Shown here: positions 1 through 64,000 of the stretch, piece after piece
Numbering within the stretch: position 1 is the stretch's first letter
Layout: each line of letters opens with the position of its first letter
NCBI GenBank assembly: GCA_965237525.1
Contig: CBDEFO010000007.1
Span: forward strand, 224,001-288,000
Reading direction: 5' to 3'
Length of the DNA: 64,000 bases
Source: Candidatus Latescibacterota bacterium
Lineage (GTDB): Bacteria > Latescibacterota > CBDEFO01
Translations under genes and position numbers: made by a program
The notes under the pieces: model-generated
What the model was told of the DNA's origin: nothing
Databases searched by the model: none
What the model saw: the letters and a program-made list of their open reading frames with translations, nothing else

Positions 1-706
1 GCTTCTTATTGCCCGATGCGAAGATCAAGATTTTCAAAGGTTACCGACAGATAGTTCATTATTTCAAATCTCAAAGTCATATGGGTACAACAATGTTCTG
101 ATTGGAGCTTATTTTCCATATTGTAATCTATTCGGGAGTGATTTGACCTATTGAAGAGTGTTCCCACTTTGGGCAAGACTTTCCGTTTTATTACCATTAC
201 CGTTTGCCAAGTTGCTATATGTAGAACATATTGCTCAGAGAGATAACGTTCTGAACTTGTTCAGCGAATATTTGTCAAGGATGAATTCATCACCACATAA
301 TACATTTTTCTTTATTCACTTTGAGATTCCGCACCATCCTTATGTTTTTGATTCTCAGGGATTTGTAAATCAGTATTGGGAAGTGATGATTAAAGGGGGA
401 AGCTATAAAGTCGAAGAAAAATATGTGAAACAGTTAGAGTTTGTTGACAGAAAAGTAGGAGAAATAGTTAAGAAACTGAAGGATGATGATTTGTATGACA
501 AAAGCATGATTATCATTACTTCAGACCATAATGCTTCTGTATGGAGGAAGCATAGTGCAACCAGAGTACCCCTATTTATTAAAGCTCCATTTCAAAAAAG
601 TCAACACCTTGTGAAAAATAAAGTCTATACAATAAATCTCAAAAACTTTTTGTCTTCTTTCTTTGAGTCAAACGTTGTTGACATAAAGGAATTGGAAAGG
701 ATGTAA
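1..706 (+). pseudogene. Sulfatase/alkaline-phosphatase-fold protein, C-terminal part (5' end outside window), with in-frame TGA at 152-154
   Basis: Frame from base 2 reads LLIARCEDQDF...DLTY*RVFPLW...; motifs FFFIHFEIPHHPY and IIITSDH. The paralogue near 16125 has TAT GGA where this copy has TAT TGA. Confidence 0.75.
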
Positions 707-715
707 AACCTTAAT

Positions 716-2308
716 ATGAAGAAGTCGCTCGTCATTTATCCCTTTCTGTTCGCTGTATTTCCTATTCTGTCTCTTTTTTCTCATAACATAGAGGAACAGA
801 TATCGATAAATGAAATAGTAGGGCTATTAGCAACTACGACTTTTCTTGCATTTCTGTTGTGGTCGTTGCTGAGTTTTGTTCTTAAGGATAGGCGAAAGGC
901 AGGATTAATCGCCTCTCTTTCCTTATTACTATTTTTTTCATATGGGCGTTTCCATGATGCAATATGGAATTTGGCTGGTCATTCGGAAGTATGGGGATTT
1001 GAGATTGGGAGACATAGATACCATCTCGCTACTTGGGGTGTAATCTTTGCAATTGGCACTTATTTTTCTCTAAGAACGCGCAGAAATTTGAGAAACGTTA
1101 CGTTTTTTCTAAACATAGTTACTACTTCTTTGGTCGCAATTCCTATTATTACCGTGGCTTACGTGCTTGTCTCGTGAGATAAAATAGATTTTGAAAGACA
1201 AATCGATACGTCGCATTTAGAGAGGCCAGATAAGCTTCCGGACATCTACTATATTATTTTGGATGGATACGCAAGAGCGGATATCCTCGAAGAGAACTAC
1301 CAATATGATAATAGTAAGTTCCTGGATTATTTAGTCCAAAAAGGTTTCTATATAGCCAACAAGAGTAGAGCGAATTACCCCCAAACCAGTCTATCAATGG
1401 CGTCTTCTTTGAATTGTACCTATCTGGATGATTTAGCCAATCAGATTGGTGCAGAATATGCTGAGAGATGGCCCTTGCACAGAATGATAGACAACAATAA
1501 TGTCTTTAATTTTCTGAAGCAGTATGGTTATGTATTTGTGCGTCATACTATGTTTGGTACGAAAATAAGGAATGCCGATGATTATGTGATTCTTAATAGG
1601 ACTCCTCCGGGGTCCTTGAGTAGATTCCAGAATATAGTAATAAATACGACTGCCATTCCCGTGTTGCTATGGATTCTGTCCCAGAAATTGTCCTATTATC
1701 AGTATACTCAGTACGAATCACATAGGAAACAGATATTCTATTTCTTTGACTATATTAGTAATTGGACCAAAATGAATTCTCCCGTCTTCGTTTATGCTCA
1801 TATTATGGCCCCTCATCCTCCATTCGTATTTGGAGAAAATGGAAAGGAAATCAATCCCACCGGACCCTTGGTACCTTGGGTGAGTAGAGATGAATTTTTG
1901 AGGAATTATAAAGGGCAACTAATTTATATCAATAAGAAGGTGAAGGAAACAATAGATGACATAATATCTAATGCTCCAGAACCTCCTATTATAATTCTCC
2001 AACCTGATCACGGACCAGCTTCTCTAATTGCCGATATTGATCAGGAACTATCTTTTCTATTGGATCAGGCGAATGAGGGTTGCGTCAAAGCAGCCTTCAA
2101 AGAGAGGATGTCTATATTGAATGCATACTATCTTCCCAATGGGGGTCACGCATATCTATATGATGAGATAACTCCCGTAAACACGTTTAGGATAATATTC
2201 AACCATTACTTTGGTGCGAATTATGAGCTATTAGAGGATGAAAGCTACTTCTCAACCTGGAAATATCCTTATAAGTTCATCAATATAACTGATAAAACTA
2301 ATGGGTGA
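716..2308 (+). pseudogene. Membrane-anchored sulfatase/LTA-synthase-like protein split by in-frame TGA at 1175-1177
   Basis: ORFs 716-1177 (TM helices) and 1259-2308 share one frame. The intervening codons read ...KLPDIYYIILDGYARAD; later motifs HIMAPHPPFVF and QPDHG. Confidence 0.8.
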
Positions 2309-2756
2309 GAGGGATCTCAGAGTTATTTAAGCCGGTTTAGCATAATGCCAAATTTCTGATGATCCTATTGTTCCCTTCGATCACAATGTCGCAAACACAC
2401 ATTCTTAGCAGAAGATGAATCTCCTTTTAGTGACCGAGGACTATCCTCCGATGCCAGGAGGCATAGCTACGTTTTTGCGTAATATTTGCTTCTTTACAGA
2501 ATTTAACGTATCCGTTCTTACTGTAAGGATGGCATCCTGCGACGAATTCGATAGAAAACAGAGTTATTTCACAAAAAGAATTGTTCCACCAAGATATCTG
2601 GGTTTTTTGTCTTTCTTTTTAAATGTCCTTTATCTGGTAATCCGAAAGAGAATAGATATTATCTTCTGGGGGCATTTTGCACCTGTGGCGATAACGGGTT
2701 GGTTAGGTCTATATTGCGTAAGCGACTAGCTGTGTTGGTCCACGCAAATGACCTAA

Positions 2757-4275
2757 AAGCCTTGTGAAATAGTTATGTCCCAGGCAGCGTCTGAAGCGCC
2801 GATTATGGGTCAAAGAGTAGCATATCGTATCGTTTTGCTGTGGAATAAGCAAAATAGTCTTATCAGAGTTCTGGTCAGCAAGGAATAGGAGCTGTTTGAA
2901 GAACAGGATGCACTGTCTTTGACAGACAGGGCACACATAGACGCTTTCCCCCTTCTTATGAAAGATACAAGCCTCTTGAGATTCTGTACTGTTGCAACAA
3001 GATTCAACTGTTCATTCAGTGAGGCTGGTCCTCTATAACGGGCTCGTCCCATACCGTGTTGTTGCCTGGCTTCAGCAAAGATATGTTCACTGCGTTTACG
3101 GAGTCTCCGGGAGAGTTTGTAGTCAGCTGTTAATGAGATAGACCGTGCATGATTTCTGGCTTTCGCCTCTCGCACTTTTCTATCCCGTTCGGCCTGAATA
3201 TGTGCTGGATTTGTCTTGTTTTTCCATGTAGGAATCGGTTCAATCTTCTCATCGGCTCGCAGAGGAATATGGGGTATGATTCCCCGGTCAAGTACATCAG
3301 CGATAAAATTACCAGAACCGTAACCGGTATCGGCACTAAGTGTCTGAATGTCTTTGGGCATGGTGTATGTTTCAAGGTCATCTACCATCTTAAGGGCACT
3401 TTCGGGCTCTGCTGTCCCTGTCGCCTGCGTGCCCTGAGTCTCAAGGATTACTCTGCTTTTTGTGTCGATCAGATCATGGCCCATAAACGAGAGAAAAGCC
3501 CCTTTGCCCTTCGATTTGCTGTATAAGCGCGCGTCGGGGTCTGTAGTCGAACGGTGTGTTTGGTTCGTCCACTTTTCACCATGAAAGTCTTTATCCTGAG
3601 GATGCCCGGACCTACCCTTTGTCTTATCACCTTCAAAACCGATTCCCTTGAGATAATCATCAAGAGAAACAGGGGGTTCTATCGGCTCAATACTTTTCAC
3701 TGAAGCATCAGCTTGTATCTGAGTGCCGTCGACACTAAGGTGTTTACCGCTCACAAGACCGACATCTATGCAACACTGGACTACCTGACGCATTATCCGT
3801 TCAAACAACCCACTGGATGCCCACTTGTGATTGCGAAGCTTGTTGATCGTGCTCCTATCCGGAACCGCATCATCAAATGTCTGATGACAAAACAACCGAT
3901 ATGCCGCATGCATCCCCACTTCCTGACAGAGCCGATTCTCACTCAAATTATACAGATAGCCAATAAGGATCATTCGAACAACTAATTCAGGATCAATACC
4001 GGGTCTGCCATTGTCAGGGCAATAACAATCTGATACAACGTCTCGTACAAATGAAAAATCAACTGCCTCATCAATCTGACGAAGGATATGATCCTCGGGA
4101 ACTAAATCCTCCATCTGAAAATAGTGAAACATCGGATTTGTCTGTTCCTGCTTTTGTGGGGTCATTGTTTCCTCCATGTATAATATTATCAATAACATAA
4201 TATAATACATCGGAGCTGCTTTATCAATGCTTGTTCTATACTATTTTCTGAATCTAAGGGTTTTTCACAAGGCTT
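2757..4275 (-). mobile_element. IS1182-family insertion sequence, copy 1 (1519 bp)
   Basis: Terminal IRs AAGCCTTGTGAAA / TTTCACAAGGCTT; 4-bp target duplication CTAA (2753-2756, 4276-4279). Confidence 0.9.
2810..4165 (-). CDS. IS1182-family DDE transposase
   Basis: GRPGIDP, PDRST, VDGTQIQADAS, TTDPDARL, ADTGYGS, RSEHIFAE..HGMGRARYRG. Start placed at the ATG after GGAGG (ORF track starts at 4210). Confidence 0.9.
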   Translation of the reverse strand: MTPQKQEQTNPMFHYFQMEDLVPEDHILRQIDEAVDFSFVRDVVSDCYCPDNGRPGIDPELVVRMILIGYLYNLSENRLCQEVGMHAAYRLFCHQTFDDAVPDRSTINKLRNHKWASSGLFERIMRQVVQCCIDVGLVSGKHLSVDGTQIQADASVKSIEPIEPPVSLDDYLKGIGFEGDKTKGRSGHPQDKDFHGEKWTNQTHRSTTDPDARLYSKSKGKGAFLSFMGHDLIDTKSRVILETQGTQATGTAEPESALKMVDDLETYTMPKDIQTLSADTGYGSGNFIADVLDRGIIPHIPLRADEKIEPIPTWKNKTNPAHIQAERDRKVREAKARNHARSISLTADYKLSRRLRKRSEHIFAEARQQHGMGRARYRGPASLNEQLNLVATVQNLKRLVSFIRRGKASMCALSVKDSASCSSNSSYSLLTRTLIRLFCLFHSKTIRYATL

Positions 4276-5099
4276 CTAAACTCTTCTCTTTCTCAGGGGA
4301 AGGTGAGCAGGTTTATGTCCCATTTTGTATTGAGGCGATTCGATCTGGTCTTTGGCAACTCTAATTATACCAAGAATATGTTGTTGAAGCTCGGCCCTTT
4401 ACCCGAAAGGATAAAGATATTTCACCCCGGAGTGGATATCTCCCTGTTCTACCCCAAAAGCGTGGACAGTGAATTGAAAAAAAGATACAATCTGTCGGGC
4501 AAGAGAATCATACTGACTGTGGGGAGGCTGATTGAGCGTAAGGGGCAAAGAGCAGTTGTAGAGGTGCTTCCAGATATTGTGAATAAAATGCCCGATGTGA
4601 TCTACGTCATTGCGGGAGACGGCCCAGAGAAAGATAATTTACATACTTTGGTCCAGAAACTGGGTTTAGGTCAAAAGGTCGTATTTATCCATGATCCGCC
4701 TTATGAGCTTGCACCGGACGCGCACAATCTATGTGACCTTTTCGTTATGGCGGTCAGTAAAGAGATGCCTGAGACGACGGTAGGGGTAGAGAGCTTCGGG
4801 ATCGTGTTTTCTGAGGCAGGGGCGTGCGGAAAGCCTGTGATCGGGAGCTGGTCTGGAGGGATACCGGATGCTGTGGTGGATGGAGTCACAGGAATCTTGG
4901 TCGATCCTGAGGATCGTCGAGAATTGAAGGGGGCTATCTTATCCTTGCTTTCTGATCCGAAACTGGCGCAAACAATGGGACAAAAAGGGCGGAAGAGGGT
5001 ATTGAACGAACTGACCTGGAAAAAGGTCGTCGGGGAGTTTGATTATGAATTGGAATTGCTGCTAAGTAAGTAGACAGAGCACCTCATTTAGAAAGAGTT

Positions 5100-5171
5100 G
5101 TCAGACAGGAATGTCTGACCCACCTTCCTATATATGTTGGTGGTTGGTAGAACAGACATTCTTGTCTGTTC
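5100..5171. repeat. Divergent pair of GTRG-type REP-like hairpins
   Basis: GTCAGACAGGAATGTCTGACCCACC (5100-5124) and GGTAGAACAGACATTCTTGTCTGTTC (5146-5171). Confidence 0.6.
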
Positions 5172-5193
5172 TAAGCATTCTTTAAATAGATCA

Positions 5194-6399
5194 ATGGACA
5201 AAAGGAAAATTACTCTTATCTACTTTAGCGACTACTGGGACGAACGATGGCGCCGCCGCCAGCAGTTAGCTTACAGATTCGCCCAGCGGGAGGATGTACG
5301 AAAAGTTGTCTGTGTAGAATTTCCCCTACCGTTGACGTCCTTTGCTAAATTCTTGGTCTATAAAGCTGACGTTGAGGCGAGCGCTCGTTGGGAGAGGGTC
5401 ACAGAATCAGGAATGGGACGTTCCATGCTTGACGGAAAGCTGGAAATACTAAGCCCTATCTGTGCTTTTCCCCTTTTCAGGAGGACTCTTCTTTCGAGAC
5501 TGGATAAGGCCTTTTTGAGGATTTTGACAGAGGTTTTGATAAGACGAGCGATAAGCGACATTGAGGACAAATCTTCGATCCTCTTCTGGGCAAGTCATCC
5601 TTTTGCCGCCGATTACATAGGGAAATTCAACGAAGCGATGATTTGCTACGATTGTACCGAGAAGTTTAGTGAGTTCGATTTTTGGGTGACCCTCAGAAAT
5701 GAAGTCGAAGAAAAGGACAGCCTGCTTACTCAGAGGGCAGATCTGATTTTTGTACAGGCTGAACCTTATCTTGTTGAGAAAAAGTCCGTCAATCCTAAGA
5801 CATTTTTGATCCCTAACGCCGTTGACTACGATCTTTTCCAAAACTGCCTGGATATGCCAGAGCCATCAGACTTGAAGGGCATCAAGAGACCTATCTTAGG
5901 CTATGTAGGAAGCATCAACAGTCGTATGGACTTTGAGCTTTTGAGGAAAACGGCGCAGGTCTATAAAGATTGGTCGCTCGTCTTCATAGGTGATGTCAGC
6001 GACAGTTCCCTCATAAAGCCGATAGATGGCTTAAAAAATGATTACTTTTTAGGAGAAAAGCCTTATAATATATTACCGAGCTATCTGAAGGAATTTAATG
6101 TCTGTCTAATGCCCTATAGTATTAACCTTATGCAGAGCCCACTCAAGCTTTTCGATTATCTTGCCTCTGGGAAGCCTGTCGTCTCGACAGACATACCGGG
6201 TCTTCGGAACTTTTCAGATGTCATATTCGTATCTAAAACCGAAGATGAGTTTATAAAAAATATAGGGATAGCCGCAGATGATAACAATCCTTCATCGGTA
6301 CTAAGGCGGAAAAGGCGGGCAAAGGACAATTCGTGGGATGTCAGGGAGGAACAGGTATGGGACATCATTAAGAGGGAGTTGTCTTCAAAGGTGCAGTAG
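5194..6399 (+). CDS. GT-B glycosyltransferase (GT4/TuaH-like)
   Basis: W..RRQQLA, YDCTE, IPNAVDY, GYVGSI, SPLKLFDYLASGKPVV. Start taken at MDKRK (5194) because the upstream extension overlaps the REP pair. Confidence 0.85.
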   Translation: MDKRKITLIYFSDYWDERWRRRQQLAYRFAQREDVRKVVCVEFPLPLTSFAKFLVYKADVEASARWERVTESGMGRSMLDGKLEILSPICAFPLFRRTLLSRLDKAFLRILTEVLIRRAISDIEDKSSILFWASHPFAADYIGKFNEAMICYDCTEKFSEFDFWVTLRNEVEEKDSLLTQRADLIFVQAEPYLVEKKSVNPKTFLIPNAVDYDLFQNCLDMPEPSDLKGIKRPILGYVGSINSRMDFELLRKTAQVYKDWSLVFIGDVSDSSLIKPIDGLKNDYFLGEKPYNILPSYLKEFNVCLMPYSINLMQSPLKLFDYLASGKPVVSTDIPGLRNFSDVIFVSKTEDEFIKNIGIAADDNNPSSVLRRKRRAKDNSWDVREEQVWDIIKRELSSKVQ

Positions 6400-6410
6400 G
6401 GGGCAACAGG

Positions 6411-8792
6411 GTGTCAAATTACAAAGTAGTTATATTTATCAGCAGTCTATCATCTATAACGACAGGCGGCATGAGATATTCTGTTGAGGTGTATAAATAT
6501 CTGAAGCGGAGCGCAGTATCCGTCAACGTAATCAAATTAGAGGAAATGCCGATCCTCATTAAAAGATTACCCTCTTTTTGAATCTAACCCTTACCGATTT
6601 CTGGTCTGTTTGCAGCTTCTGTCTTTGAAGCTGGACAGGAATAGAGGACTTGTACTGCCCCCCAGGAAAGCGACACCAATTAAGCAACCTGGGGTAGTAG
6701 ATAAAATTGTTTTCTCCACTCTTCCGGGGTCTTATATCCCAGGGATGAATGAAGCCTGTTCAAAGGATTCAAACTTGTGAAGCCAAACACACTCTTGCTT
6801 GAGGGTCCTGAAAAAACGCTCTACAACACCGTTCCAATCGGGCTTACCACTTGGTATGTATTCCTGACGAATTCCCCAATATTCGGTACTCGCCAAATAG
6901 GCCCGAGCCAAAAAGATGGAACCATTGTCAGAGCGCAAAGTGAGACCCTGGGGGACAACCTCCTTGGAAGTGTATCGAGAGATCACGGCCCGATCCAGGG
7001 CATCTGTGGCCTCCAGTGCCCTCCCTTTTCGACTAAAACGATACCCAGGAACCTCCCGACTCCCGTTGTCCACCACCGCAATAAGAGGACACCAACCGTC
7101 TTCCCCACAATAGATCTTGGGTCAAGTCAGCCGACCAGAGACTGTCAGGACGATCCATCACAGAACGCTTCTGGGCAACCTGTGGCCCCTTTCTCCCGGG
7201 GTCCCCGATTGATTCTATCGGGGATTCCACAGCTTACACTGCCACCCCTTAAGCTTCATTATCCTATGAACCTTCTTGATGTTGACACATGCCCCTTCCT
7301 TGAAACGAAGATGCGCCCAAACCCGCCTGTGACCAAATGCCTCTTCTTGGTCGAGTATCCCTCGAACACGAAAAGCAAGCTGTTCATCTATCACAGACTC
7401 TTCGACAGAAGAACTGACACCTCTATCCCTAAGCCTATACAGAGTCGAACGATGCAAACCCAAAGCCAAAGCTACCACCTTACGGGAATAGCCTCGACCC
7501 AAAAACCGCCCACTCAAGGCAACCGCTTCGTTTTTTTTAGACGGGCTACCTCCTCGAGTATCTCCAACTGGAGGGTTAACTGCCCTACCTTACGCTCCAA
7601 CCGGCTGACCTCCCGCTCCTTCGGATCCTTGCGACCATGCCGAGACTTGCAGACTCTCCTGCCCTCCTTCTAAGAAACTATCACGCCAAGCATACGCCTG
7701 TGACTGGCTAATTCCATTCTTCCGACACACCTCTGATACATCCGCTCCTTTCAAAACAGCCAACACCACCTCTACCTTACGGGTCGCCGTCCAGCGCTTA
7801 CCATCTTTCACTTCGGGGCTTGACAATTTGACCTCCCTTCTCAAACCCCAATTTGCGAAATATTTGTCGCTCTGTCAAGGGGAGCGGTATGGACTTATCC
7901 TATTTGAGGATTATCACTTTCATCCGAGAGTGTTTCTATTTAATCTGTTTGTAAAAACTTTTTTCAAAAGCGTAAGTGCTCTATCTACAGTACAGTTGTC
8001 CTCCTTCTATCATTCTGCTTTGCGATATAGCGCGGCTAAAAAGATAGATGAATTTATTGTCAGGATATTTTTCAGCCAGTTGGATAAGATATTAGCCATC
8101 AGCGATAACACGAAAAATGAAGTGCTGTTGCTGAGGATCGAGCGCTCTAAGGCCAAGAGGATCTACTGCGCTTACGAGGATTTGCCTTGGAGGACATCGC
8201 CCAAAAGCCAAAATGGACGCAAGAGGTTAAGATAGACCTCCTCTTTATGAGGAGGAGCCACGCTGACAAGGGGCTCGAATATCTATTGGAGGTAGTCGCT
8301 CAGTTTGGGGATGATTTTGTCTTAAATATAGTGGGCGACATCGATCACGATCTGAGTTACTACAAGAAACTAACTGAAATTATTGGGAAGCACAATATAA
8401 TGGGGAAGATCTTTTTCCACGTGCAAGTAGATGATAGAAGCAAGCTTAAACGATTCTATGAAAGGTCAGATGTTTTTGTCTTGCCTTCAATTGTCGAAGG
8501 AATCGGTGTTGTTATTTTGGAAGCGATGTCAGCCGGTCGTCCCATAGTCGCCACAAACGTGGGAGACATCCCAGAGTTCGTAAAAGACGAATACAACGGC
8601 ATCCTTATGCCTCCGAGGGATGCGTCCTTTCTCGCGAACGCTACAAATTCTCTGATATGTTCTCCTTCTATGAGAAAGCAATATGGTACTAATGGTTTCA
8701 AATACTGTCAAAACGTTCGAGATCTTCATTCCTGGGATGGAATCTGTAGGGGAATGCATGACATTCCTAACCGATTGGTTGATGCTGCTTAG
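6411..8792 (+). pseudogene. GT4 glycosyltransferase with several frameshifts and an IS3-family insertion
   Basis: Colinear paralogue of 17716-18855. Frameshifts near 6575 and 8185; IS at 6651-7891; FVLPSIVEGIGVVILEAMSAGRP. Confidence 0.85.
6651..7891 (-). mobile_element. Degenerate IS3-family element (orfA about 7590-7844; orfB fragments 7215-7517, 7033-7230, 6732-7076)
   Basis: HTH-type orfA (RWTATRKVEVVL..VSEVCRKNGIS); integrase core LRSDNGSIF and NGVVERFFRTLKQE; A-run near 7531-7538 at the orfA/B junction; imperfect IRs; duplicated (G)GACT flanks. Confidence 0.8.
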
Positions 8793-8918
8793 AAGGAAGG
8801 TAGACATAGCATCGGATAATCCACTCTAGAAGATGCACTCCCAAACTTTGATTCGGAGATTAAAGGGTATCATACTAACATTTATTAGAATGTTCTCAAT
8901 CTAAAGGAGGAAATCACC

Positions 8919-9143
8919 ATGAAATATTTCACATGCTTGATAAGGACACTTACTGTTCTTGCTTTATTTTATTTGATCTTCCCTGAGAAGGCGTATGCCT
9001 ATATGGATATGGGAAGTCTCAGCTACATTCTTCAGCTGATTATAGCTGCTTTAGTTGGGATATTGTTGACAACTAAGATAGTATGGCATAGGATTAGATT
9101 CTTCTTCAAGAAGTTATTCTCCAGAGAGGAATACCACGAATAA
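8919..9143 (+). CDS. Small signal-peptide/TM protein of the AY(L/I)DPG(T/S)GS-like type
   Basis: RBS AAGGAGG at about 8904; AYAYMDMGSLSYILQLIIAALVG followed by a basic tail. Confidence 0.7.
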   Translation: MKYFTCLIRTLTVLALFYLIFPEKAYAYMDMGSLSYILQLIIAALVGILLTTKIVWHRIRFFFKKLFSREEYHE

Positions 9144-9238
9144 GCTGAAGACTAGCGGAAATGTCCCAAGCTCGTTTTGAATACCCCTAAAAGAATGTAG
9201 TTCTTGCAACGCTCAATTTTGTCAACATCTTAACAATC

Positions 9239-10411
9239 ATGGCACATATAACAGCCAGGAAGCCTAATGTTATCGCGCTTTTGTTAAGAGAAATCGCGGA
9301 CTCTTACCGGTTTTTTCGGGAAATTCCAAAAACAGAAAAGATGATAGTTTTCTATGCCGAACACAAAGGCTATTATCCCAACTTCGAAGGGCTTATTGAG
9401 GAATTGATCGGTAAGTACGAACAGACTTTGTGCTATATCACATCGGACCCCAATGATCCAATTCTGCAAACATCAGAGTTGAGAATAAGGACTTTTTATT
9501 TGAATAAGTTACTACCTTTCTTCATGGTATTTATCAATTGCAAGGTATTTGTCATGACATTGACCGACCTTAATCAATCCTATCTCAAGCGCTCAATCAA
9601 TCCGGTGCACTACGTTTACGTATTCCATGCCCTTGTCAGCACTCACATGATGTATCGATATGGTGCTTTTGACCATTACGATGCGATTTTGTGTGTGGGT
9701 CCACATCATGTCAGGGAAATCCGCAAGTGCGAAGAACTCAATAGTCTTCCGCCGAAGAGGCTTGTGGAGGCAGGTTATTATCGACTGGAGCGAATTTACA
9801 GGGAATATCAGAAATATTCCCGAAAGGAGTCTTCCTCAGGTGATAAGCGAACTGTCCTGATCGCACCTTCTTGGGGAACTGACAACGTTTTGGAGTCTTG
9901 CGGCGAGCGTCTTGCCGATATTCTTTTGAAGGCGGGTTACGAGGTGATTGTTCGGCCTCACCCGGAAACTGGACGACGTTCTCCTGAACTCATGACTTTG
10001 TTTGATTCCAAATTCGGCCGTAACCCGAATTTTACTTTGGAGAGGTCTGTTGCCACAGATGACTCATTGCTGCGGGCCGATGTCCTGATATGTGACTGTT
10101 CGGGGATTGCCCTTGAATACGCTTTTGGCACCGAGAGACCGGTTTTATTTTTGGATGTTCCCATTAAGATCCAAAATCGGAGATTTGAAGAACTGGGAAT
10201 CGAACCGTTAGAGTTGCTTCTCCGATCAGAGATCGGCGTGATCGTCTCTCGGGAGAGGTTAGGTACCGTTCCTGGAGTTATCTCGAACTTAGTGGCGAAT
10301 AGTGGAGCGTACAGAAAACGTATAGTCGAGTTGAGAGATCAGAACGTCTATGCATTCGGACGCTCCTCGGAGATTGGCGCTCAATACATCATCGATCTTG
10401 TCAATGAGTAA
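9239..10411 (+). CDS. CDP-glycerol glycerophosphotransferase (TagB/TagF)-family protein
   Basis: YVFHALVS, EAGYYRLE, LIAPSWG, VRPHP, ADVLICDCSGIALEYAFGTERPVLF. Confidence 0.8.
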   Translation: MAHITARKPNVIALLLREIADSYRFFREIPKTEKMIVFYAEHKGYYPNFEGLIEELIGKYEQTLCYITSDPNDPILQTSELRIRTFYLNKLLPFFMVFINCKVFVMTLTDLNQSYLKRSINPVHYVYVFHALVSTHMMYRYGAFDHYDAILCVGPHHVREIRKCEELNSLPPKRLVEAGYYRLERIYREYQKYSRKESSSGDKRTVLIAPSWGTDNVLESCGERLADILLKAGYEVIVRPHPETGRRSPELMTLFDSKFGRNPNFTLERSVATDDSLLRADVLICDCSGIALEYAFGTERPVLFLDVPIKIQNRRFEELGIEPLELLLRSEIGVIVSRERLGTVPGVISNLVANSGAYRKRIVELRDQNVYAFGRSSEIGAQYIIDLVNE

Positions 10412-10433
10412 CATGCTTATTGCAGAATAAGGC

Positions 10434-10462
10434 TTCACAAAACGTGTGGGAAAAGTTATACT
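10434..10462 (+). promoter_or_regulatory. Putative sigma70 promoter upstream of pepM
   Basis: TTCACA-N17-TATACT, ending 42 bp before the ATG. Confidence 0.4.
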
Positions 10463-10504
10463 TTGGCTGTAGCATAGGCTACTTTTAGCATAGGGAATTT
10501 AGAC

Positions 10505-12112
10505 ATGACTAAAGCTAAGAAATTTCGCCAACTATTACAATCAAAGGACCTTGAATTCATTTGTGAGGTTCACAACGGAATGAGTGCCAAAATTGTTGAG
10601 GAGGCAGGTTTTAAAGCCATATGGGGAAGTGGCCTGACGATGTCCGCAGCAATAGGTGTTCGTGACAGTAATGAAGCCAGCTGGACACAGATTCTGGAAA
10701 TAGTTGAATTCATAAGTGATGCTACGTCGATACCCCTGTTACTAGATGCCGATACGGGTTATGGGAACTTCAACAACGTACGCCGACTGGTAAGAAAGCT
10801 GGAACAACGAGACATTGCTGCTGTATGTATTGAAGATAAACTATTCCCCAAAAAGAACAGCTATATTCAAAGTGAACGCCAGCCTTTAGCCGATATCGAG
10901 GAGTTTTCCGGTAAAATTAAGGCAGCAAAAGATACCCAGAACAATCCGGATTTCTCCGTTATTGCACGTGTTGAAGCTTTCATTGCAGGTTGGGGACTCG
11001 GTGAAGCACTCAGACGTGCGGATGCTTACCATAAAGCAGGTGCAGATGTGATCTTGATTCACAGTAAACTTTCCAGGCCTGATGAGGTCCTGGCTTTTAA
11101 GAAAAAATGGGGTGACAGTTGTCCTGTTGTCATTGTACCCACTACATATTATACGACGCATACGGATGTCTTTCGCCAGGCCGGTTTTAGCGCAGTAATT
11201 TGGGCAATTATGATTTTGCGTAGTGCAATTAAGGCTATGAAAGAAACCGCAACTCAACTAAAGGAAGAAGAATCATTGGTCGATATTGAGGACGATATGG
11301 CATCGGTTGCAGAAGTGTTTCGGTTGCAGGACGCTGACGAACTCGAGATGGCCGAGAAGCTATATCTTCCAGAAGGTGGTGAGGATACTGATTGCGTAAT
11401 CTTGGCCGCTTCTCAAGGTGCTGAACTCGGTGTCTTAACTAAGGATAAGCCAAAAACTTTGCTTGAAATTTCTGGCAGGCCTCTCTTGTATAAACAGGTG
11501 GATATGCTCAATGAGATCGGAATTAAGGACATTACAGTGGTGCGCGGATTTCATAAGGAGAAGATCGATTCGTCCAATCTTCATTATGTCGATAACGATA
11601 ACTACGCCACGACTCAAGAGGTCTTTTCTCTCTTTAAAGGTATTCAAGGTATTGAGGGCAGAACGCTAATTTCATACGGGGATATTCTTTATAAAAAGTA
11701 TGTACCGACCCTCCTACTTGAAACGGAGGGAGATTTTGTACTGGCTGTCGATTCTGACTGGAAGTCCGGCTACAACAAAGATCGTTATACAGATTTTGTT
11801 TCATGTGACTGTCCAGATCAAAAAGAGCTATTTGATCAAAAGGTAATTTTGACTGGTGCGGGTAGCTCTATGCAGGAAGAGAATATTTGTGGTGAGTGGA
11901 TCGGTCTGTTCAAACTATCAGAATATGGTCTATCAGTTCTACAGGAACTTTTAGGTGGTTTGTTTAGGGATAATAGAGTTCATCAGTTGCGAATGACTGA
12001 GTTATTCAACGAACTCATTTCTAGAGATCACGAAATTCGGGTTGTGTATATTCGTGGTCATTGGCTAGATGTAGATGACATTATAGATATCAGTAACGCA
12101 AGCAGGTTTTAA
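10505..12112 (+). CDS. pepM: Phosphoenolpyruvate mutase fused to a C-terminal cytidylyltransferase (PntC-like) domain
   Basis: PepM signature EDKxxxxxNS ([10 protein letters not shown]), [21 protein letters not shown]-terminal [29 protein letters not shown]. Confidence 0.95.
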
Positions 12113-12129
12113 TAAGATTTGCAGGAATA

Positions 12130-13299
12130 ATGATCCAAGCGGAAGAATTTATAAAGCCAGCTTTGGCGAAAGGCTATAGTTTTTGGACGGGTGTCCCGTG
12201 TTCTTTCTTGACACCCTTCATTAACTATGTAATCCAAAGCTCCGAATTGACTTATGTTGGGAGCAGCAGTGAGGGTGAGGCAGTTGGCATTGCCATAGGT
12301 GCTCACTTGGCGGGACAAAAGACAGTAGTAATTTGTCAGAACTCAGGACTCGGCAATATGGTCAATCCGTTGACCAGTCTGAACTATCCATTTCGCATCC
12401 CAACTTTTCTGATAGTCACTCATCGCGGCGCGTCTGGACTAGAGGACGAACCCCAACACGCCCTTATGGGTTTAATCACCGCGGATATTTTAACTACTTT
12501 GCGAATTCCATGGAAAGTATTCCGTGGTCAAGCCGAAGATATCGAGGGTGTAATCGATGAGGCAGATGAGTACATGACTACGAAAGGCCTTCCATACGCT
12601 TTGATCATGGAAAAGGGAACGGTTGCACCCTATCCGCTCAATGAAAAGATGACTTATAGACCATTTTTAGGAGTTGAACCCAAGGGAGAGTTTATTGTTG
12701 CAGATGATAAAAGGATGCCGCGACGCGATGCGATTAAGATCATCAAAAGTCTTCTTGTTAATGGTGAATTAATGGTTGCTACGACGGGCAAGGTAGGGAG
12801 AGAGTTGTTTGCCCTGGGGCATAGTCCCAATCAGATTTATGTTGTTGGTGGTATGGGATGTGCCTCCGCCATTGGGTTGGGTCTGGGCTTGTGTCAAAAA
12901 GAGCGCAAAGTTGTTGTCCTAGATGGGGACGGCGCAGCTCTGATGAAAATGGGGGTGTTCGCCTCGATAGGCCACTATCATCCGGAAAACTTATTTCATA
13001 TCATTTTGGATAATGAAGCTCACGAGTCTACAGGTGGACAATCAACGGTTTCTGGAAGCATTGATTTTGCTCAAGTCGCATCGGCTTGTACTTACAATGC
13101 GATATTTCGTTGTGACACCGAGGCTGCTTTGAAGGAAATGGTAAAGATTGCTCTTGATATAGAAGGGCCAGCCATGATGCATGTCAAAGTTGCAGTAGGT
13201 TCCGATCCAAATTTGGGGCGTCCGACTTTGACGCCAGTTCAAGTAAAAGAGCAATTAATGAGGCATATTGGTCAATGGTCAAAATTAACAAAGCCGTAA
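12130..13299 (+). CDS. ppd: Phosphonopyruvate decarboxylase
   Basis: TGVPCSFL, QNSGLGNMVNPLTSL, DEPQH, TTGKVGREL, DGDGAALM, NEAHESTGGQ. Confidence 0.95.
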   Translation: MIQAEEFIKPALAKGYSFWTGVPCSFLTPFINYVIQSSELTYVGSSSEGEAVGIAIGAHLAGQKTVVICQNSGLGNMVNPLTSLNYPFRIPTFLIVTHRGASGLEDEPQHALMGLITADILTTLRIPWKVFRGQAEDIEGVIDEADEYMTTKGLPYALIMEKGTVAPYPLNEKMTYRPFLGVEPKGEFIVADDKRMPRRDAIKIIKSLLVNGELMVATTGKVGRELFALGHSPNQIYVVGGMGCASAIGLGLGLCQKERKVVVLDGDGAALMKMGVFASIGHYHPENLFHIILDNEAHESTGGQSTVSGSIDFAQVASACTYNAIFRCDTEAALKEMVKIALDIEGPAMMHVKVAVGSDPNLGRPTLTPVQVKEQLMRHIGQWSKLTKP

Positions 13300-14000
13300 T
13301 TGTTGCAGCAGGCACGTCATCACGACTCTACCCATTAAGCCTAAACCTACCCAAGGGCTTACTGGAAATTGCAGGCAAGACGATATTGGGGCGGTCTGTG
13401 CGGCTATTGTCTGAAAATGGTATCAAAGAGATCTTGATCGTCGTAGGGTTCCAGAGGGATATGATCCAAAAGGCTTTGGAACCATTCGCAGCGGACGTTC
13501 CGCGTATCCACTACCAATTTAATCCGTTTTTTGCTGAAACGAACAATATGGGTTCATTATGGTTTGCTAAAGAATGGATAAAAGGAGATTCATTCCTCTA
13601 TCTTTATGGTGACCTTGTTTACGATCCTGAATTGCTGCGTTCATTCATGAGTGGAACTTATGCAGACGCGGCATTGTCAGTAGATTGTGGGTCCACTGAT
13701 GAGGAAGCGATGAAGGTTCGAGTTAAAGATGGACGTTTTATTGAATCGAGTAAGGATATCCCGCTCAATGAAGCATTCGGGGAATGGATAGGAATAGCCA
13801 TATTTAATCGTCCACGTGTATTATTTAATAAGGTAGAAATTCTTTTAGAGCAAAAACACTTCCAAGCTTACGACACATTGGCTTTTACGGAGATGGCTCA
13901 TGAAGGGAACTGTTTTTCCGTAATTCCAACCAATGGGGGTTCTTGGGTCGAAATAGACTTTAGGTCAGACCTGGATCGAGCGAGGAATCTATTTCCATGA
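13275..14000 (+). CDS. LicC/PntC-family (phosphocholine/phosphonate) cytidylyltransferase
   Basis: AVIVAAGTSSRL..PKGLL, NPFFAETNN, YGDLVY, EEAMKV, GEWIGI, WVEIDF. Confidence 0.85.
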   Translation: MVKINKAVIVAAGTSSRLYPLSLNLPKGLLEIAGKTILGRSVRLLSENGIKEILIVVGFQRDMIQKALEPFAADVPRIHYQFNPFFAETNNMGSLWFAKEWIKGDSFLYLYGDLVYDPELLRSFMSGTYADAALSVDCGSTDEEAMKVRVKDGRFIESSKDIPLNEAFGEWIGIAIFNRPRVLFNKVEILLEQKHFQAYDTLAFTEMAHEGNCFSVIPTNGGSWVEIDFRSDLDRARNLFP

Positions 14001-15145
14001 TCCAAAGCTACTCAAATCCTGTAAAGATAAAACTTGGGCGTGGTTCATTAAGGGAACTTCCAAAACTTTTGGCAAATCGAACTGCCCTTCTGGTAACAAC
14101 ACCAGGCATGGTAAAAAGAGGTGTTGTTACCAGAGTACAGGAGTTGTGTCGAGCGAAGCCTTTGCACGTTACTGCCGAAGTTACACCTAATCCGACAATT
14201 GCCTCGATCAATAGATGCTTTCGTCAGGTGAAAAACTATAATTATGATGTAATAATTGGCTTGGGTGGAGGAAGCGTACTAGATACAGCAAAGGGAGTTG
14301 CCTCACTCTCCGGCGGTTCTGTGGATCAGAACTGGCTTGATGCCCATTTACGCCATGATAGGGAGAAGCCCAAAGTTCTCAGATCAAACCCGATTATAGC
14401 TATACCAACGACCTCCGGAACCGGTTCAGAAGTGACACAATGGGCAAGTGTCTGGGATGATGTATCAGGGACCAAATATTCACTTTCTGATGAAGGGTTA
14501 TACCCGGAATGGGCCTTGCTTGACTCAGAGTTAACGGATTTATTGCCTTATGAAACTACGCTCTTTACTGCTCTTGATGCATTATCTCAGGCTATGGAAG
14601 CAATTTGGAACAAAAATGCCAATCCAGTTTCTGACGTGTTGGCTACAAAAGCAATTGCTATTTCTATATCTGTTTTGGCTGATGATTTTAAGGAGAAATA
14701 TGCTCGTCAAGAGGTGCGCGAAAAGCTACAACAAGCAAGCCTGTTAACAGGATTAGCCTTTAGCAATACTAAAACTGCCTTGGCACATTCGATCTCTTAT
14801 CCACTTACATCTAAGCTAAAAATACCCCATGGCCTAGCCTGTAGCTTTACTCTACCTCAAATTATGCGAATTAATTACAAACAAGATAAGGAAAGAGTAG
14901 GAATTATTATTCAAGCCCTTGGGTGTTCTTTACTGGATGCAGCAGTAGAAGCACTATACAGAGTATTTGTGAATTTAGGCATAACGGAATATCTTCGGCA
15001 GTTTATTGTACATACATCTGACATGACTACATTAGATGCTGAGTTTATAGCACCAGGACGGGCAGAGAACAACATTACTTATGTCTCACAAAGTGATGCT
15101 ATAGAGATTTTGCGATCAGCATTATCACGCTTAGCAATCAATTGA
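13997..15145 (+). CDS. Group III Fe-dependent alcohol dehydrogenase, probable phosphonoacetaldehyde reductase
   Basis: GGGSVLDTAK, PTTSGTGSEVTQWASVWD, AFSNTKTALAHSISY, IPHGLAC; translationally coupled (ATGA) inside the pepM-ppd operon. Confidence 0.85.
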   Translation: MIQSYSNPVKIKLGRGSLRELPKLLANRTALLVTTPGMVKRGVVTRVQELCRAKPLHVTAEVTPNPTIASINRCFRQVKNYNYDVIIGLGGGSVLDTAKGVASLSGGSVDQNWLDAHLRHDREKPKVLRSNPIIAIPTTSGTGSEVTQWASVWDDVSGTKYSLSDEGLYPEWALLDSELTDLLPYETTLFTALDALSQAMEAIWNKNANPVSDVLATKAIAISISVLADDFKEKYARQEVREKLQQASLLTGLAFSNTKTALAHSISYPLTSKLKIPHGLACSFTLPQIMRINYKQDKERVGIIIQALGCSLLDAAVEALYRVFVNLGITEYLRQFIVHTSDMTTLDAEFIAPGRAENNITYVSQSDAIEILRSALSRLAIN

Positions 15146-15215
15146 AATATTCCTGATGAAATAGGAATAGGCAATTGCACAAAGAAATCCCAGCCTAAGT
15201 GGGGCATTGAAATAG

Positions 15216-16676
15216 ATGGATGAAAGGAGAAACGAAGTCCAGGCTGTGCTTAAGGACTTATATTACGCATTGATAATTGTGAGCCTCTTTTTCGGCCGCC
15301 ACTTCCTAATTGTTAACACGCCGACTAATGCGTTCTACAATGCCCAGACCTTGAAGGAATTTGTTCTTGTTTGTGTCTGCTTTTTCTAGATTGCCGTAAT
15401 CATATCTTTCGTCTTTTCGGCGGCAAGAAGGTTTCTCACAAAGCACTACAGGGAAGATCGTGTTTACTACTTTATATATATCGATACTTCCCTTGTTAGA
15501 TTTTATCGTTTTAATGGTTTTGCCGTATGATGGAGCAAAGTTTATAAATCGTGAATTTACAGGTTTCATATTTCCTTACTTTGCACTTTTCTATATTCCG
15601 GCAACTATTCTAATTTCTTTCAAATATCAAATAGAAAAATATGGAGAGAAAATTATCCGAATAGTTCCAGTTGTTTGTATAGTGATTATATATCATGCGA
15701 TACCTCGGTCATTTAGTAAAAATATCATAGAGAATGAGTTTATTCATTCAGACAAACCTTCTACGCCGATACATTTGCTAATTTTCGATGGGATGTCCCC
15801 TGAGGTTCTCAATGACCCAGATCTAAAGCATCTATTTCCAAATATCAGCTCATTCTTACGTAATAACAGCTTTGTTTTTGAGGATGCATATTCGCCAGGG
15901 GCATGGACAATAAGATCGATACCTAAGTTAATAACAGGTCTACAATATGATGGTCGATATAGCTAGAGGATTTACTCTATCTTATTGCCGAATCGGAAGA
16001 TGACGATTACGAGGATCTGCCAGTAAAAGGTTCACTATTTCAAATCTCAGAGTCATATGGGTACAACAATATTCTGATCGGGGGTTATTTGCCGTATTGC
16101 GATTTATTTGGCAAAGATTTGACTTATGGAATACAGTATTCCAAATATTCAAGATTTTATCAATTGTTGCCTCGCCGATTTACTGATTTTCTCTATATAC
16201 AGTATCTCTACGAAAGAGATGTTTTTCTACAGTCCTTTGACCAATATTTGTTAAAGATCGATTCATGTCCAAAGAATACATTCTTTTTTATTCATTTTCT
16301 CATTCCGCACCAACCTTTAATTTTTGATTCTCAGGGATTTGCACAGATTTATTGGGAAAGAACTCATAGAGGAGAAGGATGGTGTACACCGAAGTTTAGA
16401 GAGAGATATGTGGAGCAGCTCATGTTTGTTGACAAGAAAGTAGGAGAAATACTTGGAAAACTGAAAGCTCACAACCTGTATGACAAGAGCATGATTATTA
16501 TTACTTCAGACCATAACTATCTAGAATATGATAGGCTAAGAATACCTTTATTCATCAAGGTTCCTTTTCAAGAAAGTCAACATGTCGTTAGAGAGAAAGT
16601 CCATATCGTAAATTTTGGAAAGTTTCTATCTTCACTTCTTGAATCAAACGTGGTTCATATACAGAGGTTGCAATAG
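15216..16676 (+). pseudogene. Membrane sulfatase-fold protein with a stop and frameshifts
   Basis: ATG at 15216, TAG near 15387, frame changes near 15450 and 15962. Motifs IHLLIFDG, SPGAWTIRSIP, FFFIHFLIPHQP, IIITSDH. Paralogue of 1-706. Confidence 0.75.
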
Positions 16677-16746
16677 AAGAGTATCTTTTCAAAGTAGCAA
16701 GGATTTGGCTGAGTCCGCAAATTTCAACCAAAAATAGGGCTTGCCC

Positions 16747-17665
16747 AATACTAAGCCCTATCTGTGCTTTTCCCTTTTTCAGGAGGACTCTTCTTTCGAG
16801 ACTGGATAGGGCCTTTTTGAGGATATTGACAGAGGTTTTGATAAGACGAGCGATAAGCGACATTGAGGATAAATCTTCGATCCTCTTCTGTGCAAGTCAT
16901 CCTTTTGCCGCCGATTACGTAGAGAAATTCAACGAAGCGATGATTTGCTACGACTGCACCGAAAAGTTTACTGAGTTCGACTTTTGGGTGACCCTTAGAA
17001 AAGAAGTCGAAGAAAAGGACAGTCTTCTGACTCAAAGAGCCCATCAGATCTTTACACAGACCCAACCTCATCTTGTTGAGAAGAGGTCCGATAATCCTAA
17101 TGTATTTTTGATCCCCAACGCCGTTGACTACGATCTTTTCCAAAACTGCCTGGATATGCCAGAGCCATCAGACTTGAAGGGCATCAAGAGACCTATCTTG
17201 GGCTATGTAGGTAGCATCAACTCCCGTTTCGACTTTGAGCTTATAAGAAAGACAGCACAAGTCTATAAAGATTGGTCGCTCGTCTTCATAGGTGATGCCA
17301 GCGACAGTTCGGTAATAAAGTCAGTAGAGGACTTAAGAAATGTTTACTTTTTGGGGGAAAAGCTTTATAATATAGTACCGAGCTATCTGAAGGAGTTTAG
17401 TGTCTGTCTGATGCCCTATATTAACCTTACTTGTTTGGAGAGCCCGACAAAGCTTTTCGATTATCTTGCTTCTGGAAAGCCTGTCGTCTCGACGGATATA
17501 CCGGGCGTTAGGGACTTTGCAGATGTCGTATTCGTATCTAAAACCGAAGATGAGTTTATAACAAACATAGGCTTAGCCGCAGGTGATAATAATCCTTTGT
17601 CAGTCCTGAAGCGAAAAGAGCGCGCAAGAGAAAATTCGTGGGATGTCAGGGAAAACCAGATATAG
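16747..17665 (+). pseudogene. 5'-truncated duplicate of the 5194-6399 glycosyltransferase
   Basis: Similarity to 5445 onward starts abruptly at 16747 (AATACTAAGCCC). TAG at 17663-17665 replaces the TGG of copy 1. Confidence 0.8.
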
Positions 17666-17715
17666 GACATTATTAAAAAGGAGTTATCTTCAGCACTTTA
17701 CAAGGAGATGACAGG

Positions 17716-18855
17716 GTGTCAAGTTACAGCGTAGTAATGTTTGTTAGCAGCCTATCATCTATAACGACTGGCAGCATGAGATATTCTGTTGAGGTGTATA
17801 AATATCTGAAGCGGAGCGCAGTATCCGTAAGCGTAATCAATTTAGAGGAAATGCCGATCCTCATTAAAAGATGTCCCCTCTTCTTGAACTTGATCCTTAC
17901 CAACTTCTGGTTTATCCGGAGACTCCTGTCGCTGAGATTAGACAGAAACAGCAACGTCATCCTCTTTGAGGATTACCATTTTCATCCGAGGCTCTTTCTG
18001 TTTAATCTTCTTGTAAAGACTTACTTCAAGAAGGCAAGTGTCCTATCTACTGCGCACCATTTGTCCCTATCCCATCATCCTGCTTTGCGATCCAATACAG
18101 CTAAAAAGATAGATGAGTTTATTATCAGGATATTCTTCAAACAATCAGATAAGATATTGGTCAACAGCGATAACACGAAAAACGAAGTGCTGTCGCTCGG
18201 GATTGAGCCGTCTAAGGTTGAGAAGATTTATATCTCTCACGAGGATATGTTCTTAGGGTACGTCAGCCAGAAGCCCGAATGCTCACAGGATGGGAGGCTG
18301 AACCTTCTCTTTGTGGGAAGGTGCCACGCTGATAAGGGGCTCGAATATCTGTTGGAGGCAATTGGGCTGCTCGGAGACGATATTGTGTTGAATATCGTGG
18401 GCGACACCTGTCACGATCCGGAATACTACAAGAAACTAGTTGAGATCGTACGAAAACTCAAAATAGAGGAGAAAATCTTTTTCCACGGATATATCGATAA
18501 GGAGGAACTGAAGCAATTCTGCCAAGGGGCTGACATCTTTGTCCTGCCGTCAGTTGTCGAAGGATTCGGAGCTGTTCTTCTGGAAGTGATGTCTGCCGGT
18601 CTTCCCATAGTCGCTTCAAACGTGGGAGGTATTCCGGAGCTGATTAAAGACGGATACAACGGTGTTCTTGTGCCTCCGAAAGAGGGGTCCTCTCTGGCGA
18701 ACGCTATAAATTCTCTGATACGTTCTCCTTCTTTGAGAAAGCAGTATGGTATGAATGGATACGAATACTTCCGGAACTTTCGGGATCTTCATTCCTGGGA
18801 TAGCACCTGCAAGAAAATACACGACATTCTCAGCACAATGGCTGATGCTGCCTAA
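17716..18855 (+). CDS. GT4 glycosyltransferase
   Basis: FVGRCHADKG, FVLPSVVEGFGAVLLEVMSAGLP. Confidence 0.9.
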   Translation: MSSYSVVMFVSSLSSITTGSMRYSVEVYKYLKRSAVSVSVINLEEMPILIKRCPLFLNLILTNFWFIRRLLSLRLDRNSNVILFEDYHFHPRLFLFNLLVKTYFKKASVLSTAHHLSLSHHPALRSNTAKKIDEFIIRIFFKQSDKILVNSDNTKNEVLSLGIEPSKVEKIYISHEDMFLGYVSQKPECSQDGRLNLLFVGRCHADKGLEYLLEAIGLLGDDIVLNIVGDTCHDPEYYKKLVEIVRKLKIEEKIFFHGYIDKEELKQFCQGADIFVLPSVVEGFGAVLLEVMSAGLPIVASNVGGIPELIKDGYNGVLVPPKEGSSLANAINSLIRSPSLRKQYGMNGYEYFRNFRDLHSWDSTCKKIHDILSTMADAA

Positions 18856-18924
18856 ATGAGCGTAGACATAGCAAATGATCCTTGAGATAGATAAGTGTGA
18901 AATGTTAGATAGGAGGGACTCCTG

Positions 18925-19746
18925 ATGGAAGAGGACGGGATTCCCGCTTCATTTTATGATTCAGATTATTATTCTAACATGGCTGGTGGGGGATACAGGT
19001 TCTTTTTGGAAACTAAAGGGCAAGGTATAACCACAGAAAGATTGTATTACATCGAACTGGCCCAACTTGAGCCTGGAATGAAGATACTAGATTTAGGCTG
19101 TGGCAGGGCTGAAATTCCAATATATTGTGCACTTCAAAAATCGGTCGATGCCTGGGGAATAGATTATTCTGAAACTGCTATTGAACTTGCAAATAAGGGT
19201 AAAGAAATAATAGATCCTTCTGTGAAAGAGCGAACGCACCTGATCTGTGATGATGCAACGAATCTTGATCGTTTCGATGATTGCACTTTTGACAGGATAT
19301 TCAGTCTCTCTGTGATAGAGCACTTAATGGACCACCAGATTCAAAATCAATTCTCCGGGGCATGTAGGATTCTGAAGGACGATGGAATTTTTATCGTGGG
19401 TACACATCTCAATCTAATCTATCTGAAATACGGTTATCTCTTCACCAGATTATTCAAGAAGGTGATGGGGAGGGATGTTCCTAAAGACTCTATAGAAGAG
19501 GCCAAAAAAGGGGGCGATATCAATCCTCCGAGTCGAGCAACTATCGAGAGATCTTTTGTAGAGGCCGGATTCGTGTGCAAGGCGTGGTATAAACCTCGCG
19601 GTGGTTCGGAGAGTATACCTAACAGCGTATATAGGATAGGGAGAATCCTGGAAGCAATCCCCCTTGTGAGAGATGTATTCGCAACTATGATTGTAGCTGT
19701 GGGTGCAAAGGATAGAACGGTATTGAGGAGATTCTGTAGTAGTTAG
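18925..19746 (+). CDS. Class I SAM-dependent methyltransferase
   Basis: ILDLGCGRAE, GIDYS, FDRIFSLSVIEHL; RBS GGAGG. Confidence 0.85.
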   Translation: MEEDGIPASFYDSDYYSNMAGGGYRFFLETKGQGITTERLYYIELAQLEPGMKILDLGCGRAEIPIYCALQKSVDAWGIDYSETAIELANKGKEIIDPSVKERTHLICDDATNLDRFDDCTFDRIFSLSVIEHLMDHQIQNQFSGACRILKDDGIFIVGTHLNLIYLKYGYLFTRLFKKVMGRDVPKDSIEEAKKGGDINPPSRATIERSFVEAGFVCKAWYKPRGGSESIPNSVYRIGRILEAIPLVRDVFATMIVAVGAKDRTVLRRFCSS

Positions 19747-20449
19747 CATTTTGGCTAATGCGGCTTAAAATGAAGGGCGGACACAGGAATTGATTCTTGA
19801 GCAGATGGAGACAAACTGAGTTTAAAAAGCTATTTGCTTTTTTCCTGTTAGCATTGACTATAAGATTATCTGTATTTCTGCTTTCGAGTGATATGGTAGC
19901 CCCTATTTCTAGGTATGATGACTCAGTTGCGTATCTCCGTATCGCGATTAACTTAGTTTCCAGGTTTGAGTATAGTGCTATACCATCAATTAGGCAAAAC
20001 GATATATGGTTTCCGAAGTCTCATATACCACCATTATATCCATTGTTCTTAGCAGTCGTCTATTGTTTTGCCGGTCAAAATCTAATTATCTTTAAACTAA
20101 TTCAAATTGTTCTGGCATCGTTTCTGCCTGTTATTTCATATCTTATGACGTTGAGAATATTTGCAGATTCAAAAGCCGGTGTTATATGTGCTCTTTTAGT
20201 TTCAACTTATCCTCCTTTTGTTATTGATTGCAAAGCAATACTCACAGAATGGTTATTCACTCTTCTATTGTCCTGTAGTTTACTATTTTTATTAAGAATG
20301 TTAGATTTCTCTGATAAAAAAAACATCATGCTTTCAGGCATCTTTCTAGGTCTTGCTTTTCTGTGTAGACTAGATGCAATTGCTTTTATCCCGGTTTTGA
20401 TTGTCTATTTGTTCATTCTAGGCAAGTTCCTTTCTTTCCCTCGTATTAA

Positions 20450-21968
20450 AAGCCTTGTGAAATAGTTATGTCCCAGGCAGCGTGTGAAGCGCCGATTATG
20501 GGTCAAAGAGTAGCATATCGTATCGTTTTGCTGTGGAATAAGCAAAATAGTCTTATCAGAGTTCTGGTCAGCAAGGAATAGGAGCTGTTTGAAGAACAGG
20601 ATGCACTGTCTTTGACAGACAGGGCACACATAGACGCTTTCCCCCTTCTTATGAAAGATACAAGCCTCTTGAGATTCTGTACTGTTGCAACAAGATTCAA
20701 CTGTTCATTCAGTGAGGCTGGTCCTCTATAACGGGCTCGTCCCATACCGTGTTGTTGCCTGGCTTCAGCAAAGATATGTTCACTGCGTTTACGGAGTCTC
20801 CGGGAGAGTTTGTAGTCAGCTGTTAATGAGATAGACCGCGCATGATTTCTGGCTTTCGCCTCTCGCACTTTTCTATCCCGTTCGGCCTGAATATGTGCTG
20901 GATTTGTCTTGTTTTTCCATGTAGGAATCGGTTCAATCTTCTCATCGGCTCGCAGAGGAATATGGGGTATGATTCCCCGGTCAAGCACATCAGCGATAAA
21001 ATTACCAGAACCGTAACCGGTATCGGCACTAAGTGTCTGAATGTCTTTGGGCATGGTGTATGTTTCAAGGTCATCTACCATCTTAAGGGCACTTTCGGGC
21101 TCTGCTGTCCCTGTCGCCTGCGTGCCCTGAGTCTCAAGGATTACTCTGCTTTTTGTGTCGATCAGATCATGGCCCATAAACGAGAGAAAAGCCCCTTTGC
21201 CCTTCGATTTGCTGTATAAGCGCGCGTCGGGGTCTGTAGTCGAACGGTGTGTTTGGTTCGTCCACTTTTCACCATGAAAGTCTTTATCCTGAGGATGCCC
21301 GGACCTACCCTTTGTCTTATCACCTTCAAAACCGATTCCCTTGAGATAATCATCAAGAGAAACAGGGGGTTCTATCGGCTCAATACTTTTCACTGAAGCA
21401 TCAGCTTGTATCTGAGTGCCGTCGACACTAAGGTGTTTACCGCTCACAAGACCGACATCTATGCAACACTGGACTACCTGACGCATTATCCGTTCAAACA
21501 ACCCACTGGATGCCCACTTGTGATTGCGAAGCTTGTTGATCGTGCTCCTATCCGGAACCGCATCATCAAATGTCTGATGACAAAACAACCGATATGCCGC
21601 ATGCATCCCCACTTCCTGACAGAGCCGATTCTCACTCAAATTATACAGATAGCCAATAAGGATCATTCGAACAACTAATTCAGGATCAATACCGGGTCTG
21701 CCATTGTCAGGGCAATAACAATCTGATACAACGTCTCGTACAAATGAAAAATCAACTGCCTCATCAATCTGACGAAGGATATGATCCTCGGGAACTAAAT
21801 CCTCCATCTGAAAATAGTGAAACATCGGATTTGTCTGTTCCTGCTTTTGTGGGGTCATTGTTTCCTCCATGTATAATATTATCAATAACATAATATAATA
21901 CATCGGAGCTGCTTTATCAATGCTTGTTCTATACTACTTTCTGAATCTAAGGGTTTTTCACAAGGCTT
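20450..21968 (-). mobile_element. IS1182-family insertion sequence, copy 2
   Basis: Same IRs as copy 1; target duplication TTAA (20446-20449, 21969-21972). Confidence 0.9.
20503..21858 (-). CDS. IS1182-family DDE transposase
   Basis: Translation matches copy 1. Confidence 0.9.
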   Translation of the reverse strand: MTPQKQEQTNPMFHYFQMEDLVPEDHILRQIDEAVDFSFVRDVVSDCYCPDNGRPGIDPELVVRMILIGYLYNLSENRLCQEVGMHAAYRLFCHQTFDDAVPDRSTINKLRNHKWASSGLFERIMRQVVQCCIDVGLVSGKHLSVDGTQIQADASVKSIEPIEPPVSLDDYLKGIGFEGDKTKGRSGHPQDKDFHGEKWTNQTHRSTTDPDARLYSKSKGKGAFLSFMGHDLIDTKSRVILETQGTQATGTAEPESALKMVDDLETYTMPKDIQTLSADTGYGSGNFIADVLDRGIIPHIPLRADEKIEPIPTWKNKTNPAHIQAERDRKVREAKARNHARSISLTADYKLSRRLRKRSEHIFAEARQQHGMGRARYRGPASLNEQLNLVATVQNLKRLVSFIRRGKASMCALSVKDSASCSSNSSYSLLTRTLIRLFCLFHSKTIRYATL

Positions 21969-22616
21969 TTAAAGTAATAATACTTATGCTAGCTGTCTTC
22001 TGTCTGACAGTGTCTCCTTGGATATTCCGAAATGCTTTAGTCCATAAAGCTTTCGTACTTTCCACATCTGGTGGATTAAACTTCTGGCTTGCCAATAACT
22101 TGAGTGTGCCGGAAAGATACAAGACAGGGGACTGGTTAGCAGGTACGATGCAGTTTGAGCCTGAAATAAATAGTCTATCAGAGATAGAAAAGAGTGGGTA
22201 TTTCTTGAAAAAAGGCCTCGACTTCGCGAAGCAATACCCAATTAAGTTCGTAAAATACAAGCTATATACTCTTGTGGAGATGCTGCACCTGTGGCCGATG
22301 GATCGTGGAGGGGAAACAGATATAGGAGTTACAGGTTTCAAAGCGGGCTATTGGGTGAAAAGGGCATACAGTGTGTACTGCCTTGGCCTATTAGGGTGTG
22401 CGCTAATTTCGACTGTACTCTCTTGCAACGACATAAATGTCTTTCACAGGATAGTCTTGCTTGCTCTATTATTCTTCGCTTATACGGTTTTACACATGTT
22501 TTTCATCCCTGCTGGGGGTATCAGATATCGTGTTCCTCTGGACGTTCTCGTCATCGTTATTGCCAGTTTCGCAATATATCATATTTACGCTCGGATGAAG
22601 ATTATCATAACGTAGG

Positions 22617-23918
22617 GGTTATTTATCAAATGAAATCGGTGCACTTCTCTTTCGATCTTTGATTGATCTTGAATGATAGGTTTTCGACAATCTTTGGTTT
22701 CTGTTCTTTTTCAAAATGGATGTATAATTGTTCTTCTTTTAGGTTCCATTCAGCCAGGACAAAGTAGTTGGTGTAAGAGGAGGGAAGAGATACTTTCTCA
22801 TTTAGGACATCGATAAAGGCTTTATCTGTCTGTTCTGTGTCCTGTTTGACTTGTCTGATAAAATAGGTCTTGGGAATGAAATCTTTCTCGTTTGACTTCT
22901 CTTGCTTAGGTGGACGGTAGCCGGTGTATCTCTGTGATGAAAGATTAAACCATTCTAACTTCTGATCAACTTCTTGTAAGCTTTTGAACTGAATTCTGTT
23001 CCAGAACTTCCTTGAAAATACAGAATTGTTGCCTTCTATAGATGCTTGAGAAAAGGGCCTTCTGGGAACGGCAAATATCGGAATCACTTGATTTTTCAAG
23101 AGAAACTGCATTGCTTTGCTGACATTCCTTTTACCTGAAACACTGCCAATAGTCGCCGAGCAATTGTCCACCTTAACGAAATCTGGTTTTTCAAACCTGT
23201 CAAAGAAAGACTGACACTTCTCGATAAAGTTAGTTGCTGTTTGACCGTCAACCCGCCGAAAATACCTTAACTTAGGCTCTTTCTTAAAGGAAAATCCAAC
23301 GAAGTTGACCGGCTCAGTTCTGCCGGTAAGATACTTTTTACCAATAAAGTCTGATTCTAGGACTCTGCCTCCTAAAAGATAGTAAATGGTATACTCTGGA
23401 TAACAAAGATAACGAGATGCACCCTTGTTTTTACCTTTCTTCCTTCTCTGGGAAAGTCCTAAATCTGAAAGCATTCTGCCGATAGTCGGCAACGACGGAG
23501 GAGGGGTGCTAGAATATCGATTCCTCCATTCTTGTTCAATAACAGTGGCTCCTGAATAGAACTGATAAGGATCGTCCTCTAAGCTATGGTAAATCTCTTT
23601 GATTCTCTGTTCGTCAACTTTAGCCAATTTTCGCCTTTTTCCTTTTGGCCAACCCCGATTATCCATGGCAAAATCCTGATCCGGAGATTTAGTCCAAGCT
23701 GTAACGAAATCATTGGAAACTCTCGCTTGTTTGATAACTTCTCGCTTTGACATTTCTTTCTTAAAATACATCTCGTTGACTTCTTGTCTTAATACGGCCA
23801 ATCTCTCTTTGTCCATAGGACTCCGTAGATTAAAGTTAAGACAATCAACTCAACTTAATCTACTAATACTCTAAACAAAGATCAAATTAGGTGCACCGAT
23901 TTCATTTGATATTCAACC
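22617..23918 (-). mobile_element. Unclassified insertion sequence (about 1.3 kb)
   Basis: 28-bp IRs GGTT(ATT/GAA)TATCAAATGAAATCGGTGCAC at both ends; flanking direct repeat CGTAGG (or GTAG if the ends are GGGTT/AACCC). Confidence 0.8.
22626..23816 (-). CDS. Putative DDE transposase with N-terminal HTH and integrase-like core
   Basis: Candidate triad ESDF..VKVDN..SQASIEGNN; PSLPTIGRML HTH-like segment; fills the IR-bounded element. Confidence 0.75.
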   Translation of the reverse strand: MDKERLAVLRQEVNEMYFKKEMSKREVIKQARVSNDFVTAWTKSPDQDFAMDNRGWPKGKRRKLAKVDEQRIKEIYHSLEDDPYQFYSGATVIEQEWRNRYSSTPPPSLPTIGRMLSDLGLSQRRKKGKNKGASRYLCYPEYTIYYLLGGRVLESDFIGKKYLTGRTEPVNFVGFSFKKEPKLRYFRRVDGQTATNFIEKCQSFFDRFEKPDFVKVDNCSATIGSVSGKRNVSKAMQFLLKNQVIPIFAVPRRPFSQASIEGNNSVFSRKFWNRIQFKSLQEVDQKLEWFNLSSQRYTGYRPPKQEKSNEKDFIPKTYFIRQVKQDTEQTDKAFIDVLNEKVSLPSSYTNYFVLAEWNLKEEQLYIHFEKEQKPKIVENLSFKINQRSKEKCTDFI

Positions 23919-23989
23919 CGTAGGGACTAGTGCAGGATAAATCTCTAATAATTGCAAAAAAGTAGTAGTTGATGCCTTAGCGAAGAAAT

Positions 23990-24664
23990 ATGAGAACGAT
24001 CGTGGTCATTCCAGCCTACAAGGAAGCAAGAAGAGTATATCAAGTGGTGCACTCCGTGGTTTCTCTTGGTTATGACGTAGTTGTTGTTGACGATGGCTCA
24101 ATAGACAATACTGCTGAAGAAGCATTCCGCGGAGGTGCTAAAGTTTTGCGACATCTTGTTAATCGTGGCTATGGAGCAGCTCTTACCACCGGTAATCAGT
24201 GGGCTTTGTGTCAAGTTTGTGATGTCATTGTCCACTTTGATGCAGACGGCCAACATGATGCAAACGATACTAAGAGAATGATTCTACCTATTATTAATAG
24301 ACAGGCCGACGTTGTTCTTGGCTCTAGGTTTCTAAAAAATAACGAGGGTATTCCTTTGATACGGAGGATATTAATAAAGCTCGCTATTTTATTTACTTGG
24401 GTATTTTCTGGGGTTAGGTTGACAGATGCTCACAATGGGTTTCGGGCTTTTTCCTCTCGAGCATTGCGCGATATTGATTGCTGGCGGGATGACATGTCTT
24501 ACGCATCAGAAGTTATTGATCAAATTGCCAAATTGGGATTACGTTATCGAGAGGTGGCAGTGACGATTAGATATTCTGAATACTCTCGACGCAAGGGGAT
24601 GCGTAATTTTAGAAAGATAATACTTGGATTAAAATTCCTATGGGGAAAGATGTCAAGAGAATAG
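23990..24664 (+). CDS. GT2 DPM1-like polyprenol-phosphate glycosyltransferase
   Basis: VIPAYKE, VVDDGS, NRGYGAAL, FDADGQHD, TDAHNGFRA. Confidence 0.9.
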   Translation: MRTIVVIPAYKEARRVYQVVHSVVSLGYDVVVVDDGSIDNTAEEAFRGGAKVLRHLVNRGYGAALTTGNQWALCQVCDVIVHFDADGQHDANDTKRMILPIINRQADVVLGSRFLKNNEGIPLIRRILIKLAILFTWVFSGVRLTDAHNGFRAFSSRALRDIDCWRDDMSYASEVIDQIAKLGLRYREVAVTIRYSEYSRRKGMRNFRKIILGLKFLWGKMSRE

Positions 24665-24798
24665 ATAATGAAGTATATTTGCGGATTTGGAAAGATTTAC
24701 GTTTTTATCTGTTAACTCATATCAGTGGCAAGACATATGTATAGGGATCTGCGTGCCTTGATGCACTTGACACATAGAATGTAGATTAGCGCAATAAC

Positions 24799-25815
24799 AT
24801 GAAAAGGAGTGCGAAAATGGAAAAAAGCCGTGTGATCATAAGGCCTGTCAAAGATAGAAAGCTGGACGATGTGGTCGAGGAAATTTTGGAGTTTTGCAAC
24901 TGGAGGGATATTGTCTCAAAGGACTCTAAAGTAGTGGTGAAACCGAATCTGTGTGCGGCCGACAAGAAAGTAATGCCTGCCGCGAACGTCTCTCCTGAGC
25001 TGGTGGCTTCTGTCTGTAGAATTATAAGTACTAAGAGTAAAAATGTATTCATCGGGGAATCGGACGGAATGCGGCACAAGGCTGAGGAGGCTCTGGAAAA
25101 TTCTGGAATGTATAAGATAGCTGATGAATTGGGTATAAAGACTATAAACTTTTCCAAAGATGAGTTAGTTCCGGTCGACGTTGGAATTCTGGAAGGCTGG
25201 AGGATGTCCAAGACTCTCCTTGAGGCGGATGTGGTGGTGACTTTGCCCACTTTGAAGACCCACGCAAGTTTCGTGTTCACAGGGGCTATGAAGAATCAGT
25301 GGGGCTGTATACCAAGATACGACCGCTGTCTGCTGCACCACCATTTCGACAGGGTAGTCAACGATATAAACCGGTTGCTCAACCCGCAAATAGCGGTGAT
25401 GGACGGGATTATGGCTATGGAAGGCAGGGGGCCTGCCATGGGGAATCCGGTGAGGATGGATCTGCTTTTGGCATCCAACGATGTTGTAGCCATAGATGCT
25501 GCAGCTATGAGGCTGATAGGTCTGGATCCGTACAGCGCCAGTTATATCGCTCTGGCCGAAGAGGAAGGTCTCGGTCGAGTTGCTCAAGATAGGATATCCA
25601 TAGATGGTGACTTTGAGCGTTTCAAGACTGTATTTAAACCTGGGGAGTACGATTGGGCCTTGAAGACCATGTCGCTCGTAAACAGGTCTTATTTTCTCAC
25701 ACACTATCTCGTTATGGTTGACACGATCTTTTATCCTATAAGGAAAGTAGTAATTATGATGCGCAAGATAGTAGCGGTGGTCAAGAACCTTCGGATGTTG
25801 AGACCGTCTTGGTGA
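24799..25815 (+). CDS. DUF362-family protein
   Basis: VVVKPNL, IGESDG, LPTLKTH..TGAMKNQWG, DGIMAMEGRGP. Confidence 0.8.
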   Translation: MKRSAKMEKSRVIIRPVKDRKLDDVVEEILEFCNWRDIVSKDSKVVVKPNLCAADKKVMPAANVSPELVASVCRIISTKSKNVFIGESDGMRHKAEEALENSGMYKIADELGIKTINFSKDELVPVDVGILEGWRMSKTLLEADVVVTLPTLKTHASFVFTGAMKNQWGCIPRYDRCLLHHHFDRVVNDINRLLNPQIAVMDGIMAMEGRGPAMGNPVRMDLLLASNDVVAIDAAAMRLIGLDPYSASYIALAEEEGLGRVAQDRISIDGDFERFKTVFKPGEYDWALKTMSLVNRSYFLTHYLVMVDTIFYPIRKVVIMMRKIVAVVKNLRMLRPSW

Positions 25816-25848
25816 AGCAGGATATAGATGGCAATGTAGGAGACTGTC

Positions 25849-27003
25849 TTGAAGAAGATACAAATAGCTCAGATTGTCCACAGCCTTACTCTCGGCAGGG
25901 GAATACAACACGTGGTGTATTCCGTAGTCAAAAAGCTGGACAGAAAGAAATATGAGGTTATAGTCTGCTGTTTAGCTGGACGAGGAGAATTAGCCGATGA
26001 GTTAGAAAAGATAGGAATAGAAGTAATTGTGTTGAGCGGAAAGAGTTCTCTCAGTCCCCTTAACGCTCCAAAAAATCTTATGGCGATTTGGCAACTAACT
26101 AAAATGCTGAGAGAGAGAAGAATACAGGTAGTAGAGACTCACGATTTCTATGCGGGAGCTTTGGGAAGAATCGCAGCCCTCTTAGCAAAAGTTCCTGTTA
26201 TTCTCTGGATGATTCACAGCAGGGACAGTTGGAAGGGGAGTGGACACATTGTAGTAGATAGGGTTCTGTCCAGATATACTGACAGGATTATTACTAACTC
26301 CCAGATGGTCAAGAAATTTACGTCCAGTTTTGAAAATCTAAAAGCCTGTAGATTTACTGTCATCCATAATGGAGTGGATTTGAGCCTGTTCGGCAATGGG
26401 ATTGATCTCTCTGCCAAAAGAAAGGACTTAGGGGTGGACAGAGCTTCTCCCGTGATCTGTTCGGTAGGGCGTCTCATACCAGAGAAGGGATATACCTATC
26501 TGGTCGAGGCTATGCCGCAGGTCGTGAATCATTTTCCGGAGGCGAAACTCCTCATTATCGGCGACGACAGCGAGTTTGAAGAGTCCTCAAAAAGGGTGTT
26601 GAAAGATCTCATTCTGCAGTTGAACCTCTCTGACAGCGTGAGTCTTTTAGGGTGGAGGAACGACGTTCCTCAAATACTTAGCATATCAGATATTTTTGTC
26701 CTCCCATCCCTGAGAGAAGGATTCGGATTAGCGATAGCTGAGGCTATGGCAGCCGAAAAACCTGTTGTAGTCAGCGACATAGATGCGATACCAGAGATAG
26801 TAGAAGACGGGAAGGCAGGCATTTTGGTCCCGATTAAAGACTCAGATGCCCTTGCCGGGGCTATTTTATATCTGCTGCGTAATCCTCACAAGGCAACGCA
26901 AATGGGAAATTGGGGAAGAGAAAGAGTAGAGCAATATTTCTCTGATGAAGTTATGGTCAGAAAGAGGATGAGGCTCTACGATTCTTTCATTGATGAGAGA
27001 TAA
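25849..27003 (+). CDS. GT4 glycosyltransferase
   Basis: VIHNGVD, VGRLIPEKG, FVLPSLREGFGLAIAEAMAAEKPVV. Confidence 0.9.
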   Translation: MKKIQIAQIVHSLTLGRGIQHVVYSVVKKLDRKKYEVIVCCLAGRGELADELEKIGIEVIVLSGKSSLSPLNAPKNLMAIWQLTKMLRERRIQVVETHDFYAGALGRIAALLAKVPVILWMIHSRDSWKGSGHIVVDRVLSRYTDRIITNSQMVKKFTSSFENLKACRFTVIHNGVDLSLFGNGIDLSAKRKDLGVDRASPVICSVGRLIPEKGYTYLVEAMPQVVNHFPEAKLLIIGDDSEFEESSKRVLKDLILQLNLSDSVSLLGWRNDVPQILSISDIFVLPSLREGFGLAIAEAMAAEKPVVVSDIDAIPEIVEDGKAGILVPIKDSDALAGAILYLLRNPHKATQMGNWGRERVEQYFSDEVMVRKRMRLYDSFIDER

Positions 27004-27012
27004 TTCGGCAAC

Positions 27013-28170
27013 TTGAAATTGCTCAAGAATATAGCGACAAAATTGGGTCTAATTATATTAGGGATTGTGATTGGACTCACCTTAGCTGAATTCGCCGTGC
27101 AGATTATGTATCCGTATGATCGAGGCGAACATATTTTCCAGCGCCATGAGTTAGTGGGTTGGATACATCGTCCGGGGGCTACTGTGACTTTCCACGGGAT
27201 GTTTCCTTTGGCCAGAGAGCTTGAGGTTACCTCAAAGATCAATTCTCACGGCTTGAACGACAGGGAATACCCTTATGAAAAGCCCGAAGGGACATTTCGC
27301 ATCGTTATTTTAGGGGATTCGTTCGCGGCAGGTCTGACCGCGCCTTTGGATGATTCCTTTCAGGAGGTCCTGGAGAATCTTCTGAATAAGAACAGGGAAC
27401 GCCCCAGATTCGAGGTGATTAACTGTGGTGTGGGAGGCTATGCCACGAATCACGAGCTGAGATTTTTCCTTCAGGAAGCATACAAATATGAGCCGGACGT
27501 TGTTCTGCTTACTGTGCTCACAGGAAACGATATTTTGGAGAATAGCAGGTCTTGGGATCCTCCATCGTACACTGAGGTCGAGAATGTGTCAAAAGAAAGG
27601 AATTATTTATCTCTTCTCTATGAGAATTTTAAGCTTCCGCACGTAGCCAGGGACGCTGTGAGAGTCTTTGGACCGGGCTGGCTTTTAGATCTTTTCTACA
27701 AGGGAGGAGGGCTTCTGGCAGGACAGTCTAGAACTCACAAGGGTATTCCGCTTATGTACTGGGTCTATTCGTCTCCGTACTCTCCTGAATGGGAGGAAAG
27801 AGTGTCTCTTACCGTGGAATTGATATTGGTCTTGAAGACGGAGGTGGAAAAACGGAATGCGAAGCTGGGGGTAGTGATTTTGACAAACAAAGAACAGGTT
27901 CATCCTGAGTGGTGGGTGGAGGCTTTAGATACATTTCCTCAGATGAGGGATATGGGATGGGATCTGGGAAAGCCAGATCGGATCTTGGCGGATTTTATGG
28001 ATAAGCAGGGAATCAGTTGTCTGAAGCTTCTGCCGCATTTTAGGGAGTACGCTGCACAGACAGGGAAGAAGTTGCACTATCACTTTGATGGGCACTGGAG
28101 CGTTGAGGGCCATCGTCTGGCAGGCAGACTTATCTATAATTGGATAGTGGAATCAGGTTACCTCCCATAG
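27013..28170 (+). CDS. Membrane-anchored SGNH/GDSL protein (AlgX/AlgJ-like O-acyltransferase or esterase)
   Basis: N-terminal TM helix; INSHGLND, LGDSF, INCGVGGY, GND, DGHWSVEGH. Confidence 0.8.
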   Translation: MKLLKNIATKLGLIILGIVIGLTLAEFAVQIMYPYDRGEHIFQRHELVGWIHRPGATVTFHGMFPLARELEVTSKINSHGLNDREYPYEKPEGTFRIVILGDSFAAGLTAPLDDSFQEVLENLLNKNRERPRFEVINCGVGGYATNHELRFFLQEAYKYEPDVVLLTVLTGNDILENSRSWDPPSYTEVENVSKERNYLSLLYENFKLPHVARDAVRVFGPGWLLDLFYKGGGLLAGQSRTHKGIPLMYWVYSSPYSPEWEERVSLTVELILVLKTEVEKRNAKLGVVILTNKEQVHPEWWVEALDTFPQMRDMGWDLGKPDRILADFMDKQGISCLKLLPHFREYAAQTGKKLHYHFDGHWSVEGHRLAGRLIYNWIVESGYLP

Positions 28171-28206
28171 GAAGTTTAAAGATAAGGGCGATTGCAGCTA
28201 TATTAG

Positions 28207-29726
28207 AAGCCTTGTGAAAAACCCTTAGATATCAGAAAATAGTATAAAACAAGCATTGATAAAGCAGCTCCGATGTATTATATTATGTTATTGATAATAT
28301 TATACATGGAGGAAACAATGACCCCACAAAAGCAGGAACAGACAAATCCGATGTTTCACTATTTTCAGATGGAGGATTTAGTTCCCGAGGATCATATCCT
28401 TCGCCAGATTGATGAGGCAGTTGATTTTTCATTTGTACGAGACGTTGTATCAGATTGTTATTGCCCTGACAATGGCAGACCCGGTATTGATCCTGAATTA
28501 GTTGTTCGAATGATCCTTATTGGCTATCTGTATAATTTGAGTGAGAATCGGCTCTGTCAGGAAGTGGGGATGCATGCGGCATATCGGTTGTTTTGTCATC
28601 AGACATTTGATGATGCGGTTCCGGATAGGAGCACGATCAACAAGCTTCGCAATCACAAGTGGGCATCCAGTGGGTTGTTTGAACGGATAATGCGTCAGGT
28701 AGTCCAGTGTTGCATAGATGTCGGTGTTGTGAGCGGTAAACACCTTAGTGTCGACGGCACTCAGATACAAGCTGATGCTTCAGTGAAAAGTATTGAGCCG
28801 ATAGAACCCCCTGTTTCTCTTGATGATTATCTCAAGGGAATCGGTTTTGAAGGTGATAAGACAAAGGGTAGGTCCGGGCATCCTCAGGATAAAGACTTTC
28901 ATGGTGAAAAGTGGACGAACCAAACACACCGTTCGACTACAGACCCCGACGCGCGCTTATACAGCAAATCGAAGGGCAAAGGGGCTTTTCTCTCGTTTAT
29001 GGGCCATGATCTGATCGACACAAAAAGCAGAGTAATCCTTGAGACTCAGGGCACGCAGGCGACAGGGACAGCAGAGCCCGAAAGTGCCCTTAAGATGGTA
29101 GATGACCTTGAAACATAGACCATGCCCAAAGACATTCAGACACTTAGTGCCGATACCGGTTACGGTTCTGGTAATTTTATCGCTGATGTACTTGACCGGG
29201 GAATCATACCCCATATTCCTCTGCGAGCCGATGAGAAGATTGAACCGATTCCTACATGGAAAAACAAGACAAATCCAGCACATATTCAGGCCGAACGGGA
29301 TAGAAAAGTGCGAGAGGCGAAAGCCAGAAATCATGCACGGTCTATCTCATTAACAGCTGACTACAAACTCTCCCGGAGACTCCGTAAACGCAGTGAACAT
29401 ATCTTTGCTGAAGCCAGGCAACAACACGGTATGGGACGAGCCCGTTACAGAGGACCAGCCTCACTGAATGAACAGTTGAATCTTGTTGCAACAGTACAGA
29501 ATCTCAAGAGGCTTGTATCTTTCATAAGAAGGGGGAAAGCGTCTATGTGTGCCCTGTCTGTCAAAGACAGTGCATCCTGTTCTTCAAACAGCTCCTATTC
29601 CTTGCTGACCAGAACTCTGATAAGACTATTTTGCTTATTCCACAGCAAAACGATACGATATGCTACTCTTTGACCCATAATCGGCGCTTCAGACGCTGCC
29701 TGGGACATAACTATTTCACAAGGCTT
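28207..29726 (+). mobile_element. IS1182-family insertion sequence, copy 3 (1520 bp, opposite orientation)
   Basis: Same IRs; target duplication TTAG (28203-28206, 29727-29730). Confidence 0.9.
28318..29673 (+). pseudogene. IS1182 transposase with a nonsense mutation
   Basis: TAG at 29116-29118 where the other copies have TAC (Tyr). Confidence 0.9.
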
Positions 29727-29775
29727 TTAGTCTGTTGCGAAATTAAGCGAGCTTTTCAATGGAGACCTACTTTAG

Positions 29776-30765
29776 ATGATAATAACCAGGGCGCCCTTTC
29801 GCATTCCGTTGGGAGGGGGAGGCACAGATCTTCCCTCGTATTACTCCCAATATGGCGGATTTGTCCTGAGCGGGGCTATAGACAAGTACGTGTTTATCAA
29901 CCTGAATAGACTTAAAATAGAGGACTTTATCAGGGTGAAGTACTCCAAGACGGAGTTGGTAAATTCCGCCAGCCAAATAGAGCATCCCCTTCTGAGGGAA
30001 GCTCTAAAATTCACAGGGATAGACGGCGGCTTGGAGATAGCGTCTATGGCTGACATCCCTGCCGGTACGGGAATGGGATCGTCAGGGAGTTTTCTGGTCT
30101 CTATTTTGACCGGTCTTCACGCCTTCAAAAGGGATCATATCTCGATTCAGGATCTGGCCGAGGAGGCGTGCACGATAGAAATAGATATTGTGGGACAGCC
30201 TGCAGGTAAGCAGGATCAATATGTAGCTGCATTTGGAGGCATAGTCTGTATGGACATCCAGACAGATGGAAATGTCGACGTGGAGCAGCTCAGAATCTCT
30301 TCTCACGATTTAGATGAATTGAAAAATGGCACCCTGTTATTCTACACGGAAATACTGAGAGAGAGCTTCGATATATTAGGAGAACAAAAGAAAGATACTG
30401 ACAAAGGCGACAAAAATGTAGTTGACAGCCTGCACGTTACAAAGGAGATAGGACTGGAGATCAAAAGTGCTATCCAGTCCGGAGATTTCAACAGATTCGG
30501 AGAACTCTTGGATCTGCACTGGCAGAACAAGAAGAAGCGTTCGGGGAAAATCTCTGATCCCAGGGTAGACCGGTGGTATCAAATTGCCAAAGACAACGGT
30601 GCCTTGGGCGGCAAGCTTATGGGAGCAGGCGGAGGCGGATTCTTGATGTTCTACTGTCCCAACGACCGCAAGCGAGATGTGAGAAGGGCTATGGCAGGTG
30701 AGGGTTTGAGGGAGATGAACTTCAACTTCGACTTTGAAGGGGCCAAAGTGCTGGTTAATTTTTGA
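29776..30765 (+). CDS. hddA: GHMP kinase, D-glycero-alpha-D-manno-heptose-7-phosphate kinase-like
   Basis: RAPFRIPLGGGGTDLP, DIPAGTGMGSSGS, GKQDQY, GGKLMGAGGGGF. Confidence 0.85.
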   Translation: MIITRAPFRIPLGGGGTDLPSYYSQYGGFVLSGAIDKYVFINLNRLKIEDFIRVKYSKTELVNSASQIEHPLLREALKFTGIDGGLEIASMADIPAGTGMGSSGSFLVSILTGLHAFKRDHISIQDLAEEACTIEIDIVGQPAGKQDQYVAAFGGIVCMDIQTDGNVDVEQLRISSHDLDELKNGTLLFYTEILRESFDILGEQKKDTDKGDKNVVDSLHVTKEIGLEIKSAIQSGDFNRFGELLDLHWQNKKKRSGKISDPRVDRWYQIAKDNGALGGKLMGAGGGGFLMFYCPNDRKRDVRRAMAGEGLREMNFNFDFEGAKVLVNF

Positions 30766-30780
30766 AATGGGATCGAAAAG

Positions 30781-31416
30781 ATGTTCAACGCTGAATACAT
30801 AGATCAGTACTTTGCCGAAATGGAAAGGATAATAGGCTTCCTCGAAATGGAGGACATAGACCATGCGGTTGAGCTGTTGTTCCAGGCGTGGCAAGACGAT
30901 AAGACTGTCTTTATTATGGGTAATGGAGGCTCTGCCTCGACGGCTACTCATTTTGTATGTGATCTTGCCAAGGTGACGATTGTGGATGGCAAGAAACGAT
31001 TCAAGGTTGTGGGACTGACAGATAACATCCCACTGGTGAGCGCGTTGACGAACGACAGCGGCTTCGGGAGCATCTTCGCTGAGCAGCTGGAGCCCTGGCT
31101 TGGAGCAGGGGACGTGCTAATCGGTTTGTCTGTGCACGGTGGGTCGGGTGAGGGGGATGCGGGACCATGGTCCCAGAATCTGGTCAAGGCCATGGGATTA
31201 GCCAAAGAGCGCGATGCCAAGATCATAGGATTCAGCGGCTTCGGGGGGGGAGCTCTGAAAGAAATGGCGGATGTCTGCATCGTAGTGCCTATAGATACCG
31301 AGCCACTGGGAACACCGCTTGTGGAGTCGTTTCATGTTGCCCTGCATCACTTGGTCTGTACGGCTGTTGGAAGAAGGATAGAGAGGACAGATGAAAAGAG
31401 CCGTGTTTCTGGATAG
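30781..31416 (+). CDS. gmhA: SIS-domain phosphoheptose isomerase-like protein
   Basis: MGNGGSASTATHFVCDL, SALTND, GFSGFGGG, VESFH. Confidence 0.8.
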   Translation: MFNAEYIDQYFAEMERIIGFLEMEDIDHAVELLFQAWQDDKTVFIMGNGGSASTATHFVCDLAKVTIVDGKKRFKVVGLTDNIPLVSALTNDSGFGSIFAEQLEPWLGAGDVLIGLSVHGGSGEGDAGPWSQNLVKAMGLAKERDAKIIGFSGFGGGALKEMADVCIVVPIDTEPLGTPLVESFHVALHHLVCTAVGRRIERTDEKSRVSG

Positions 31417-32008
31417 AGACGGCGTTATCAACAGTATTATCTACAACAGACATGAGGGAATTAAAGATTCTCCCCTAAACCCCGATCAGTTTGAAGTACT
31501 ACCGGGCGTGGGAGAAGCGGTAAGGCTTATAAATCAGATGGAATTTCTGGCCATACTGGCTTCAAACCAGCCGGGGGTCGCTAAAGGTAAGTTCACACAC
31601 GAAATTCTAGATGCGATGACGGCTAAGATGGAAGTCGCGCTTGCAAAATCTGATGCCAAGTTAGATGGCATTTACTACTGCCTGCATCATCCCAATGCTC
31701 TTTTGGACGAATACCGGGTAGTTTGCGAGTGCCGAAAGCCGAAGCCGGGATTGCTCATAAAAGGAGCAGTGGATTTCGGCGTAGATCTGGAAAGATCTTA
31801 TATGGTCGGGGATCGCATAGTGGACGTTCAGGCGGGACAAGACGCGGGTTGTAAGACGCTATGGATCGGTAAGTTAGATTCCCAAATGTCCAGATTGATG
31901 GAACAGGAGTGCCTAACTCCTGATTTTATAGTTTCCGATCTGCTCGAAGGTGTAAGATTGATTCAACGAAAGGAGTTGGAGGATGGAAATATTCCTGGAC
32001 ACAGCTGA
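31391..32008 (+). CDS. gmhB: Heptose-1,7-bisphosphate phosphatase (HAD IIIA)
   Basis: FLDRDGVIN, SNQPGVAKG, YCLHHP..CECRKPKPG, MVGD. Confidence 0.9.
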   Translation: MKRAVFLDRDGVINSIIYNRHEGIKDSPLNPDQFEVLPGVGEAVRLINQMEFLAILASNQPGVAKGKFTHEILDAMTAKMEVALAKSDAKLDGIYYCLHHPNALLDEYRVVCECRKPKPGLLIKGAVDFGVDLERSYMVGDRIVDVQAGQDAGCKTLWIGKLDSQMSRLMEQECLTPDFIVSDLLEGVRLIQRKELEDGNIPGHS

Positions 32009-32675
32009 TCTTGATCAGATAAAGGCCTGGCTGGGATACAGAGCCATAGATGGTGTGACAACTAACCCTTCGATTATGCTTAAGAAAGGCATCTTTGACC
32101 TTGAAGCCGGAGCAAAGGAGATAGCCCGGGTTATGGATCAACTCCCTGTCTCAGTGGAGGTCACGAGCAATGATCCTGAGGAGATGCTGGATCAGGCGAG
32201 GGAGATTTCCCAGTGGGCGCTAAATATCGTAGTGAAGATCCCGATCATAAACGAAAATGGGAGGCCCTGCCTGGACGTTATCGGGACACTGGAGGATGAG
32301 GGGATAAGAGTCAATGTCACGGCCTGTTTGTCCTACGGTCAGGCTATATTGGCGGCAAAGGTCGGAGCTACATATGTGAGTATCTTCGCAGGGCGGGTAT
32401 CCGACGAGGGTCACGACGCCTCCAAACTCATCAGGATGGTGAGGGACTGGATAGACGACTGGGGATATAAAGCAAAGATCATAGTCGGGAGCATACGGGA
32501 GGTCATCAACATTCAGGACGCCGCTGCTGCTGGAGCTCACGTGATAACTGTACCACCTGAGTTTATGCATAAGTTAGTAGATCATAAGTTGTCGAGGGCC
32601 ACGGTGCAGGCCTTTGTCGAGGATGGTCAGAAGGCTCTTGCTATGATGATTGAGCAGATGGTCTCGAAACAGTAG
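31983..32675 (+). CDS. Transaldolase / fructose-6-phosphate aldolase family protein
   Basis: IFLDTA, GVTTNPS, VVKIP, VNVT, YVSIFAGR, GSIR. Confidence 0.9.
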   Translation: MEIFLDTADLDQIKAWLGYRAIDGVTTNPSIMLKKGIFDLEAGAKEIARVMDQLPVSVEVTSNDPEEMLDQAREISQWALNIVVKIPIINENGRPCLDVIGTLEDEGIRVNVTACLSYGQAILAAKVGATYVSIFAGRVSDEGHDASKLIRMVRDWIDDWGYKAKIIVGSIREVINIQDAAAAGAHVITVPPEFMHKLVDHKLSRATVQAFVEDGQKALAMMIEQMVSKQ

Positions 32676-32731
32676 ACTGTATACAGTAGGCAGAAGACAG
32701 GGCACCCCACCTATCCCTGTATGCTGTCTAC
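32671..32731. repeat. AGTAGAC heptamer-armed dispersed repeat
   Basis: AGTAGACTGTATACAGTAGGCAGAAGACAGGGCAC...CCCTGTATGCTGTCTAC; inverted relative at 49330-49428. Confidence 0.55.
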
Positions 32732-32754
32732 CTATTTAGTGGAGTGTCGAAGCG

Positions 32755-33921
32755 TTGGAATTGGTGTTCCTTCTTTCCCTTGCGACTGTGGTCTACGTAT
32801 ATCTTGGTTATCCTTTCGCACTGATGGTTATAAGAGCCGTAAAGGGTAAGAAGCCCCCGATTGAATCTATCGGGGGTAAAAAGGATGATGTTACTCCTTC
32901 GGTATCTTTAGTTATCTCTGCTCATAATGAACAAGAGGTTATTGGGAAGAAGATTGAAAATAGCCTCCTTTTAGACTATCCACGGGATAAATTGGAAATT
33001 GTGGTGGCTTCCGACTGTTCCTCCGATAGAACGAATGAGATCGTCCGAAGCTATTCGGATCAAGGGGTAATTCTGAATATTATTCCTCAAAGAGGAGGCA
33101 AAACCGTAGCCCAAAACGAGACTGTTCCTCTAACCGAGGGCGAAATCGTTATCTTCTCAGACGCCGATTCGATCTTTGAGAGGGATGTCATCTTAAGGCT
33201 CGCAACAAATTTCAGCGATCCAGAGGTAGGTGCCGTCTCGGGTCGGCTCCTCTATACCAATTCAAACGAATCGGCCATGAGTTCAGGAGAGAGCCTCTAC
33301 TGGAAGTACGAAAATTTGCTGAGGCGGTTGGAAAGCGATATAGGATCGTGCATCATGGCAAATGCAGCGATCTTTGCTATACGGCGTGAGTTTTACAGGC
33401 ATCTCGACCCGGGGTTTTCAGAGGATTTTGTGCTCCCTCTTTGGATATCTGCCGATGGCGCAAAGTCCCTGTTCGATCCGGAGGCTGTGTGTTTTGAAAG
33501 GACGGCTGTTACCCCAAAGGATGAGTCGTCCATGAGGATCAGGACCGCTCATGGGGATTCCTACGGTCTTTTCAAGTTGAAGTGCATGTTGTCGCCATTT
33601 CGACCCCTTTTGGCTTTTCAATCTATTTCCCATAAACTCCTGCGCTGGGCTGTGGGATTCTTTCTGATCTTGGCTTTCATCTCCAACGCCTTCCTTCTTC
33701 ACTCTTTCCCTTTGCTTCTTTATAAAATTACCTTCCTTTTGCAGTCTTTATTCTACCTGGCGGCTCTTGCCGGACTGATTCTGAACAGAAAAGGCAAAAA
33801 AATGCGCCTGTTCTACCTGCCCTATTATTTCTGCGTGGTCAATACAGCTGCGGTGATAGGCTTGATGAAAAGCATTCTGGGAGTACCGTACGTGACTATA
33901 TGGGAACAGAGATTAAGGTAG
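32755..33921 (+). CDS. GT2 membrane glycosyltransferase (CESA-like)
   Basis: YVYLGYP, ISAHNE, SDCSSD, GGKTVAQN, FSDAD, YWKYE, EDF, SHKLLRW. Confidence 0.9.
   Translation: MELVFLLSLATVVYVYLGYPFALMVIRAVKGKKPPIESIGGKKDDVTPSVSLVISAHNEQEVIGKKIENSLLLDYPRDKLEIVVASDCSSDRTNEIVRSYSDQGVILNIIPQRGGKTVAQNETVPLTEGEIVIFSDADSIFERDVILRLATNFSDPEVGAVSGRLLYTNSNESAMSSGESLYWKYENLLRRLESDIGSCIMANAAIFAIRREFYRHLDPGFSEDFVLPLWISADGAKSLFDPEAVCFERTAVTPKDESSMRIRTAHGDSYGLFKLKCMLSPFRPLLAFQSISHKLLRWAVGFFLILAFISNAFLLHSFPLLLYKITFLLQSLFYLAALAGLILNRKGKKMRLFYLPYYFCVVNTAAVIGLMKSILGVPYVTIWEQRLR
32855..32875. repeat. 21-bp palindrome, in frame inside the GT2 gene
   Basis: CCCCGATTGAATCTATCGGGG, read as part of PPIESIGG. Confidence 0.8.
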
Positions 33922-33930
33922 GAGCTACAA

Positions 33931-34755
33931 ATGCGTCTCAAGGATAGGGTAGCTATCGTAACGGGAGGGGGCAGAGGAATCGGCAGCAGCATCTGTCTTG
34001 CCTTTGCGAGAGAAGGGGCATTCATCGTTGTGGCCGCCCGCACGAGCGCGAAGATCCAAGGGATATCGGCTGAAATTGAGATGCTGGGAGGACAAGCTCT
34101 TGCCCTGAAGACGGACGTATCTCAGAGGGAAGATGTGGGAAATATGGTGGATCGGACGATCCGAGAATTCGGAAAAGTGGATATATTAGTAAACAACGCA
34201 GGAGTCCAAGGACCCATCGGGGCTACGGTAGACACAGATATAGACTGTTGGATTGAAACTGTAAAGATCAATCTCATCGGATCGTATCTGTGTTCCAAGG
34301 CTGTTCTACCGTATATGATAAAGCAGAAAAGAGGAAAGATAATAAATCTTTCAGGAGGTGGATCCGTATCTCCAAGACCATTTTTTTCGGCATACGGCGT
34401 GTCCAAAGCTGCGCTCGTGCGATTTACTGAGACCTTGGCGGAAGAAGTTAAAGAGTTTAACATAGGTGTAAACGCCATAGCACCGGGCGCCATAAATACC
34501 AGTATGCTCGAGGAGGTACTGGAAGCAGGAGAGTCTGCTGGAGAGAAAGCTCTTGCTCAGGCACGAAGGCAGAAGGAGAGTGGGGGTGTTGCGGTGGAAA
34601 GACCGGCGGCCTTAGCCCTATTTTTGGCTTCAGATGAGTCGAACGGCCTGACCGGCAGGTTAATAAGCAGTGTCTATGACGATTGGGAGTCTATGAATAT
34701 CGCCCAGGTTATGTCGTCCGAACTGTATACAGTGCGCAGGATCGATCGGATATGA
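33931..34755 (+). CDS. SDR-family oxidoreductase
   Basis: VTGGGRGIG, NNAG, NLSGGG, YGVSK. Confidence 0.9.
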   Translation: MRLKDRVAIVTGGGRGIGSSICLAFAREGAFIVVAARTSAKIQGISAEIEMLGGQALALKTDVSQREDVGNMVDRTIREFGKVDILVNNAGVQGPIGATVDTDIDCWIETVKINLIGSYLCSKAVLPYMIKQKRGKIINLSGGGSVSPRPFFSAYGVSKAALVRFTETLAEEVKEFNIGVNAIAPGAINTSMLEEVLEAGESAGEKALAQARRQKESGGVAVERPAALALFLASDESNGLTGRLISSVYDDWESMNIAQVMSSELYTVRRIDRI

Positions 34756-35756
34756 AAATAGGTTTAGTAGGCGCGGGCGCTATAGGGCGAAGAAGAGCGG
34801 AGGTGGTCGGGGAGGATGAATCCACACAGATGGAAATCGTGGCTGATGTAGACGAGGAGAGGGCAAGGGAACTGGCCCAAAGGGTACGATGCAAATGGAC
34901 GACCGATCCTGTGGAAGTCGTAAACTGCGATGACGTGGATGCGGTGATTGTATCTGCCACGCCCAAATTTCTTTCTTTAATAAGTATAGCGGCTATGGAA
35001 AATGGTAAGCATGTCCTCTGTGAAAAGCCTCTGGGGAGGAACTCGAAGGAAGTCAAAGAGATGTGGGACGCAGCCTGTACAAACGGTGTGAGGCTCAAAT
35101 CGGGCTTCAATCACCGCTATCATCCGGGAATCCTTAAGGCCAGAGAATTGTTCGAGATGGGCGTTATCGGGGAGTTGAATTTTGTCCGCTGTCGCTACGG
35201 GCACGGAGGCAGACCAGGCTACGAGAGGGAATGGAGGGCAGACCCACAGATATCCGGAGGAGGCGAGTTGATAGATCAGGGGGTGCACGCTTTAGATCTC
35301 TTCCGCTGGTTTATGGGAGAGTTTAGCCAGGTTACAGGATTTATAAGCACCAGATTCTGGGACATCAGTCCCCTGGAGGACAACGCCTTCGCTCTCCTCA
35401 AGACGGATAGAGACCAGATAGCTTCGCTCCATGCAAGTTGGACGCAGTGGAAGAATATCTTCTCGTTTGAGATCTTCGGCGAGGATGGATATGTGATAGT
35501 AGACGGTTTAGGTGGCAACTACGGTAGGGAGAAAGCGACGCTCGGTATAAGGTCAAAGTCCTCCGATCCTCCAGAAGAGGAGGTCTTCGAGCTTGAAGGG
35601 CCCGACAGATCGTTTAGCTTGGAGTGGGAGGAGTTTGTGACGGCCATAAGGGATGATCGACGGATGTTAGCTGACGGATACGACGGTTGGCAGGCTATGA
35701 GAATGGTGGACGCTGTATATGAGTCTGCAAAGAATGGGTGTGTGGTGGAATTGTAG
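34752..35756 (+). CDS. Gfo/Idh/MocA oxidoreductase
   Basis: GLVGAGAIG, HVLCEKP, GFNHRY, GGGELIDQGVH. Start at the ATGA overlap with the SDR. Confidence 0.9.
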   Translation: MKIGLVGAGAIGRRRAEVVGEDESTQMEIVADVDEERARELAQRVRCKWTTDPVEVVNCDDVDAVIVSATPKFLSLISIAAMENGKHVLCEKPLGRNSKEVKEMWDAACTNGVRLKSGFNHRYHPGILKARELFEMGVIGELNFVRCRYGHGGRPGYEREWRADPQISGGGELIDQGVHALDLFRWFMGEFSQVTGFISTRFWDISPLEDNAFALLKTDRDQIASLHASWTQWKNIFSFEIFGEDGYVIVDGLGGNYGREKATLGIRSKSSDPPEEEVFELEGPDRSFSLEWEEFVTAIRDDRRMLADGYDGWQAMRMVDAVYESAKNGCVVEL

Positions 35757-35932
35757 GCAATATGTGTTGGTTGGCTCTTGCCTTGAGTTGTTGGGAGGCG
35801 GCGTGTCCGCTTTGCTGGGGAGCCAGCAAAGCACGAAGTGGGCAAAGCAATATCAACTTTTGTCGTTGATTTTGCTTGGAGGTTTGCCCCCGATTAGATC
35901 GGGGGTCACAATGTCCCTGAAACACGAAAGGT

Positions 35933-36943
35933 ATGTCAAACATGGAGTGGGTAGTATGCAATCTCTGCGGGAGCGACGAAAATAGGGTCGTATTTCAGGA
36001 GTTTGGATTGAATAACGTAAAGTGTCGCAAGTGTGGATTGGTCTATGTGAATCCCAGGCTCAGCCAGGAAGAACTCGACAACTTCTACCAGGGGGAGTTC
36101 TACAGCAAAGGCAAAGCAAGCCCGGAGCAAATGGCCGAAGTGTTCCCGGATTCGGAAAGGTTCGGCGTAGATAGAGAGGAATTAGCCTCTCAACTGGTGA
36201 GAATGTATACGACTTGCAAGCACGACCAAGAGAAGCGCACAGACGTTGATCTCCTTAAGATGCACGAGTTTGCGAAAATGCGAATGCTGTTAAAAGAAAT
36301 AAGTAGATACCAGCCGCGGGGCAGGTTCTTGGACATAGGATGCGGCTATGGATACCTCTTGAAGTTCGCTAAAGAAGAATATGGATATGAAACTTACGGG
36401 ATCGAGCCCAACGAACAGTTGGCAGAGACGTGCAGGGAGTCCAGAGGTCTGCCGAACATCTTTCACGGAACCTTACATGAGGCCGATTATGAGAGCGGAT
36501 ACTTTGACGTGGTGACCGTGACAGACGTACTTGAACATCTTCCTGATCCCAGTGCAGCGTTGAACGAAATTAACAGATTATTGGCGTCGGGAGGGATGCT
36601 CTTGATCAAAGTTCCCAACGCCGATTACCAGCTCCTGAAGGCCAATCTGATAACTAAGCTGGGACTGAAAAAGATGATGGAATCGATGATAGCGTTCTCA
36701 TGTCTTTTGATGCCGCAAGAACATATCTACAATTACTCCCAGAGGACCTTGCGGAAATATCTGAGAAAGGCCGGATTTGAGCAGTTAAAGCTGATTGTCC
36801 TTCCGAGCCGACTTACGGGTTTAAGTTGGATACGGGATTCTTTCCACAGACTCTACCATACGTTTGCTAGGCTTCTTTACCGTCTCAGCTTCGGCAGGCT
36901 CAATCTCTGCGTCTGGCTGGTTGTGCTGGCCCAGAAGAAGTAG
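35933..36943 (+). CDS. Class I SAM methyltransferase with N-terminal CxxC..CxxC zinc ribbon
   Basis: CNLCG..CRKCGLVYVNPR, FLDIGCGYG, DVLEHLPDP. Confidence 0.85.
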   Translation: MSNMEWVVCNLCGSDENRVVFQEFGLNNVKCRKCGLVYVNPRLSQEELDNFYQGEFYSKGKASPEQMAEVFPDSERFGVDREELASQLVRMYTTCKHDQEKRTDVDLLKMHEFAKMRMLLKEISRYQPRGRFLDIGCGYGYLLKFAKEEYGYETYGIEPNEQLAETCRESRGLPNIFHGTLHEADYESGYFDVVTVTDVLEHLPDPSAALNEINRLLASGGMLLIKVPNADYQLLKANLITKLGLKKMMESMIAFSCLLMPQEHIYNYSQRTLRKYLRKAGFEQLKLIVLPSRLTGLSWIRDSFHRLYHTFARLLYRLSFGRLNLCVWLVVLAQKK

Positions 36944-37011
36944 AGCCCCTCTGAAATATCTCGCTTCACCAACACAATCTGTCCTGTCTGAAAACTCACC
37001 GTCTCCTCACT

Positions 37012-39438
37012 ATGATAAAATACGTCCTATATTGTATCGTTGGCGTCTTGGCTCTGTGTCTTGGGATGTCCGAAGGAGGTGCCGAAGACCTTTTGCCAAT
37101 TGGGTCAGGAGGTTCTCTAGTCCGTAACGGGGACTGCGAGTTGGACAGTGACGGCGACGGCTTCCCGGACGGCTGGCATCATTCGGATCGAAAGTACAGC
37201 CCGAAAACCACTGAGGGCTGGGACTACCTAAACATGATCAATAATTCGGCAGATTACAGGTGGGAGGAGGGAGGATATAGAAGCAAAGAGTGTCTGTCAC
37301 TGGAGGTGGAATCAAAGATCTATTGGGGAGAGTGGGACGTAGAGGTTTCCGATGTTCAGCCTCATACCGACTATACACTTTCGTTCTGGTACTATCAGCC
37401 CGAACGCTTCGGTCTTCAGGTTTTGATCTTTGGACGGGACATCTACGTCAAGAGGGCGAGGGATTTTCGCCAGTGGATGTACTATAGCACTGTCGTAAAT
37501 TCTGGGGATTATTCCGGCGATTCGGTGATCGGATTTTTAGTTGAATATCCCAAGCAAAAGACAAAGGTGTTCATAGATAATGTGGAACTTTACAAAGGGC
37601 CGATAGAGCGTCCTGATGACAGGTGGAACTTTGGGAGCTTCATAGGTCGAAATGAAGCGAGGCTCACCTATTTCACATATGACAGAGGTTATATCTCCCC
37701 CGATATAGTGGCCCCCCTTTCCTTCGGATTGAGCTTACACTTTGTGGATCGAATGCCTCCCTCATTAACGGTAAATTTGCATCTGCCGTTGGAAGTGGAA
37801 GTTGTCGGATACGGAGCAAAATATTGGTCGAGCATCAAGGATTGGACCCGTCTGGAAAGGACTCCCATAGATCGGGACGGAAAGCCTTATACAAGATATT
37901 CCATAATTTATCCTGTGAACCGAAACGTCTTTACTCATCCGACGCATCCGGGTTTAAAGCCGATTGTATGGTATCTTGAGACGAACCTTGAGGAGGGAGA
38001 AATTGAAGCCTACTTTTCGCTCGAGTGGGATGGGGGCAGGCAAAAGGAGCAGCGACTGCCTTTGAGGATAATCAGGATCCCGAAAGCACCTCCTTTAAAG
38101 AGGCTCAGGATCATGGAGGATATATCGCCGGAGAATCTGTCGGATTGGCCCCGTCTGTTGACAGCTTTGCAGCGGATCGGCGTGAATCTGGTGATGTATA
38201 ATCCGCGCTGGACTCAAAGTTCTCCCTCTGATGATCGTATAAAAGCTGATGTAGAGAGGATTAAAGGAGCCGGATTTGGGATCGGCACTTGGTTGGATCT
38301 CGGGAGTGCGTACAGTTCGGACAGGGATTCGTGGGCTGTCAGTTTGGAGGGAGAGCCGATTACTCCCGATAGGACGCCTGTGTGTTTCACGGATAGAGGT
38401 CTGGCTTTCAAGGAGGCGTTGAGAATAGGCGAAAGGATAGTTGATTCGGGAATAAGGTTTATCTTTATGGACGATGAGGGAAAACCGTCGTGCTTCTGCG
38501 ATGCGTGTGTGGCAAGCTTCAAAGAGTACATGACCGAAATGGACATTGAATACGTAGAGCCCGTGAGTTTTGAAAGAAAGCCCAAGGATCATCCGGATCT
38601 GCACAGATTGTGGATGGATTTCGGCAGGTGGTCCTGTGCCCGGGCTGTGAGAGATTTCCGTCTGGAGCTTTCGAATTATATGGACGCCAGAGGTATCCTG
38701 GACAAACACTTGGAGATTCTGGACGGCGGGATGGCTATCCTTCCGTACGGTAGCATCAAGGACGGGAATTTGTCGCATCCATCCAGCGATTCCAAGGTTG
38801 TAAACAGCTTTGGAGAGGCGTTTGATTTCTATGGCGAGCAGTTGTATATAAATTGCTACGACACGTGGCTTAACGGATCTCCGAAGATGGCTGGAGACAG
38901 GCAGTCCCTCCTGACTTCGGTTTTTGGAGCCATCGGCCAGTTCTTCCCCCTTGCAAGCGCGGGCCTTACGTATATGGACCCGATGAACGACTTTCAGCCG
39001 CATAAAGTGATGAAGTATCAGCTTATGGAGATCCTGTCCGCCGGTGTGCGGGGGCTCTATGTCTATCCGTTTATGGACATAGACCCTATGGACATGATGT
39101 ATATAGCTCAGGTTGTGAATATGATCTCACCTGTAGAAGATATCGTATTCAACGGACTTCCGGAAAATATAGCGGATGTTTCTGACAGGAGTGTAAGTGC
39201 GCGCGCGCTTTTGTGGGGCGATGAGGCGTTAGTTTTGGTTTCCGATTACAGCACTATGGATGACACAGAAAAAGAAGTCACAGTCGTATGCCGCATGCAC
39301 AGCAGGTCTAATATAATAGATCTGGAAAGTGGGGATAAGATTTTGCCATTTTCTACCAGTCCTCTGACCTTCAAGGTCTTGCTGGGCAAAGAACGAGCCA
39401 GGATGTTCTATGTGGGACCAAGAGAGTTGCTGAGATAG
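37012..39438 (+). CDS. Secreted protein with CBM4/9-like N-terminus and putative glycoside-hydrolase-like barrel
   Basis: Signal peptide; LVRNGDCE..DGFPDGW, VQPHTDYTLSFW; central FMDDEG..CFCDAC. Confidence 0.55.
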   Translation: MIKYVLYCIVGVLALCLGMSEGGAEDLLPIGSGGSLVRNGDCELDSDGDGFPDGWHHSDRKYSPKTTEGWDYLNMINNSADYRWEEGGYRSKECLSLEVESKIYWGEWDVEVSDVQPHTDYTLSFWYYQPERFGLQVLIFGRDIYVKRARDFRQWMYYSTVVNSGDYSGDSVIGFLVEYPKQKTKVFIDNVELYKGPIERPDDRWNFGSFIGRNEARLTYFTYDRGYISPDIVAPLSFGLSLHFVDRMPPSLTVNLHLPLEVEVVGYGAKYWSSIKDWTRLERTPIDRDGKPYTRYSIIYPVNRNVFTHPTHPGLKPIVWYLETNLEEGEIEAYFSLEWDGGRQKEQRLPLRIIRIPKAPPLKRLRIMEDISPENLSDWPRLLTALQRIGVNLVMYNPRWTQSSPSDDRIKADVERIKGAGFGIGTWLDLGSAYSSDRDSWAVSLEGEPITPDRTPVCFTDRGLAFKEALRIGERIVDSGIRFIFMDDEGKPSCFCDACVASFKEYMTEMDIEYVEPVSFERKPKDHPDLHRLWMDFGRWSCARAVRDFRLELSNYMDARGILDKHLEILDGGMAILPYGSIKDGNLSHPSSDSKVVNSFGEAFDFYGEQLYINCYDTWLNGSPKMAGDRQSLLTSVFGAIGQFFPLASAGLTYMDPMNDFQPHKVMKYQLMEILSAGVRGLYVYPFMDIDPMDMMYIAQVVNMISPVEDIVFNGLPENIADVSDRSVSARALLWGDEALVLVSDYSTMDDTEKEVTVVCRMHSRSNIIDLESGDKILPFSTSPLTFKVLLGKERARMFYVGPRELLR

Positions 39439-39704
39439 CAAACACTCTGATTTGGAAAGGTAAAGTTCAAGTTCTCTAGAAGAGATAACAATTTGCCCGA
39501 ACGTACGTATTCGTAGTGATGACCACTTAGTCGCTTGTGTCTCCACTCCCTGATAATACACGCGGTGCCATGGTACCCTGCCCTCTACATTTAATTCAAG
39601 TTGCCTATTTCAAGGCCCCGTAGGTCGAACCCATGTGGGGGCAGTGGGGAGGGAGGTGTGGCAGCAAGCCACGACGTGCCTGAAGAACTCTTTGGGGAAA
39701 ACAG

Positions 39705-41000
39705 ATGTGGATACTATACGATCTTATCTTTCTTCTTGTTTTGATCTTAGCCTTGCCGTATATCCTGCTGATGGCGCTTTTAGGTCGAGAGAGGATGGCA
39801 GAAAGGCTGGGGTTAAAGTTGCCAACGGATATAGATGGGTTGTCCGATAAGAAGCTTATATGGGTACACGCGGCGTCTGTGGGCGAAATATCGGCTGCAA
39901 CTGCACTTGTAAGTGAGATAAAGAAGGTTCGTCCCGAATTGTACGTTGTAGTCTCTACGACTACGACGACGGGTCTTTATAGGGCAAAAGAGATAGTGTA
40001 TGGGGGAGACCTTTTCATGGTCGCCCCTTTTGACTTTTCCCCCATAGTCAACCGCGTCGTATACAGGTTAAGGCCAATGGCTCTGGTCATTATAGAGACT
40101 GAGATATGGCCCAATTTGATAAGGGCAGCTAAAAGGAGAGGATCTCAGGTCGCTATAGTTAGCGGCAGGTTGTCCCGGAAGGGATTCTTGCGGTACAGGA
40201 TAGCCGGAGGATGGTTTTCAAAGATACTGGCTTTGATAGACCTAGTCTGCGTTCAGTCGGAAGGGGACAAGGAGAGATTCGCCGCTCTGGGCGCGGATCA
40301 AAAGAGGATCAAGCTTACGGGCAATCTGAAGATAGATAGCCTGAAAGTAACATCAGATGCGAGAGGAAAAAAGTGCATCAGGGAAGCTTTCGGGTTTTCG
40401 GAAGATGGGAAAGTGTTGATAGCTGGCAGCACGAGACGGGGCGAGGAAGATATTATAGTGCGGGTCTTTGAGAAACTTTGCCGCCGATTCGACGATCTGT
40501 CCTTGATAATTGCTCCTCGCCATCTGGATAGGTTGAAAGAGGTTGAAGAAATAGTTCAAACATACAACCTTCCTTACCTAAGGTGGGCCGACGTGGTGCG
40601 GTCACTTTGTGTTGAAGGAAGTAACTCTCATGCGAAATATAGCGTTATAATTCTAGATACAGTGGGAGAGCTTGCGTCCGTGTACCGGTTGGCGGATGTG
40701 GCATTTGTAGGAGGAAGTCTGATGCCACTTGGGGGGCATAACCCGTTAGAGCCAGCGGCTGTGGGCATTCCTACCATATTCGGGAAGTACATGGAGCAGG
40801 AGGGAGCATCTATGCTTCTTGAGAGCGGAGCAGCGCTGAAGGTAGAGGATGAAGATGAACTCCTGATAGCCTTGGAGCGTCTCTTCGAGGATGAGGAAGA
40901 GCGGGAAAGGAGAGGAAGAGCCGGGATAGATGCCATTTCAAAAGCGCAGGGCGTCGCCCAAAGGACACTGGAACTTTTAGTGGCAAGAGGGATAATATAA
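39705..41000 (+). CDS. waaA: Kdo transferase
   Basis: IWVHAASVGE, STTTTTG, IETEIWPN, GNLKID, AGSTRRGEE, APRHLDR, FVGGSL..GGHNPLEPA. Confidence 0.95.
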   Translation: MWILYDLIFLLVLILALPYILLMALLGRERMAERLGLKLPTDIDGLSDKKLIWVHAASVGEISAATALVSEIKKVRPELYVVVSTTTTTGLYRAKEIVYGGDLFMVAPFDFSPIVNRVVYRLRPMALVIIETEIWPNLIRAAKRRGSQVAIVSGRLSRKGFLRYRIAGGWFSKILALIDLVCVQSEGDKERFAALGADQKRIKLTGNLKIDSLKVTSDARGKKCIREAFGFSEDGKVLIAGSTRRGEEDIIVRVFEKLCRRFDDLSLIIAPRHLDRLKEVEEIVQTYNLPYLRWADVVRSLCVEGSNSHAKYSVIILDTVGELASVYRLADVAFVGGSLMPLGGHNPLEPAAVGIPTIFGKYMEQEGASMLLESGAALKVEDEDELLIALERLFEDEEERERRGRAGIDAISKAQGVAQRTLELLVARGII

Positions 41001-41072
41001 CGTAGACACCTTACGTGTTGCGGGCTTTATCAGCAGCAACAACTGCGTTATACTAATCCCATATTGGGAGCT

Positions 41073-42650
41073 TTACTTGGATACAATGTGTTGTGACTCT
41101 AAGATCGCCTGTGCTTCCTCCACACGATCAGAAGGAACTTGCACCACTACTTGGCCCTTCCCTAATCTTCGATGTATTGTTAGACTCGGAGCGGTGGGTC
41201 GGCTGGCTTCCCACAACGCCAAAGTTCCCACTGCACTGATGACTCTATTGGAAAATCCTACAGAGTCGATCCCCGCGTGATGGAGAATCCCCCTTACCAT
41301 TTCTCCGTCTATGTTGGTTTCCCCGGTGAAAACTGGAGCCCAGTCGACGATTTTTTGATTATCGTCTCCCTCAACCTTGGCATACATCTTTAGATGCGTT
41401 CGAACATGCTGGACAGCGTCTATACACACGGCGCTAATAATCAGCAGAGACGGCCCGAAAAATTTGCTCGTGTGAGGACGGACACCTAACCAATTCTCAA
41501 GGGCTAAGGGCGCCGCTGCTATCCCACATAGGAAAATAGCACCGGGCAAGATCGTTCTTTCCATGATTCTGTCAATATAATCTGTCATTTCTTCGTCCGA
41601 GCCCATCTCAGCGATTGCATACCCATATTGTTTAATTCTGTTGACTAAGTCTTTGGGGCTGAAGGTTACTGCGGTATACAGATACGTCAGAAAGATAATC
41701 AGTCCACAGTAGATGATCCAATATAAGACCGACTGCGATTCGATTTTAGGACCTTTAAACGAAAAAATCCAAGTCGTGAACGAGAGTATGAGAAGTTGTG
41801 CGAACTTAATCGGAATGATGCCCACCGCATTCACTCGGAGTGGTATTGTAGGAGCTAAATTTCCGGTACTCCGATTTTGTAAAGTCTGTTTGATATATTG
41901 TAGTGGGATGCTCCTTTTGGCGGATACTATAAAAATCGAAAGTACGATCAGTGCGAGCAGAACTGCGCTTGTAAGTATTTGGGATTGAAGAGCTTGAAGG
42001 AGCGTCTTACCGCTTACCAAGAAAGCGCCATATTCCCTTCTAAAGATATATGGCACCTCGGAGATAATATTCACTATGATCATCAACGCTACGCCATTTG
42101 CGATTCCTCTCTCAGTAATCTGATCTGCTACCCACACGAGGAACATCGTGCCTGATGTTATCGTTAGCACGGCTAATAAACGAAAGACCCACCCGGGGTG
42201 AGGCACTATGGACAAACCGGATCCAGATGGGGATCCTATACTTTCCCAAAAGGTGGCGAGGCTCCATGCTTGCGTTGCACATATCAGGGCGGTCATACCA
42301 TAAATGAGCCGGTCGAATATATTATTTTGTTCAATAGTGCCGTCACGGAGCCGTTTTAAATAGGGAACAACTCCGCTCATAAGAAGAATCAGGATGGAGG
42401 CGCTGATATAGGGCGTTATCCCAAGGGCGAATATAGTCACCTTGGAGAAGTTGCCCCCTGCGAACATATCGTACAGCTCAAATATCCCACTCTTTGGGCC
42501 TGTCCAGTACGCCAGTAGAGCCTTAGAATCAATACCCGGAATTATCACTAATCCCCCAGCCTTGTATATTACCAGCATAGCCAGGGTGAAAAGTATCTTT
42601 TTTCTCAATTGGGGGATCTTAAAGCTATTTTGAAGGCTCTTGAGCAGCAA
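41073..42650 (-). CDS. secY: Divergent SecY paralogue with C-terminal DUF2007-like extension
   Basis: IPGID, DMFAGG, IFALGITPYISASI, QITERGIANG, IPLRVN..GIIP, SLLII. TTG start after GAGGTG. Not in the ribosomal protein operon. Confidence 0.85.
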   Translation of the reverse strand: MLLKSLQNSFKIPQLRKKILFTLAMLVIYKAGGLVIIPGIDSKALLAYWTGPKSGIFELYDMFAGGNFSKVTIFALGITPYISASILILLMSGVVPYLKRLRDGTIEQNNIFDRLIYGMTALICATQAWSLATFWESIGSPSGSGLSIVPHPGWVFRLLAVLTITSGTMFLVWVADQITERGIANGVALMIIVNIISEVPYIFRREYGAFLVSGKTLLQALQSQILTSAVLLALIVLSIFIVSAKRSIPLQYIKQTLQNRSTGNLAPTIPLRVNAVGIIPIKFAQLLILSFTTWIFSFKGPKIESQSVLYWIIYCGLIIFLTYLYTAVTFSPKDLVNRIKQYGYAIAEMGSDEEMTDYIDRIMERTILPGAIFLCGIAAAPLALENWLGVRPHTSKFFGPSLLIISAVCIDAVQHVRTHLKMYAKVEGDDNQKIVDWAPVFTGETNIDGEMVRGILHHAGIDSVGFSNRVISAVGTLALWEASRPTAPSLTIHRRLGKGQVVVQVPSDRVEEAQAILESQHIVSK

Positions 42651-42714
42651 CTACATCACCTCGATGCTTCCGCATACCGCAAGAAGTCAAGAACTTTTTG
42701 CGGTCTCCTTTCCA

Positions 42715-42939
42715 TCAAAACTGCCTCTTAGCGTCTTCTAAAGTTGTCTTTTGTTGTTCTCTATGGACCCAGTTGGAATCAGAGTCTCGCTTCAGTTTCA
42801 AGGGATCGGAAAAGTATCTCATAACCAGTCCAATAGGGGTTGCGAAGATGAAGTAAATGAGGGTGAGTATAACTCTCGCCTGGAAATTTCCTATTTTCTC
42901 TGCGATTATCTTCCATTTTTGCCAGAGCCTTTTAAGCAT
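42715..42939 (-). CDS. Small membrane protein, SxtJ-like
   Basis: W..IAEKIGNFQARVILTLIYF..TPIGLVMR..DPLKL..W..RQF. Confidence 0.65.
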   Translation of the reverse strand: MLKRLWQKWKIIAEKIGNFQARVILTLIYFIFATPIGLVMRYFSDPLKLKRDSDSNWVHREQQKTTLEDAKRQF

Positions 42940-42941
42940 CT

Positions 42942-43451
42942 TTAGCCCTTCCAGTTATTTTTCCCAACCGCCAATAGTGCAGATCGAATAAGTTGGGCGA
43001 TCTCATTTCCATTCGTCAGAGGACGACGCTCCGAAACAAACCGGCTAGATCCAATGGGGTCTCCGGCATACCGCGGAAAGAACTGGAAGTGTAAGTGGTT
43101 TATCTCACCGTCGCACATTGTGTTCAAGTAGACCTTTTCCGCGCCTAAAGCCTTCTTGATGGCGTTAACAACCTTGACACACATTTGGAAGACACGACAG
43201 GCCTCGTCCGCTGACAGGAAGGACATGTCCTTACGATGTGGTTTATAGACCAAGATTGTGTGCCCCTTCATTTGAGGATAAGACTCCAACACCACCTTAA
43301 AAAGATTATCCTCGTACACAATGTGCTGATCACGAAAGACCCGACGCGTTTCTAGGTCATAGCAGACGTAACAGACGCCCTGCCGTTTCAGTTCCTCAAT
43401 TCCATGAAGCAACTGCTTACGTTCTTGCTTCCAGTCGTTGGGATTGCTCAT
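42942..43451 (-). CDS. HIT-family hydrolase
   Basis: CYVC, YPQMKGHTIL, HLHFQFFPR. Confidence 0.85.
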   Translation of the reverse strand: MSNPNDWKQERKQLLHGIEELKRQGVCYVCYDLETRRVFRDQHIVYEDNLFKVVLESYPQMKGHTILVYKPHRKDMSFLSADEACRVFQMCVKVVNAIKKALGAEKVYLNTMCDGEINHLHFQFFPRYAGDPIGSSRFVSERRPLTNGNEIAQLIRSALLAVGKNNWKG

Positions 43452-44500
43452 CGCACTCCAAAGTCTAACTTCCCGTTCAGTCCGTCCGTATGTCTGTATT
43501 GCAATTTGCGATCTTTGATGAAGAATATGAGGGCTTCTGCCTTTTCGATATCCTCTATGAGTTCGATGCCCCTTTGTGGACCCATCACGAAGGCGGCTGT
43601 AGATAAGATGTCGGCCTCAAGAGCACTTTCCGCCCAGACAGTTGCACTTACGGACCTGTCGGAAGGATAGCCGGTTTTGGGATCCAGGATGTGGTGGTAT
43701 CTCTTTCCGTCCTGTTCGAAGAACTTCTCGTAGTCGCCCGATGTGGCTACGCATTCCAGATTAACTCCATAAACGCCTATTAGGGTGTCCGGGTCCCTGG
43801 GATGTTGCACGTAGACTCTCCACTTACTTCCATCGGGCTTGACGCCAAAGAAACCTATATCTCCTCCCGCCTCTATGAGGGCACCTTGAACTCCGCTTTG
43901 TTCAAGGACAGATAGGGCCTTATCCACTGCATAGCCCTTAGCGACAGCAGAAAGGTCGATTTGTGCTCCTGCTGTGATGCTAATACTATTACCTTCTATA
44001 TGAATATTTTCGTATCCGACCGATGTGAGCGCCTTGTCGATTTCGTGAGGAGCAGGGACTTTTGGAGGGACAACTTCTGCATTACGTTCTGAGTGGTGCG
44101 ACCACTGCGGAGAAAACCCCCATAGCCTTCCGAGAGAGCCGACAGTTATGTCGAAAGCTCCATTTGTAAGCTGCGCGGCTTTCTGGGATTCAGTTACAAC
44201 GTATAACAGTTCTTCGGAGACTGGGACAGGTCCATCTTGGGCTTTCGAGTTGATGAGCCAGAGTTCGCTCTTGTCCGAGTGGAAGCTCATCTTCTCTTCG
44301 ATCCTCTGGATCTCTCGAAAGGCGCTGTCAATGAGTTTTAACGCCTGCTCCTGGTCCTCTTCTGATACTGTGACCGCCACGAGTGTCCCCATCAGCGGAC
44401 GGAGGGCAGTTTCAGGGGACTTATCTCTTAATTTCCATTTCAACAGAACCGCTGCTAACAGAGCCACAAAGATGCAGATAAATATTTTAGCTTTAGGCAT
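43448..44500 (-). CDS. apbE: FAD:protein FMN transferase
   Basis: LMGT, GAFDITVG, DLSAVAKGYAVD, EAGGD, ATSGDYE, HHILDPKTG. Start taken at MPKAK because the upstream extension is repeat DNA. Confidence 0.9.
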   Translation of the reverse strand: MPKAKIFICIFVALLAAVLLKWKLRDKSPETALRPLMGTLVAVTVSEEDQEQALKLIDSAFREIQRIEEKMSFHSDKSELWLINSKAQDGPVPVSEELLYVVTESQKAAQLTNGAFDITVGSLGRLWGFSPQWSHHSERNAEVVPPKVPAPHEIDKALTSVGYENIHIEGNSISITAGAQIDLSAVAKGYAVDKALSVLEQSGVQGALIEAGGDIGFFGVKPDGSKWRVYVQHPRDPDTLIGVYGVNLECVATSGDYEKFFEQDGKRYHHILDPKTGYPSDRSVSATVWAESALEADILSTAAFVMGPQRGIELIEDIEKAEALIFFIKDRKLQYRHTDGLNGKLDFGVR

Positions 44501-44561
44501 CCCTATTGTATTAAGTAGCTTGACAAAATTTATCGGATATAAGTAAACAGGAACCTCCCTT

Positions 44562-44620
44562 GAGATTGCTTCGGGGGGAGCGCCCCTCGCAATGACCAAA
44601 GGACCAAGACAAGCAATCTC
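44562..44620. repeat. GAGATTGCTTCG...CTCGCAATGAC-type palindromic repeat
   Basis: GAGATTGCTTCG (44562), CCTCGCAATGAC, AAGCAATCTC (44611-44620); relative at 47893-48033. Confidence 0.65.
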
Positions 44621-45015
44621 CGTTAGACTGCTTCCCCCTCCGTATGCTGCTACTATTTTGGATCTCTATAATCACCTCCAGATTATTTTGACCTGATACT
44701 TAATTACAGATTGTGACATATGGTCTGTAGTGTAGCCAAAGGCACGCTGAGAGCGGGTTAAGGCGAAGTAGGTTTCTGCTCTGGTTTATCATTTTGTCTG
44801 GCATTGCTGTCAAAGGACGGTTCGATTTGGTTGTTGTCCGTGGCTATTTGAACACCGACCTGATTATAGACCTGTTGCTGATCCAGGTCAAATTCTTCAA
44901 TCAAGCTTAGTCGGGAAATTGAAAACTAAAAAACCAGGCCCATAGGACGTGGGTTTCTATGTTCCACTAAAAATTTAACTTGCAATACAGATGGCGTTAT
45001 CTTCGATGACATCGC

Positions 45016-45339
45016 CTATTCCATGAAAAAGTACTGTTGCAGCCAGGTCAGACCGCCACCTTGTCCGCTTACGAGATCATCGGACTCGAAGAACTTCGCC
45101 ATCTTTGCCTCCCATTTTCGGCTGATCTTCCACTCGTCAAGTCGCTGAAAAATCCCGTCTAAGTTGTCCGCTTCGAGATAGCCGATGAGCAATCCATCGG
45201 GCCGGTAGAACAACGAGTAGTTTCGTATTCCCACATCGCGCATGGCCTCGATCAGCTCAGGCCAGACGCCCTGATGGACTTCGAGATATTCCTCGAGCAG
45301 TTCCTTCTTAACTTGCAGCGAAAAGCATCCGCGTTTCAT
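45016..45339 (-). CDS. rhaM: L-rhamnose mutarotase family protein
   Basis: EEYLEVHQGVWPEL..GIRNYSLF..W..M. Confidence 0.8.
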   Translation of the reverse strand: MKRGCFSLQVKKELLEEYLEVHQGVWPELIEAMRDVGIRNYSLFYRPDGLLIGYLEADNLDGIFQRLDEWKISRKWEAKMAKFFESDDLVSGQGGGLTWLQQYFFME

Positions 45340-46176
45340 TCTTTCGCACCTTGTAATAAATCACGCAGCAAAATCGTTTCGGAGAGCGTGTCGACCTCAT
45401 TGCTAGGCTCCACATCGAAATATTCAAATTCAAGGCAAATGTACCCCGAATGCTTACAGCGACTCATCGTCTGCAATACGCGTTGGTAATGGATGGTGCT
45501 GTCCTTCAACGGTGTCTGATTACGCTCATTATAGGCGCCTCGGGCGTGGAAGTGGGAGGCATAACTGATGAGAGGCTCGATTTCACGATCGAAGAAGCTC
45601 TGGCACACAAAGTGGGAGTAGTCGAGCGTGAGCGTCAGGCCGGGCGTCAGCTTGACCAGTTGCTCCGCCTCTTTCGGCGTTGGAACAATAGATCCCACAT
45701 GCGGCTCAACGGAGAATACGACTCCCACCTGCTTTGCCTGTTCCAATCGCCAGGCCAATTCTTCCGCACTACGTTGCAGCGAATCTTTATGCGACTCTTT
45801 GTCCCAGTGAACGCCCGGCAGAGCGCTCATGTGGCGCCCGTTGCAGCGAACCGTGCACTCCAACACCCGCTGAAACGTGTCGCGAGATCGGCGACGGATA
45901 TTGGGGTCTGTGTGATTGGCCGCCATGGCCTCAACCGCCCCTGGTATCAGAAAGATATCCGATAGCTCCAGGCCGCACTGCTCAAGCTTGGCGGAAAGAT
46001 CGCAAGCCGCCTTGGGGACGTTCCTCACAATGTCCTTTGGCTGGACGTGCGAGCCGTCTGCAAAGACCCCGATGTCAACGCCCTCAAAACCCCAACTTCG
46101 CGATCAGATCCAGCGCATGCTCGAAAGGCAGCAGTGGAAAGGTAAAATCGGTACAAGCAAGCTTGAATTTCTTCAT
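45336..46176 (-). pseudogene. Sugar phosphate isomerase/epimerase (TIM barrel) with a +1 frameshift near 46090
   Basis: ATG at 46176 MKKFKLACTDFTFPLL..AKLGF* joins EGVDIGVF..VRNVPK in the next frame; VEPHVGS, LDYSHF, HFHAR, CLEFE. Confidence 0.75.
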
Positions 46177-46388
46177 CCTGACTACCGATATCGAATCCTC
46201 CGTTGGTCGGCGTAAACCACAGTCTCACCAAATGACCGCGTTGCTGTTGGTACGCGCAGATTTGCATGCCGTTTCAATGATCTTCATCGCACTGAGACAG
46301 AGTATCACCGGCGAGCGGTTGAGTGTTCGCGGGCAGTGAAAGTCATTTCACTGCACATCGAACTTTTTTCATCATGCGGACGTCTCGC

Positions 46389-46763
46389 TTATGAGAGCAC
46401 CGCGATGCACGAAACTTCTACCCTCAAGTTGAAGGCTAATTTGCTAACCCCGACGGTGGCTCGTGCCGGCAGCCCACTGGTGCCGAAGTACTCGCTGTAG
46501 ACCTCGTTCATCTCATTGTAGTCGCCTTCCAGGTCAGACATATATATGTTGACCATCGTGACATCGTCCAGTGTAGCTCCGGCCTCCGCCAGTACTTCTT
46601 TAACATATTCCATGGTCTGACGCATCTCTGGCCCAACTCCTCCAGGCACCGGTTTATCGTTTCTGTCTAGGCCCAATTGGCCAGAGACAAACACCATATT
46701 CCCGCACCGCGTGCCGCGGCTGTAGGGCTTTCCAGCTACTTCGCTTAGGATCTCTCGTGGCAT
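46389..46763 (-). CDS. RidA/YjgF family protein
   Basis: PYS, FVSGQL, MNEVYSEYF, PARATVGV, VEV. Confidence 0.9.
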   Translation of the reverse strand: MPREILSEVAGKPYSRGTRCGNMVFVSGQLGLDRNDKPVPGGVGPEMRQTMEYVKEVLAEAGATLDDVTMVNIYMSDLEGDYNEMNEVYSEYFGTSGLPARATVGVSKLAFNLRVEVSCIAVLS

Positions 46764-46795
46764 TGCTATTATCTCCTGTTGGAGAAAGTCAGCCC

Positions 46796-46826
46796 CCGAC
46801 CCCCAATAGATTCAATTGGGGGTCGG
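46796..46826. repeat. Perfect 12-bp-stem hairpin whose core is a variant of the 21-bp palindrome
   Basis: CCGACCCCCAAT-AGATTCA-ATTGGGGGTCGG. Confidence 0.7.
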
Positions 46827-46851
46827 TTCTCCTTCTGTCTTGAACACAGAC

Positions 46852-47847
46852 TCACCACTTCCACTTCTCCTTTAATTCGTCATTGACGACCGCACCTTCC
46901 GGCCATTTTCCCCGAGATAGGTCGATGATACATTGGGCGGCTTCGATGCCCATGTTTTCCATTGCCAGGGTGTCGTTGCCAGCGATGTGTGGGCAGACGA
47001 CGACGTTGTCGAACTGAAACAGGGGGTTGTTAGCATCGGTCGGCTGCTGTTCAAAGGCGTCGAGTCCAGCGCCGCCCAAGTGACCGGACTTCAGCGCATC
47101 CACCAAATCGCCCTCGACCACTAACCGGCCGCGGGCAGTGTTGATTAGCACGCTGCCCGGCTTCATCTTTGCGAGCTTTTCCCCGTCGATCATGCCGCAG
47201 GTCTCGTCTGTCAGCGGGCAGTGCAGGCTGACGTAGTCGGCGCGCGCAAGTAGCGTGTCGAGGTCAACGAATTCGATGTCATGTTGATCAGCAAATTCCT
47301 TATCCGGGTATATTTCCGCGGCGATGACGTTCATTCGCAGAGCCAACGCCCGAACAGCCGTGCTGCGGCCGATGCGGCCCAGACCGATGATTCCCAACGT
47401 CTTGCCTCGCACCGGCGCGATAGGGTTGCTGGGCCACCCGCCCGCCCGCATTGCCCTGTCGTTGGGGACGATCCATTTGGCAAGCGCTAACAGTAACGTA
47501 AGGGTGTGCTCCGCGACCGCCTCATGATTCGCATTTGGCGTAATAGTGACGACAACGCCGCGGGCCGTCGCAGCTGCAATATCGACCTGGTCGAACCCAA
47601 CTCCGGCCCGCGCAATGACGCACAATTCCGGCAACGCCGCCAGCACCCGTTCCGTGTAAGCCTCCCCCCAGGCAATAACCGCCGCCACTTTGCACAACAT
47701 CTGGATCGTCTCCTCTTCACTGCCTAAGCCGTGCGCAAAGCGACGGTCTTTAACCAAGCGAACTTCGAAGCCAGCATCCCAAAGCATGTCCAAGCAGGGC
47801 GCGGATTCGTCCAGAGTTCCATCGGAGCTAATCAGTACTGTCGACAT
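46852..47847 (-). CDS. D-2-hydroxyacid dehydrogenase (SerA-like)
   Basis: RAGVGFD, GIIGLGRIG, LHCPL, INTARG, CPHIAG. Confidence 0.9.
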   Translation of the reverse strand: MSTVLISSDGTLDESAPCLDMLWDAGFEVRLVKDRRFAHGLGSEEETIQMLCKVAAVIAWGEAYTERVLAALPELCVIARAGVGFDQVDIAAATARGVVVTITPNANHEAVAEHTLTLLLALAKWIVPNDRAMRAGGWPSNPIAPVRGKTLGIIGLGRIGRSTAVRALALRMNVIAAEIYPDKEFADQHDIEFVDLDTLLARADYVSLHCPLTDETCGMIDGEKLAKMKPGSVLINTARGRLVVEGDLVDALKSGHLGGAGLDAFEQQPTDANNPLFQFDNVVVCPHIAGNDTLAMENMGIEAAQCIIDLSRGKWPEGAVVNDELKEKWKW

Positions 47848-47892
47848 AATGACTCACCGTTGTTAGCCCGATTAATTCATAAACTTGGTGGA

Positions 47893-48033
47893 GTCATTGC
47901 GAGGAGCAAAGCGGTCCCCGATTGAGTCTATCGGGGAAGCAATCTCAAGGTTTTATAGTGGTCTCCTATGAGAGCCGGAGAGTATTACATCTACCACAGA
48001 ATCGAGATTGCTTCGCCTTCGGCTCGCAAGGAC
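47893..48033. repeat. Inverted pair GTCATTGCGAG..GAAGCAATCTC / GAGATTGCTTCG..CTCGCAAGGAC carrying a nested 21-bp palindrome at 47916-47936
   Basis: Direct reading of the sequence. Confidence 0.7.
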
Positions 48034-48115
48034 ACCGAAGGTGGTAAAACAGCATAACTATAATATATTACAATCACTTAATTAATACACGTCCTTTTTT
48101 TGTGAATTATTCGGG

Positions 48116-49129
48116 TTAGTTCTTTCTTTTAATTAATTTCTTTAGAGAGGGGCAATCCAGCGGAACGAGGCCGTGCTTGCCACCGGCCGACCAGGTGACC
48201 TCACCCACATATACGCTGCCTTGCGAATCGACCCAAATGTCGTGCGGCGCGTAGAAGTCACTGGGCGCACACGGATGGTCGCCGCCGCCCCAGCGGGTTT
48301 GCAGCTCGCCGTCGCGATTGAACACGCTTACCCGCCCGCCGGTGGACTTAGGGTCGGGTGTCATCCAGGGAAAGAGCCCACACCGCCGGCCGACCTCAGC
48401 GACGAACACGTTGTCCTCAGAGTCAATAAAGAGCTCGCATGGCCTCACGACTTGCGTCCACTCGCTGAGAAACTCGCCGTCAGGCGTGAATATCTGCAGC
48501 CGGTTATTCTCGCGGTCGGCCACAAAAACCCTGCCAGTGCTGTCCACACCGATTCCGTGTGGCACGTGGAACTGGCCCGGTCCGTCACCCGACTCTCCCC
48601 ATGAAAACAGGAGTTCCCCGTCGGGGGAGAACCTGTGGATGCGGGCGTTGCCGTAGCCATCGCTGACGTACATCTCACCTTCTACCGAAAGCGCCAGGTT
48701 CGTCGGGTAATTGAAAGGAGGTCCAGGCTGTTTCATCGTGCGGTAGTCAAAATTCACCACTCCCGTATCACTCGGACAGCCGCTCGTTCCGAGTGTCAGT
48801 ATCACGTCTCCGCTGAGGGTGCACTTGCGGACCGTGTGGTCGAAGTCATCGGTAAAATACAACATGTCGTCCGTCCCGATCCAGATCCCGTGTGCTCTGG
48901 CGAACAGATCTTCTCCCCAGTCGTGTAAGAACTTTCCGTCGCGATCCAAGACGATGACCGGATGCTCGCCGCGGTTGAAGACGTACACTCGATCCTGTGA
49001 GTCAGTGGCGACCCCAGCCACATCAGCGTTGCTCAAAGCCGTGGGAAGTTGTCCCCAGCCGGGAACGACCTCGTACTGAAAGTTTCCGCCACCGACGAAC
49101 GTTTCGTCAGATCTGCTACTTGTTTCCAC
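48116..49129 (-). CDS. NHL-repeat beta-propeller (peptidyl-alpha-hydroxyglycine lyase-like)
   Basis: GVATDSQDRVYVFNR, SDGYGNARIH, FHVPHGI, ADRENNRLQ, PHDIWVDS. Confidence 0.85.
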   Translation of the reverse strand: METSSRSDETFVGGGNFQYEVVPGWGQLPTALSNADVAGVATDSQDRVYVFNRGEHPVIVLDRDGKFLHDWGEDLFARAHGIWIGTDDMLYFTDDFDHTVRKCTLSGDVILTLGTSGCPSDTGVVNFDYRTMKQPGPPFNYPTNLALSVEGEMYVSDGYGNARIHRFSPDGELLFSWGESGDGPGQFHVPHGIGVDSTGRVFVADRENNRLQIFTPDGEFLSEWTQVVRPCELFIDSEDNVFVAEVGRRCGLFPWMTPDPKSTGGRVSVFNRDGELQTRWGGGDHPCAPSDFYAPHDIWVDSQGSVYVGEVTWSAGGKHGLVPLDCPSLKKLIKRKN

Positions 49130-49329
49130 GGTAGTTGCACCTCGTAAGTCTAACTAATCCAGGACCACGTAGGATTAGACACAGCGTTACCGTCGAAGCA
49201 ATAGACCGCACCGAAGTGCCCCTGTCATTAGCGGTGTTTCTCTTGATAGAAGCTCGAGTTTCATGGATGATCTTACTTCATAAACGTCGCTATATGTGGG
49301 CTGTGCTCTCAGCCCTGACCTTGTAGGTA

Positions 49330-49428
49330 ATAGACAGTAGACAGCATACAGGGACTCCCCCTGCTCCTCCCCGACTACTGTCTATGGATGGGAGATGGTG
49401 CCCCTGTCTACTGTTTGCTGTTTACTTG
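49330..49428. repeat. AGTAGAC heptamer-armed inverted repeat
   Basis: TAGACAGTAGACAGCATACAGGG ... CCCTGTCTACTGTTTGCTGTTTACT. Confidence 0.55.
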
Positions 49429-49438
49429 CATTTGGGGA

Positions 49439-50410
49439 TCAACTGCGCCGTTGGGTCACGTATCTGACAGCTTCTTTAAGCGTATCCACAGCTTCCGATT
49501 CTTCAAAATATTCCAACCGGCTTACAGCCATCTGGACAAGTCTGCCGGCTTTTTCCCTGGCGTAGTCTATACCGCCCTTGGCATTGACAAAATCTATTAG
49601 GTCTTTCCAATCGTCAGATCCTTCAAGGCCGTTCTGGATCTTTTGCTTTATTTCATCAGCCTCTCCGTCCCTGCAATTGGAAAACGCTCTGATGAGGGGA
49701 AGCGTAACTTTGCCGTCTTTAATGTCGTGACCCACCGGTTTTCCCACGACGCTCGAATCTCCTGTGAAATCCAGAAGATCATCTGTTATCTGGTAGGCCA
49801 ATCCGAGGTCCTCTCCGTACTTGGTCATAACCTCGATACTGTCAGGCGAAGCTCCGCCTAGGATAGCCCCGGACCTGGTGGCTGCGGACAGGAGCGAAGC
49901 GGTCTTATCACTTATGATCTGGAAATAGGTCTGCTCGCTCATGTCCAGTTTGAGTTTCTGCTCAATCTCCAGGATTTCGCCTCTGGAGATGCGTTCTGTA
50001 GCTGTGGATATGGCCCTGTTGACCGTGTTGGAACCTATGTCCACAAGAAGACATAATGCTTTTGAAAAGAGAAAGTCGCCCATAAGGACGGAGACCTGAT
50101 TGTCCCAAATGGAGTTGACCGAACGACCGCCCCTTCTCATCTGAGAAGAGTCTATCACATCGTCGTGAGTGAGGGTCGCTGTGTGTATGAGTTCGACTAC
50201 TACAGCCGCATCTACGACAGAAGCATTTATCTTTCCGGCGGCTTTGGCTGTCAGCAGGGTCAAAGCAGGACGGAACCTCTTGCCCCTGATCAATAGCAGG
50301 TATTGGGCTATCTGATGGACCAGATTGACTTCAGAACTGAGGGCGTCTTTGAGGCGCTCTTCAAAGAGTTCCATCTCAGCCCTTATGGGCTCAATTATTC
50401 TTTCCAGCAT
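49439..50410 (-). CDS. Long-chain polyprenyl diphosphate synthase (IspB/HepT-like)
   Basis: GKRFRP, HDDVID..RRG, GDFL, KTASL, YQITDDLLD, GKPVGHD. Confidence 0.92.
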   Translation of the reverse strand: MLERIIEPIRAEMELFEERLKDALSSEVNLVHQIAQYLLLIRGKRFRPALTLLTAKAAGKINASVVDAAVVVELIHTATLTHDDVIDSSQMRRGGRSVNSIWDNQVSVLMGDFLFSKALCLLVDIGSNTVNRAISTATERISRGEILEIEQKLKLDMSEQTYFQIISDKTASLLSAATRSGAILGGASPDSIEVMTKYGEDLGLAYQITDDLLDFTGDSSVVGKPVGHDIKDGKVTLPLIRAFSNCRDGEADEIKQKIQNGLEGSDDWKDLIDFVNAKGGIDYAREKAGRLVQMAVSRLEYFEESEAVDTLKEAVRYVTQRRS

Positions 50411-50482
50411 ATACGTATAGTGTACGCCTTTAAGTTAAAGGGTACGCCTTTAAATTAAAAGGATGAACAACGCAGAAATCAT

Positions 50483-50511
50483 AACTTAACAAAAAATTCT
50501 CACCTTGTCAA
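50483..50511 (-). promoter_or_regulatory. Putative sigma70 promoter for the polyprenyl synthase
   Basis: Minus strand TTGACA-N17-TAAGTT with an extended TG. Confidence 0.45.
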
Positions 50512-50565
50512 ATGAAATTCCTCCTGCAAGGTAAAGAAAATTCGGACTATCAATCGAAAACAGGA

Positions 50566-53500
50566 TCATCGAGTCTTTGGAGAGGAATCGAAAATTTCGT
50601 CGAATATCTCTCTGTTTAAGATCATGAACTCTTCGAGTCTCTTCAGGAAATTCTTGGAGCCTCTGTATCCTAGGGATCGGGAGAGCCTCCAGAGCCCCTC
50701 TTCGTCTTTAGGGAGGGTATTTCTGGATGTCTCGTCCACAATTCTTAAGGCTTTGAGGACGGAGCATATAAGAGAGTGGGATCGGATAAGACGGTCAGCT
50801 TTATCTTTTGATATGAGCCTGTGCTTTTGGAGGCTTCTAAGGATTTGAAGGGTCCTTGTGGATTTGAGATCGGGATAAGATCGCGCGTCTTTGATTTGAA
50901 GCACCTGGGCGATGAACTCTATGTCTGTGATACCGCCGATCCCAGATTTGATGTTTATGAAGTCCTTGTATTTGATGCGGGAGTTATCTTCTATTTTAAG
51001 GCGCATTTTTCGTGTGTTATCCAAGAAGTTTTGATCTGCACCGCCTTCAAAGAGGAAGCAGTATATCTCTTTCTGGACGACATCGCAGAGTTTTGGGTCT
51101 CCTGATACGCATCTTGCTCTTGTAAGGGCGAGTCTTTCCCAGTCTGATGCTCTGTTCCTCAGGTATTTTCTGTACGCGTCAAAGGATATTGCCAGGTTGG
51201 CATTTCTGCCCTCAGGCCTTAATCTGGCGTCAACTTTGTATATGCGGTTGTTCTGGAGTGTCCCGATTATGGCTTGGGACAGTTCGATGAAGAACTGTAT
51301 ATTCCCTGTTTTTCCCTTCCAGCCGCCGGATGTGTATCCGTCGTGCGAGTAGATAAAGAATAAATCGAGGTCCGAACCGAAGTTAAGTTCATACCCCCCG
51401 AGTTTACCGAGGGCTAAAATAGCGAATTTGGACTCTTCTTTGTCTTCGGAAAGAGGGTGTCCGTATCTTTCGGCGAGCTTACCGAGAGAGAACCCGTAAA
51501 CCTCTTCAAGGATCGTCTCTGCAAGGAGGGAAAGTTGCCCAAAAGTCTCCTCTGTGGAGGATAGTCCGAGTGTGTCTCTTGCCCCTATTCGGAGGATGTG
51601 GCGATCTTTGAATGTGCAAAGACGGAGCAGAATGAGGTCTCTATCCTGGACCTGGGATATGAAGTGCGACAGGGAGGATTTGAAGTCCTCAAGCTCGTAG
51701 TTTCTATTTATGACATTGGGTAGAAGGAGCCAATCTAAGAGTCCGGGGTCTCTGGATAGGAGGTCACAGAGGAACTTGCTCTTGGAGCAAAGAGATATAA
51801 CAAGGTCGAGGAATTCTTCGTCTTCAGAGAGGAGATGGTATAGGGTGTTGGGCGCTCCGTAGGCTCTTATGATCTTTCCAAGACCTGTAAGAGTCGAAAC
51901 TGGATCGGGGGACGCTGAGAGTCTAGAGAGGAGTTTAGGGGCAAGCTGGATAAAGCTCGTCTGAGCATTGGAGTCCTGGAGTTTGGGGAGGTGCCCGAAG
52001 GCCAGGAGAATCAGGTCTCTGTGAGCAGACCTTGTGTCGCCAAAACCGAGACTCCTGAGGAATCTTAAGGCTGTGGTGTCTCCTATCTGGGAGTTAAGGA
52101 GATTCTGGATTCTTATATCTATATCCTCGTGGCTATCTTGGATGAATATCTCATTGTAGATAGCGTTCACGTTTTGAGTATGAATTTCCAGCTGACTATC
52201 TAACTGGTGGCTATCCTTCAAATCAAGACTGAGGGCAAGGGCGCGCAATCGAAGGGGATCGTCGGGGAGTTCGTAGGAATCCACGTTGTGAAATAGTTGG
52301 AGCCTGTGCTCGATCCTTCTGAAGAAGATGTAGGCATCCTTCAACTTTTGGGCTTCGTCACTTTCCAGATAGCCGATGCCAGAAAGGGATGCTATAGCTT
52401 TAAGCGTGTTGTTGCTGGAGAGTTGTGGTTTGTGAGAGCCCGTCAAAAGTTGAAGACATTGGACTATAAATTCGATATCCCTGATCCCACCGGATCGGAG
52501 CTTGAGATCGGAATCGGACTTTTCCCCTGTGCCGATGGCAGCTTCAATTTTATCTTTAATATTTTTGATCTCTGCTACTGGTATGCCGGATGGGATCTCA
52601 GAATAGACGAAGGGGCGGACTATCTTCAGGAAGGCCTCAGCAAGCTCAGGGTCTGCGGCGCAATATCTGGCCTTAATGAGCATCTGGCGCTCCCAGGTGC
52701 GTCCTCTTGAACTGTAGTAGTATCCGTAGCTGGAAAGAGATCTGGCAAAAGAGCCGGCACTGCCATCGGGGCGCAGCCTAGTGTCCACGCGGTAGAGGAA
52801 TCCCTCGCGCGTGGAGTCTGAGGCGGATTTTATGATCTGTTCGGAGAGTCTATTGAAAAATTCGTAGTTGCTTATGGATTTGACGGATGGAGATGGGAGC
52901 CTTGTCTCTCCTTCGTCAGAATAGACGAAGATGATGTCTATGTCAGAGCTGAAGTTGAGTTCTTGCCCTCCGAGCTTGCCGAGTCCGATAATGGCAAACC
53001 TTGCTTTCTCCGTGTTGTTTTGGATGGGGTCTCCGTATCTTTGAATCATCTCTTCGTATGAGAGTTCGTAGAGGATCTGGAGGACTGCGTCGGCAAGGGC
53101 GGAAAGCTCTCTCCCTACCGATTGGATATCCGTTTTACCTATTATCTCTCCTGTTCCTATCCTCAAAAGTTCCCGTCTATATAGCCGCCGGAGGGACAGG
53201 AGCTTATGTTCTTTGTCCTTGAAGATAGATATTTCGGATGCTAATCCCCTAAAAAGTTGAGACCTGTTAGATCCCTCCGATACGCGCTCGGGGTCGTCTG
53301 TAAGCCAGTAGAAATATTGTGGGTTTCGGATGAGTATGTCCGATAGGAACTGGCCGGTTGCGAGTATGGAAGCCAGCTGAAAGGAGAGTTCGGGACGATC
53401 TTCCAAAAGGGAGTAAAACCCCGATCTGTCCAGGACAGCGGCCGAAAGCCTGGTAAGGTTATTCAGACATAGGTCCGGATCGGGAGAAAGCAAGATCTCC

Positions 53501-53661
53501 TCGATGAGGTTTGGAGGTAGCGATAAAGGGAAGGATGGAGTTCCGGTAAGTTCCATGAGATTCCTCAGCGCTTTTTCCGTCTGTCTGAATCCAAGTTCGG
53601 CGAGGATCGCTTTTGCCTCTTGGGGGTCTCTCTTTAGGAAATTGTGATCTATCGGTCTCAT
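50566..53661 (-). CDS. glnE: Bifunctional glutamine synthetase adenylyltransferase/deadenylyltransferase
   Basis: Two GKLGG.ELNF.SD.D and D.RLRP.G modules; GGIRDIEF and GGITDIEF. Confidence 0.95.
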   Translation of the reverse strand: MRPIDHNFLKRDPQEAKAILAELGFRQTEKALRNLMELTGTPSFPLSLPPNLIEEILLSPDPDLCLNNLTRLSAAVLDRSGFYSLLEDRPELSFQLASILATGQFLSDILIRNPQYFYWLTDDPERVSEGSNRSQLFRGLASEISIFKDKEHKLLSLRRLYRRELLRIGTGEIIGKTDIQSVGRELSALADAVLQILYELSYEEMIQRYGDPIQNNTEKARFAIIGLGKLGGQELNFSSDIDIIFVYSDEGETRLPSPSVKSISNYEFFNRLSEQIIKSASDSTREGFLYRVDTRLRPDGSAGSFARSLSSYGYYYSSRGRTWERQMLIKARYCAADPELAEAFLKIVRPFVYSEIPSGIPVAEIKNIKDKIEAAIGTGEKSDSDLKLRSGGIRDIEFIVQCLQLLTGSHKPQLSSNNTLKAIASLSGIGYLESDEAQKLKDAYIFFRRIEHRLQLFHNVDSYELPDDPLRLRALALSLDLKDSHQLDSQLEIHTQNVNAIYNEIFIQDSHEDIDIRIQNLLNSQIGDTTALRFLRSLGFGDTRSAHRDLILLAFGHLPKLQDSNAQTSFIQLAPKLLSRLSASPDPVSTLTGLGKIIRAYGAPNTLYHLLSEDEEFLDLVISLCSKSKFLCDLLSRDPGLLDWLLLPNVINRNYELEDFKSSLSHFISQVQDRDLILLRLCTFKDRHILRIGARDTLGLSSTEETFGQLSLLAETILEEVYGFSLGKLAERYGHPLSEDKEESKFAILALGKLGGYELNFGSDLDLFFIYSHDGYTSGGWKGKTGNIQFFIELSQAIIGTLQNNRIYKVDARLRPEGRNANLAISFDAYRKYLRNRASDWERLALTRARCVSGDPKLCDVVQKEIYCFLFEGGADQNFLDNTRKMRLKIEDNSRIKYKDFINIKSGIGGITDIEFIAQVLQIKDARSYPDLKSTRTLQILRSLQKHRLISKDKADRLIRSHSLICSVLKALRIVDETSRNTLPKDEEGLWRLSRSLGYRGSKNFLKRLEEFMILNREIFDEIFDSSPKTR

Positions 53662-53746
53662 TGTTGTCTATTGATCGGTGATGGGAAAAGAGGATTTCAC
53701 TTTTAAGCGTAGTTATCTCCAATCCATACTATTTCCCTTTTGGGGA

Positions 53747-55291
53747 TCAGAGTGGGATGTTCCCGTGCTTTTTGGGGGGATTGGACTGGGATTTGTTTTT
53801 GAGCATACTGAGCGCGGATATGAGCTTTGGGCGGGTATCTTGAGGTTCTATAATATCGTCTATGTAGCCCAATTGGGCAGCTATATAGGGATTGGCGAAT
53901 TTCGCGTTGTATTCCTCTGTGAGCTTACATCTGAGGGAATCTGGGTCGTCTGCACGAGCAAGTTCCCGCCTGTAGAGTATATTGACGGCGCCCTGGGCGC
54001 CCATCACTGCCATTTCGGCTGTGGGCCAGGCTACGTTGTAGTCCCCCCTGATGTGTTTGCTGGACATAACGTCGTAGGCACCTCCGTAGGCCTTTCTGGT
54101 TATGACAGTGAGTTTTGGAACGGTGGCTTCACAGTAGGAGTACAGGAGCTTGGCCCCGTGTCTTATTATGCCTCCGAACTCCTGTTCTGTTCCGGGCAGA
54201 AAGCCGGGGACGTCTTCAAATGTAATAAGCGGGATATTGAAGGCGTCACAAAAGCGTACAAAGCGAGCGGCTTTTGTGGAAGATCGTATGTCCAGGACTC
54301 CCGCCAGGACTCTGGGTTGGTTGCCGACGATTCCAACTGATCTTCCGCCAAGACGCGCAAAGCCTACAATTATGTTTTTGGCAAAGTGGGAATGCACTTC
54401 GAAGAACTCTCCATCGTCAACAATCTTCTTTACGACCTGGATCATGTCGTAGGGCTTAGCAGGGTCAGCGGGAACTATACTGTTCAGTTCACCGTCTCTT
54501 CGGTCCCAGGGATCTGACATCTTCAAAAGGGGAGGGTCTTCGAGGTTGTTCTGAGGTATATAGCTCAAAAGCTTGCGTATCTGAGAAAGGCATTCGTAGT
54601 CGTTCTGGGCGATGAAGTGTGCCACACCACTTTTTGAGTTGTGAGTAAGAGCGCCTCCAAGTTCTTCGGCGGTTACCTCTTCGTTAGTGACGGATTTTAT
54701 GACATCGGGGCCTGTGACGAACATGTAGCTTGTGCCCTCGACCATAAGCGTAAAGTCAGTGATGGCGGGGGAGTAGACGGCCCCACCTGCGCAGGGTCCC
54801 ATTATGGCGGAGATCTGGGGAATGACGCCTGAGGCCATTGTGTTTCTCAAGAAAATTTCTGCGTATCCCCCTAAGCTGGCTACACCCTCCTGGATTCGGG
54901 CGCCGCCTGAGTCGTTAAGTCCGATTATGGGGGCTCCATTTTCGAGGGCAAGGTCCATAAGTCTGCAGATCTTCTGAGCATTTGCCTCGCTTATTGTGCC
55001 TCCTAATACGGTGAAGTCATGGGCAAAGACGTAGACGAGGCGACCATCTATGTAGCCGTAACCGGCTACGACGCCGTCTCCAGGGTAGGTCCTTTTGTGC
55101 ATGTCAAAGTCGGTGCAGCGATGGGTTACGAATACTCCGAGTTCTTCAAAGCTGCCCCTGTCCAAAAGGAGGTTGATCCTTTCTCTGGCTGTGAGTTTGC
55201 CGCGCTGGTGCATCTTCTCTATAGCCTCAGAGCCACCGCCTTCTAACGCTTTCTCTCTGAGCTTATTCAGTTCTTGTGTTTTCTCGTTCAT
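53747..55291 (-). CDS. pccB: Acyl-CoA (propionyl/methylmalonyl-CoA) carboxyltransferase beta subunit
   Basis: [56 protein letters not shown]. Confidence 0.9.
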
Positions 55292-55297
55292 AGAGCC

Positions 55298-55796
55298 TTA
55301 AGATCCTTGTGTGAGGACTTCCATCATGTTGAGCATAGCGCCCCATTGTCTGTCGTTCATCTTTTCTACAGTCTCAATGAGGATGGGGATGTCTTTGTCC
55401 TCCATCTGATAGCTTTTGAGAAAAACTTTGCGCCATTTGCTATTCTTAAGCGCATCGCGGATGTCAGGTTCCTTGAGGGCTTCTAGTATCTGCGGATCGA
55501 GTATTTCTTTCTGGGAAAGTAAATATTCCACGATGGGATCGTTCATGATTCTATTAATCTGTTCGAAGAGCTTGCGGGCAGGCCCAGAAGATCTTTCCTT
55601 GTAAGCCAAAAGGAGGAGTTTCGTCTCGTCGAGATCCAGAACCTTAGCTAATTTAATACATAATTTCGTCTGACGGTATCTTCTCATCTTTCTCGATCTG
55701 TCCTATGTAGGTATCCCATACGCCTATGCGGTCGCCCAATTCCCTCTGGCTAAATCTGTTTTTCCTTTCCTCTCTGATAATTTCTCCAAGTGTCAT
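55298..55796 (-). pseudogene. XRE-family HTH regulator with a +1 frameshift near 55665 (real or assembly error)
   Basis: ATG at 55796 MTLGEIIREERKNRFSQRELGDRIGVWDTYIGQIEKDEKIPSDE joins LCIKLAKVLDLD in the next frame. Confidence 0.8.
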
Positions 55797-55960
55797 CTGT
55801 AATCCCTTCCAAAGAGTGGAAATGTAACTTCAATATGGAATCCTAACAGTAATTTAATCCAAAAATCGAATTAAGCCAAGAAAAAAGTGCTATGCAGGTG
55901 TTCTATATATTTGTATGGAGAACGATTTTTGAAATTTTTTTAGAAAGAAACATTTTTTCC

Positions 55961-56103
55961 TTGACAACACACTCAATAGTGTGTATATCCTATGCTGGCG
56001 TGAGAAGATCACACTGTGTAGTGGGGTAAATACACTGTCTGGTGTGTGTATCTACGCAAGTGTAAGCGGCTTATAGCCATAGGTCATATACACTGTTAAG
56101 TGT
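55961..56103. promoter_or_regulatory. TTGACA box plus four ACACT-N4-RGTGK operator-like palindromes
   Basis: Copies at 55969-55982, 56011-56024, 56032-56045 and 56090-56103. Confidence 0.6.
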
Positions 56104-56428
56104 GGACAATAAACAGTTACTATATGGATATAATATATTGTTTTATAATAACTTAATAGAACTCTAAAGCTTGATCGTCTGCACATCTTCAAGTGTCATA
56201 AAGGCTTAGGATATGTTTCGTATGGTGAAGTAACTTGAGCAAGACGCTTGGACATAGCTGCTGGGACAGATAGTACGGCAATTGTCACCACAGAGGCTCA
56301 GATTTCAAGATGGAAAGGGCCGTATTGTTGGATCATAATTGTGGCCGGGTGCTCTCTGTTCAGTTGAACTATTTTGCAGATCTTCTGGGTGTAGTATTCA
56401 GAACCACAAAAAAATTTAGGAGGAAAAG

Positions 56429-56830
56429 ATGCCTATAGAAAATGAGGATTTTATGCAGATCAGGGACGTAGTACACGAGATTGTGAGCAAATCTCAGGAA
56501 AAATTAGCTACGATGATTGCCAATCAGTTCTTGAAGATAGAGGATGGGCTTTCCAGGATCAGGGAGGAGTACTCAGCCTCTGAATCGGACATTTCGGATG
56601 TTGAGATGGATCACGATCTTCTGAAGATGAAGGTACAGGGGATGGAGATGGGAATAAATGAGGGCAGGGAGATTAACGCAAAGTTGGGAAGACAGATGAA
56701 TTACATTGAAAAGGAATTGAAGGAGATAAGATTGGGCCTGAGCGTTCTTTCAAAGAATGGTGCAGGAAGCGTCGATATTGAGACCTTTGAAAGGAGGATA
56801 CAGAGGATGGAGGAAGTGGTTTTCAGTTGA
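56429..56830 (+). CDS. Hypothetical coiled-coil protein
   Basis: RBS AGGAGG; heptad-rich sequence. Confidence 0.7.
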   Translation: MPIENEDFMQIRDVVHEIVSKSQEKLATMIANQFLKIEDGLSRIREEYSASESDISDVEMDHDLLKMKVQGMEMGINEGREINAKLGRQMNYIEKELKEIRLGLSVLSKNGAGSVDIETFERRIQRMEEVVFS

Positions 56831-56853
56831 CAGGGGAAGAACAAATCTGCTTA

Positions 56854-57663
56854 TTATCTCCCACGTTTGATCTTAATGAGATCACCTCTTTTTATGTTTA
56901 AGATCTTGTGAGCATTTCCGTCCGTAATGGATATTTCCAGAAGTACCGCGCTTCCAAATATAGCGAGGGGCTTTTGTTTTCCCCCTTGCGGTGGTCGTGC
57001 CGCTTCTGCATACGAGTGGGAAATAGAGTTTATGGAGTGTTGTCCAGCCAGTATCCGGAAGGGATGGTTGGAGGTAAAGGCGTCGAATTTGTCTTTGGAG
57101 ATGTCTGTGACGAGATTGCCAAAGGCGTCTATGTGGATGACGTGGCACGTAAGCACATCCTGAAAGATCGTAGGTTCCGGGATGGGCAGTTGAACTATTT
57201 GCGAGAGTCTTGGACCAAATTGTGGGGGACTTACTCCTTTAGATAGATGCGCCGCGGCGGGGGCAAAGATATCGCGCCCGTGAAAGGTGTCGCTTACATC
57301 GGGAAGCGTTAAATCGGGATTGGAGATCTCGTAAGCGTCCTCTTTCTGGAAGTCTTCCAAGACGAGGCTGAATATGCCGTTGTCGGGTCCTACAAAGGCA
57401 TAGCGATCGGTCTGGAGAATGATGGGTTTTCTCTCTCCTCCGACTCCTGGGTCTACGACGGCTATATGAATTGTATCTTTGGGAAAGTGAAGACAGGCGT
57501 TTAGAAGAACAAAGGCGGCATCGAGAATGTCATGGGGGGGTACCTGATGGGTGATGTCTATTATTTGGGCGTCGGGATTGATATTCAGGATGACACCCTT
57601 CATAGCTCCGACGAAGTAGTCCTGGTCTTGGAAATCTGTGGTAAGTGTTATTATAGAGTTCAC
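56854..57663 (-). CDS. SAM hydroxide adenosyltransferase / chlorinase-fluorinase family (DUF62)
   Basis: ITLTTDF, VVDPGVG, VGPDNG, SDTFHGRDIFAP, HIDAFGNL. Confidence 0.9.
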   Translation of the reverse strand: MNSIITLTTDFQDQDYFVGAMKGVILNINPDAQIIDITHQVPPHDILDAAFVLLNACLHFPKDTIHIAVVDPGVGGERKPIILQTDRYAFVGPDNGIFSLVLEDFQKEDAYEISNPDLTLPDVSDTFHGRDIFAPAAAHLSKGVSPPQFGPRLSQIVQLPIPEPTIFQDVLTCHVIHIDAFGNLVTDISKDKFDAFTSNHPFRILAGQHSINSISHSYAEAARPPQGGKQKPLAIFGSAVLLEISITDGNAHKILNIKRGDLIKIKRGR

Positions 57664-57804
57664 CTTGTGATTCCAGTCTGAAGGATAAAATGCCTCATAA
57701 GTATTTCAAATGCGCTTTCGTATACCCTTTGAGAGTCTATTTCAGATCGGTGTTCCTAGAATAGTTTTGATCTATGTCAGAAGTACTCTCATGGTAATTT
57801 TGAA

Positions 57805-59994
57805 TCAGTCCTGCCTTATGACGGCTATCTTTCCCGTCTCTACTTTATCGCCGTTTTGGTCCCTTATTATGTAGAAGTAAGTACCTGATGCGATGAAGAA
57901 GCCCCGTCCGTTTGTTCCGTCCCATTTGAGGAATCTGTCGTTTCGGGAGTCTTGTTTTTCCCATACAAGTTCTCCAGATAGTGTAAATATTGACACGGTG
58001 GATCTTATGGGAAGACCGGAAAAGGTAACTCTGGCGCCTTCCGTTCGGGAGATGATAAAGGGATTGGGATATACTATCTGTTTAGGGGACATATATTGCA
58101 GGGCTTCGTAGATAGTGTTGTTATCCTCCTTTTCCTCGGCTACTTCGTTGTCAGGATCTACTTGGATAAGGAGGTTTACATCGCCGGGTCTGTTCCAAGG
58201 GACTTTGAAGACGTAATTGCCGCCACCAGAAATGGGGGCATTAACCCTTTTGGACAAAATTGTTGTGCATTCTGTGGAGTCCGGTTTGCAGATTGAGAGT
58301 TTAACAGTAAAGTCTTTCTCTACTGATGATGTGCTGATGTTGTTTACGGGGACTATGAGGGCTTCTTCTTGTTCGGAGAAGCGGACGTGACCCTTTAAGG
58401 CGCCGACTTCGCGCTCGTCGCGTCCGAAGATGGCAAGGTCAGGCATTTCATCCTGGGGTTCCTCTCCGATGGCTAACTGGGCAAGACCAGCTACGCAGAG
58501 CTTTGCTACTTTGGATACTAAAGGGAAATTGAGGCTGTCGGCGACGTCGTCTATGGTGTGAAAGTGTCTGTTGAACTGGGGAAAGTGACCCAGTGTGTCA
58601 GGCCGAAGGGCGTGTCTGTTGGGCAGGAAGTTTTCGATGCCCATAACGGCGTCGTATCCGAATCTCCAGAAGGATTCGTGGTCGCTGAAGCCCGCATTGG
58701 GATCCACGAGGGTATCTACTATCAGGTCAATGTCGTAGGTATCTTTCGCCTGAAGGAGAAGATCTATAATCCAAGCAGAGCTTCGGTTGCCCACTATCTC
58801 GACTCTGTCGAAGTGGCTATTGAATCCTAACATATCCAGATTGATGACTCCGATAATGTTTTCGTCACTTTTAGTAGCGTTGCTGACGAAGTTGAGACTC
58901 CCCCACAGTCCCAGTTCCTCTCCTGAGAAGGCTATGAATTTTATGGTCCAAGGGAACTCCAACTGCGAGAGTATCCTTGCAGCCTCGATAAGGGTGGCGA
59001 TTCCAGTGGCATTGTCGTCTGATCCCGGAGTAGGTTCTGTCCTCCATCCTGCCCAATTTACCTTGCCGGAGCCTCCAATAGCGTCGTAGTGTCCCACGAT
59101 AGCGTAGTATCCAGAGCTGGGATCCTGTCCATGTAGCGTTCCGACCACGTTGTACAGCGTATATTCTTCGTAGCCGCTGCGCACGAAGGGAATAAGCTCG
59201 ACCGATCCTTCCGGCAGGGCGTCTTCGAGCTGATCCATGATGTAGCCTGCGGCGTGGTCGCGGGTTTCGGGACGGAGCGCAAATCTCGTGCGGAGATTGG
59301 ATTTTTCGTTGTTGTATCTTCCGTTATTTTTGGTGATGTCAAAGTAGGTCAAATTGGCTACATCCTTTTCTATTCTCTCTGCACTTACCTGCTGGAGAAG
59401 GGACGCTATCCGAGGGCTGGCTTTGTGGGGAAGCGCCGTTTTGCCTGATGGAGGAGGGAACCATCCCCTAAGGCTGATGTTGTGCGGAAGGGGCTGGATA
59501 TAGTGTGCATGCAGGTAAGGTTCGAGGAGACAGAGGGCGTCCGGAGAAATTTTGAGGATCGCAGGTCCGTACGGAGTAGTGGCAACGTGCAAGGTGCGAC
59601 AAAAGCGAGATATTTCTGGAAGATGGCTTTCATCTATCAGCGCACAGTAGTACTCGTCAGGGCCCTCGCCTCGGTCGAGTATCTGGACGTCCCAGCCCTG
59701 TCCCCGATTGAATCTATCGGGGATCAAAAATTGGAGTTGATCCGGATGGACGGATACAAGGACTGCGTTCTGGGAGCAATGGCGGATGTCCAGCTTGTAG
59801 GATTCTATAGTTGCGAGGTCGTTTAGATTATCCCAGTGGATTTTGATCAGAACGGATGAGCTATCGTCGGCACATAGGCCTGAGGGTGCGAAGAGCGTCA
59901 AGAGAAATAGAGAGCAGACAATAGGCAGCAGGCACGGCAAAAAAGTAGACAGTAGACAGTAGACAGTAGAAAGGGCACTTCCTCTCCTCTGCAT
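57805..59994 (-). CDS. Secreted M28 metallopeptidase with CARDB and FlgD-Ig-like C-terminal domains
   Basis: GHYD, GSDDNATG, FSGEELGLWGS, NLDM, SDH, HTIDD; VDPDNEVAEEKEDNN; VYPNPF..WDGTN..SGTYF. Start uncertain (59994 or 60024). Confidence 0.85.
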   Translation of the reverse strand: MQRRGSALSTVYCLLSTFLPCLLPIVCSLFLLTLFAPSGLCADDSSSVLIKIHWDNLNDLATIESYKLDIRHCSQNAVLVSVHPDQLQFLIPDRFNRGQGWDVQILDRGEGPDEYYCALIDESHLPEISRFCRTLHVATTPYGPAILKISPDALCLLEPYLHAHYIQPLPHNISLRGWFPPPSGKTALPHKASPRIASLLQQVSAERIEKDVANLTYFDITKNNGRYNNEKSNLRTRFALRPETRDHAAGYIMDQLEDALPEGSVELIPFVRSGYEEYTLYNVVGTLHGQDPSSGYYAIVGHYDAIGGSGKVNWAGWRTEPTPGSDDNATGIATLIEAARILSQLEFPWTIKFIAFSGEELGLWGSLNFVSNATKSDENIIGVINLDMLGFNSHFDRVEIVGNRSSAWIIDLLLQAKDTYDIDLIVDTLVDPNAGFSDHESFWRFGYDAVMGIENFLPNRHALRPDTLGHFPQFNRHFHTIDDVADSLNFPLVSKVAKLCVAGLAQLAIGEEPQDEMPDLAIFGRDEREVGALKGHVRFSEQEEALIVPVNNISTSSVEKDFTVKLSICKPDSTECTTILSKRVNAPISGGGNYVFKVPWNRPGDVNLLIQVDPDNEVAEEKEDNNTIYEALQYMSPKQIVYPNPFIISRTEGARVTFSGLPIRSTVSIFTLSGELVWEKQDSRNDRFLKWDGTNGRGFFIASGTYFYIIRDQNGDKVETGKIAVIRQD
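59702..59722. repeat. 21-bp palindrome, in frame inside the M28 peptidase gene
   Basis: CCCCGATTGAATCTATCGGGG, read on the minus strand as part of IPDRFNRG. Confidence 0.8.
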
Positions 59995-60031
59995 GCTGTA
60001 TATTGCTTGCTGTCTACACTTCATATTCTGC

Positions 60032-60523
60032 CTATTTTTGTCTCCTGGATATGCGGTCGGCCAGGATATGGATCACGTTGGGAAGATAGAGTCCCATAAG
60101 GACAGCAATTGCAATTCGAATGTCTATATCTCTGGATTTGATTTTGGATATATCTATGTCCAGGTCAAAGACGTAGTGTATGATCGTTATCAGGGCTGTG
60201 GCTACAAGGGCAAGATAGACAATTCTGGTGAGTGTGCCGAAGACTATTGAGTGGGATAATCCTCTGTGCTTGAATATGCGGGAGTAGGGCCACCATAGTA
60301 CTATGAGTATACCCCAGTTCGTGCGAGAACGAGATCTAAAAAGGTCCAGGTCAGGTGACAGGAATAGGGATGAGAAGGAGTAGGAGAGGACAAAGATGAT
60401 CATGAACGTGAGTATCTCCTCATCTTTGAATTGGCTGAGCAGGTGTTTGTATGTGTACAAAAGTCCAATGAATATTGTCAGGACCATGAGATCGAGTCTT
60501 AGGTGGACTCTTCCTGAGGGCAT
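60032..60523 (-). CDS. DUF2227-like putative metal-binding membrane protein
   Basis: MPSGRVH, LSPDLD, WWPY..HRGLSH, HILAD. Confidence 0.8.
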   Translation of the reverse strand: MPSGRVHLRLDLMVLTIFIGLLYTYKHLLSQFKDEEILTFMIIFVLSYSFSSLFLSPDLDLFRSRSRTNWGILIVLWWPYSRIFKHRGLSHSIVFGTLTRIVYLALVATALITIIHYVFDLDIDISKIKSRDIDIRIAIAVLMGLYLPNVIHILADRISRRQK

Positions 60524-60598
60524 CTTGAGAATTCTCCACATATAGCGGATGGGCTTTCAGGTCGCAGTGGACACTCCGCTTTTATTGATATATTCTAA

Positions 60599-62117
60599 AA
60601 GCCTTGTGAAATAGTTATGTCCCAGGCAGCGTCTGAAGCGCCGATTATGGGTCAAAGAGTAGCATATCGTATCGTTTTGCTGTGGAATAAGCAAAATAGT
60701 CTTATCAGAGTTCTGGTCAGCAAGGAACAGGAGCTGTTTGAAGAACAGGATGCACTGTCTTTGACAGACAGGGCACACATAGACGCTTTCCCCCTTCTTA
60801 TGAAAGATACAAGCCTCTTGAGATTCTGTACTGTTGCAACAAGATTCAACTGTTCATTCAGTGAGGCTGGTCCTCTATAACGGGCTCGTCCCATACCGTG
60901 TTGTTGCCTGGCTTCAGCAAAGATATGTTCACTGCGTTTACGGAGTCTCCGGGAGAGTTTGTAGTCAGCTGTTAATGAGATAGACCGTGCATGATTTCTG
61001 GCTTTCGCCTCTCGCACTTTTCTATCCCGTTCGGCCTGAATATGTGCTGAATTTGTCTTGTTTTTCCATGTAGGAATCGGTTCAATCTTCTCATCGGCTC
61101 GCAGAGGAATATGGGGTATGATTCCCCGGTCAAGTACATCAGCGATAAAATTACCAGAACCGTAACCGGTATCGGCACTAAGTGTCTGAATGTCTTTGGG
61201 CATGGTGTATGTTTCAAGGTCATCTACCATCTTAAGGGCACTTTCGGGCTCTGCTGTCCCTGTCGCCTGCGTGCCCTGAGTCTCAAGGATTACTCTGCTT
61301 TTTGTGTCGATCAGATCATGGCCCATAAACGAGAGAAAAGCCCCTTTGCCCTTCGATTTGCTGTATAAGCGCGCGTCGGGGTCTGTAGTCGAACGGTGTG
61401 TTTGGTTCGTCCACTTTTCACCATGAAAGTCTTTATCCTGAGGATGCCCGGACCTACCCTTTGTCTTATCACCTTCAAAACCGATTCCCTTGAGATAATC
61501 ATCAAGAGAAACAGGGGGTTCTATCGGCTCAATACTTTTCACTGAAGCATCAGCTTGTATCTGAGTGCCGTCGACACTAAGGTGTTTACCGCTCACAAGA
61601 CCGACATCTATGCAACACTGGACTACCTGACGCATTATCCGTTCAAACAACCCACTGGATGCCCACTTGTGATTGCGAAGCTTGTTGATCGTGCTCCTAT
61701 CCGGAACCGCATCATCAAATGTCTGATGACAAAACAACCGATATGCCGCATGCATCCCCACTTCCTGACAGAGCCGATTCTCACTCAAATTATACAGATA
61801 GCCAATAAGGATCATTCGAACAACTAATTCAGGATCAATACCGGGTCTGCCATTGTCAGGGCAATAACAATCTGATACAACGTCTCGTACAAATGAAAAA
61901 TCAACTGCCTCATCAATCTGACGAAGGATATGATCCTCGGGAACTAAATCCTCCATCTGAAAATAGTGAAACATCGGATTTGTCTGTTCCTGCTCTTGTG
62001 GGGTCATTGTTTCCTCCATGTATAATATTATCAATAACATAATATAATACATCGGAGCTGCTTTATCAATGCTTGTTCTATACTACTTTCTGAATCTAAG
62101 GGTTTTTCACAAGGCTT
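60599..62117 (-). mobile_element. IS1182-family insertion sequence, copy 4
   Basis: Same IRs; target duplication CTAA (60595-60598, 62118-62121). Confidence 0.9.
60652..62007 (-). CDS. IS1182-family DDE transposase
   Basis: Three visible residue differences from copy 1 (K>E, P>S, Y>C). Confidence 0.9.
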   Translation of the reverse strand: MTPQEQEQTNPMFHYFQMEDLVPEDHILRQIDEAVDFSFVRDVVSDCYCPDNGRPGIDPELVVRMILIGYLYNLSENRLCQEVGMHAAYRLFCHQTFDDAVPDRSTINKLRNHKWASSGLFERIMRQVVQCCIDVGLVSGKHLSVDGTQIQADASVKSIEPIEPPVSLDDYLKGIGFEGDKTKGRSGHPQDKDFHGEKWTNQTHRSTTDPDARLYSKSKGKGAFLSFMGHDLIDTKSRVILETQGTQATGTAEPESALKMVDDLETYTMPKDIQTLSADTGYGSGNFIADVLDRGIIPHIPLRADEKIEPIPTWKNKTNSAHIQAERDRKVREAKARNHARSISLTADYKLSRRLRKRSEHIFAEARQQHGMGRARYRGPASLNEQLNLVATVQNLKRLVSFIRRGKASMCALSVKDSASCSSNSSCSLLTRTLIRLFCLFHSKTIRYATL

Positions 62118-63124
62118 CTAAGATTTCATCTTTATATGCGAAAAGGGCGGGGGTCCCTCCTGTGTGCAGATATACTACTGTGTGTTCAGGTTTAAGCCTG
62201 CCTTTTCTTATGTGATCTATGAGGCCTGCGACGGCTTTGGCAGTATAGACAGGGTCTAATATGATCCCTTCGGTTCGAGCAAAGAGCACAAGGGCAGAAA
62301 GCCCATCGTCTGTGACTATGCCGTAGGATTCTCCGCCGTAGTCGCAGTAGTAGTCTATGTCTTGATCTTTAAAGTTGAGATTTATGTCGAGAAACCCTGC
62401 AAGTTGACTGCACGATTCTGATAGCCGAGCGCGGGATTGATCGTTGTCTCCGGGGCTTGGGCTCATACCGACGACTTCGTAGTCAAGGCCGAGTGCCCTG
62501 GCTCCTACTGCAAGTCCGTTTAGGGTGCTATCTCCTGAGCAGGTATATATGTAGTCAGGAGATATACCCTCTTGGTCAAACTGGTCTAAAAGTTCGAGCG
62601 TGCAGTCTACGTAGGCTACAGCTCTTAAAATTGAGTTGTCGGAGCTGGTGTTGTAGGGCTTTTTGCCTTCCTTTTTTAGGTCTTCCATCATCTGTTGTGC
62701 CACCTGTTCCTGTGGTTCAAGGAGCCTTACATCGGCGCCGAGTATGTAGTCCAAAAGGAGATTGCCCTGAATCTCTTTTGACTTTTCGCCCTTTCGGCCG
62801 GTTACTACGGCACTCATACCGAGTTTGGCCGCTGCTGCTGCCGTCTGTCTGGACTGGTTGGACTGCGCCGCCGCGCCGTGCACCAGAACGTCGGCCTTTT
62901 CCTTGGACCGCAGGAGCAAGAGAAAAGGCGAGCTGCCGTGCTTTGTTGCCTCCGAAGGCGAGGCCAGTAAGATCGTCGCGCTTTATATATATCTTCGGTC
63001 CGCCGAGGGCGCGGCTGAGTCTCGGGCACTCCTGAAGGGGCGTAGGGAGCGCCGCTATATCAATGCGGGGCAACTTTGAGAGGATGTCTTTCAGTTGCCC
63101 TCTTGTGATCGGTGTATTGAGCAT
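62107..63124 (-). pseudogene. D-cysteine desulfhydrase/ACC deaminase-family PLP enzyme, frameshifted near 62905 and C-terminally cut by the IS
   Basis: [50 protein letters not shown]. Confidence 0.85.
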
Positions 63125-63487
63125 GGGTATCCCTTAGATTACGATTGTGGTTCAGAAAAAGTGTTGTATTCATCTTAGGTCTGTGAAAGCAAGTTAAGAG
63201 AAATAGTCTGAGCATCCCTCGTACAAGCCTGCCTTGCTTAAATTTTTTCTTTTTCGTCCTTTGTTACATCAAATGATTGCGACTGGACATAAACATATCA
63301 TTTTGATTAATAATAAGTTATAGAAAATCCAGTCAGCTTGATTTTTTGAAGAGACACGAAAGGCATTTAAGGCACTCGTTCATCACGAGGTAACCATAAA
63401 AGCCTTTCGGTCTAATGTGTGGCATTGCGGCTAACGTCTTTCATGGGGTGTTAACTGAAGTTTGCCTACATACCCAAATTTGATAGC

Positions 63488-64000
63488 CTACCAAGGAGTG
63501 TCAGCAAAGTATTCTCTAATCTCGAAGCCATCGTTCTCATCGAATTTTCCGATGGTGTTATAGGAGTTAGTCAACTCCCATCTCCAAGAGTGATCGTTTT
63601 GCTGTTCCCACACGACTTCCGGAAAGGGACAAAACATACCAGTTGGCAAAGGAACTTTTGGACGCCAGTGATGCAGAATCAAGCAATGAAGACCGTTTGC
63701 CAGGACGTTGCCGATTAAGAGTGTCAAACCAGTCGCAGGCTACTACAGCAGACAGATTGGGGTGCTGTGGAGAGGCGCATTCATCTGGCAACATGACGCC
63801 GCCAGGGGGTTGGAGTTTAGACAGTTTCCGCGGGAAATCTTCATTGAGATTTCCATCGCCTAACGATGCGCCATATGCCGCTTGTTCGATATTCGACGAC
63901 TTCAAAGTATGATCGCCCAGGAATACCAATAGAAGTAAGGGCATATTCGTACTCTTGTACTTGTTTGACTTCTCAGAGATTCGGTCTGCGATCTTCTTCG
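63488..64000 (-). CDS. Hypothetical protein, 3' part (5' end outside window), probable +1 frameshift near 63693
   Basis: Frame is open to the window edge (KKIADRISEKSNKY...RPGKR) and continues in the next frame as LHCLILHHWRPKVPLP. Confidence 0.45.

What the first reader, a model, noticed from the sequence alone, without database searches (positions are those of the whole stretch)
7203..59722. A 21-bp palindrome that appears to insert into genes and other elements
Seen: CCCCGATTGAATCTATCGGGG at 32855-32875 (in frame in GT2) and 59702-59722 (in frame in the M28 peptidase). One-mismatch copies lie at 7203-7223 (exactly at the stop/frameshift of IS3 orfB) and 47916-47936 (inside another repeat). 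Variants lie at 46801-46821 and 35887-35905. There is no shared flanking sequence and no obvious target duplication. Inference: a minimal mobile hairpin, much shorter than MITEs or Rickettsia palindromic elements, spread by an unknown enzyme and adding about 7 residues to protein loops.
Basis: partly seen in the sequence, partly recalled or inferred. Interest (0 to 1): 0.78.

Follow-up and report, generated by a model that had tools for sequence, protein, structure and literature searches.

The report
Tiny mobile hairpin that rewrites junctions
A 21-base DNA hairpin occurs in about 500 copies in this bacterial genome, is present or missing at matching sites of a sister genome, and likely spreads by being copied, with a few neighbouring bases, into look-alike sites; most copies lie between genes, and those that survive inside genes add six to nine amino acids.

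Summary
The repeat is real and mobile. The genome holds 464 sites within 2 mismatches; among 168 genomes of the phylum only sister G001 matches this. Comparison with 2.8 of 4.54 Mb of G001 gave 74 candidate filled/empty sites.

It is not a clean 21-bp insertion. Net gains are mostly 18-20 or 26-27 nt, and a few target bases are replaced. A complementary closing pair arrives with it (47 of 48 sites), and loop variants are linked to particular flanks. This fits copying guided by short homology.

Genes are avoided (38 copies against 234 expected); frame preservation reflects selection.

Elsewhere the same core is the arm of TGTC/CGTC-tagged repeats beside small Ssn-like GIY-YIG genes. Here 0 of 442 copies keep the tag, and no Ssn-like gene was found in G001. 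The core also recurs in Deltaproteobacteria MAGs. No dedicated enzyme was found.

Closest kind: Nostoc small dispersed repeats (paper not held; recalled). The scan had noted what appears to be this family on other pieces of this genome (e1-781605, e1-4952480, e1-781607), and similar hairpins in many other genomes.

The parts
32855..32875 (+). Exact consensus copy, in frame in the linker after the first membrane helix of a GT2 glycosyltransferase (ORF 32755-33921); C..G closing pair; also present in G001
   Evidence: The linker is 27 residues here and in the G001 orthologue, 20-22 in 84 of 91 measurable homologues and 30 in 6; the peptide was found in no other of 120 hits.
59702..59722 (+). Exact copy, in frame in the N-terminal region of an M28 peptidase gene (ORF 57805-60024, minus strand); T..A closing pair. 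The site is empty in G001: 5 target bases are replaced by 23 (net +18 nt, +6 residues)
7203..7223 (+). One-mismatch copy inside IS3 orfB, creating a stop and frameshift (net +20 nt). It is carried as a passenger: 11 of 14 IS3 copies spanning the site are filled and 3 are empty
   Evidence: Two empty copies keep stop-free frames of 340 and 311 residues (the third 223); filled copies reach 129-199.
47916..47936 (+). One-mismatch copy in one arm of a ~255-bp dispersed repeat (net +20 nt against empty copies)
   Evidence: 36 of 53 genome copies of the host repeat are filled at this site
47863..48119 (+). Host repeat (~255 bp) with GTCATTGC-type hairpin arms and two independent insertion sites for the element
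   Evidence: The same arm type brackets small GIY-YIG genes in L387 and L388.
46801..46821 (-). Variant with a compensated stem pair (G-C to A-T), intergenic, with an extended palindromic flank typical of this variant; no orthologous match in the fetched part of G001
35887..35905 (+). Short-loop sister form (same stem, 3-nt loop), intergenic, shared with G001; 19 genome copies lie within 1 mismatch of its 17-nt core

Best explanation
This is a selfish 21-nt hairpin core with a complementary closing pair that comes and goes at orthologous sites, and it likely spreads by being copied from an existing copy, with a few flanking bases, into a site that resembles those flanks, probably through host recombination or template switching rather than a dedicated transposase. 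SHOWN: copy number; filled and empty orthologous sites; variable net gain; replacement of target bases on both sides; arrival of the closing pair; linkage of loop variants to flanks; strong enrichment in other repeats and in itself; depletion from genes; identity of the core with the arm of tagged repeats beside Ssn-like genes in other genomes. INFERRED: that a single-stranded hairpin plus short tails is the moving species; that the tails anneal to a gap or nick by a few bases of homology and are patched in; that the core escaped from a TGTC/CGTC-tagged (Ssn-associated) repeat by losing its tag; that it reached this genus horizontally; and that in-frame copies are the survivors of selection.
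For: (1) Empty sites. From the G000 side, 185 sites with unique flanks were classified: 102 shared, 37 empty, 9 with an extra nested copy, 37 unresolved. From the G001 side, 181: 110, 25, 3, 43. (2) Direction is insertion where it can be judged: empty IS3 copies keep the long frame, GT2 homologues lack the peptide, and nested copies interrupt an intact older copy. (3) Junctions are remodelled. Filled and empty alleles differ at 61-68% of sites at the first flanking base and 19-32% at bases 2-5, against 3-12% at shared sites (59 and 176 sites). Of 48 cleanly parsed sites (of 59), 43 lose target bases, 4 duplicate 3-5 nt and 1 does neither. (4) The closing pair is complementary in 47 of 48, including 28 of 29 where both bases are new. 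(5) Variant-flank linkage among 343 non-consensus de-duplicated loci: 60 pairs share variant and left 5-mer (permutation mean 7.6, maximum 22); 73 share variant and right 4-mer (mean 14, maximum 34). (6) New flank bases recur beside another copy at 12 of 29 sites (control mean 5.5, maximum 10). Donor-like copies match the retained target for 301 nt over 31 sites, against 130 +/- 28 with targets shuffled. (7) 232 of 452 loci lie in itself, heptamer tracts or REP-type repeats, against 246 of 5000 random positions. (8) Frame: 15 of 16 polymorphic sites in genes called in both genomes gain a multiple of 3, against 15 of 55 intergenic ones. (9) Origin: the tagged form occurs 128 times in 125 metagenome loci, and 78 of 120 have an inverted partner within 150 nt. 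In L326 and L336 it starts about 15 nt after a GIY-YIG gene; L383 and L392 are similar. Two of its loop variants are present untagged in G000 (6 and 10 copies). (10) No Y1 transposase was found in G000 or G001, no RVT_1 in G000, and no IS110, DUF559 or small GIY-YIG gene in single-contig G001.
Against: No intermediate was observed and no enzyme was tested. Some 'new' flank bases may be ancestral bases that decayed in the empty allele; polymorphic sites also show about 5-20% difference further out. The homology signal comes largely from targets that are themselves repeats, so an enzyme preferring those repeats could give part of it. De-duplication may have left paralogous hosts in the linkage test. 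17 of 29 sites with 3 or more new bases have no donor-like copy in the sequence held, and several clean +19 events into C^G need no flank transfer. The 74 candidates include a mis-registered paralogue (+33), a duplicated region counted twice and some decayed copies classed as empty. The frame test is partly circular, because genes were called by my own ORF and hexamer script. Only two genomes were compared, so direction is unproven at most single-copy intergenic sites.
Confidence: 0.55

Rival explanations
1. An Ssn-family GIY-YIG single-strand nuclease starts the events. It cuts tagged repeats and so releases hairpin fragments or opens targets, which repair then patches. The burst dates from a time when the gene was present. 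This can work together with the best explanation.
For: The core is the arm of tagged repeats next to such genes. G000 has one such gene bracketed by TGTC-tagged hairpins. 77 of 452 loci lie in GTCATTGC-type repeats, a type that brackets these genes in L387 and L388. SsnA cuts single-stranded DNA next to such hairpins (PMC11893778).
Against: 0 of 442 G000 copies keep the tag, and PMC11893778 reports that bases just upstream of the palindrome govern cleavage. The G000 gene is flanked by a different hairpin. No homologue was found in G001. Among 81 relatives of G041, the gene was found in 8 of 18 carriers and 16 of 63 non-carriers (Fisher p 0.15; incomplete MAGs, not independent).
Confidence: 0.2
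2. RNA-mediated copying: transcripts carrying the hairpin are reverse-transcribed and inserted with co-conversion of flanks, as suggested for yeast GC clusters.
For: Flank co-conversion is seen, and PMC4478555 (passages) links such tracts to intron-encoded enzymes. G001 has two RVT_1 matches.
Against: No RVT_1 match in G000 (96.6% complete). No orientation bias to neighbouring genes (174 against 171). Remodelling is symmetric on both sides. RTs are present in 22 of 39 other-genus relatives that lack the repeat.
Confidence: 0.1
3. A REP/REPIN-type element moved by an HUH (RAYT/TnpA) transposase.
For: A short hairpin, no fixed duplication, hundreds of mostly intergenic copies. Y1 genes are numerous in carriers G041-G043.
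Against: No Y1_Tnp match in G000 or G001. No conserved GTAG or CGTC tag. Junctions are imprecise. No transposase or nuclease was evident, by eye, from the first 60 residues of the genes flanked on both sides by copies (not scanned against a library).
Confidence: 0.08
4. The copies are old and fixed (or functional host signals), and empty sites are deletions of an unstable hairpin.
For: More than half of classifiable sites are shared by the two genomes. Hairpins are deletion-prone (own knowledge).
Against: Empty alleles restore intact frames and intact older copies. Exact copies are at least as common among polymorphic sites (17 of 74) as among shared ones (51 of 212). The family is confined to one genus among 168 genomes of the phylum.
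Confidence: 0.04

Closest known systems
Small dispersed repeats (SDR) of Nostoc and relatives (Elhai et al. 2008, Genome Res 18:1484). The paper is not held. Seen only as a reference and in passages of PMC4390886, PMC5861425, PMC3116915 and PMC2884548; the other features are recalled.
   Same: About 20-nt dispersed repeats judged mobile; SDR5 inserts at a defined spot in another repeat (passages). Recalled, not checked: 21-27 nt, nesting in their own copies, in heptamer tracts and in small transposons, and movement proposed through short homologous sequences. All of these are seen here.
   Different: Different lineage. The core here is traceable to tagged repeats beside Ssn-like genes and recurs letter for letter in another phylum. 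There is no single target motif like HIP1. Sequence relationship to SDR1-8 could not be tested.
CGTC-tagged REPs (PMC3733652; passages and section 15 read) and NTS/SRM repeats with Ssn nucleases (PMC11893778; parts 1-5 of 11 and passages read, supplements not opened)
   Same: The same stem core occurs with the TGTC/CGTC tag and A-T outer pairs, as inverted dimers and beside small GIY-YIG genes in other genomes.
   Different: G000 and G001 copies lack the tag and tail, are mostly single or nested, and none is spanned by the published SRM pattern. Ssn is shown only to cut single-stranded DNA, not to move repeats.
Rickettsia palindromic elements (RPE; passages in PMC2229807 and PMC3733652)
   Same: Palindromic repeats tolerated in frame inside unrelated genes.
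   Different: RPEs are 105-146 bp. This unit is 21-28 nt, only about 13% of copies are genic, and the gain per event varies.
Yeast mitochondrial GC clusters, e.g. GC42 (PMC4478555; passages read)
   Same: Short GC-rich palindromes with presence/absence polymorphism, merging of units and flank co-conversion tracts.
   Different: GC42 has a fixed 2-nt target duplication and lives in an organelle with intron-encoded enzymes. Here there is no fixed duplication.
GTAG REPs/REPINs with RAYT (PMC3116915, PMC3733652; passages read)
   Same: Short hairpin repeats in hundreds of mostly intergenic copies.
   Different: No GTAG tag, no RAYT gene found, no doublet unit, imprecise junctions.

Membership tests
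SDR-type very small mobile repeats | Dispersed repeat of about 20-27 nt in many copies | tested here: met
   464 sites within 2 mismatches; the unit is 21 nt plus a closing pair
SDR-type very small mobile repeats | Present at different positions in close relatives | tested here: met
   74 candidate polymorphic sites against 2.8 Mb of G001
SDR-type very small mobile repeats | Nesting in its own copies, heptamer tracts and small transposons (feature recalled, paper not held) | tested here: met
   110 (self), 73 (heptamer) and 77 (GTCATTGC-type repeat) of 452 loci, classes overlapping; IS3 and 255-bp hosts
SDR-type very small mobile repeats | Sequence kinship with SDR1-8 of Nostoc | not testable with these tools
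   Paper and sequences not held
CGTC REP / NTS-SRM | Unpaired CGTC/TGTC tag before the stem | tested here: not met
   0 of 442 G000 and 0 of 253 G001 strand matches have it; the tagged form exists elsewhere
CGTC REP / NTS-SRM | Match to the published degenerate SRM pattern | tested here: not met
   0 of 552 and 0 of 311 copies. The pattern is narrow: it also misses the 128 tagged copies and the repeats flanking the G000 gene, so this failure says little about ancestry.
CGTC REP / NTS-SRM | Flanks an ssn-like gene | tested here: inconclusive
   The tagged core does so in L326, L336, L383 and L392. The untagged copies of G000 do not; its gene is flanked by another hairpin.
CGTC REP / NTS-SRM | Cut as single-stranded DNA by the cognate Ssn | not testable with these tools
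   Needs a biochemical assay
GTAG REP/REPIN-RAYT | GTAG tag and a RAYT gene in the genome | tested here: not met
   No conserved tag; no Y1_Tnp match in G000 or G001
MITE | Fixed target-site duplication and ends shared with an IS | tested here: not met
   No constant duplication at any register among 464 sites; duplications at only 4 of 48 sites. Ends were not compared with every IS of the genome.
RPE | 105-146-bp palindrome often fused in frame | tested here: not met
   Length 21-28 nt; 61 of 464 copies genic

The most novel reading that the evidence does not exclude
A hairpin core has broken free of the Ssn nuclease/SRM repeat system by shedding its recognition tag. It has become an enzyme-free replicator of about 23 nt that spreads by short-homology patching with host repair proteins, crosses phyla unchanged and remodels protein loops. 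This would supply both an origin and a mechanism for SDR-type repeats and for the many tiny in-frame palindromes of uncultured bacteria.
Probability: 0.3. Interest if true: 0.8.

Novelty: new variant of a known kind. Interest (0 to 1): 0.55.

Why it matters
How repeats of about 20 nt multiply is an open question. They are too short to carry two transposase ends, and SDR- and CGTC-type repeats have no demonstrated mobiliser (PMC3733652 says so for CGTC repeats; PMC11893778 shows cutting only). Two near-complete sister genomes give dozens of filled/empty pairs whose junctions argue for flank-carrying, homology-guided copying. The link to tagged Ssn-associated repeats gives a candidate origin. 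Both points can be tested with synthetic DNA in a laboratory strain. The behaviour itself (tiny palindromes, nesting, in-frame survivors) has precedents, which limits the surprise.

Tried and rejected
Fixed target-site duplication: none at any register.

A 2-nt inversion rule at the left junction: it fits the IS3 and 255-bp hosts but not most other sites.

Candidate enzymes as dedicated partners: RVT_1 (0 in G000, 2 in G001), Y1_Tnp (0, 0), DUF559 (2, both inside large proteins, and 0), IS110 (1, 0), small GIY-YIG (1, 0). None is in both genomes. Other families (Cas1, RecT/ERF, Ku/LigD, other HUH) were not searched.

Preference for hairpin loops as targets: weak. The site centre falls in a loop at 20 of 59 sites (12 of 47 without nested cases), against 119 of 600 intergenic and 107 of 600 genic controls.

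Strand bias relative to genes or GC skew: none evident.

Viral carriers: 0 matches for the G000 form, 7 loci for the relaxed core, and no confirmed GIY-YIG relative.

Public runs: no RNA holder listed. Contigs of four runs showed the +20 empty form of the 255-bp repeat in X6 and no empty allele at the GT2 or M28 sites; depth was low and bridging incomplete.

Literature: the SDR paper could not be read. Searches found no paper describing this sequence family; most subscription papers are not in that library.
Full report
Observation. In the window's genome G000 (4.58 Mb, 8 contigs) the 21-mer has 117 exact copies, 464 within two mismatches and 603 within four. It folds as a 7-bp stem with a 7-nt loop, extended by one closing pair. 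One stem pair shows compensated changes (G-C 509, A-T 32, T-A 9). The closing bases are T..A or C..G at most loci: 355 of 452 de-duplicated loci are complementary, against a permutation mean of 207. No fixed target duplication exists.

Distribution. Among 168 genomes of the phylum, only G000 and its congener G001 carry hundreds of matches; 15 others have one or two. Five of those MAGs hold 8-54 strand matches each, and 18 of 81 genomes around G041 hold five or more matches to a relaxed core. So the same core is multicopy in two distant groups and was not found in most genomes searched around each. I infer horizontal spread.

Mobility. I compared G000 with 2.8 of 4.54 Mb of G001 (93-97% identical over long blocks). 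With at least one unique flank and 85% flank identity, G000 sites split into 102 shared, 37 empty, 9 with an extra nested copy and 37 unresolved; G001 sites split into 110, 25, 3 and 43. The 74 polymorphic candidates include a few false ones: a paralogue, a duplicated region and some decayed copies. The M28 site fell below the identity filter but is clearly empty in G001, with a net gain of 18 nt. Direction is insertion where it can be judged. The GT2 linker is 27 residues against 20-22 in 84 of 91 homologues. Two of the three empty IS3 copies keep frames of 340 and 311 residues, while 11 filled ones do not exceed 199. Nested copies interrupt intact older copies. The 7203 and 47916 copies are passengers of multiplied hosts: 11 of 14 IS3 copies and 36 of 53 copies of the 255-bp repeat share the insertion.

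Junction anatomy. Net gains cluster at +19 (17), +18 (11), +20 (8), +27 (8), +21 (4) and +26 (3). The simplest events put 19 nt between the C and G of a 4-bp palindrome. Most events instead replace target bases. Filled and empty alleles differ at 61-68% of sites at the first flanking base and 19-32% at bases 2-5 on both sides, against 3-12% at shared sites. Of 48 cleanly parsed sites, 43 lose target bases, 4 duplicate 3-5 nt and 1 does neither. The closing pair is complementary in 47, including 28 of 29 where both bases are new. The four apparent duplications resemble common left flanks of other copies, which fits annealing of a donor tail (inference). Loop variants are linked to flanks across unrelated loci (60 and 73 pairs against permutation means of 7.6 and 14). 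New flank bases recur beside another copy more often than chance (12 of 29 against 5.5), and donor-like copies resemble the retained target (301 nt against 130 +/- 28). About half of the loci (232 of 452) sit in the element itself, in heptamer tracts or in REP-type repeats, against 5% of random positions. The caveats are listed in the Against line; the main one is that repeated targets and decayed empty alleles can inflate these signals.

Genes. By my own gene calls (3409 genes, 74% coding), 61 of 464 copies are genic, and gene cores hold 38 against 234 expected. Polymorphic sites within genes called in both genomes gain a multiple of three in 15 of 16 cases, against 15 of 55 between genes (partly circular). 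At the protein level the additions are mostly 6 or 9 residues. Frame preservation is therefore best read as survival, not as a property of the element.

Origin. In G075 the same core carries a TGTC/CGTC tag and A-T outer pairs and forms inverted dimers, the layout of CGTC REPs (PMC3733652). Five of the 132 loci examined (these plus 7 viral ones) have a small GIY-YIG gene within 600 nt, and in two the tagged core starts about 15 nt after the gene. I took 12 GIY-YIG loci, chosen mostly from carrier genomes (10 of 30 matches, 2 of 35 records). All have tagged hairpins close by, and two carry this core. Layout and size match the Ssn nucleases and their SRM repeats (PMC11893778); I did not align the protein to SsnA itself, and only shows 57-59% identity to unannotated N. 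gonorrhoeae matches. G000 has one such gene bracketed by a different tagged hairpin; none was found in G001. No G000 or G001 copy of the element keeps the tag, and none fits the published SRM pattern, which also misses the tagged form. Presence of the gene does not track the element well (8 of 18 carriers, 16 of 63 non-carriers). In other carriers a different short left flank recurs (6 of 7 G079 loci); related flanks stand left of 33 and right of 17 of 452 G000 loci.

Mechanism. The most likely reading (0.55) is that an existing copy plus short tails is copied into a nick or gap whose sequence resembles the tails, by host recombination or template switching. Ssn-initiated patching (0.2), RNA-mediated copying (0.1), HUH transposition (0.08) and deletion from an old fixed set (0.04) are the rivals. 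No intermediate or enzyme activity was observed.

Comparison and verdict. It works like the Nostoc SDRs as I recall them; the paper could not be read and only passages in citing papers were seen. It resembles yeast GC clusters in flank co-conversion and RPEs in tolerated in-frame copies. It is not a member of the tagged CGTC/SRM, GTAG-RAYT, MITE or RPE families by their defining features. My paper searches found no description of this sequence family. Earlier notes of this scan appear to describe the same family on other pieces of this genome, and similar hairpins in at least 162 genomes; these are unchecked AI notes and not independent support. Verdict: a real, recently mobile, new variant of a known kind; interest 0.55.

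Noticed in passing
window 2753-4251, 20447-21944, 28232-29730, 60595-62093: Four copies of a 1.5-kb IS (DUF772 plus DDE_Tnp_1 transposase). The genome holds 135 full-length copies, 133 of them at least 99% identical: a very recent burst.
   Followed up: partly
L197 (G000:C4:479.8-480.2 kb): A 95-residue Ssn-like GIY-YIG gene bracketed by two inverted TGTC-tagged hairpins, lying between two similar stretches; not found in G001.
   Followed up: partly
window 32672-32702, 49323-49353, 59907-59975: Tracts of a dispersed heptamer repeat. The last lies in the predicted N-terminal coding region of the M28 gene and differs from G001.
   Followed up: no
window ~50-8750 versus ~16000-18800: Duplicated gene blocks at 70-93% identity in the glycosyltransferase-rich region (families D4-D11, D13).
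   Followed up: no
window 7033-7233 and 6732-7121 (minus strand): The window's IS3 copy has a second frameshift in orfB shortly after the one made by the hairpin.
   Followed up: no
G000:C2:18154-21570 and C4:546138-549551: Near-identical three-gene block on two contigs, each with the same hairpin insertions; a true duplication or an assembly/strain artefact.
   Followed up: no
G000:C8:737651-752653: Tandem paralogous genes whose predicted signal-peptide regions carry the hairpin in frame (4 copies), while a neighbouring paralogue lacks it.
   Followed up: no
L191: One exact copy on a 3.5-kb contig of an archaeal MAG; possibly mis-binned.
   Followed up: no
G001:C1:3731598-3732140 and 3678513-3678905: Two reverse-transcriptase matches in G001 with no counterpart found in G000.
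   Followed up: no

What the first reader, a model, noticed from the sequence alone, without database searches (positions are those of the whole stretch)
8919..15145. Intact 2-hydroxyethylphosphonate cassette inside a surface-glycan locus
Seen: PepM with the EDKxxxxxNS signature, Ppd and a coupled Fe-ADH, with no aminotransferase in the cassette. Established: PepM + Ppd + group III ADH (PhpC/FomC-type) converts PEP to phosphonoacetaldehyde and then 2-HEP, and PntC-type cytidylyltransferases activate phosphonates as CMP conjugates. Inference: this waaA-bearing Gram-negative organism decorates its LPS or capsule with HEP. All six genes are open while neighbours on both sides are pseudogenes, which suggests selection on this block.
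Basis: partly seen in the sequence, partly recalled or inferred. Interest (0 to 1): 0.8.

Follow-up and report, generated by a model that had tools for sequence, protein, structure and literature searches.

The report
Decaying phosphonate cell-coat gene cassette
Six open genes in a bacterial surface-sugar locus are predicted to make the carbon-phosphorus compound 2-hydroxyethylphosphonate and likely attach it to the cell envelope, a known kind of pathway, but close strains and a sister species carry broken copies, so it is likely being lost rather than kept.

Summary
The six open genes are real: a 74-aa YxDPG membrane protein, a TagF-like transferase, PepM fused to a nucleotidyltransferase, Ppd, a PntC-like cytidylyltransferase and an Fe-ADH with the PhpC substrate residues. 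No AEP transaminase reaches its family cut-off in the genome, so CMP-HEP is the likely product: a known branch. The locus is Wzc/Wzy/Wzx-type; waaA lies 24.5 kb away.

The selection claim fails. Past purifying selection is ordinary (dN/dS 0.18 vs 0.26 background). About 13% of sampled genes are broken, so five open genes by chance is about 0.5. Three of six laid runs, from three studies, carry a 53-codon pepM deletion that removes a catalytic His. The sister species has a ppd frameshift. The window's own PepM has Ile where 119 of 119 homologues have Asn. All three putative second-step transferases, wzc and wzy are broken here, and the local wzx is gone. Different lineages broke different steps.

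This scan already reported the TagF-like attachment module at least four times on other DNA. New here are the parallel loss and a synthesis-to-uptake swap in relatives.

The parts
8919..9143 (+). 74-aa membrane protein: signal-like segment ending AYA, YxDPG-type motif (YMDMG here), one TM helix, basic tail; likely membrane anchor or partner of the TagF-like enzyme
   Evidence: a relative is present in 52 of 80 TagF-like loci, is fused to the TagF N-terminus in L109 (43), and also heads a 725-aa ORF elsewhere in the genome; no Pfam or NCBIfam match
9239..10411 (+). TagF-like CDP/CMP-alcohol phosphotransferase, GT-B fold; candidate CMP-HEP transferase
   Evidence: PF04464 33.9 bits vs cut-off 22.1 (7); model pLDDT 88.7 (85); Foldseek top hit TagF 3L7K, then capsule polymerases 8QOY/8A0M and TarL
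10505..12112 (+). PepM (aa 1-290) fused to a PF12804 nucleotidyltransferase domain; catalytic residues kept; derived Asn235Ile; codons 161-213 deleted in other strains
12130..13299 (+). Phosphonopyruvate decarboxylase (Ppd); frameshifted near window 12917-12921 in the sister species
   Evidence: TIGR03297 407.5 vs 312.5 (8)
13275..14000 (+). Stand-alone PntC/LicC-like cytidylyltransferase; derived His111Tyr at the column of Tde-PntC Glu104
   Evidence: best PDB match 6PD1, E 2.6e-13 (15)
13997..15145 (+). Group III metal-dependent ADH of PhpC type (K160, T260, Y268, R355; metal ligands D194, Q198, H264, H278)
15216..16676 (+). Broken five-TM + sulfatase-fold gene (putative second-step phosphoester transferase); open, 480 aa, in the sister species
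716..2308 (+). Second five-TM + sulfatase-fold gene, split by a TGA at 1175 (sense codon in run X2)
1..706 (+). 3' part of a third sulfatase-fold gene, paralogue of 15216-16676, split by a TGA at 152 (sense codon in run X2)
6408..8792 (+). Left neighbour: GT4 gene cut by an IS3-type element (about 6648-7892) and frameshifted
39705..41000 (+). waaA-type Kdo transferase at the far end of the locus, 24.5 kb from the cassette
   Evidence: PF04413 (78)

Best explanation
The cassette is a predicted CMP-2-hydroxyethylphosphonate (CMP-HEP) pathway whose TagF-like enzyme likely transferred HEP onto an envelope glycan or lipid carrier in the ancestor, and it is likely now being lost, because related lineages carry breaks at different steps. 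Steps: (1) PepM and Ppd give phosphonoacetaldehyde (established chemistry; family membership shown). (2) The PhpC-type ADH reduces it to HEP (inferred from residues). (3) The stand-alone PntC, more probably than the fused domain, makes CMP-HEP (inferred). (4) The TagF-like enzyme, likely held at the inner membrane by the YxDPG protein, moves HEP-phosphonyl to a sugar or lipid hydroxyl (inferred from fold and context). (5) Five-TM sulfatase-fold proteins would pass it on outside the cytoplasm, as LtaS/EptA do (weakly inferred). In the window's strain, step 5 and the locus's own export genes are broken (shown), and PepM and PntC carry derived changes at conserved sites (shown; effect untested). 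Surface HEP is therefore probably reduced or absent.
For: Family scores. PhpC residues K157/T256/Y264/R349 of PMC13576164 section 2.8 map to K160/T260/Y268/R355, kept in 120, 120, 120 and 119 of 120 aligned ADHs; Tyr, not the Phe of sulfoacetaldehyde reductases. No AEP transaminase over cut-off in the genome; the best class V hit prefers other families and sits beside a glutamine-synthetase-like gene. Among 80 TagF-like loci: pepM 29, ppd 20, ADH 18, AEP transaminase 0, small protein 52, sulfatase-fold membrane gene 38. Loss: a 159-bp pepM deletion in X2, X5 and X6 and in database protein P0243, which also has D83N; it removes H186, the His190 equivalent. A 1-nt ppd deletion in G001, also seen in an X4 contig. 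N235 is Asn in 119 of 119 homologues. All three sulfatase-fold genes are broken in G000. wzc is split, wzy is IS-cut and the local wzx is absent. The genome holds 137 copies of one IS, and 20 of 157 sampled orthologues are broken. Strain X2 versus the window: 12 of 14 coding changes in the cassette are non-synonymous, against 3.9 synonymous expected if neutral.
Against: All catalytic residues named in the papers I read are present in the window's PepM, ADH and PntC. I found no paper on the role of Asn235. Between-species dN/dS is 0.18, at the lower quartile of background. The ADH is below the TIGR03405 cut-off and has Gln for one metal His (115 of 120 have His), although Gln also occurs in other pepM-linked ADHs and in TauF. 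46 of 80 TagF-like loci show no pepM, ppd or ADH in the stretch held, and some pair the gene with a TagD-like enzyme and a GlpT-like transporter, so the donor may differ across the family. No LtaS or EptA structure was hit by sequence. G000 has four other Wzx-family genes that could export an acceptor. No expression or chemical data exist.
Confidence: 0.6

Rival explanations
1. One reading: the cassette is active and kept by selection in this strain, and decorates LPS or capsule with HEP; the TagF-like enzyme alone is enough for attachment.
For: Six open, tightly packed genes; catalytic residues kept; dN/dS 0.18; about 10 of 23 other locus genes are broken by my reading, which gives 0.03 for six open genes; lpxC and waaA are present; the undeleted pepM is also seen in run X7.
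Against: The 0.03 is post hoc, and the same locus has other runs of six or more open genes; at the genome rate the chance is 0.44-0.51. There are knock-outs in three other studies' runs and in the sister species, derived N235I and H111Y, and broken second-step and export genes.
Confidence: 0.22
2. HEP is made, but the TagF-like enzyme takes another donor such as CDP-glycerol, or HEP is converted further (for example to methylphosphonate) or ends as a lipid head group rather than on the glycan.
For: The fold is closest to CDP-glycerol/ribitol polymerases; TagD-like plus GlpT-like partners occur in L077, L080 and L085; two nucleotidyltransferase domains could serve two substrates.
Against: The gene order tagF-pepM-ppd-pntC-adh recurs exactly in L056, L057 and L065; PhnC/PhnD phosphonate uptake genes sit in TagF-like loci L049 and L087; no ORF of MPnS size with both HTH_3 and Cupin_2 hits turned up in the genome, a weak test.
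Confidence: 0.13
3. The product is AEP, made by a distal transaminase, and the ADH does something else.
For: One class V aminotransferase scores 183 bits on TIGR03301 (29); characterised PntCs prefer AEP.
Against: It is far below cut-off (360.8 and 400.8), scores higher on glyoxylate and pyridoxamine aminotransferase models, and is on another contig; 0 of 80 TagF-like loci hold an AEP transaminase; the PntC lacks the amine-contacting Glu104.
Confidence: 0.05

Closest known systems
Ppm-Ppd-PhpC ('HEP') branch of phosphonate biosynthesis, Li and Horsman 2022 (PMC8942020; abstract, introduction and passages seen)
   Same: Ppm + Ppd + Fe-ADH (PF00465) with no AEP transaminase; this class is 8.5% of 434 neighbourhoods and includes the HEP exopolysaccharide of Stackebrandtia nassauensis and the Nitrosopumilus cluster.
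   Different: Here the cluster carries a TagF-like gene, a YxDPG protein and five-TM sulfatase-fold genes; 'glycerophosphotransferase' and 'PF04464' occur 0 times in that paper's main text. The cassette is decaying.
Phosphonyl tailoring (Pnt) pathway, Rice et al. 2019 (PMC6697681; parts 2-3 of 8, Discussion and passages seen)
   Same: Ppm fused to PF12804 (32.9% of Ppm proteins) plus a nearby PntC; best PDB match is Tde1415 (6PD1); Arg and Lys of the consensus are kept in the stand-alone gene.
   Different: The characterised PntCs activate AEP and sit with LicD-like or glycosyl transferases; here the predicted substrate is HEP, Glu104 is replaced, and the candidate transferase is TagF-like.
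PhpC-type phosphonoacetaldehyde reductase / HEP dehydrogenase (PMC13576164; abstract, sections 2.1 and 2.8 seen) and sulfoacetaldehyde reductase 6JKO/6JKP
   Same: Same fold family; Lys, Thr, Tyr and Arg substrate residues present at matching spacing.
   Different: Second metal ligand is Gln as in the sulfoacetaldehyde reductase, not His; context is biosynthetic (no phnX over cut-off).
Early fosfomycin steps (Fom1 CMP-HEP; passage in PMC6697681; FomC recalled)
   Same: CMP-HEP as predicted intermediate.
   Different: Fom1 has an N-terminal PF01467 domain, here a C-terminal PF12804; no antibiotic tailoring genes in the cassette.
TagF/TarL and TagF-like capsule polymerases (PDB 3L7K, 8VA1, 8QOY, 8A0M)
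   Same: GT-B fold, top Foldseek ranks, PF04464 over cut-off.
   Different: 12-16% identity, TM-score 0.5-0.6; donor and acceptor unknown; diderm host.

Membership tests
PEP mutase (PepM) | EDKX5NS motif and TIGR02320 cut-off | tested here: met
PEP mutase (PepM) | Mussel D58, D85, D87, E114, N122, R159, H190 equivalents | tested here: met
   D54, D81, D83, E110, N118, R155, H186 (residues from the PMC7916636 passage)
PEP mutase (PepM) | Asn of the W-A-N segment, invariant among close homologues (not a published diagnostic) | tested here: not met
   Ile235 in the window; Asn in 119 of 119
Phosphonopyruvate decarboxylase | TIGR03297 cut-off, both TPP domains | tested here: met
PhpC-type PnAA reductase | K157, T256, Y264, R349 substrate residues | tested here: met
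   mapped by spacing from the metal ligands, not by alignment to the PhpC sequence
PhpC-type PnAA reductase | TIGR03405 cut-off 423.7 | tested here: not met
   324.2, still the best family by a wide margin; the L057 cluster ADH scores 321.6
PhpC-type PnAA reductase | Asp-His-His-His metal site | tested here: inconclusive
   Asp-Gln-His-His; Gln in 5 of 120 close homologues and in 7 of 11 further TagF-locus ADHs with the site visible
PhpC-type PnAA reductase | Tree with PhpC/FomC; enzyme activity | not testable with these tools
   no reference sequence came from a tool; PDB search gave none
PntC cytidylyltransferase | PF12804, near ppm, GXG(T/S)RX4-8PK with Arg15 and Lys25 | tested here: met
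   stand-alone gene keeps Arg and Lys, second Gly is Ser as in related cassettes; the pepM-fused domain lacks the consensus Arg
PntC cytidylyltransferase | Phosphonate preference | not testable with these tools
   needs assay
HEP branch (Ppm+Ppd+PhpC, no AEPT) | No competing AEP transaminase | tested here: met
   genome 96.6% complete
TagF-like phosphotransferase | PF04464 and TagF fold | tested here: met
TagF-like phosphotransferase | Two catalytic His and the CDP-binding motifs | tested here: inconclusive
   H130, PSWG, RPHP(H241) and DxSG are invariant or nearly so in 43 sequences; the mapping to TagF residues is recalled, not aligned
LtaS/EptA-like transferase (flanking genes) | Five TM helices plus alkaline-phosphatase-superfamily domain without the sulfatase C/SxPxR motif | tested here: inconclusive
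   PF00884, five predicted TM, motif in 0 of 31; no LtaS/EptA hit in PDB; single-sequence model failed
Wzc/Wzy/Wzx capsule or O-glycan locus | Co-polymerase/kinase, Wzy_C protein, flippase | tested here: met
   open in G001; split, IS-cut and absent in G000
Methylphosphonate (MPnS) pathway | MPnS/HEPD gene | tested here: inconclusive
   none in the cassette; the genome test used only Pfam HTH_3 and Cupin_2

The most novel reading that the evidence does not exclude
The TagF-like family is the missing CMP-phosphonate transferase of bacterial envelopes. It forms a fixed attachment chassis with a YxDPG membrane anchor and a five-TM sulfatase-fold relay, and its donor supply can be swapped between de novo synthesis and uptake, as seen in six loci where pepM-to-adh was replaced by a transporter plus cytidylyltransferase. 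In this IS-rich lineage the phosphonate coat has been knocked out at least three times independently, possibly because losing it is favoured.
Probability: 0.3. Interest if true: 0.68.

Novelty: new member of a known kind. Interest (0 to 1): 0.36.

Why it matters
The HEP-making core is ordinary. Two things give it some value. First, how phosphonates get from a CMP conjugate onto a cell surface is still open, and the TagF-like protein is a soluble-looking, testable candidate for that step. Second, the case shows that an open pepM cassette with the diagnostic motif is not evidence of current phosphonate production. That matters for surveys that count producers by pepM, as PMC8931226 does.

Tried and rejected
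Selection read from intact frames: rejected. Flanking pseudogenes as long-read errors: rejected. A distal AEP transaminase: rejected. A catabolic role for the ADH: no phnX over cut-off, although that model passed cut-off in none of the 14 control genomes either. Gln198 as a sign of decay: rejected, it is shared with G001 and other pepM-linked ADHs. A first, rough breakage count (40 of 193) was replaced by a stricter one (20 of 157 scored of 204 queries; 24 without orthologue, 16 multicopy and 7 partial left out). Promoter scan: 20 sites vs 15.2 +/- 4.0 in shuffles, uninformative. Single-sequence fold of the sulfatase-fold protein: pLDDT 39, not used. A1 profile against PDB: no sequence-level hit. 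ESM Atlas for the small protein: only unnamed clusters. The PepM tree was a quick tree with an open backbone and gives no donor. No RNA holder was listed, so nothing can be said on expression. Literature searches found no paper on a TagF-like phosphonate transferase or on pepM in Latescibacterota; the library lacks most subscription papers, and Yu 2013 and Metcalf 2012 were not held.
Full report
OBSERVATION. The six genes are there and open: a 74-aa ORF (8919-9143), a PF04464 gene (9239-10411), PepM with a C-terminal PF12804 domain (10505-12112), Ppd (12130-13299), a stand-alone PF12804 gene (13275-14000) and an Fe-ADH (13997-15145). PepM has [10 protein letters not shown] at residue 110. PepM and Ppd pass their NCBIfam cut-offs; the ADH's best family is TIGR03405 but it stays below cut-off. 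The genome (G000, 4.58 Mb, 96.6% complete) has a same-genus relative, G001, with an 89% identical PepM. The tool's record title for that stretch (L025) reads Candidatus Latescibacterota MAG. PepM passes cut-off in 7 of 168 genomes of the phylum; the TagF-like family is in 2 of 168, G000 and G001. Cassette GC is 0.43 against about 0.49 for the genome. Horizontal gain is a reasonable inference, but the tree gave no donor.

CHEMISTRY. PepM keeps the equivalents of mussel D58, D85, D87, E114, N122, R159 and H190 (residue roles from a passage of PMC7916636). PMC13576164 section 2.8 names K157, T256, Y264 and R349 as the modelled HEP-binding residues of PhpC, and Tyr264 as strictly conserved in PhpC but Phe in sulfoacetaldehyde reductases. 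The window's ADH has K160, T260, Y268 and R355 at matching spacing, kept in 120, 120, 120 and 119 of the 120 listed best hits of 7165. The two other Fe-ADHs of the genome lack the Tyr. One metal ligand is Gln198 (His in 115 of 120), as in the sulfoacetaldehyde reductase, in G001 and in other pepM-linked ADHs. No AEP transaminase reaches cut-off; the best class V hit prefers other models and lies on another contig. The stand-alone nucleotidyltransferase matches Tde-PntC best and keeps the Arg and Lys that PMC6697681 shows to be needed; the fused domain lacks the consensus Arg. CMP-HEP is therefore the likely product. This is a described class: 8.5% of 434 ppm neighbourhoods (PMC8942020), and Ppm-PF12804 fusions are 32.9% of Ppm proteins. 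I did not read the supplements of these papers; their alignments may bear on the residue tests.

ATTACHMENT. The PF04464 protein folds with pLDDT 88.7; its top structural matches are TagF, TagF-like capsule polymerases and TarL. A relative of the small protein is present in 52 of 80, a five-TM sulfatase-fold gene in 38, pepM in 29, ppd in 20, an ADH in 18 and an AEP transaminase in 0. The order tagF-pepM-ppd-pntC-adh-sulfatase-fold recurs in L056, L057 and L065. In L109 the small protein is fused to the TagF N-terminus, which suggests a membrane anchor; binding was not tested. In six related loci (L058, L060, L061, L064, L067, L074) about 4.4 kb from inside pepM to near the end of adh is replaced by an inverted GlpT/UhpC-family transporter and a nucleotidyltransferase. 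L049 and L087 carry PhnD-type genes. The transferase thus keeps its place while the donor supply changes. Against a strict phosphonate role: 46 of 80 loci show no pepM, ppd or ADH in the stretch held, and some have TagD-like partners. The sulfatase-fold proteins have five predicted TM helices and lack the C/SxPxR motif (0 of 31). Calling them LtaS/EptA-like is inference: PDB searches gave no such hit and the model failed. Earlier reports of this scan describe the same module in four other genomes. Those are AI notes, not support. The YidC-like part they mention was not found among the ORFs scanned here.

WHICH GLYCAN. The locus begins about 14 kb before the window with a Wzz/GNVR/kinase (Wzc-like) gene and a Wzy_C gene; G001 adds a Wzx flippase. 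waaA lies 24.5 kb downstream, and lpxC is present elsewhere. A Wzx/Wzy capsule or O-glycan is the most likely ancestral acceptor; LPS core is not singled out.

SELECTION. Against G001 the five enzyme genes have pooled dN/dS 0.18; the background of 136 orthologues is 0.26 pooled, quartiles 0.18-0.31. The block was under ordinary purifying selection in the past. Its dS (0.34) is four times the background median (0.086), which suggests exchange by recombination (inference). The present looks different. G000 holds 137, 52 and 14 long copies of three IS elements. Of 157 scored orthologues, 20 are broken in G000; of 130, 9 are broken in G001. Five or six open genes then have a chance of 0.51 or 0.44. 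At the locus's own rate (about 10 of 23 broken, my reading) it is 0.03-0.06, but that is post hoc and other runs of six or more open genes exist in the locus.

I laid 6 of the 12 holder runs. X2, X5 and X6, from three studies, carry a 159-bp in-frame deletion (joint 10983 to 11143). It removes codons 161-213 of PepM, including H186 and 22 other highly conserved residues. Database protein P0243 shows the same deletion plus D83N. X1 and X7, from one study that may be the window's source, have the undeleted allele; X4 did not settle it for this species. G001 has a 1-nt deletion in ppd, also seen in a depth-6 contig of X4, which may be its source. In G001 the flanking GT4 and sulfatase-fold genes are open, the opposite of the window's pattern. 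The window's PepM has Ile235 where 119 of 119 homologues, G001, X2 and X6 have Asn; I found no paper on its role. Its PntC has a derived Tyr111 at the column of Tde Glu104, His in G001 and in five related cassettes. All three sulfatase-fold genes are broken in G000, two by single stops that are sense codons in X2. wzc is split, wzy is IS-cut and the local wzx is absent, although four other Wzx-family genes exist. Between X2 and the window, 12 of 14 listed coding changes in the cassette are non-synonymous (15 of 16 differences were shown). That fits neutrality (3.9 synonymous expected, p = 0.2) and differs from the between-species ratio (Fisher p = 0.002). Recent polymorphism always looks less purified, so this alone is weak. 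In the flanks 17 of 17 are non-synonymous (p = 0.002), unexplained and not tested genome-wide.

VERDICT. A real HEP cassette of a known kind, with a plausible but untested attachment module that the scan has met before. The best reading is an ancestral envelope-decoration pathway now being lost in parallel: at pepM in some strains, at ppd in the sister species, and at the second-step and export genes (perhaps also PepM) in the window's strain. Host association is suggested by the IS load and by holder runs filed under four coded organism labels, but it is not shown. My odds: HEP chemistry 0.85; TagF-like as the transferase 0.55; no working surface decoration in this strain 0.65. Interest 0.36.

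Noticed in passing
window 54-688, 5445-6644, 7897-8811 vs 16030-16664, 16747-17951, 17959-18873: A sulfatase-fold/GT/GT4 block is duplicated on both sides of the cassette at 70-86% identity.
   Followed up: partly
window 1-19746, run X2: 17 of 17 listed coding differences in flanking genes are non-synonymous (5.2 synonymous expected; p = 0.002), including a new stop at 19154 in the methyltransferase; this may mean loss of the locus is favoured.
   Followed up: partly
L058, L060, L061, L064, L067, L074: The pepM-to-adh block is replaced by an inverted GlpT/UhpC-family transporter plus nucleotidyltransferase, leaving a pepM stub and in most an adh stub.
   Followed up: partly
G000:C8:987629-989803 (-), L143: The YxDPG anchor segment also starts a 725-aa ORF beside genes that look like sulfate adenylyltransferase and APS kinase (names from recall).
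   Followed up: no
window 41073-42650 (-): A 525-aa SecY-family protein with an extra C-terminal part; not aligned at this place in G001.
   Followed up: no
window 37012-39438: An 808-aa secreted-looking protein with no Pfam match, just upstream of waaA, 91% identical in G001.
   Followed up: no
window 29776-32675: Open GHMP kinase, SIS isomerase, HAD phosphatase and transaldolase-family genes, like a heptose pathway.
   Followed up: no
window 2754-4280, 20447-21973, 28203-29729, 60596-62121: Four copies of one DUF772/DDE transposase element in the window, 137 long copies in the genome.
   Followed up: partly
L020:12540-19880 (G001): The sister locus has a different middle: methyltransferases, a GT9, an ACP-like gene and a 561-aa ORF with no Pfam match.
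   Followed up: no
L115-L118 (G130, G117, G145, G141): Other phylum members have a distant PepM with a degenerate EDKX5NS motif and no ppd hit in the 13-20 kb fetched.
   Followed up: no
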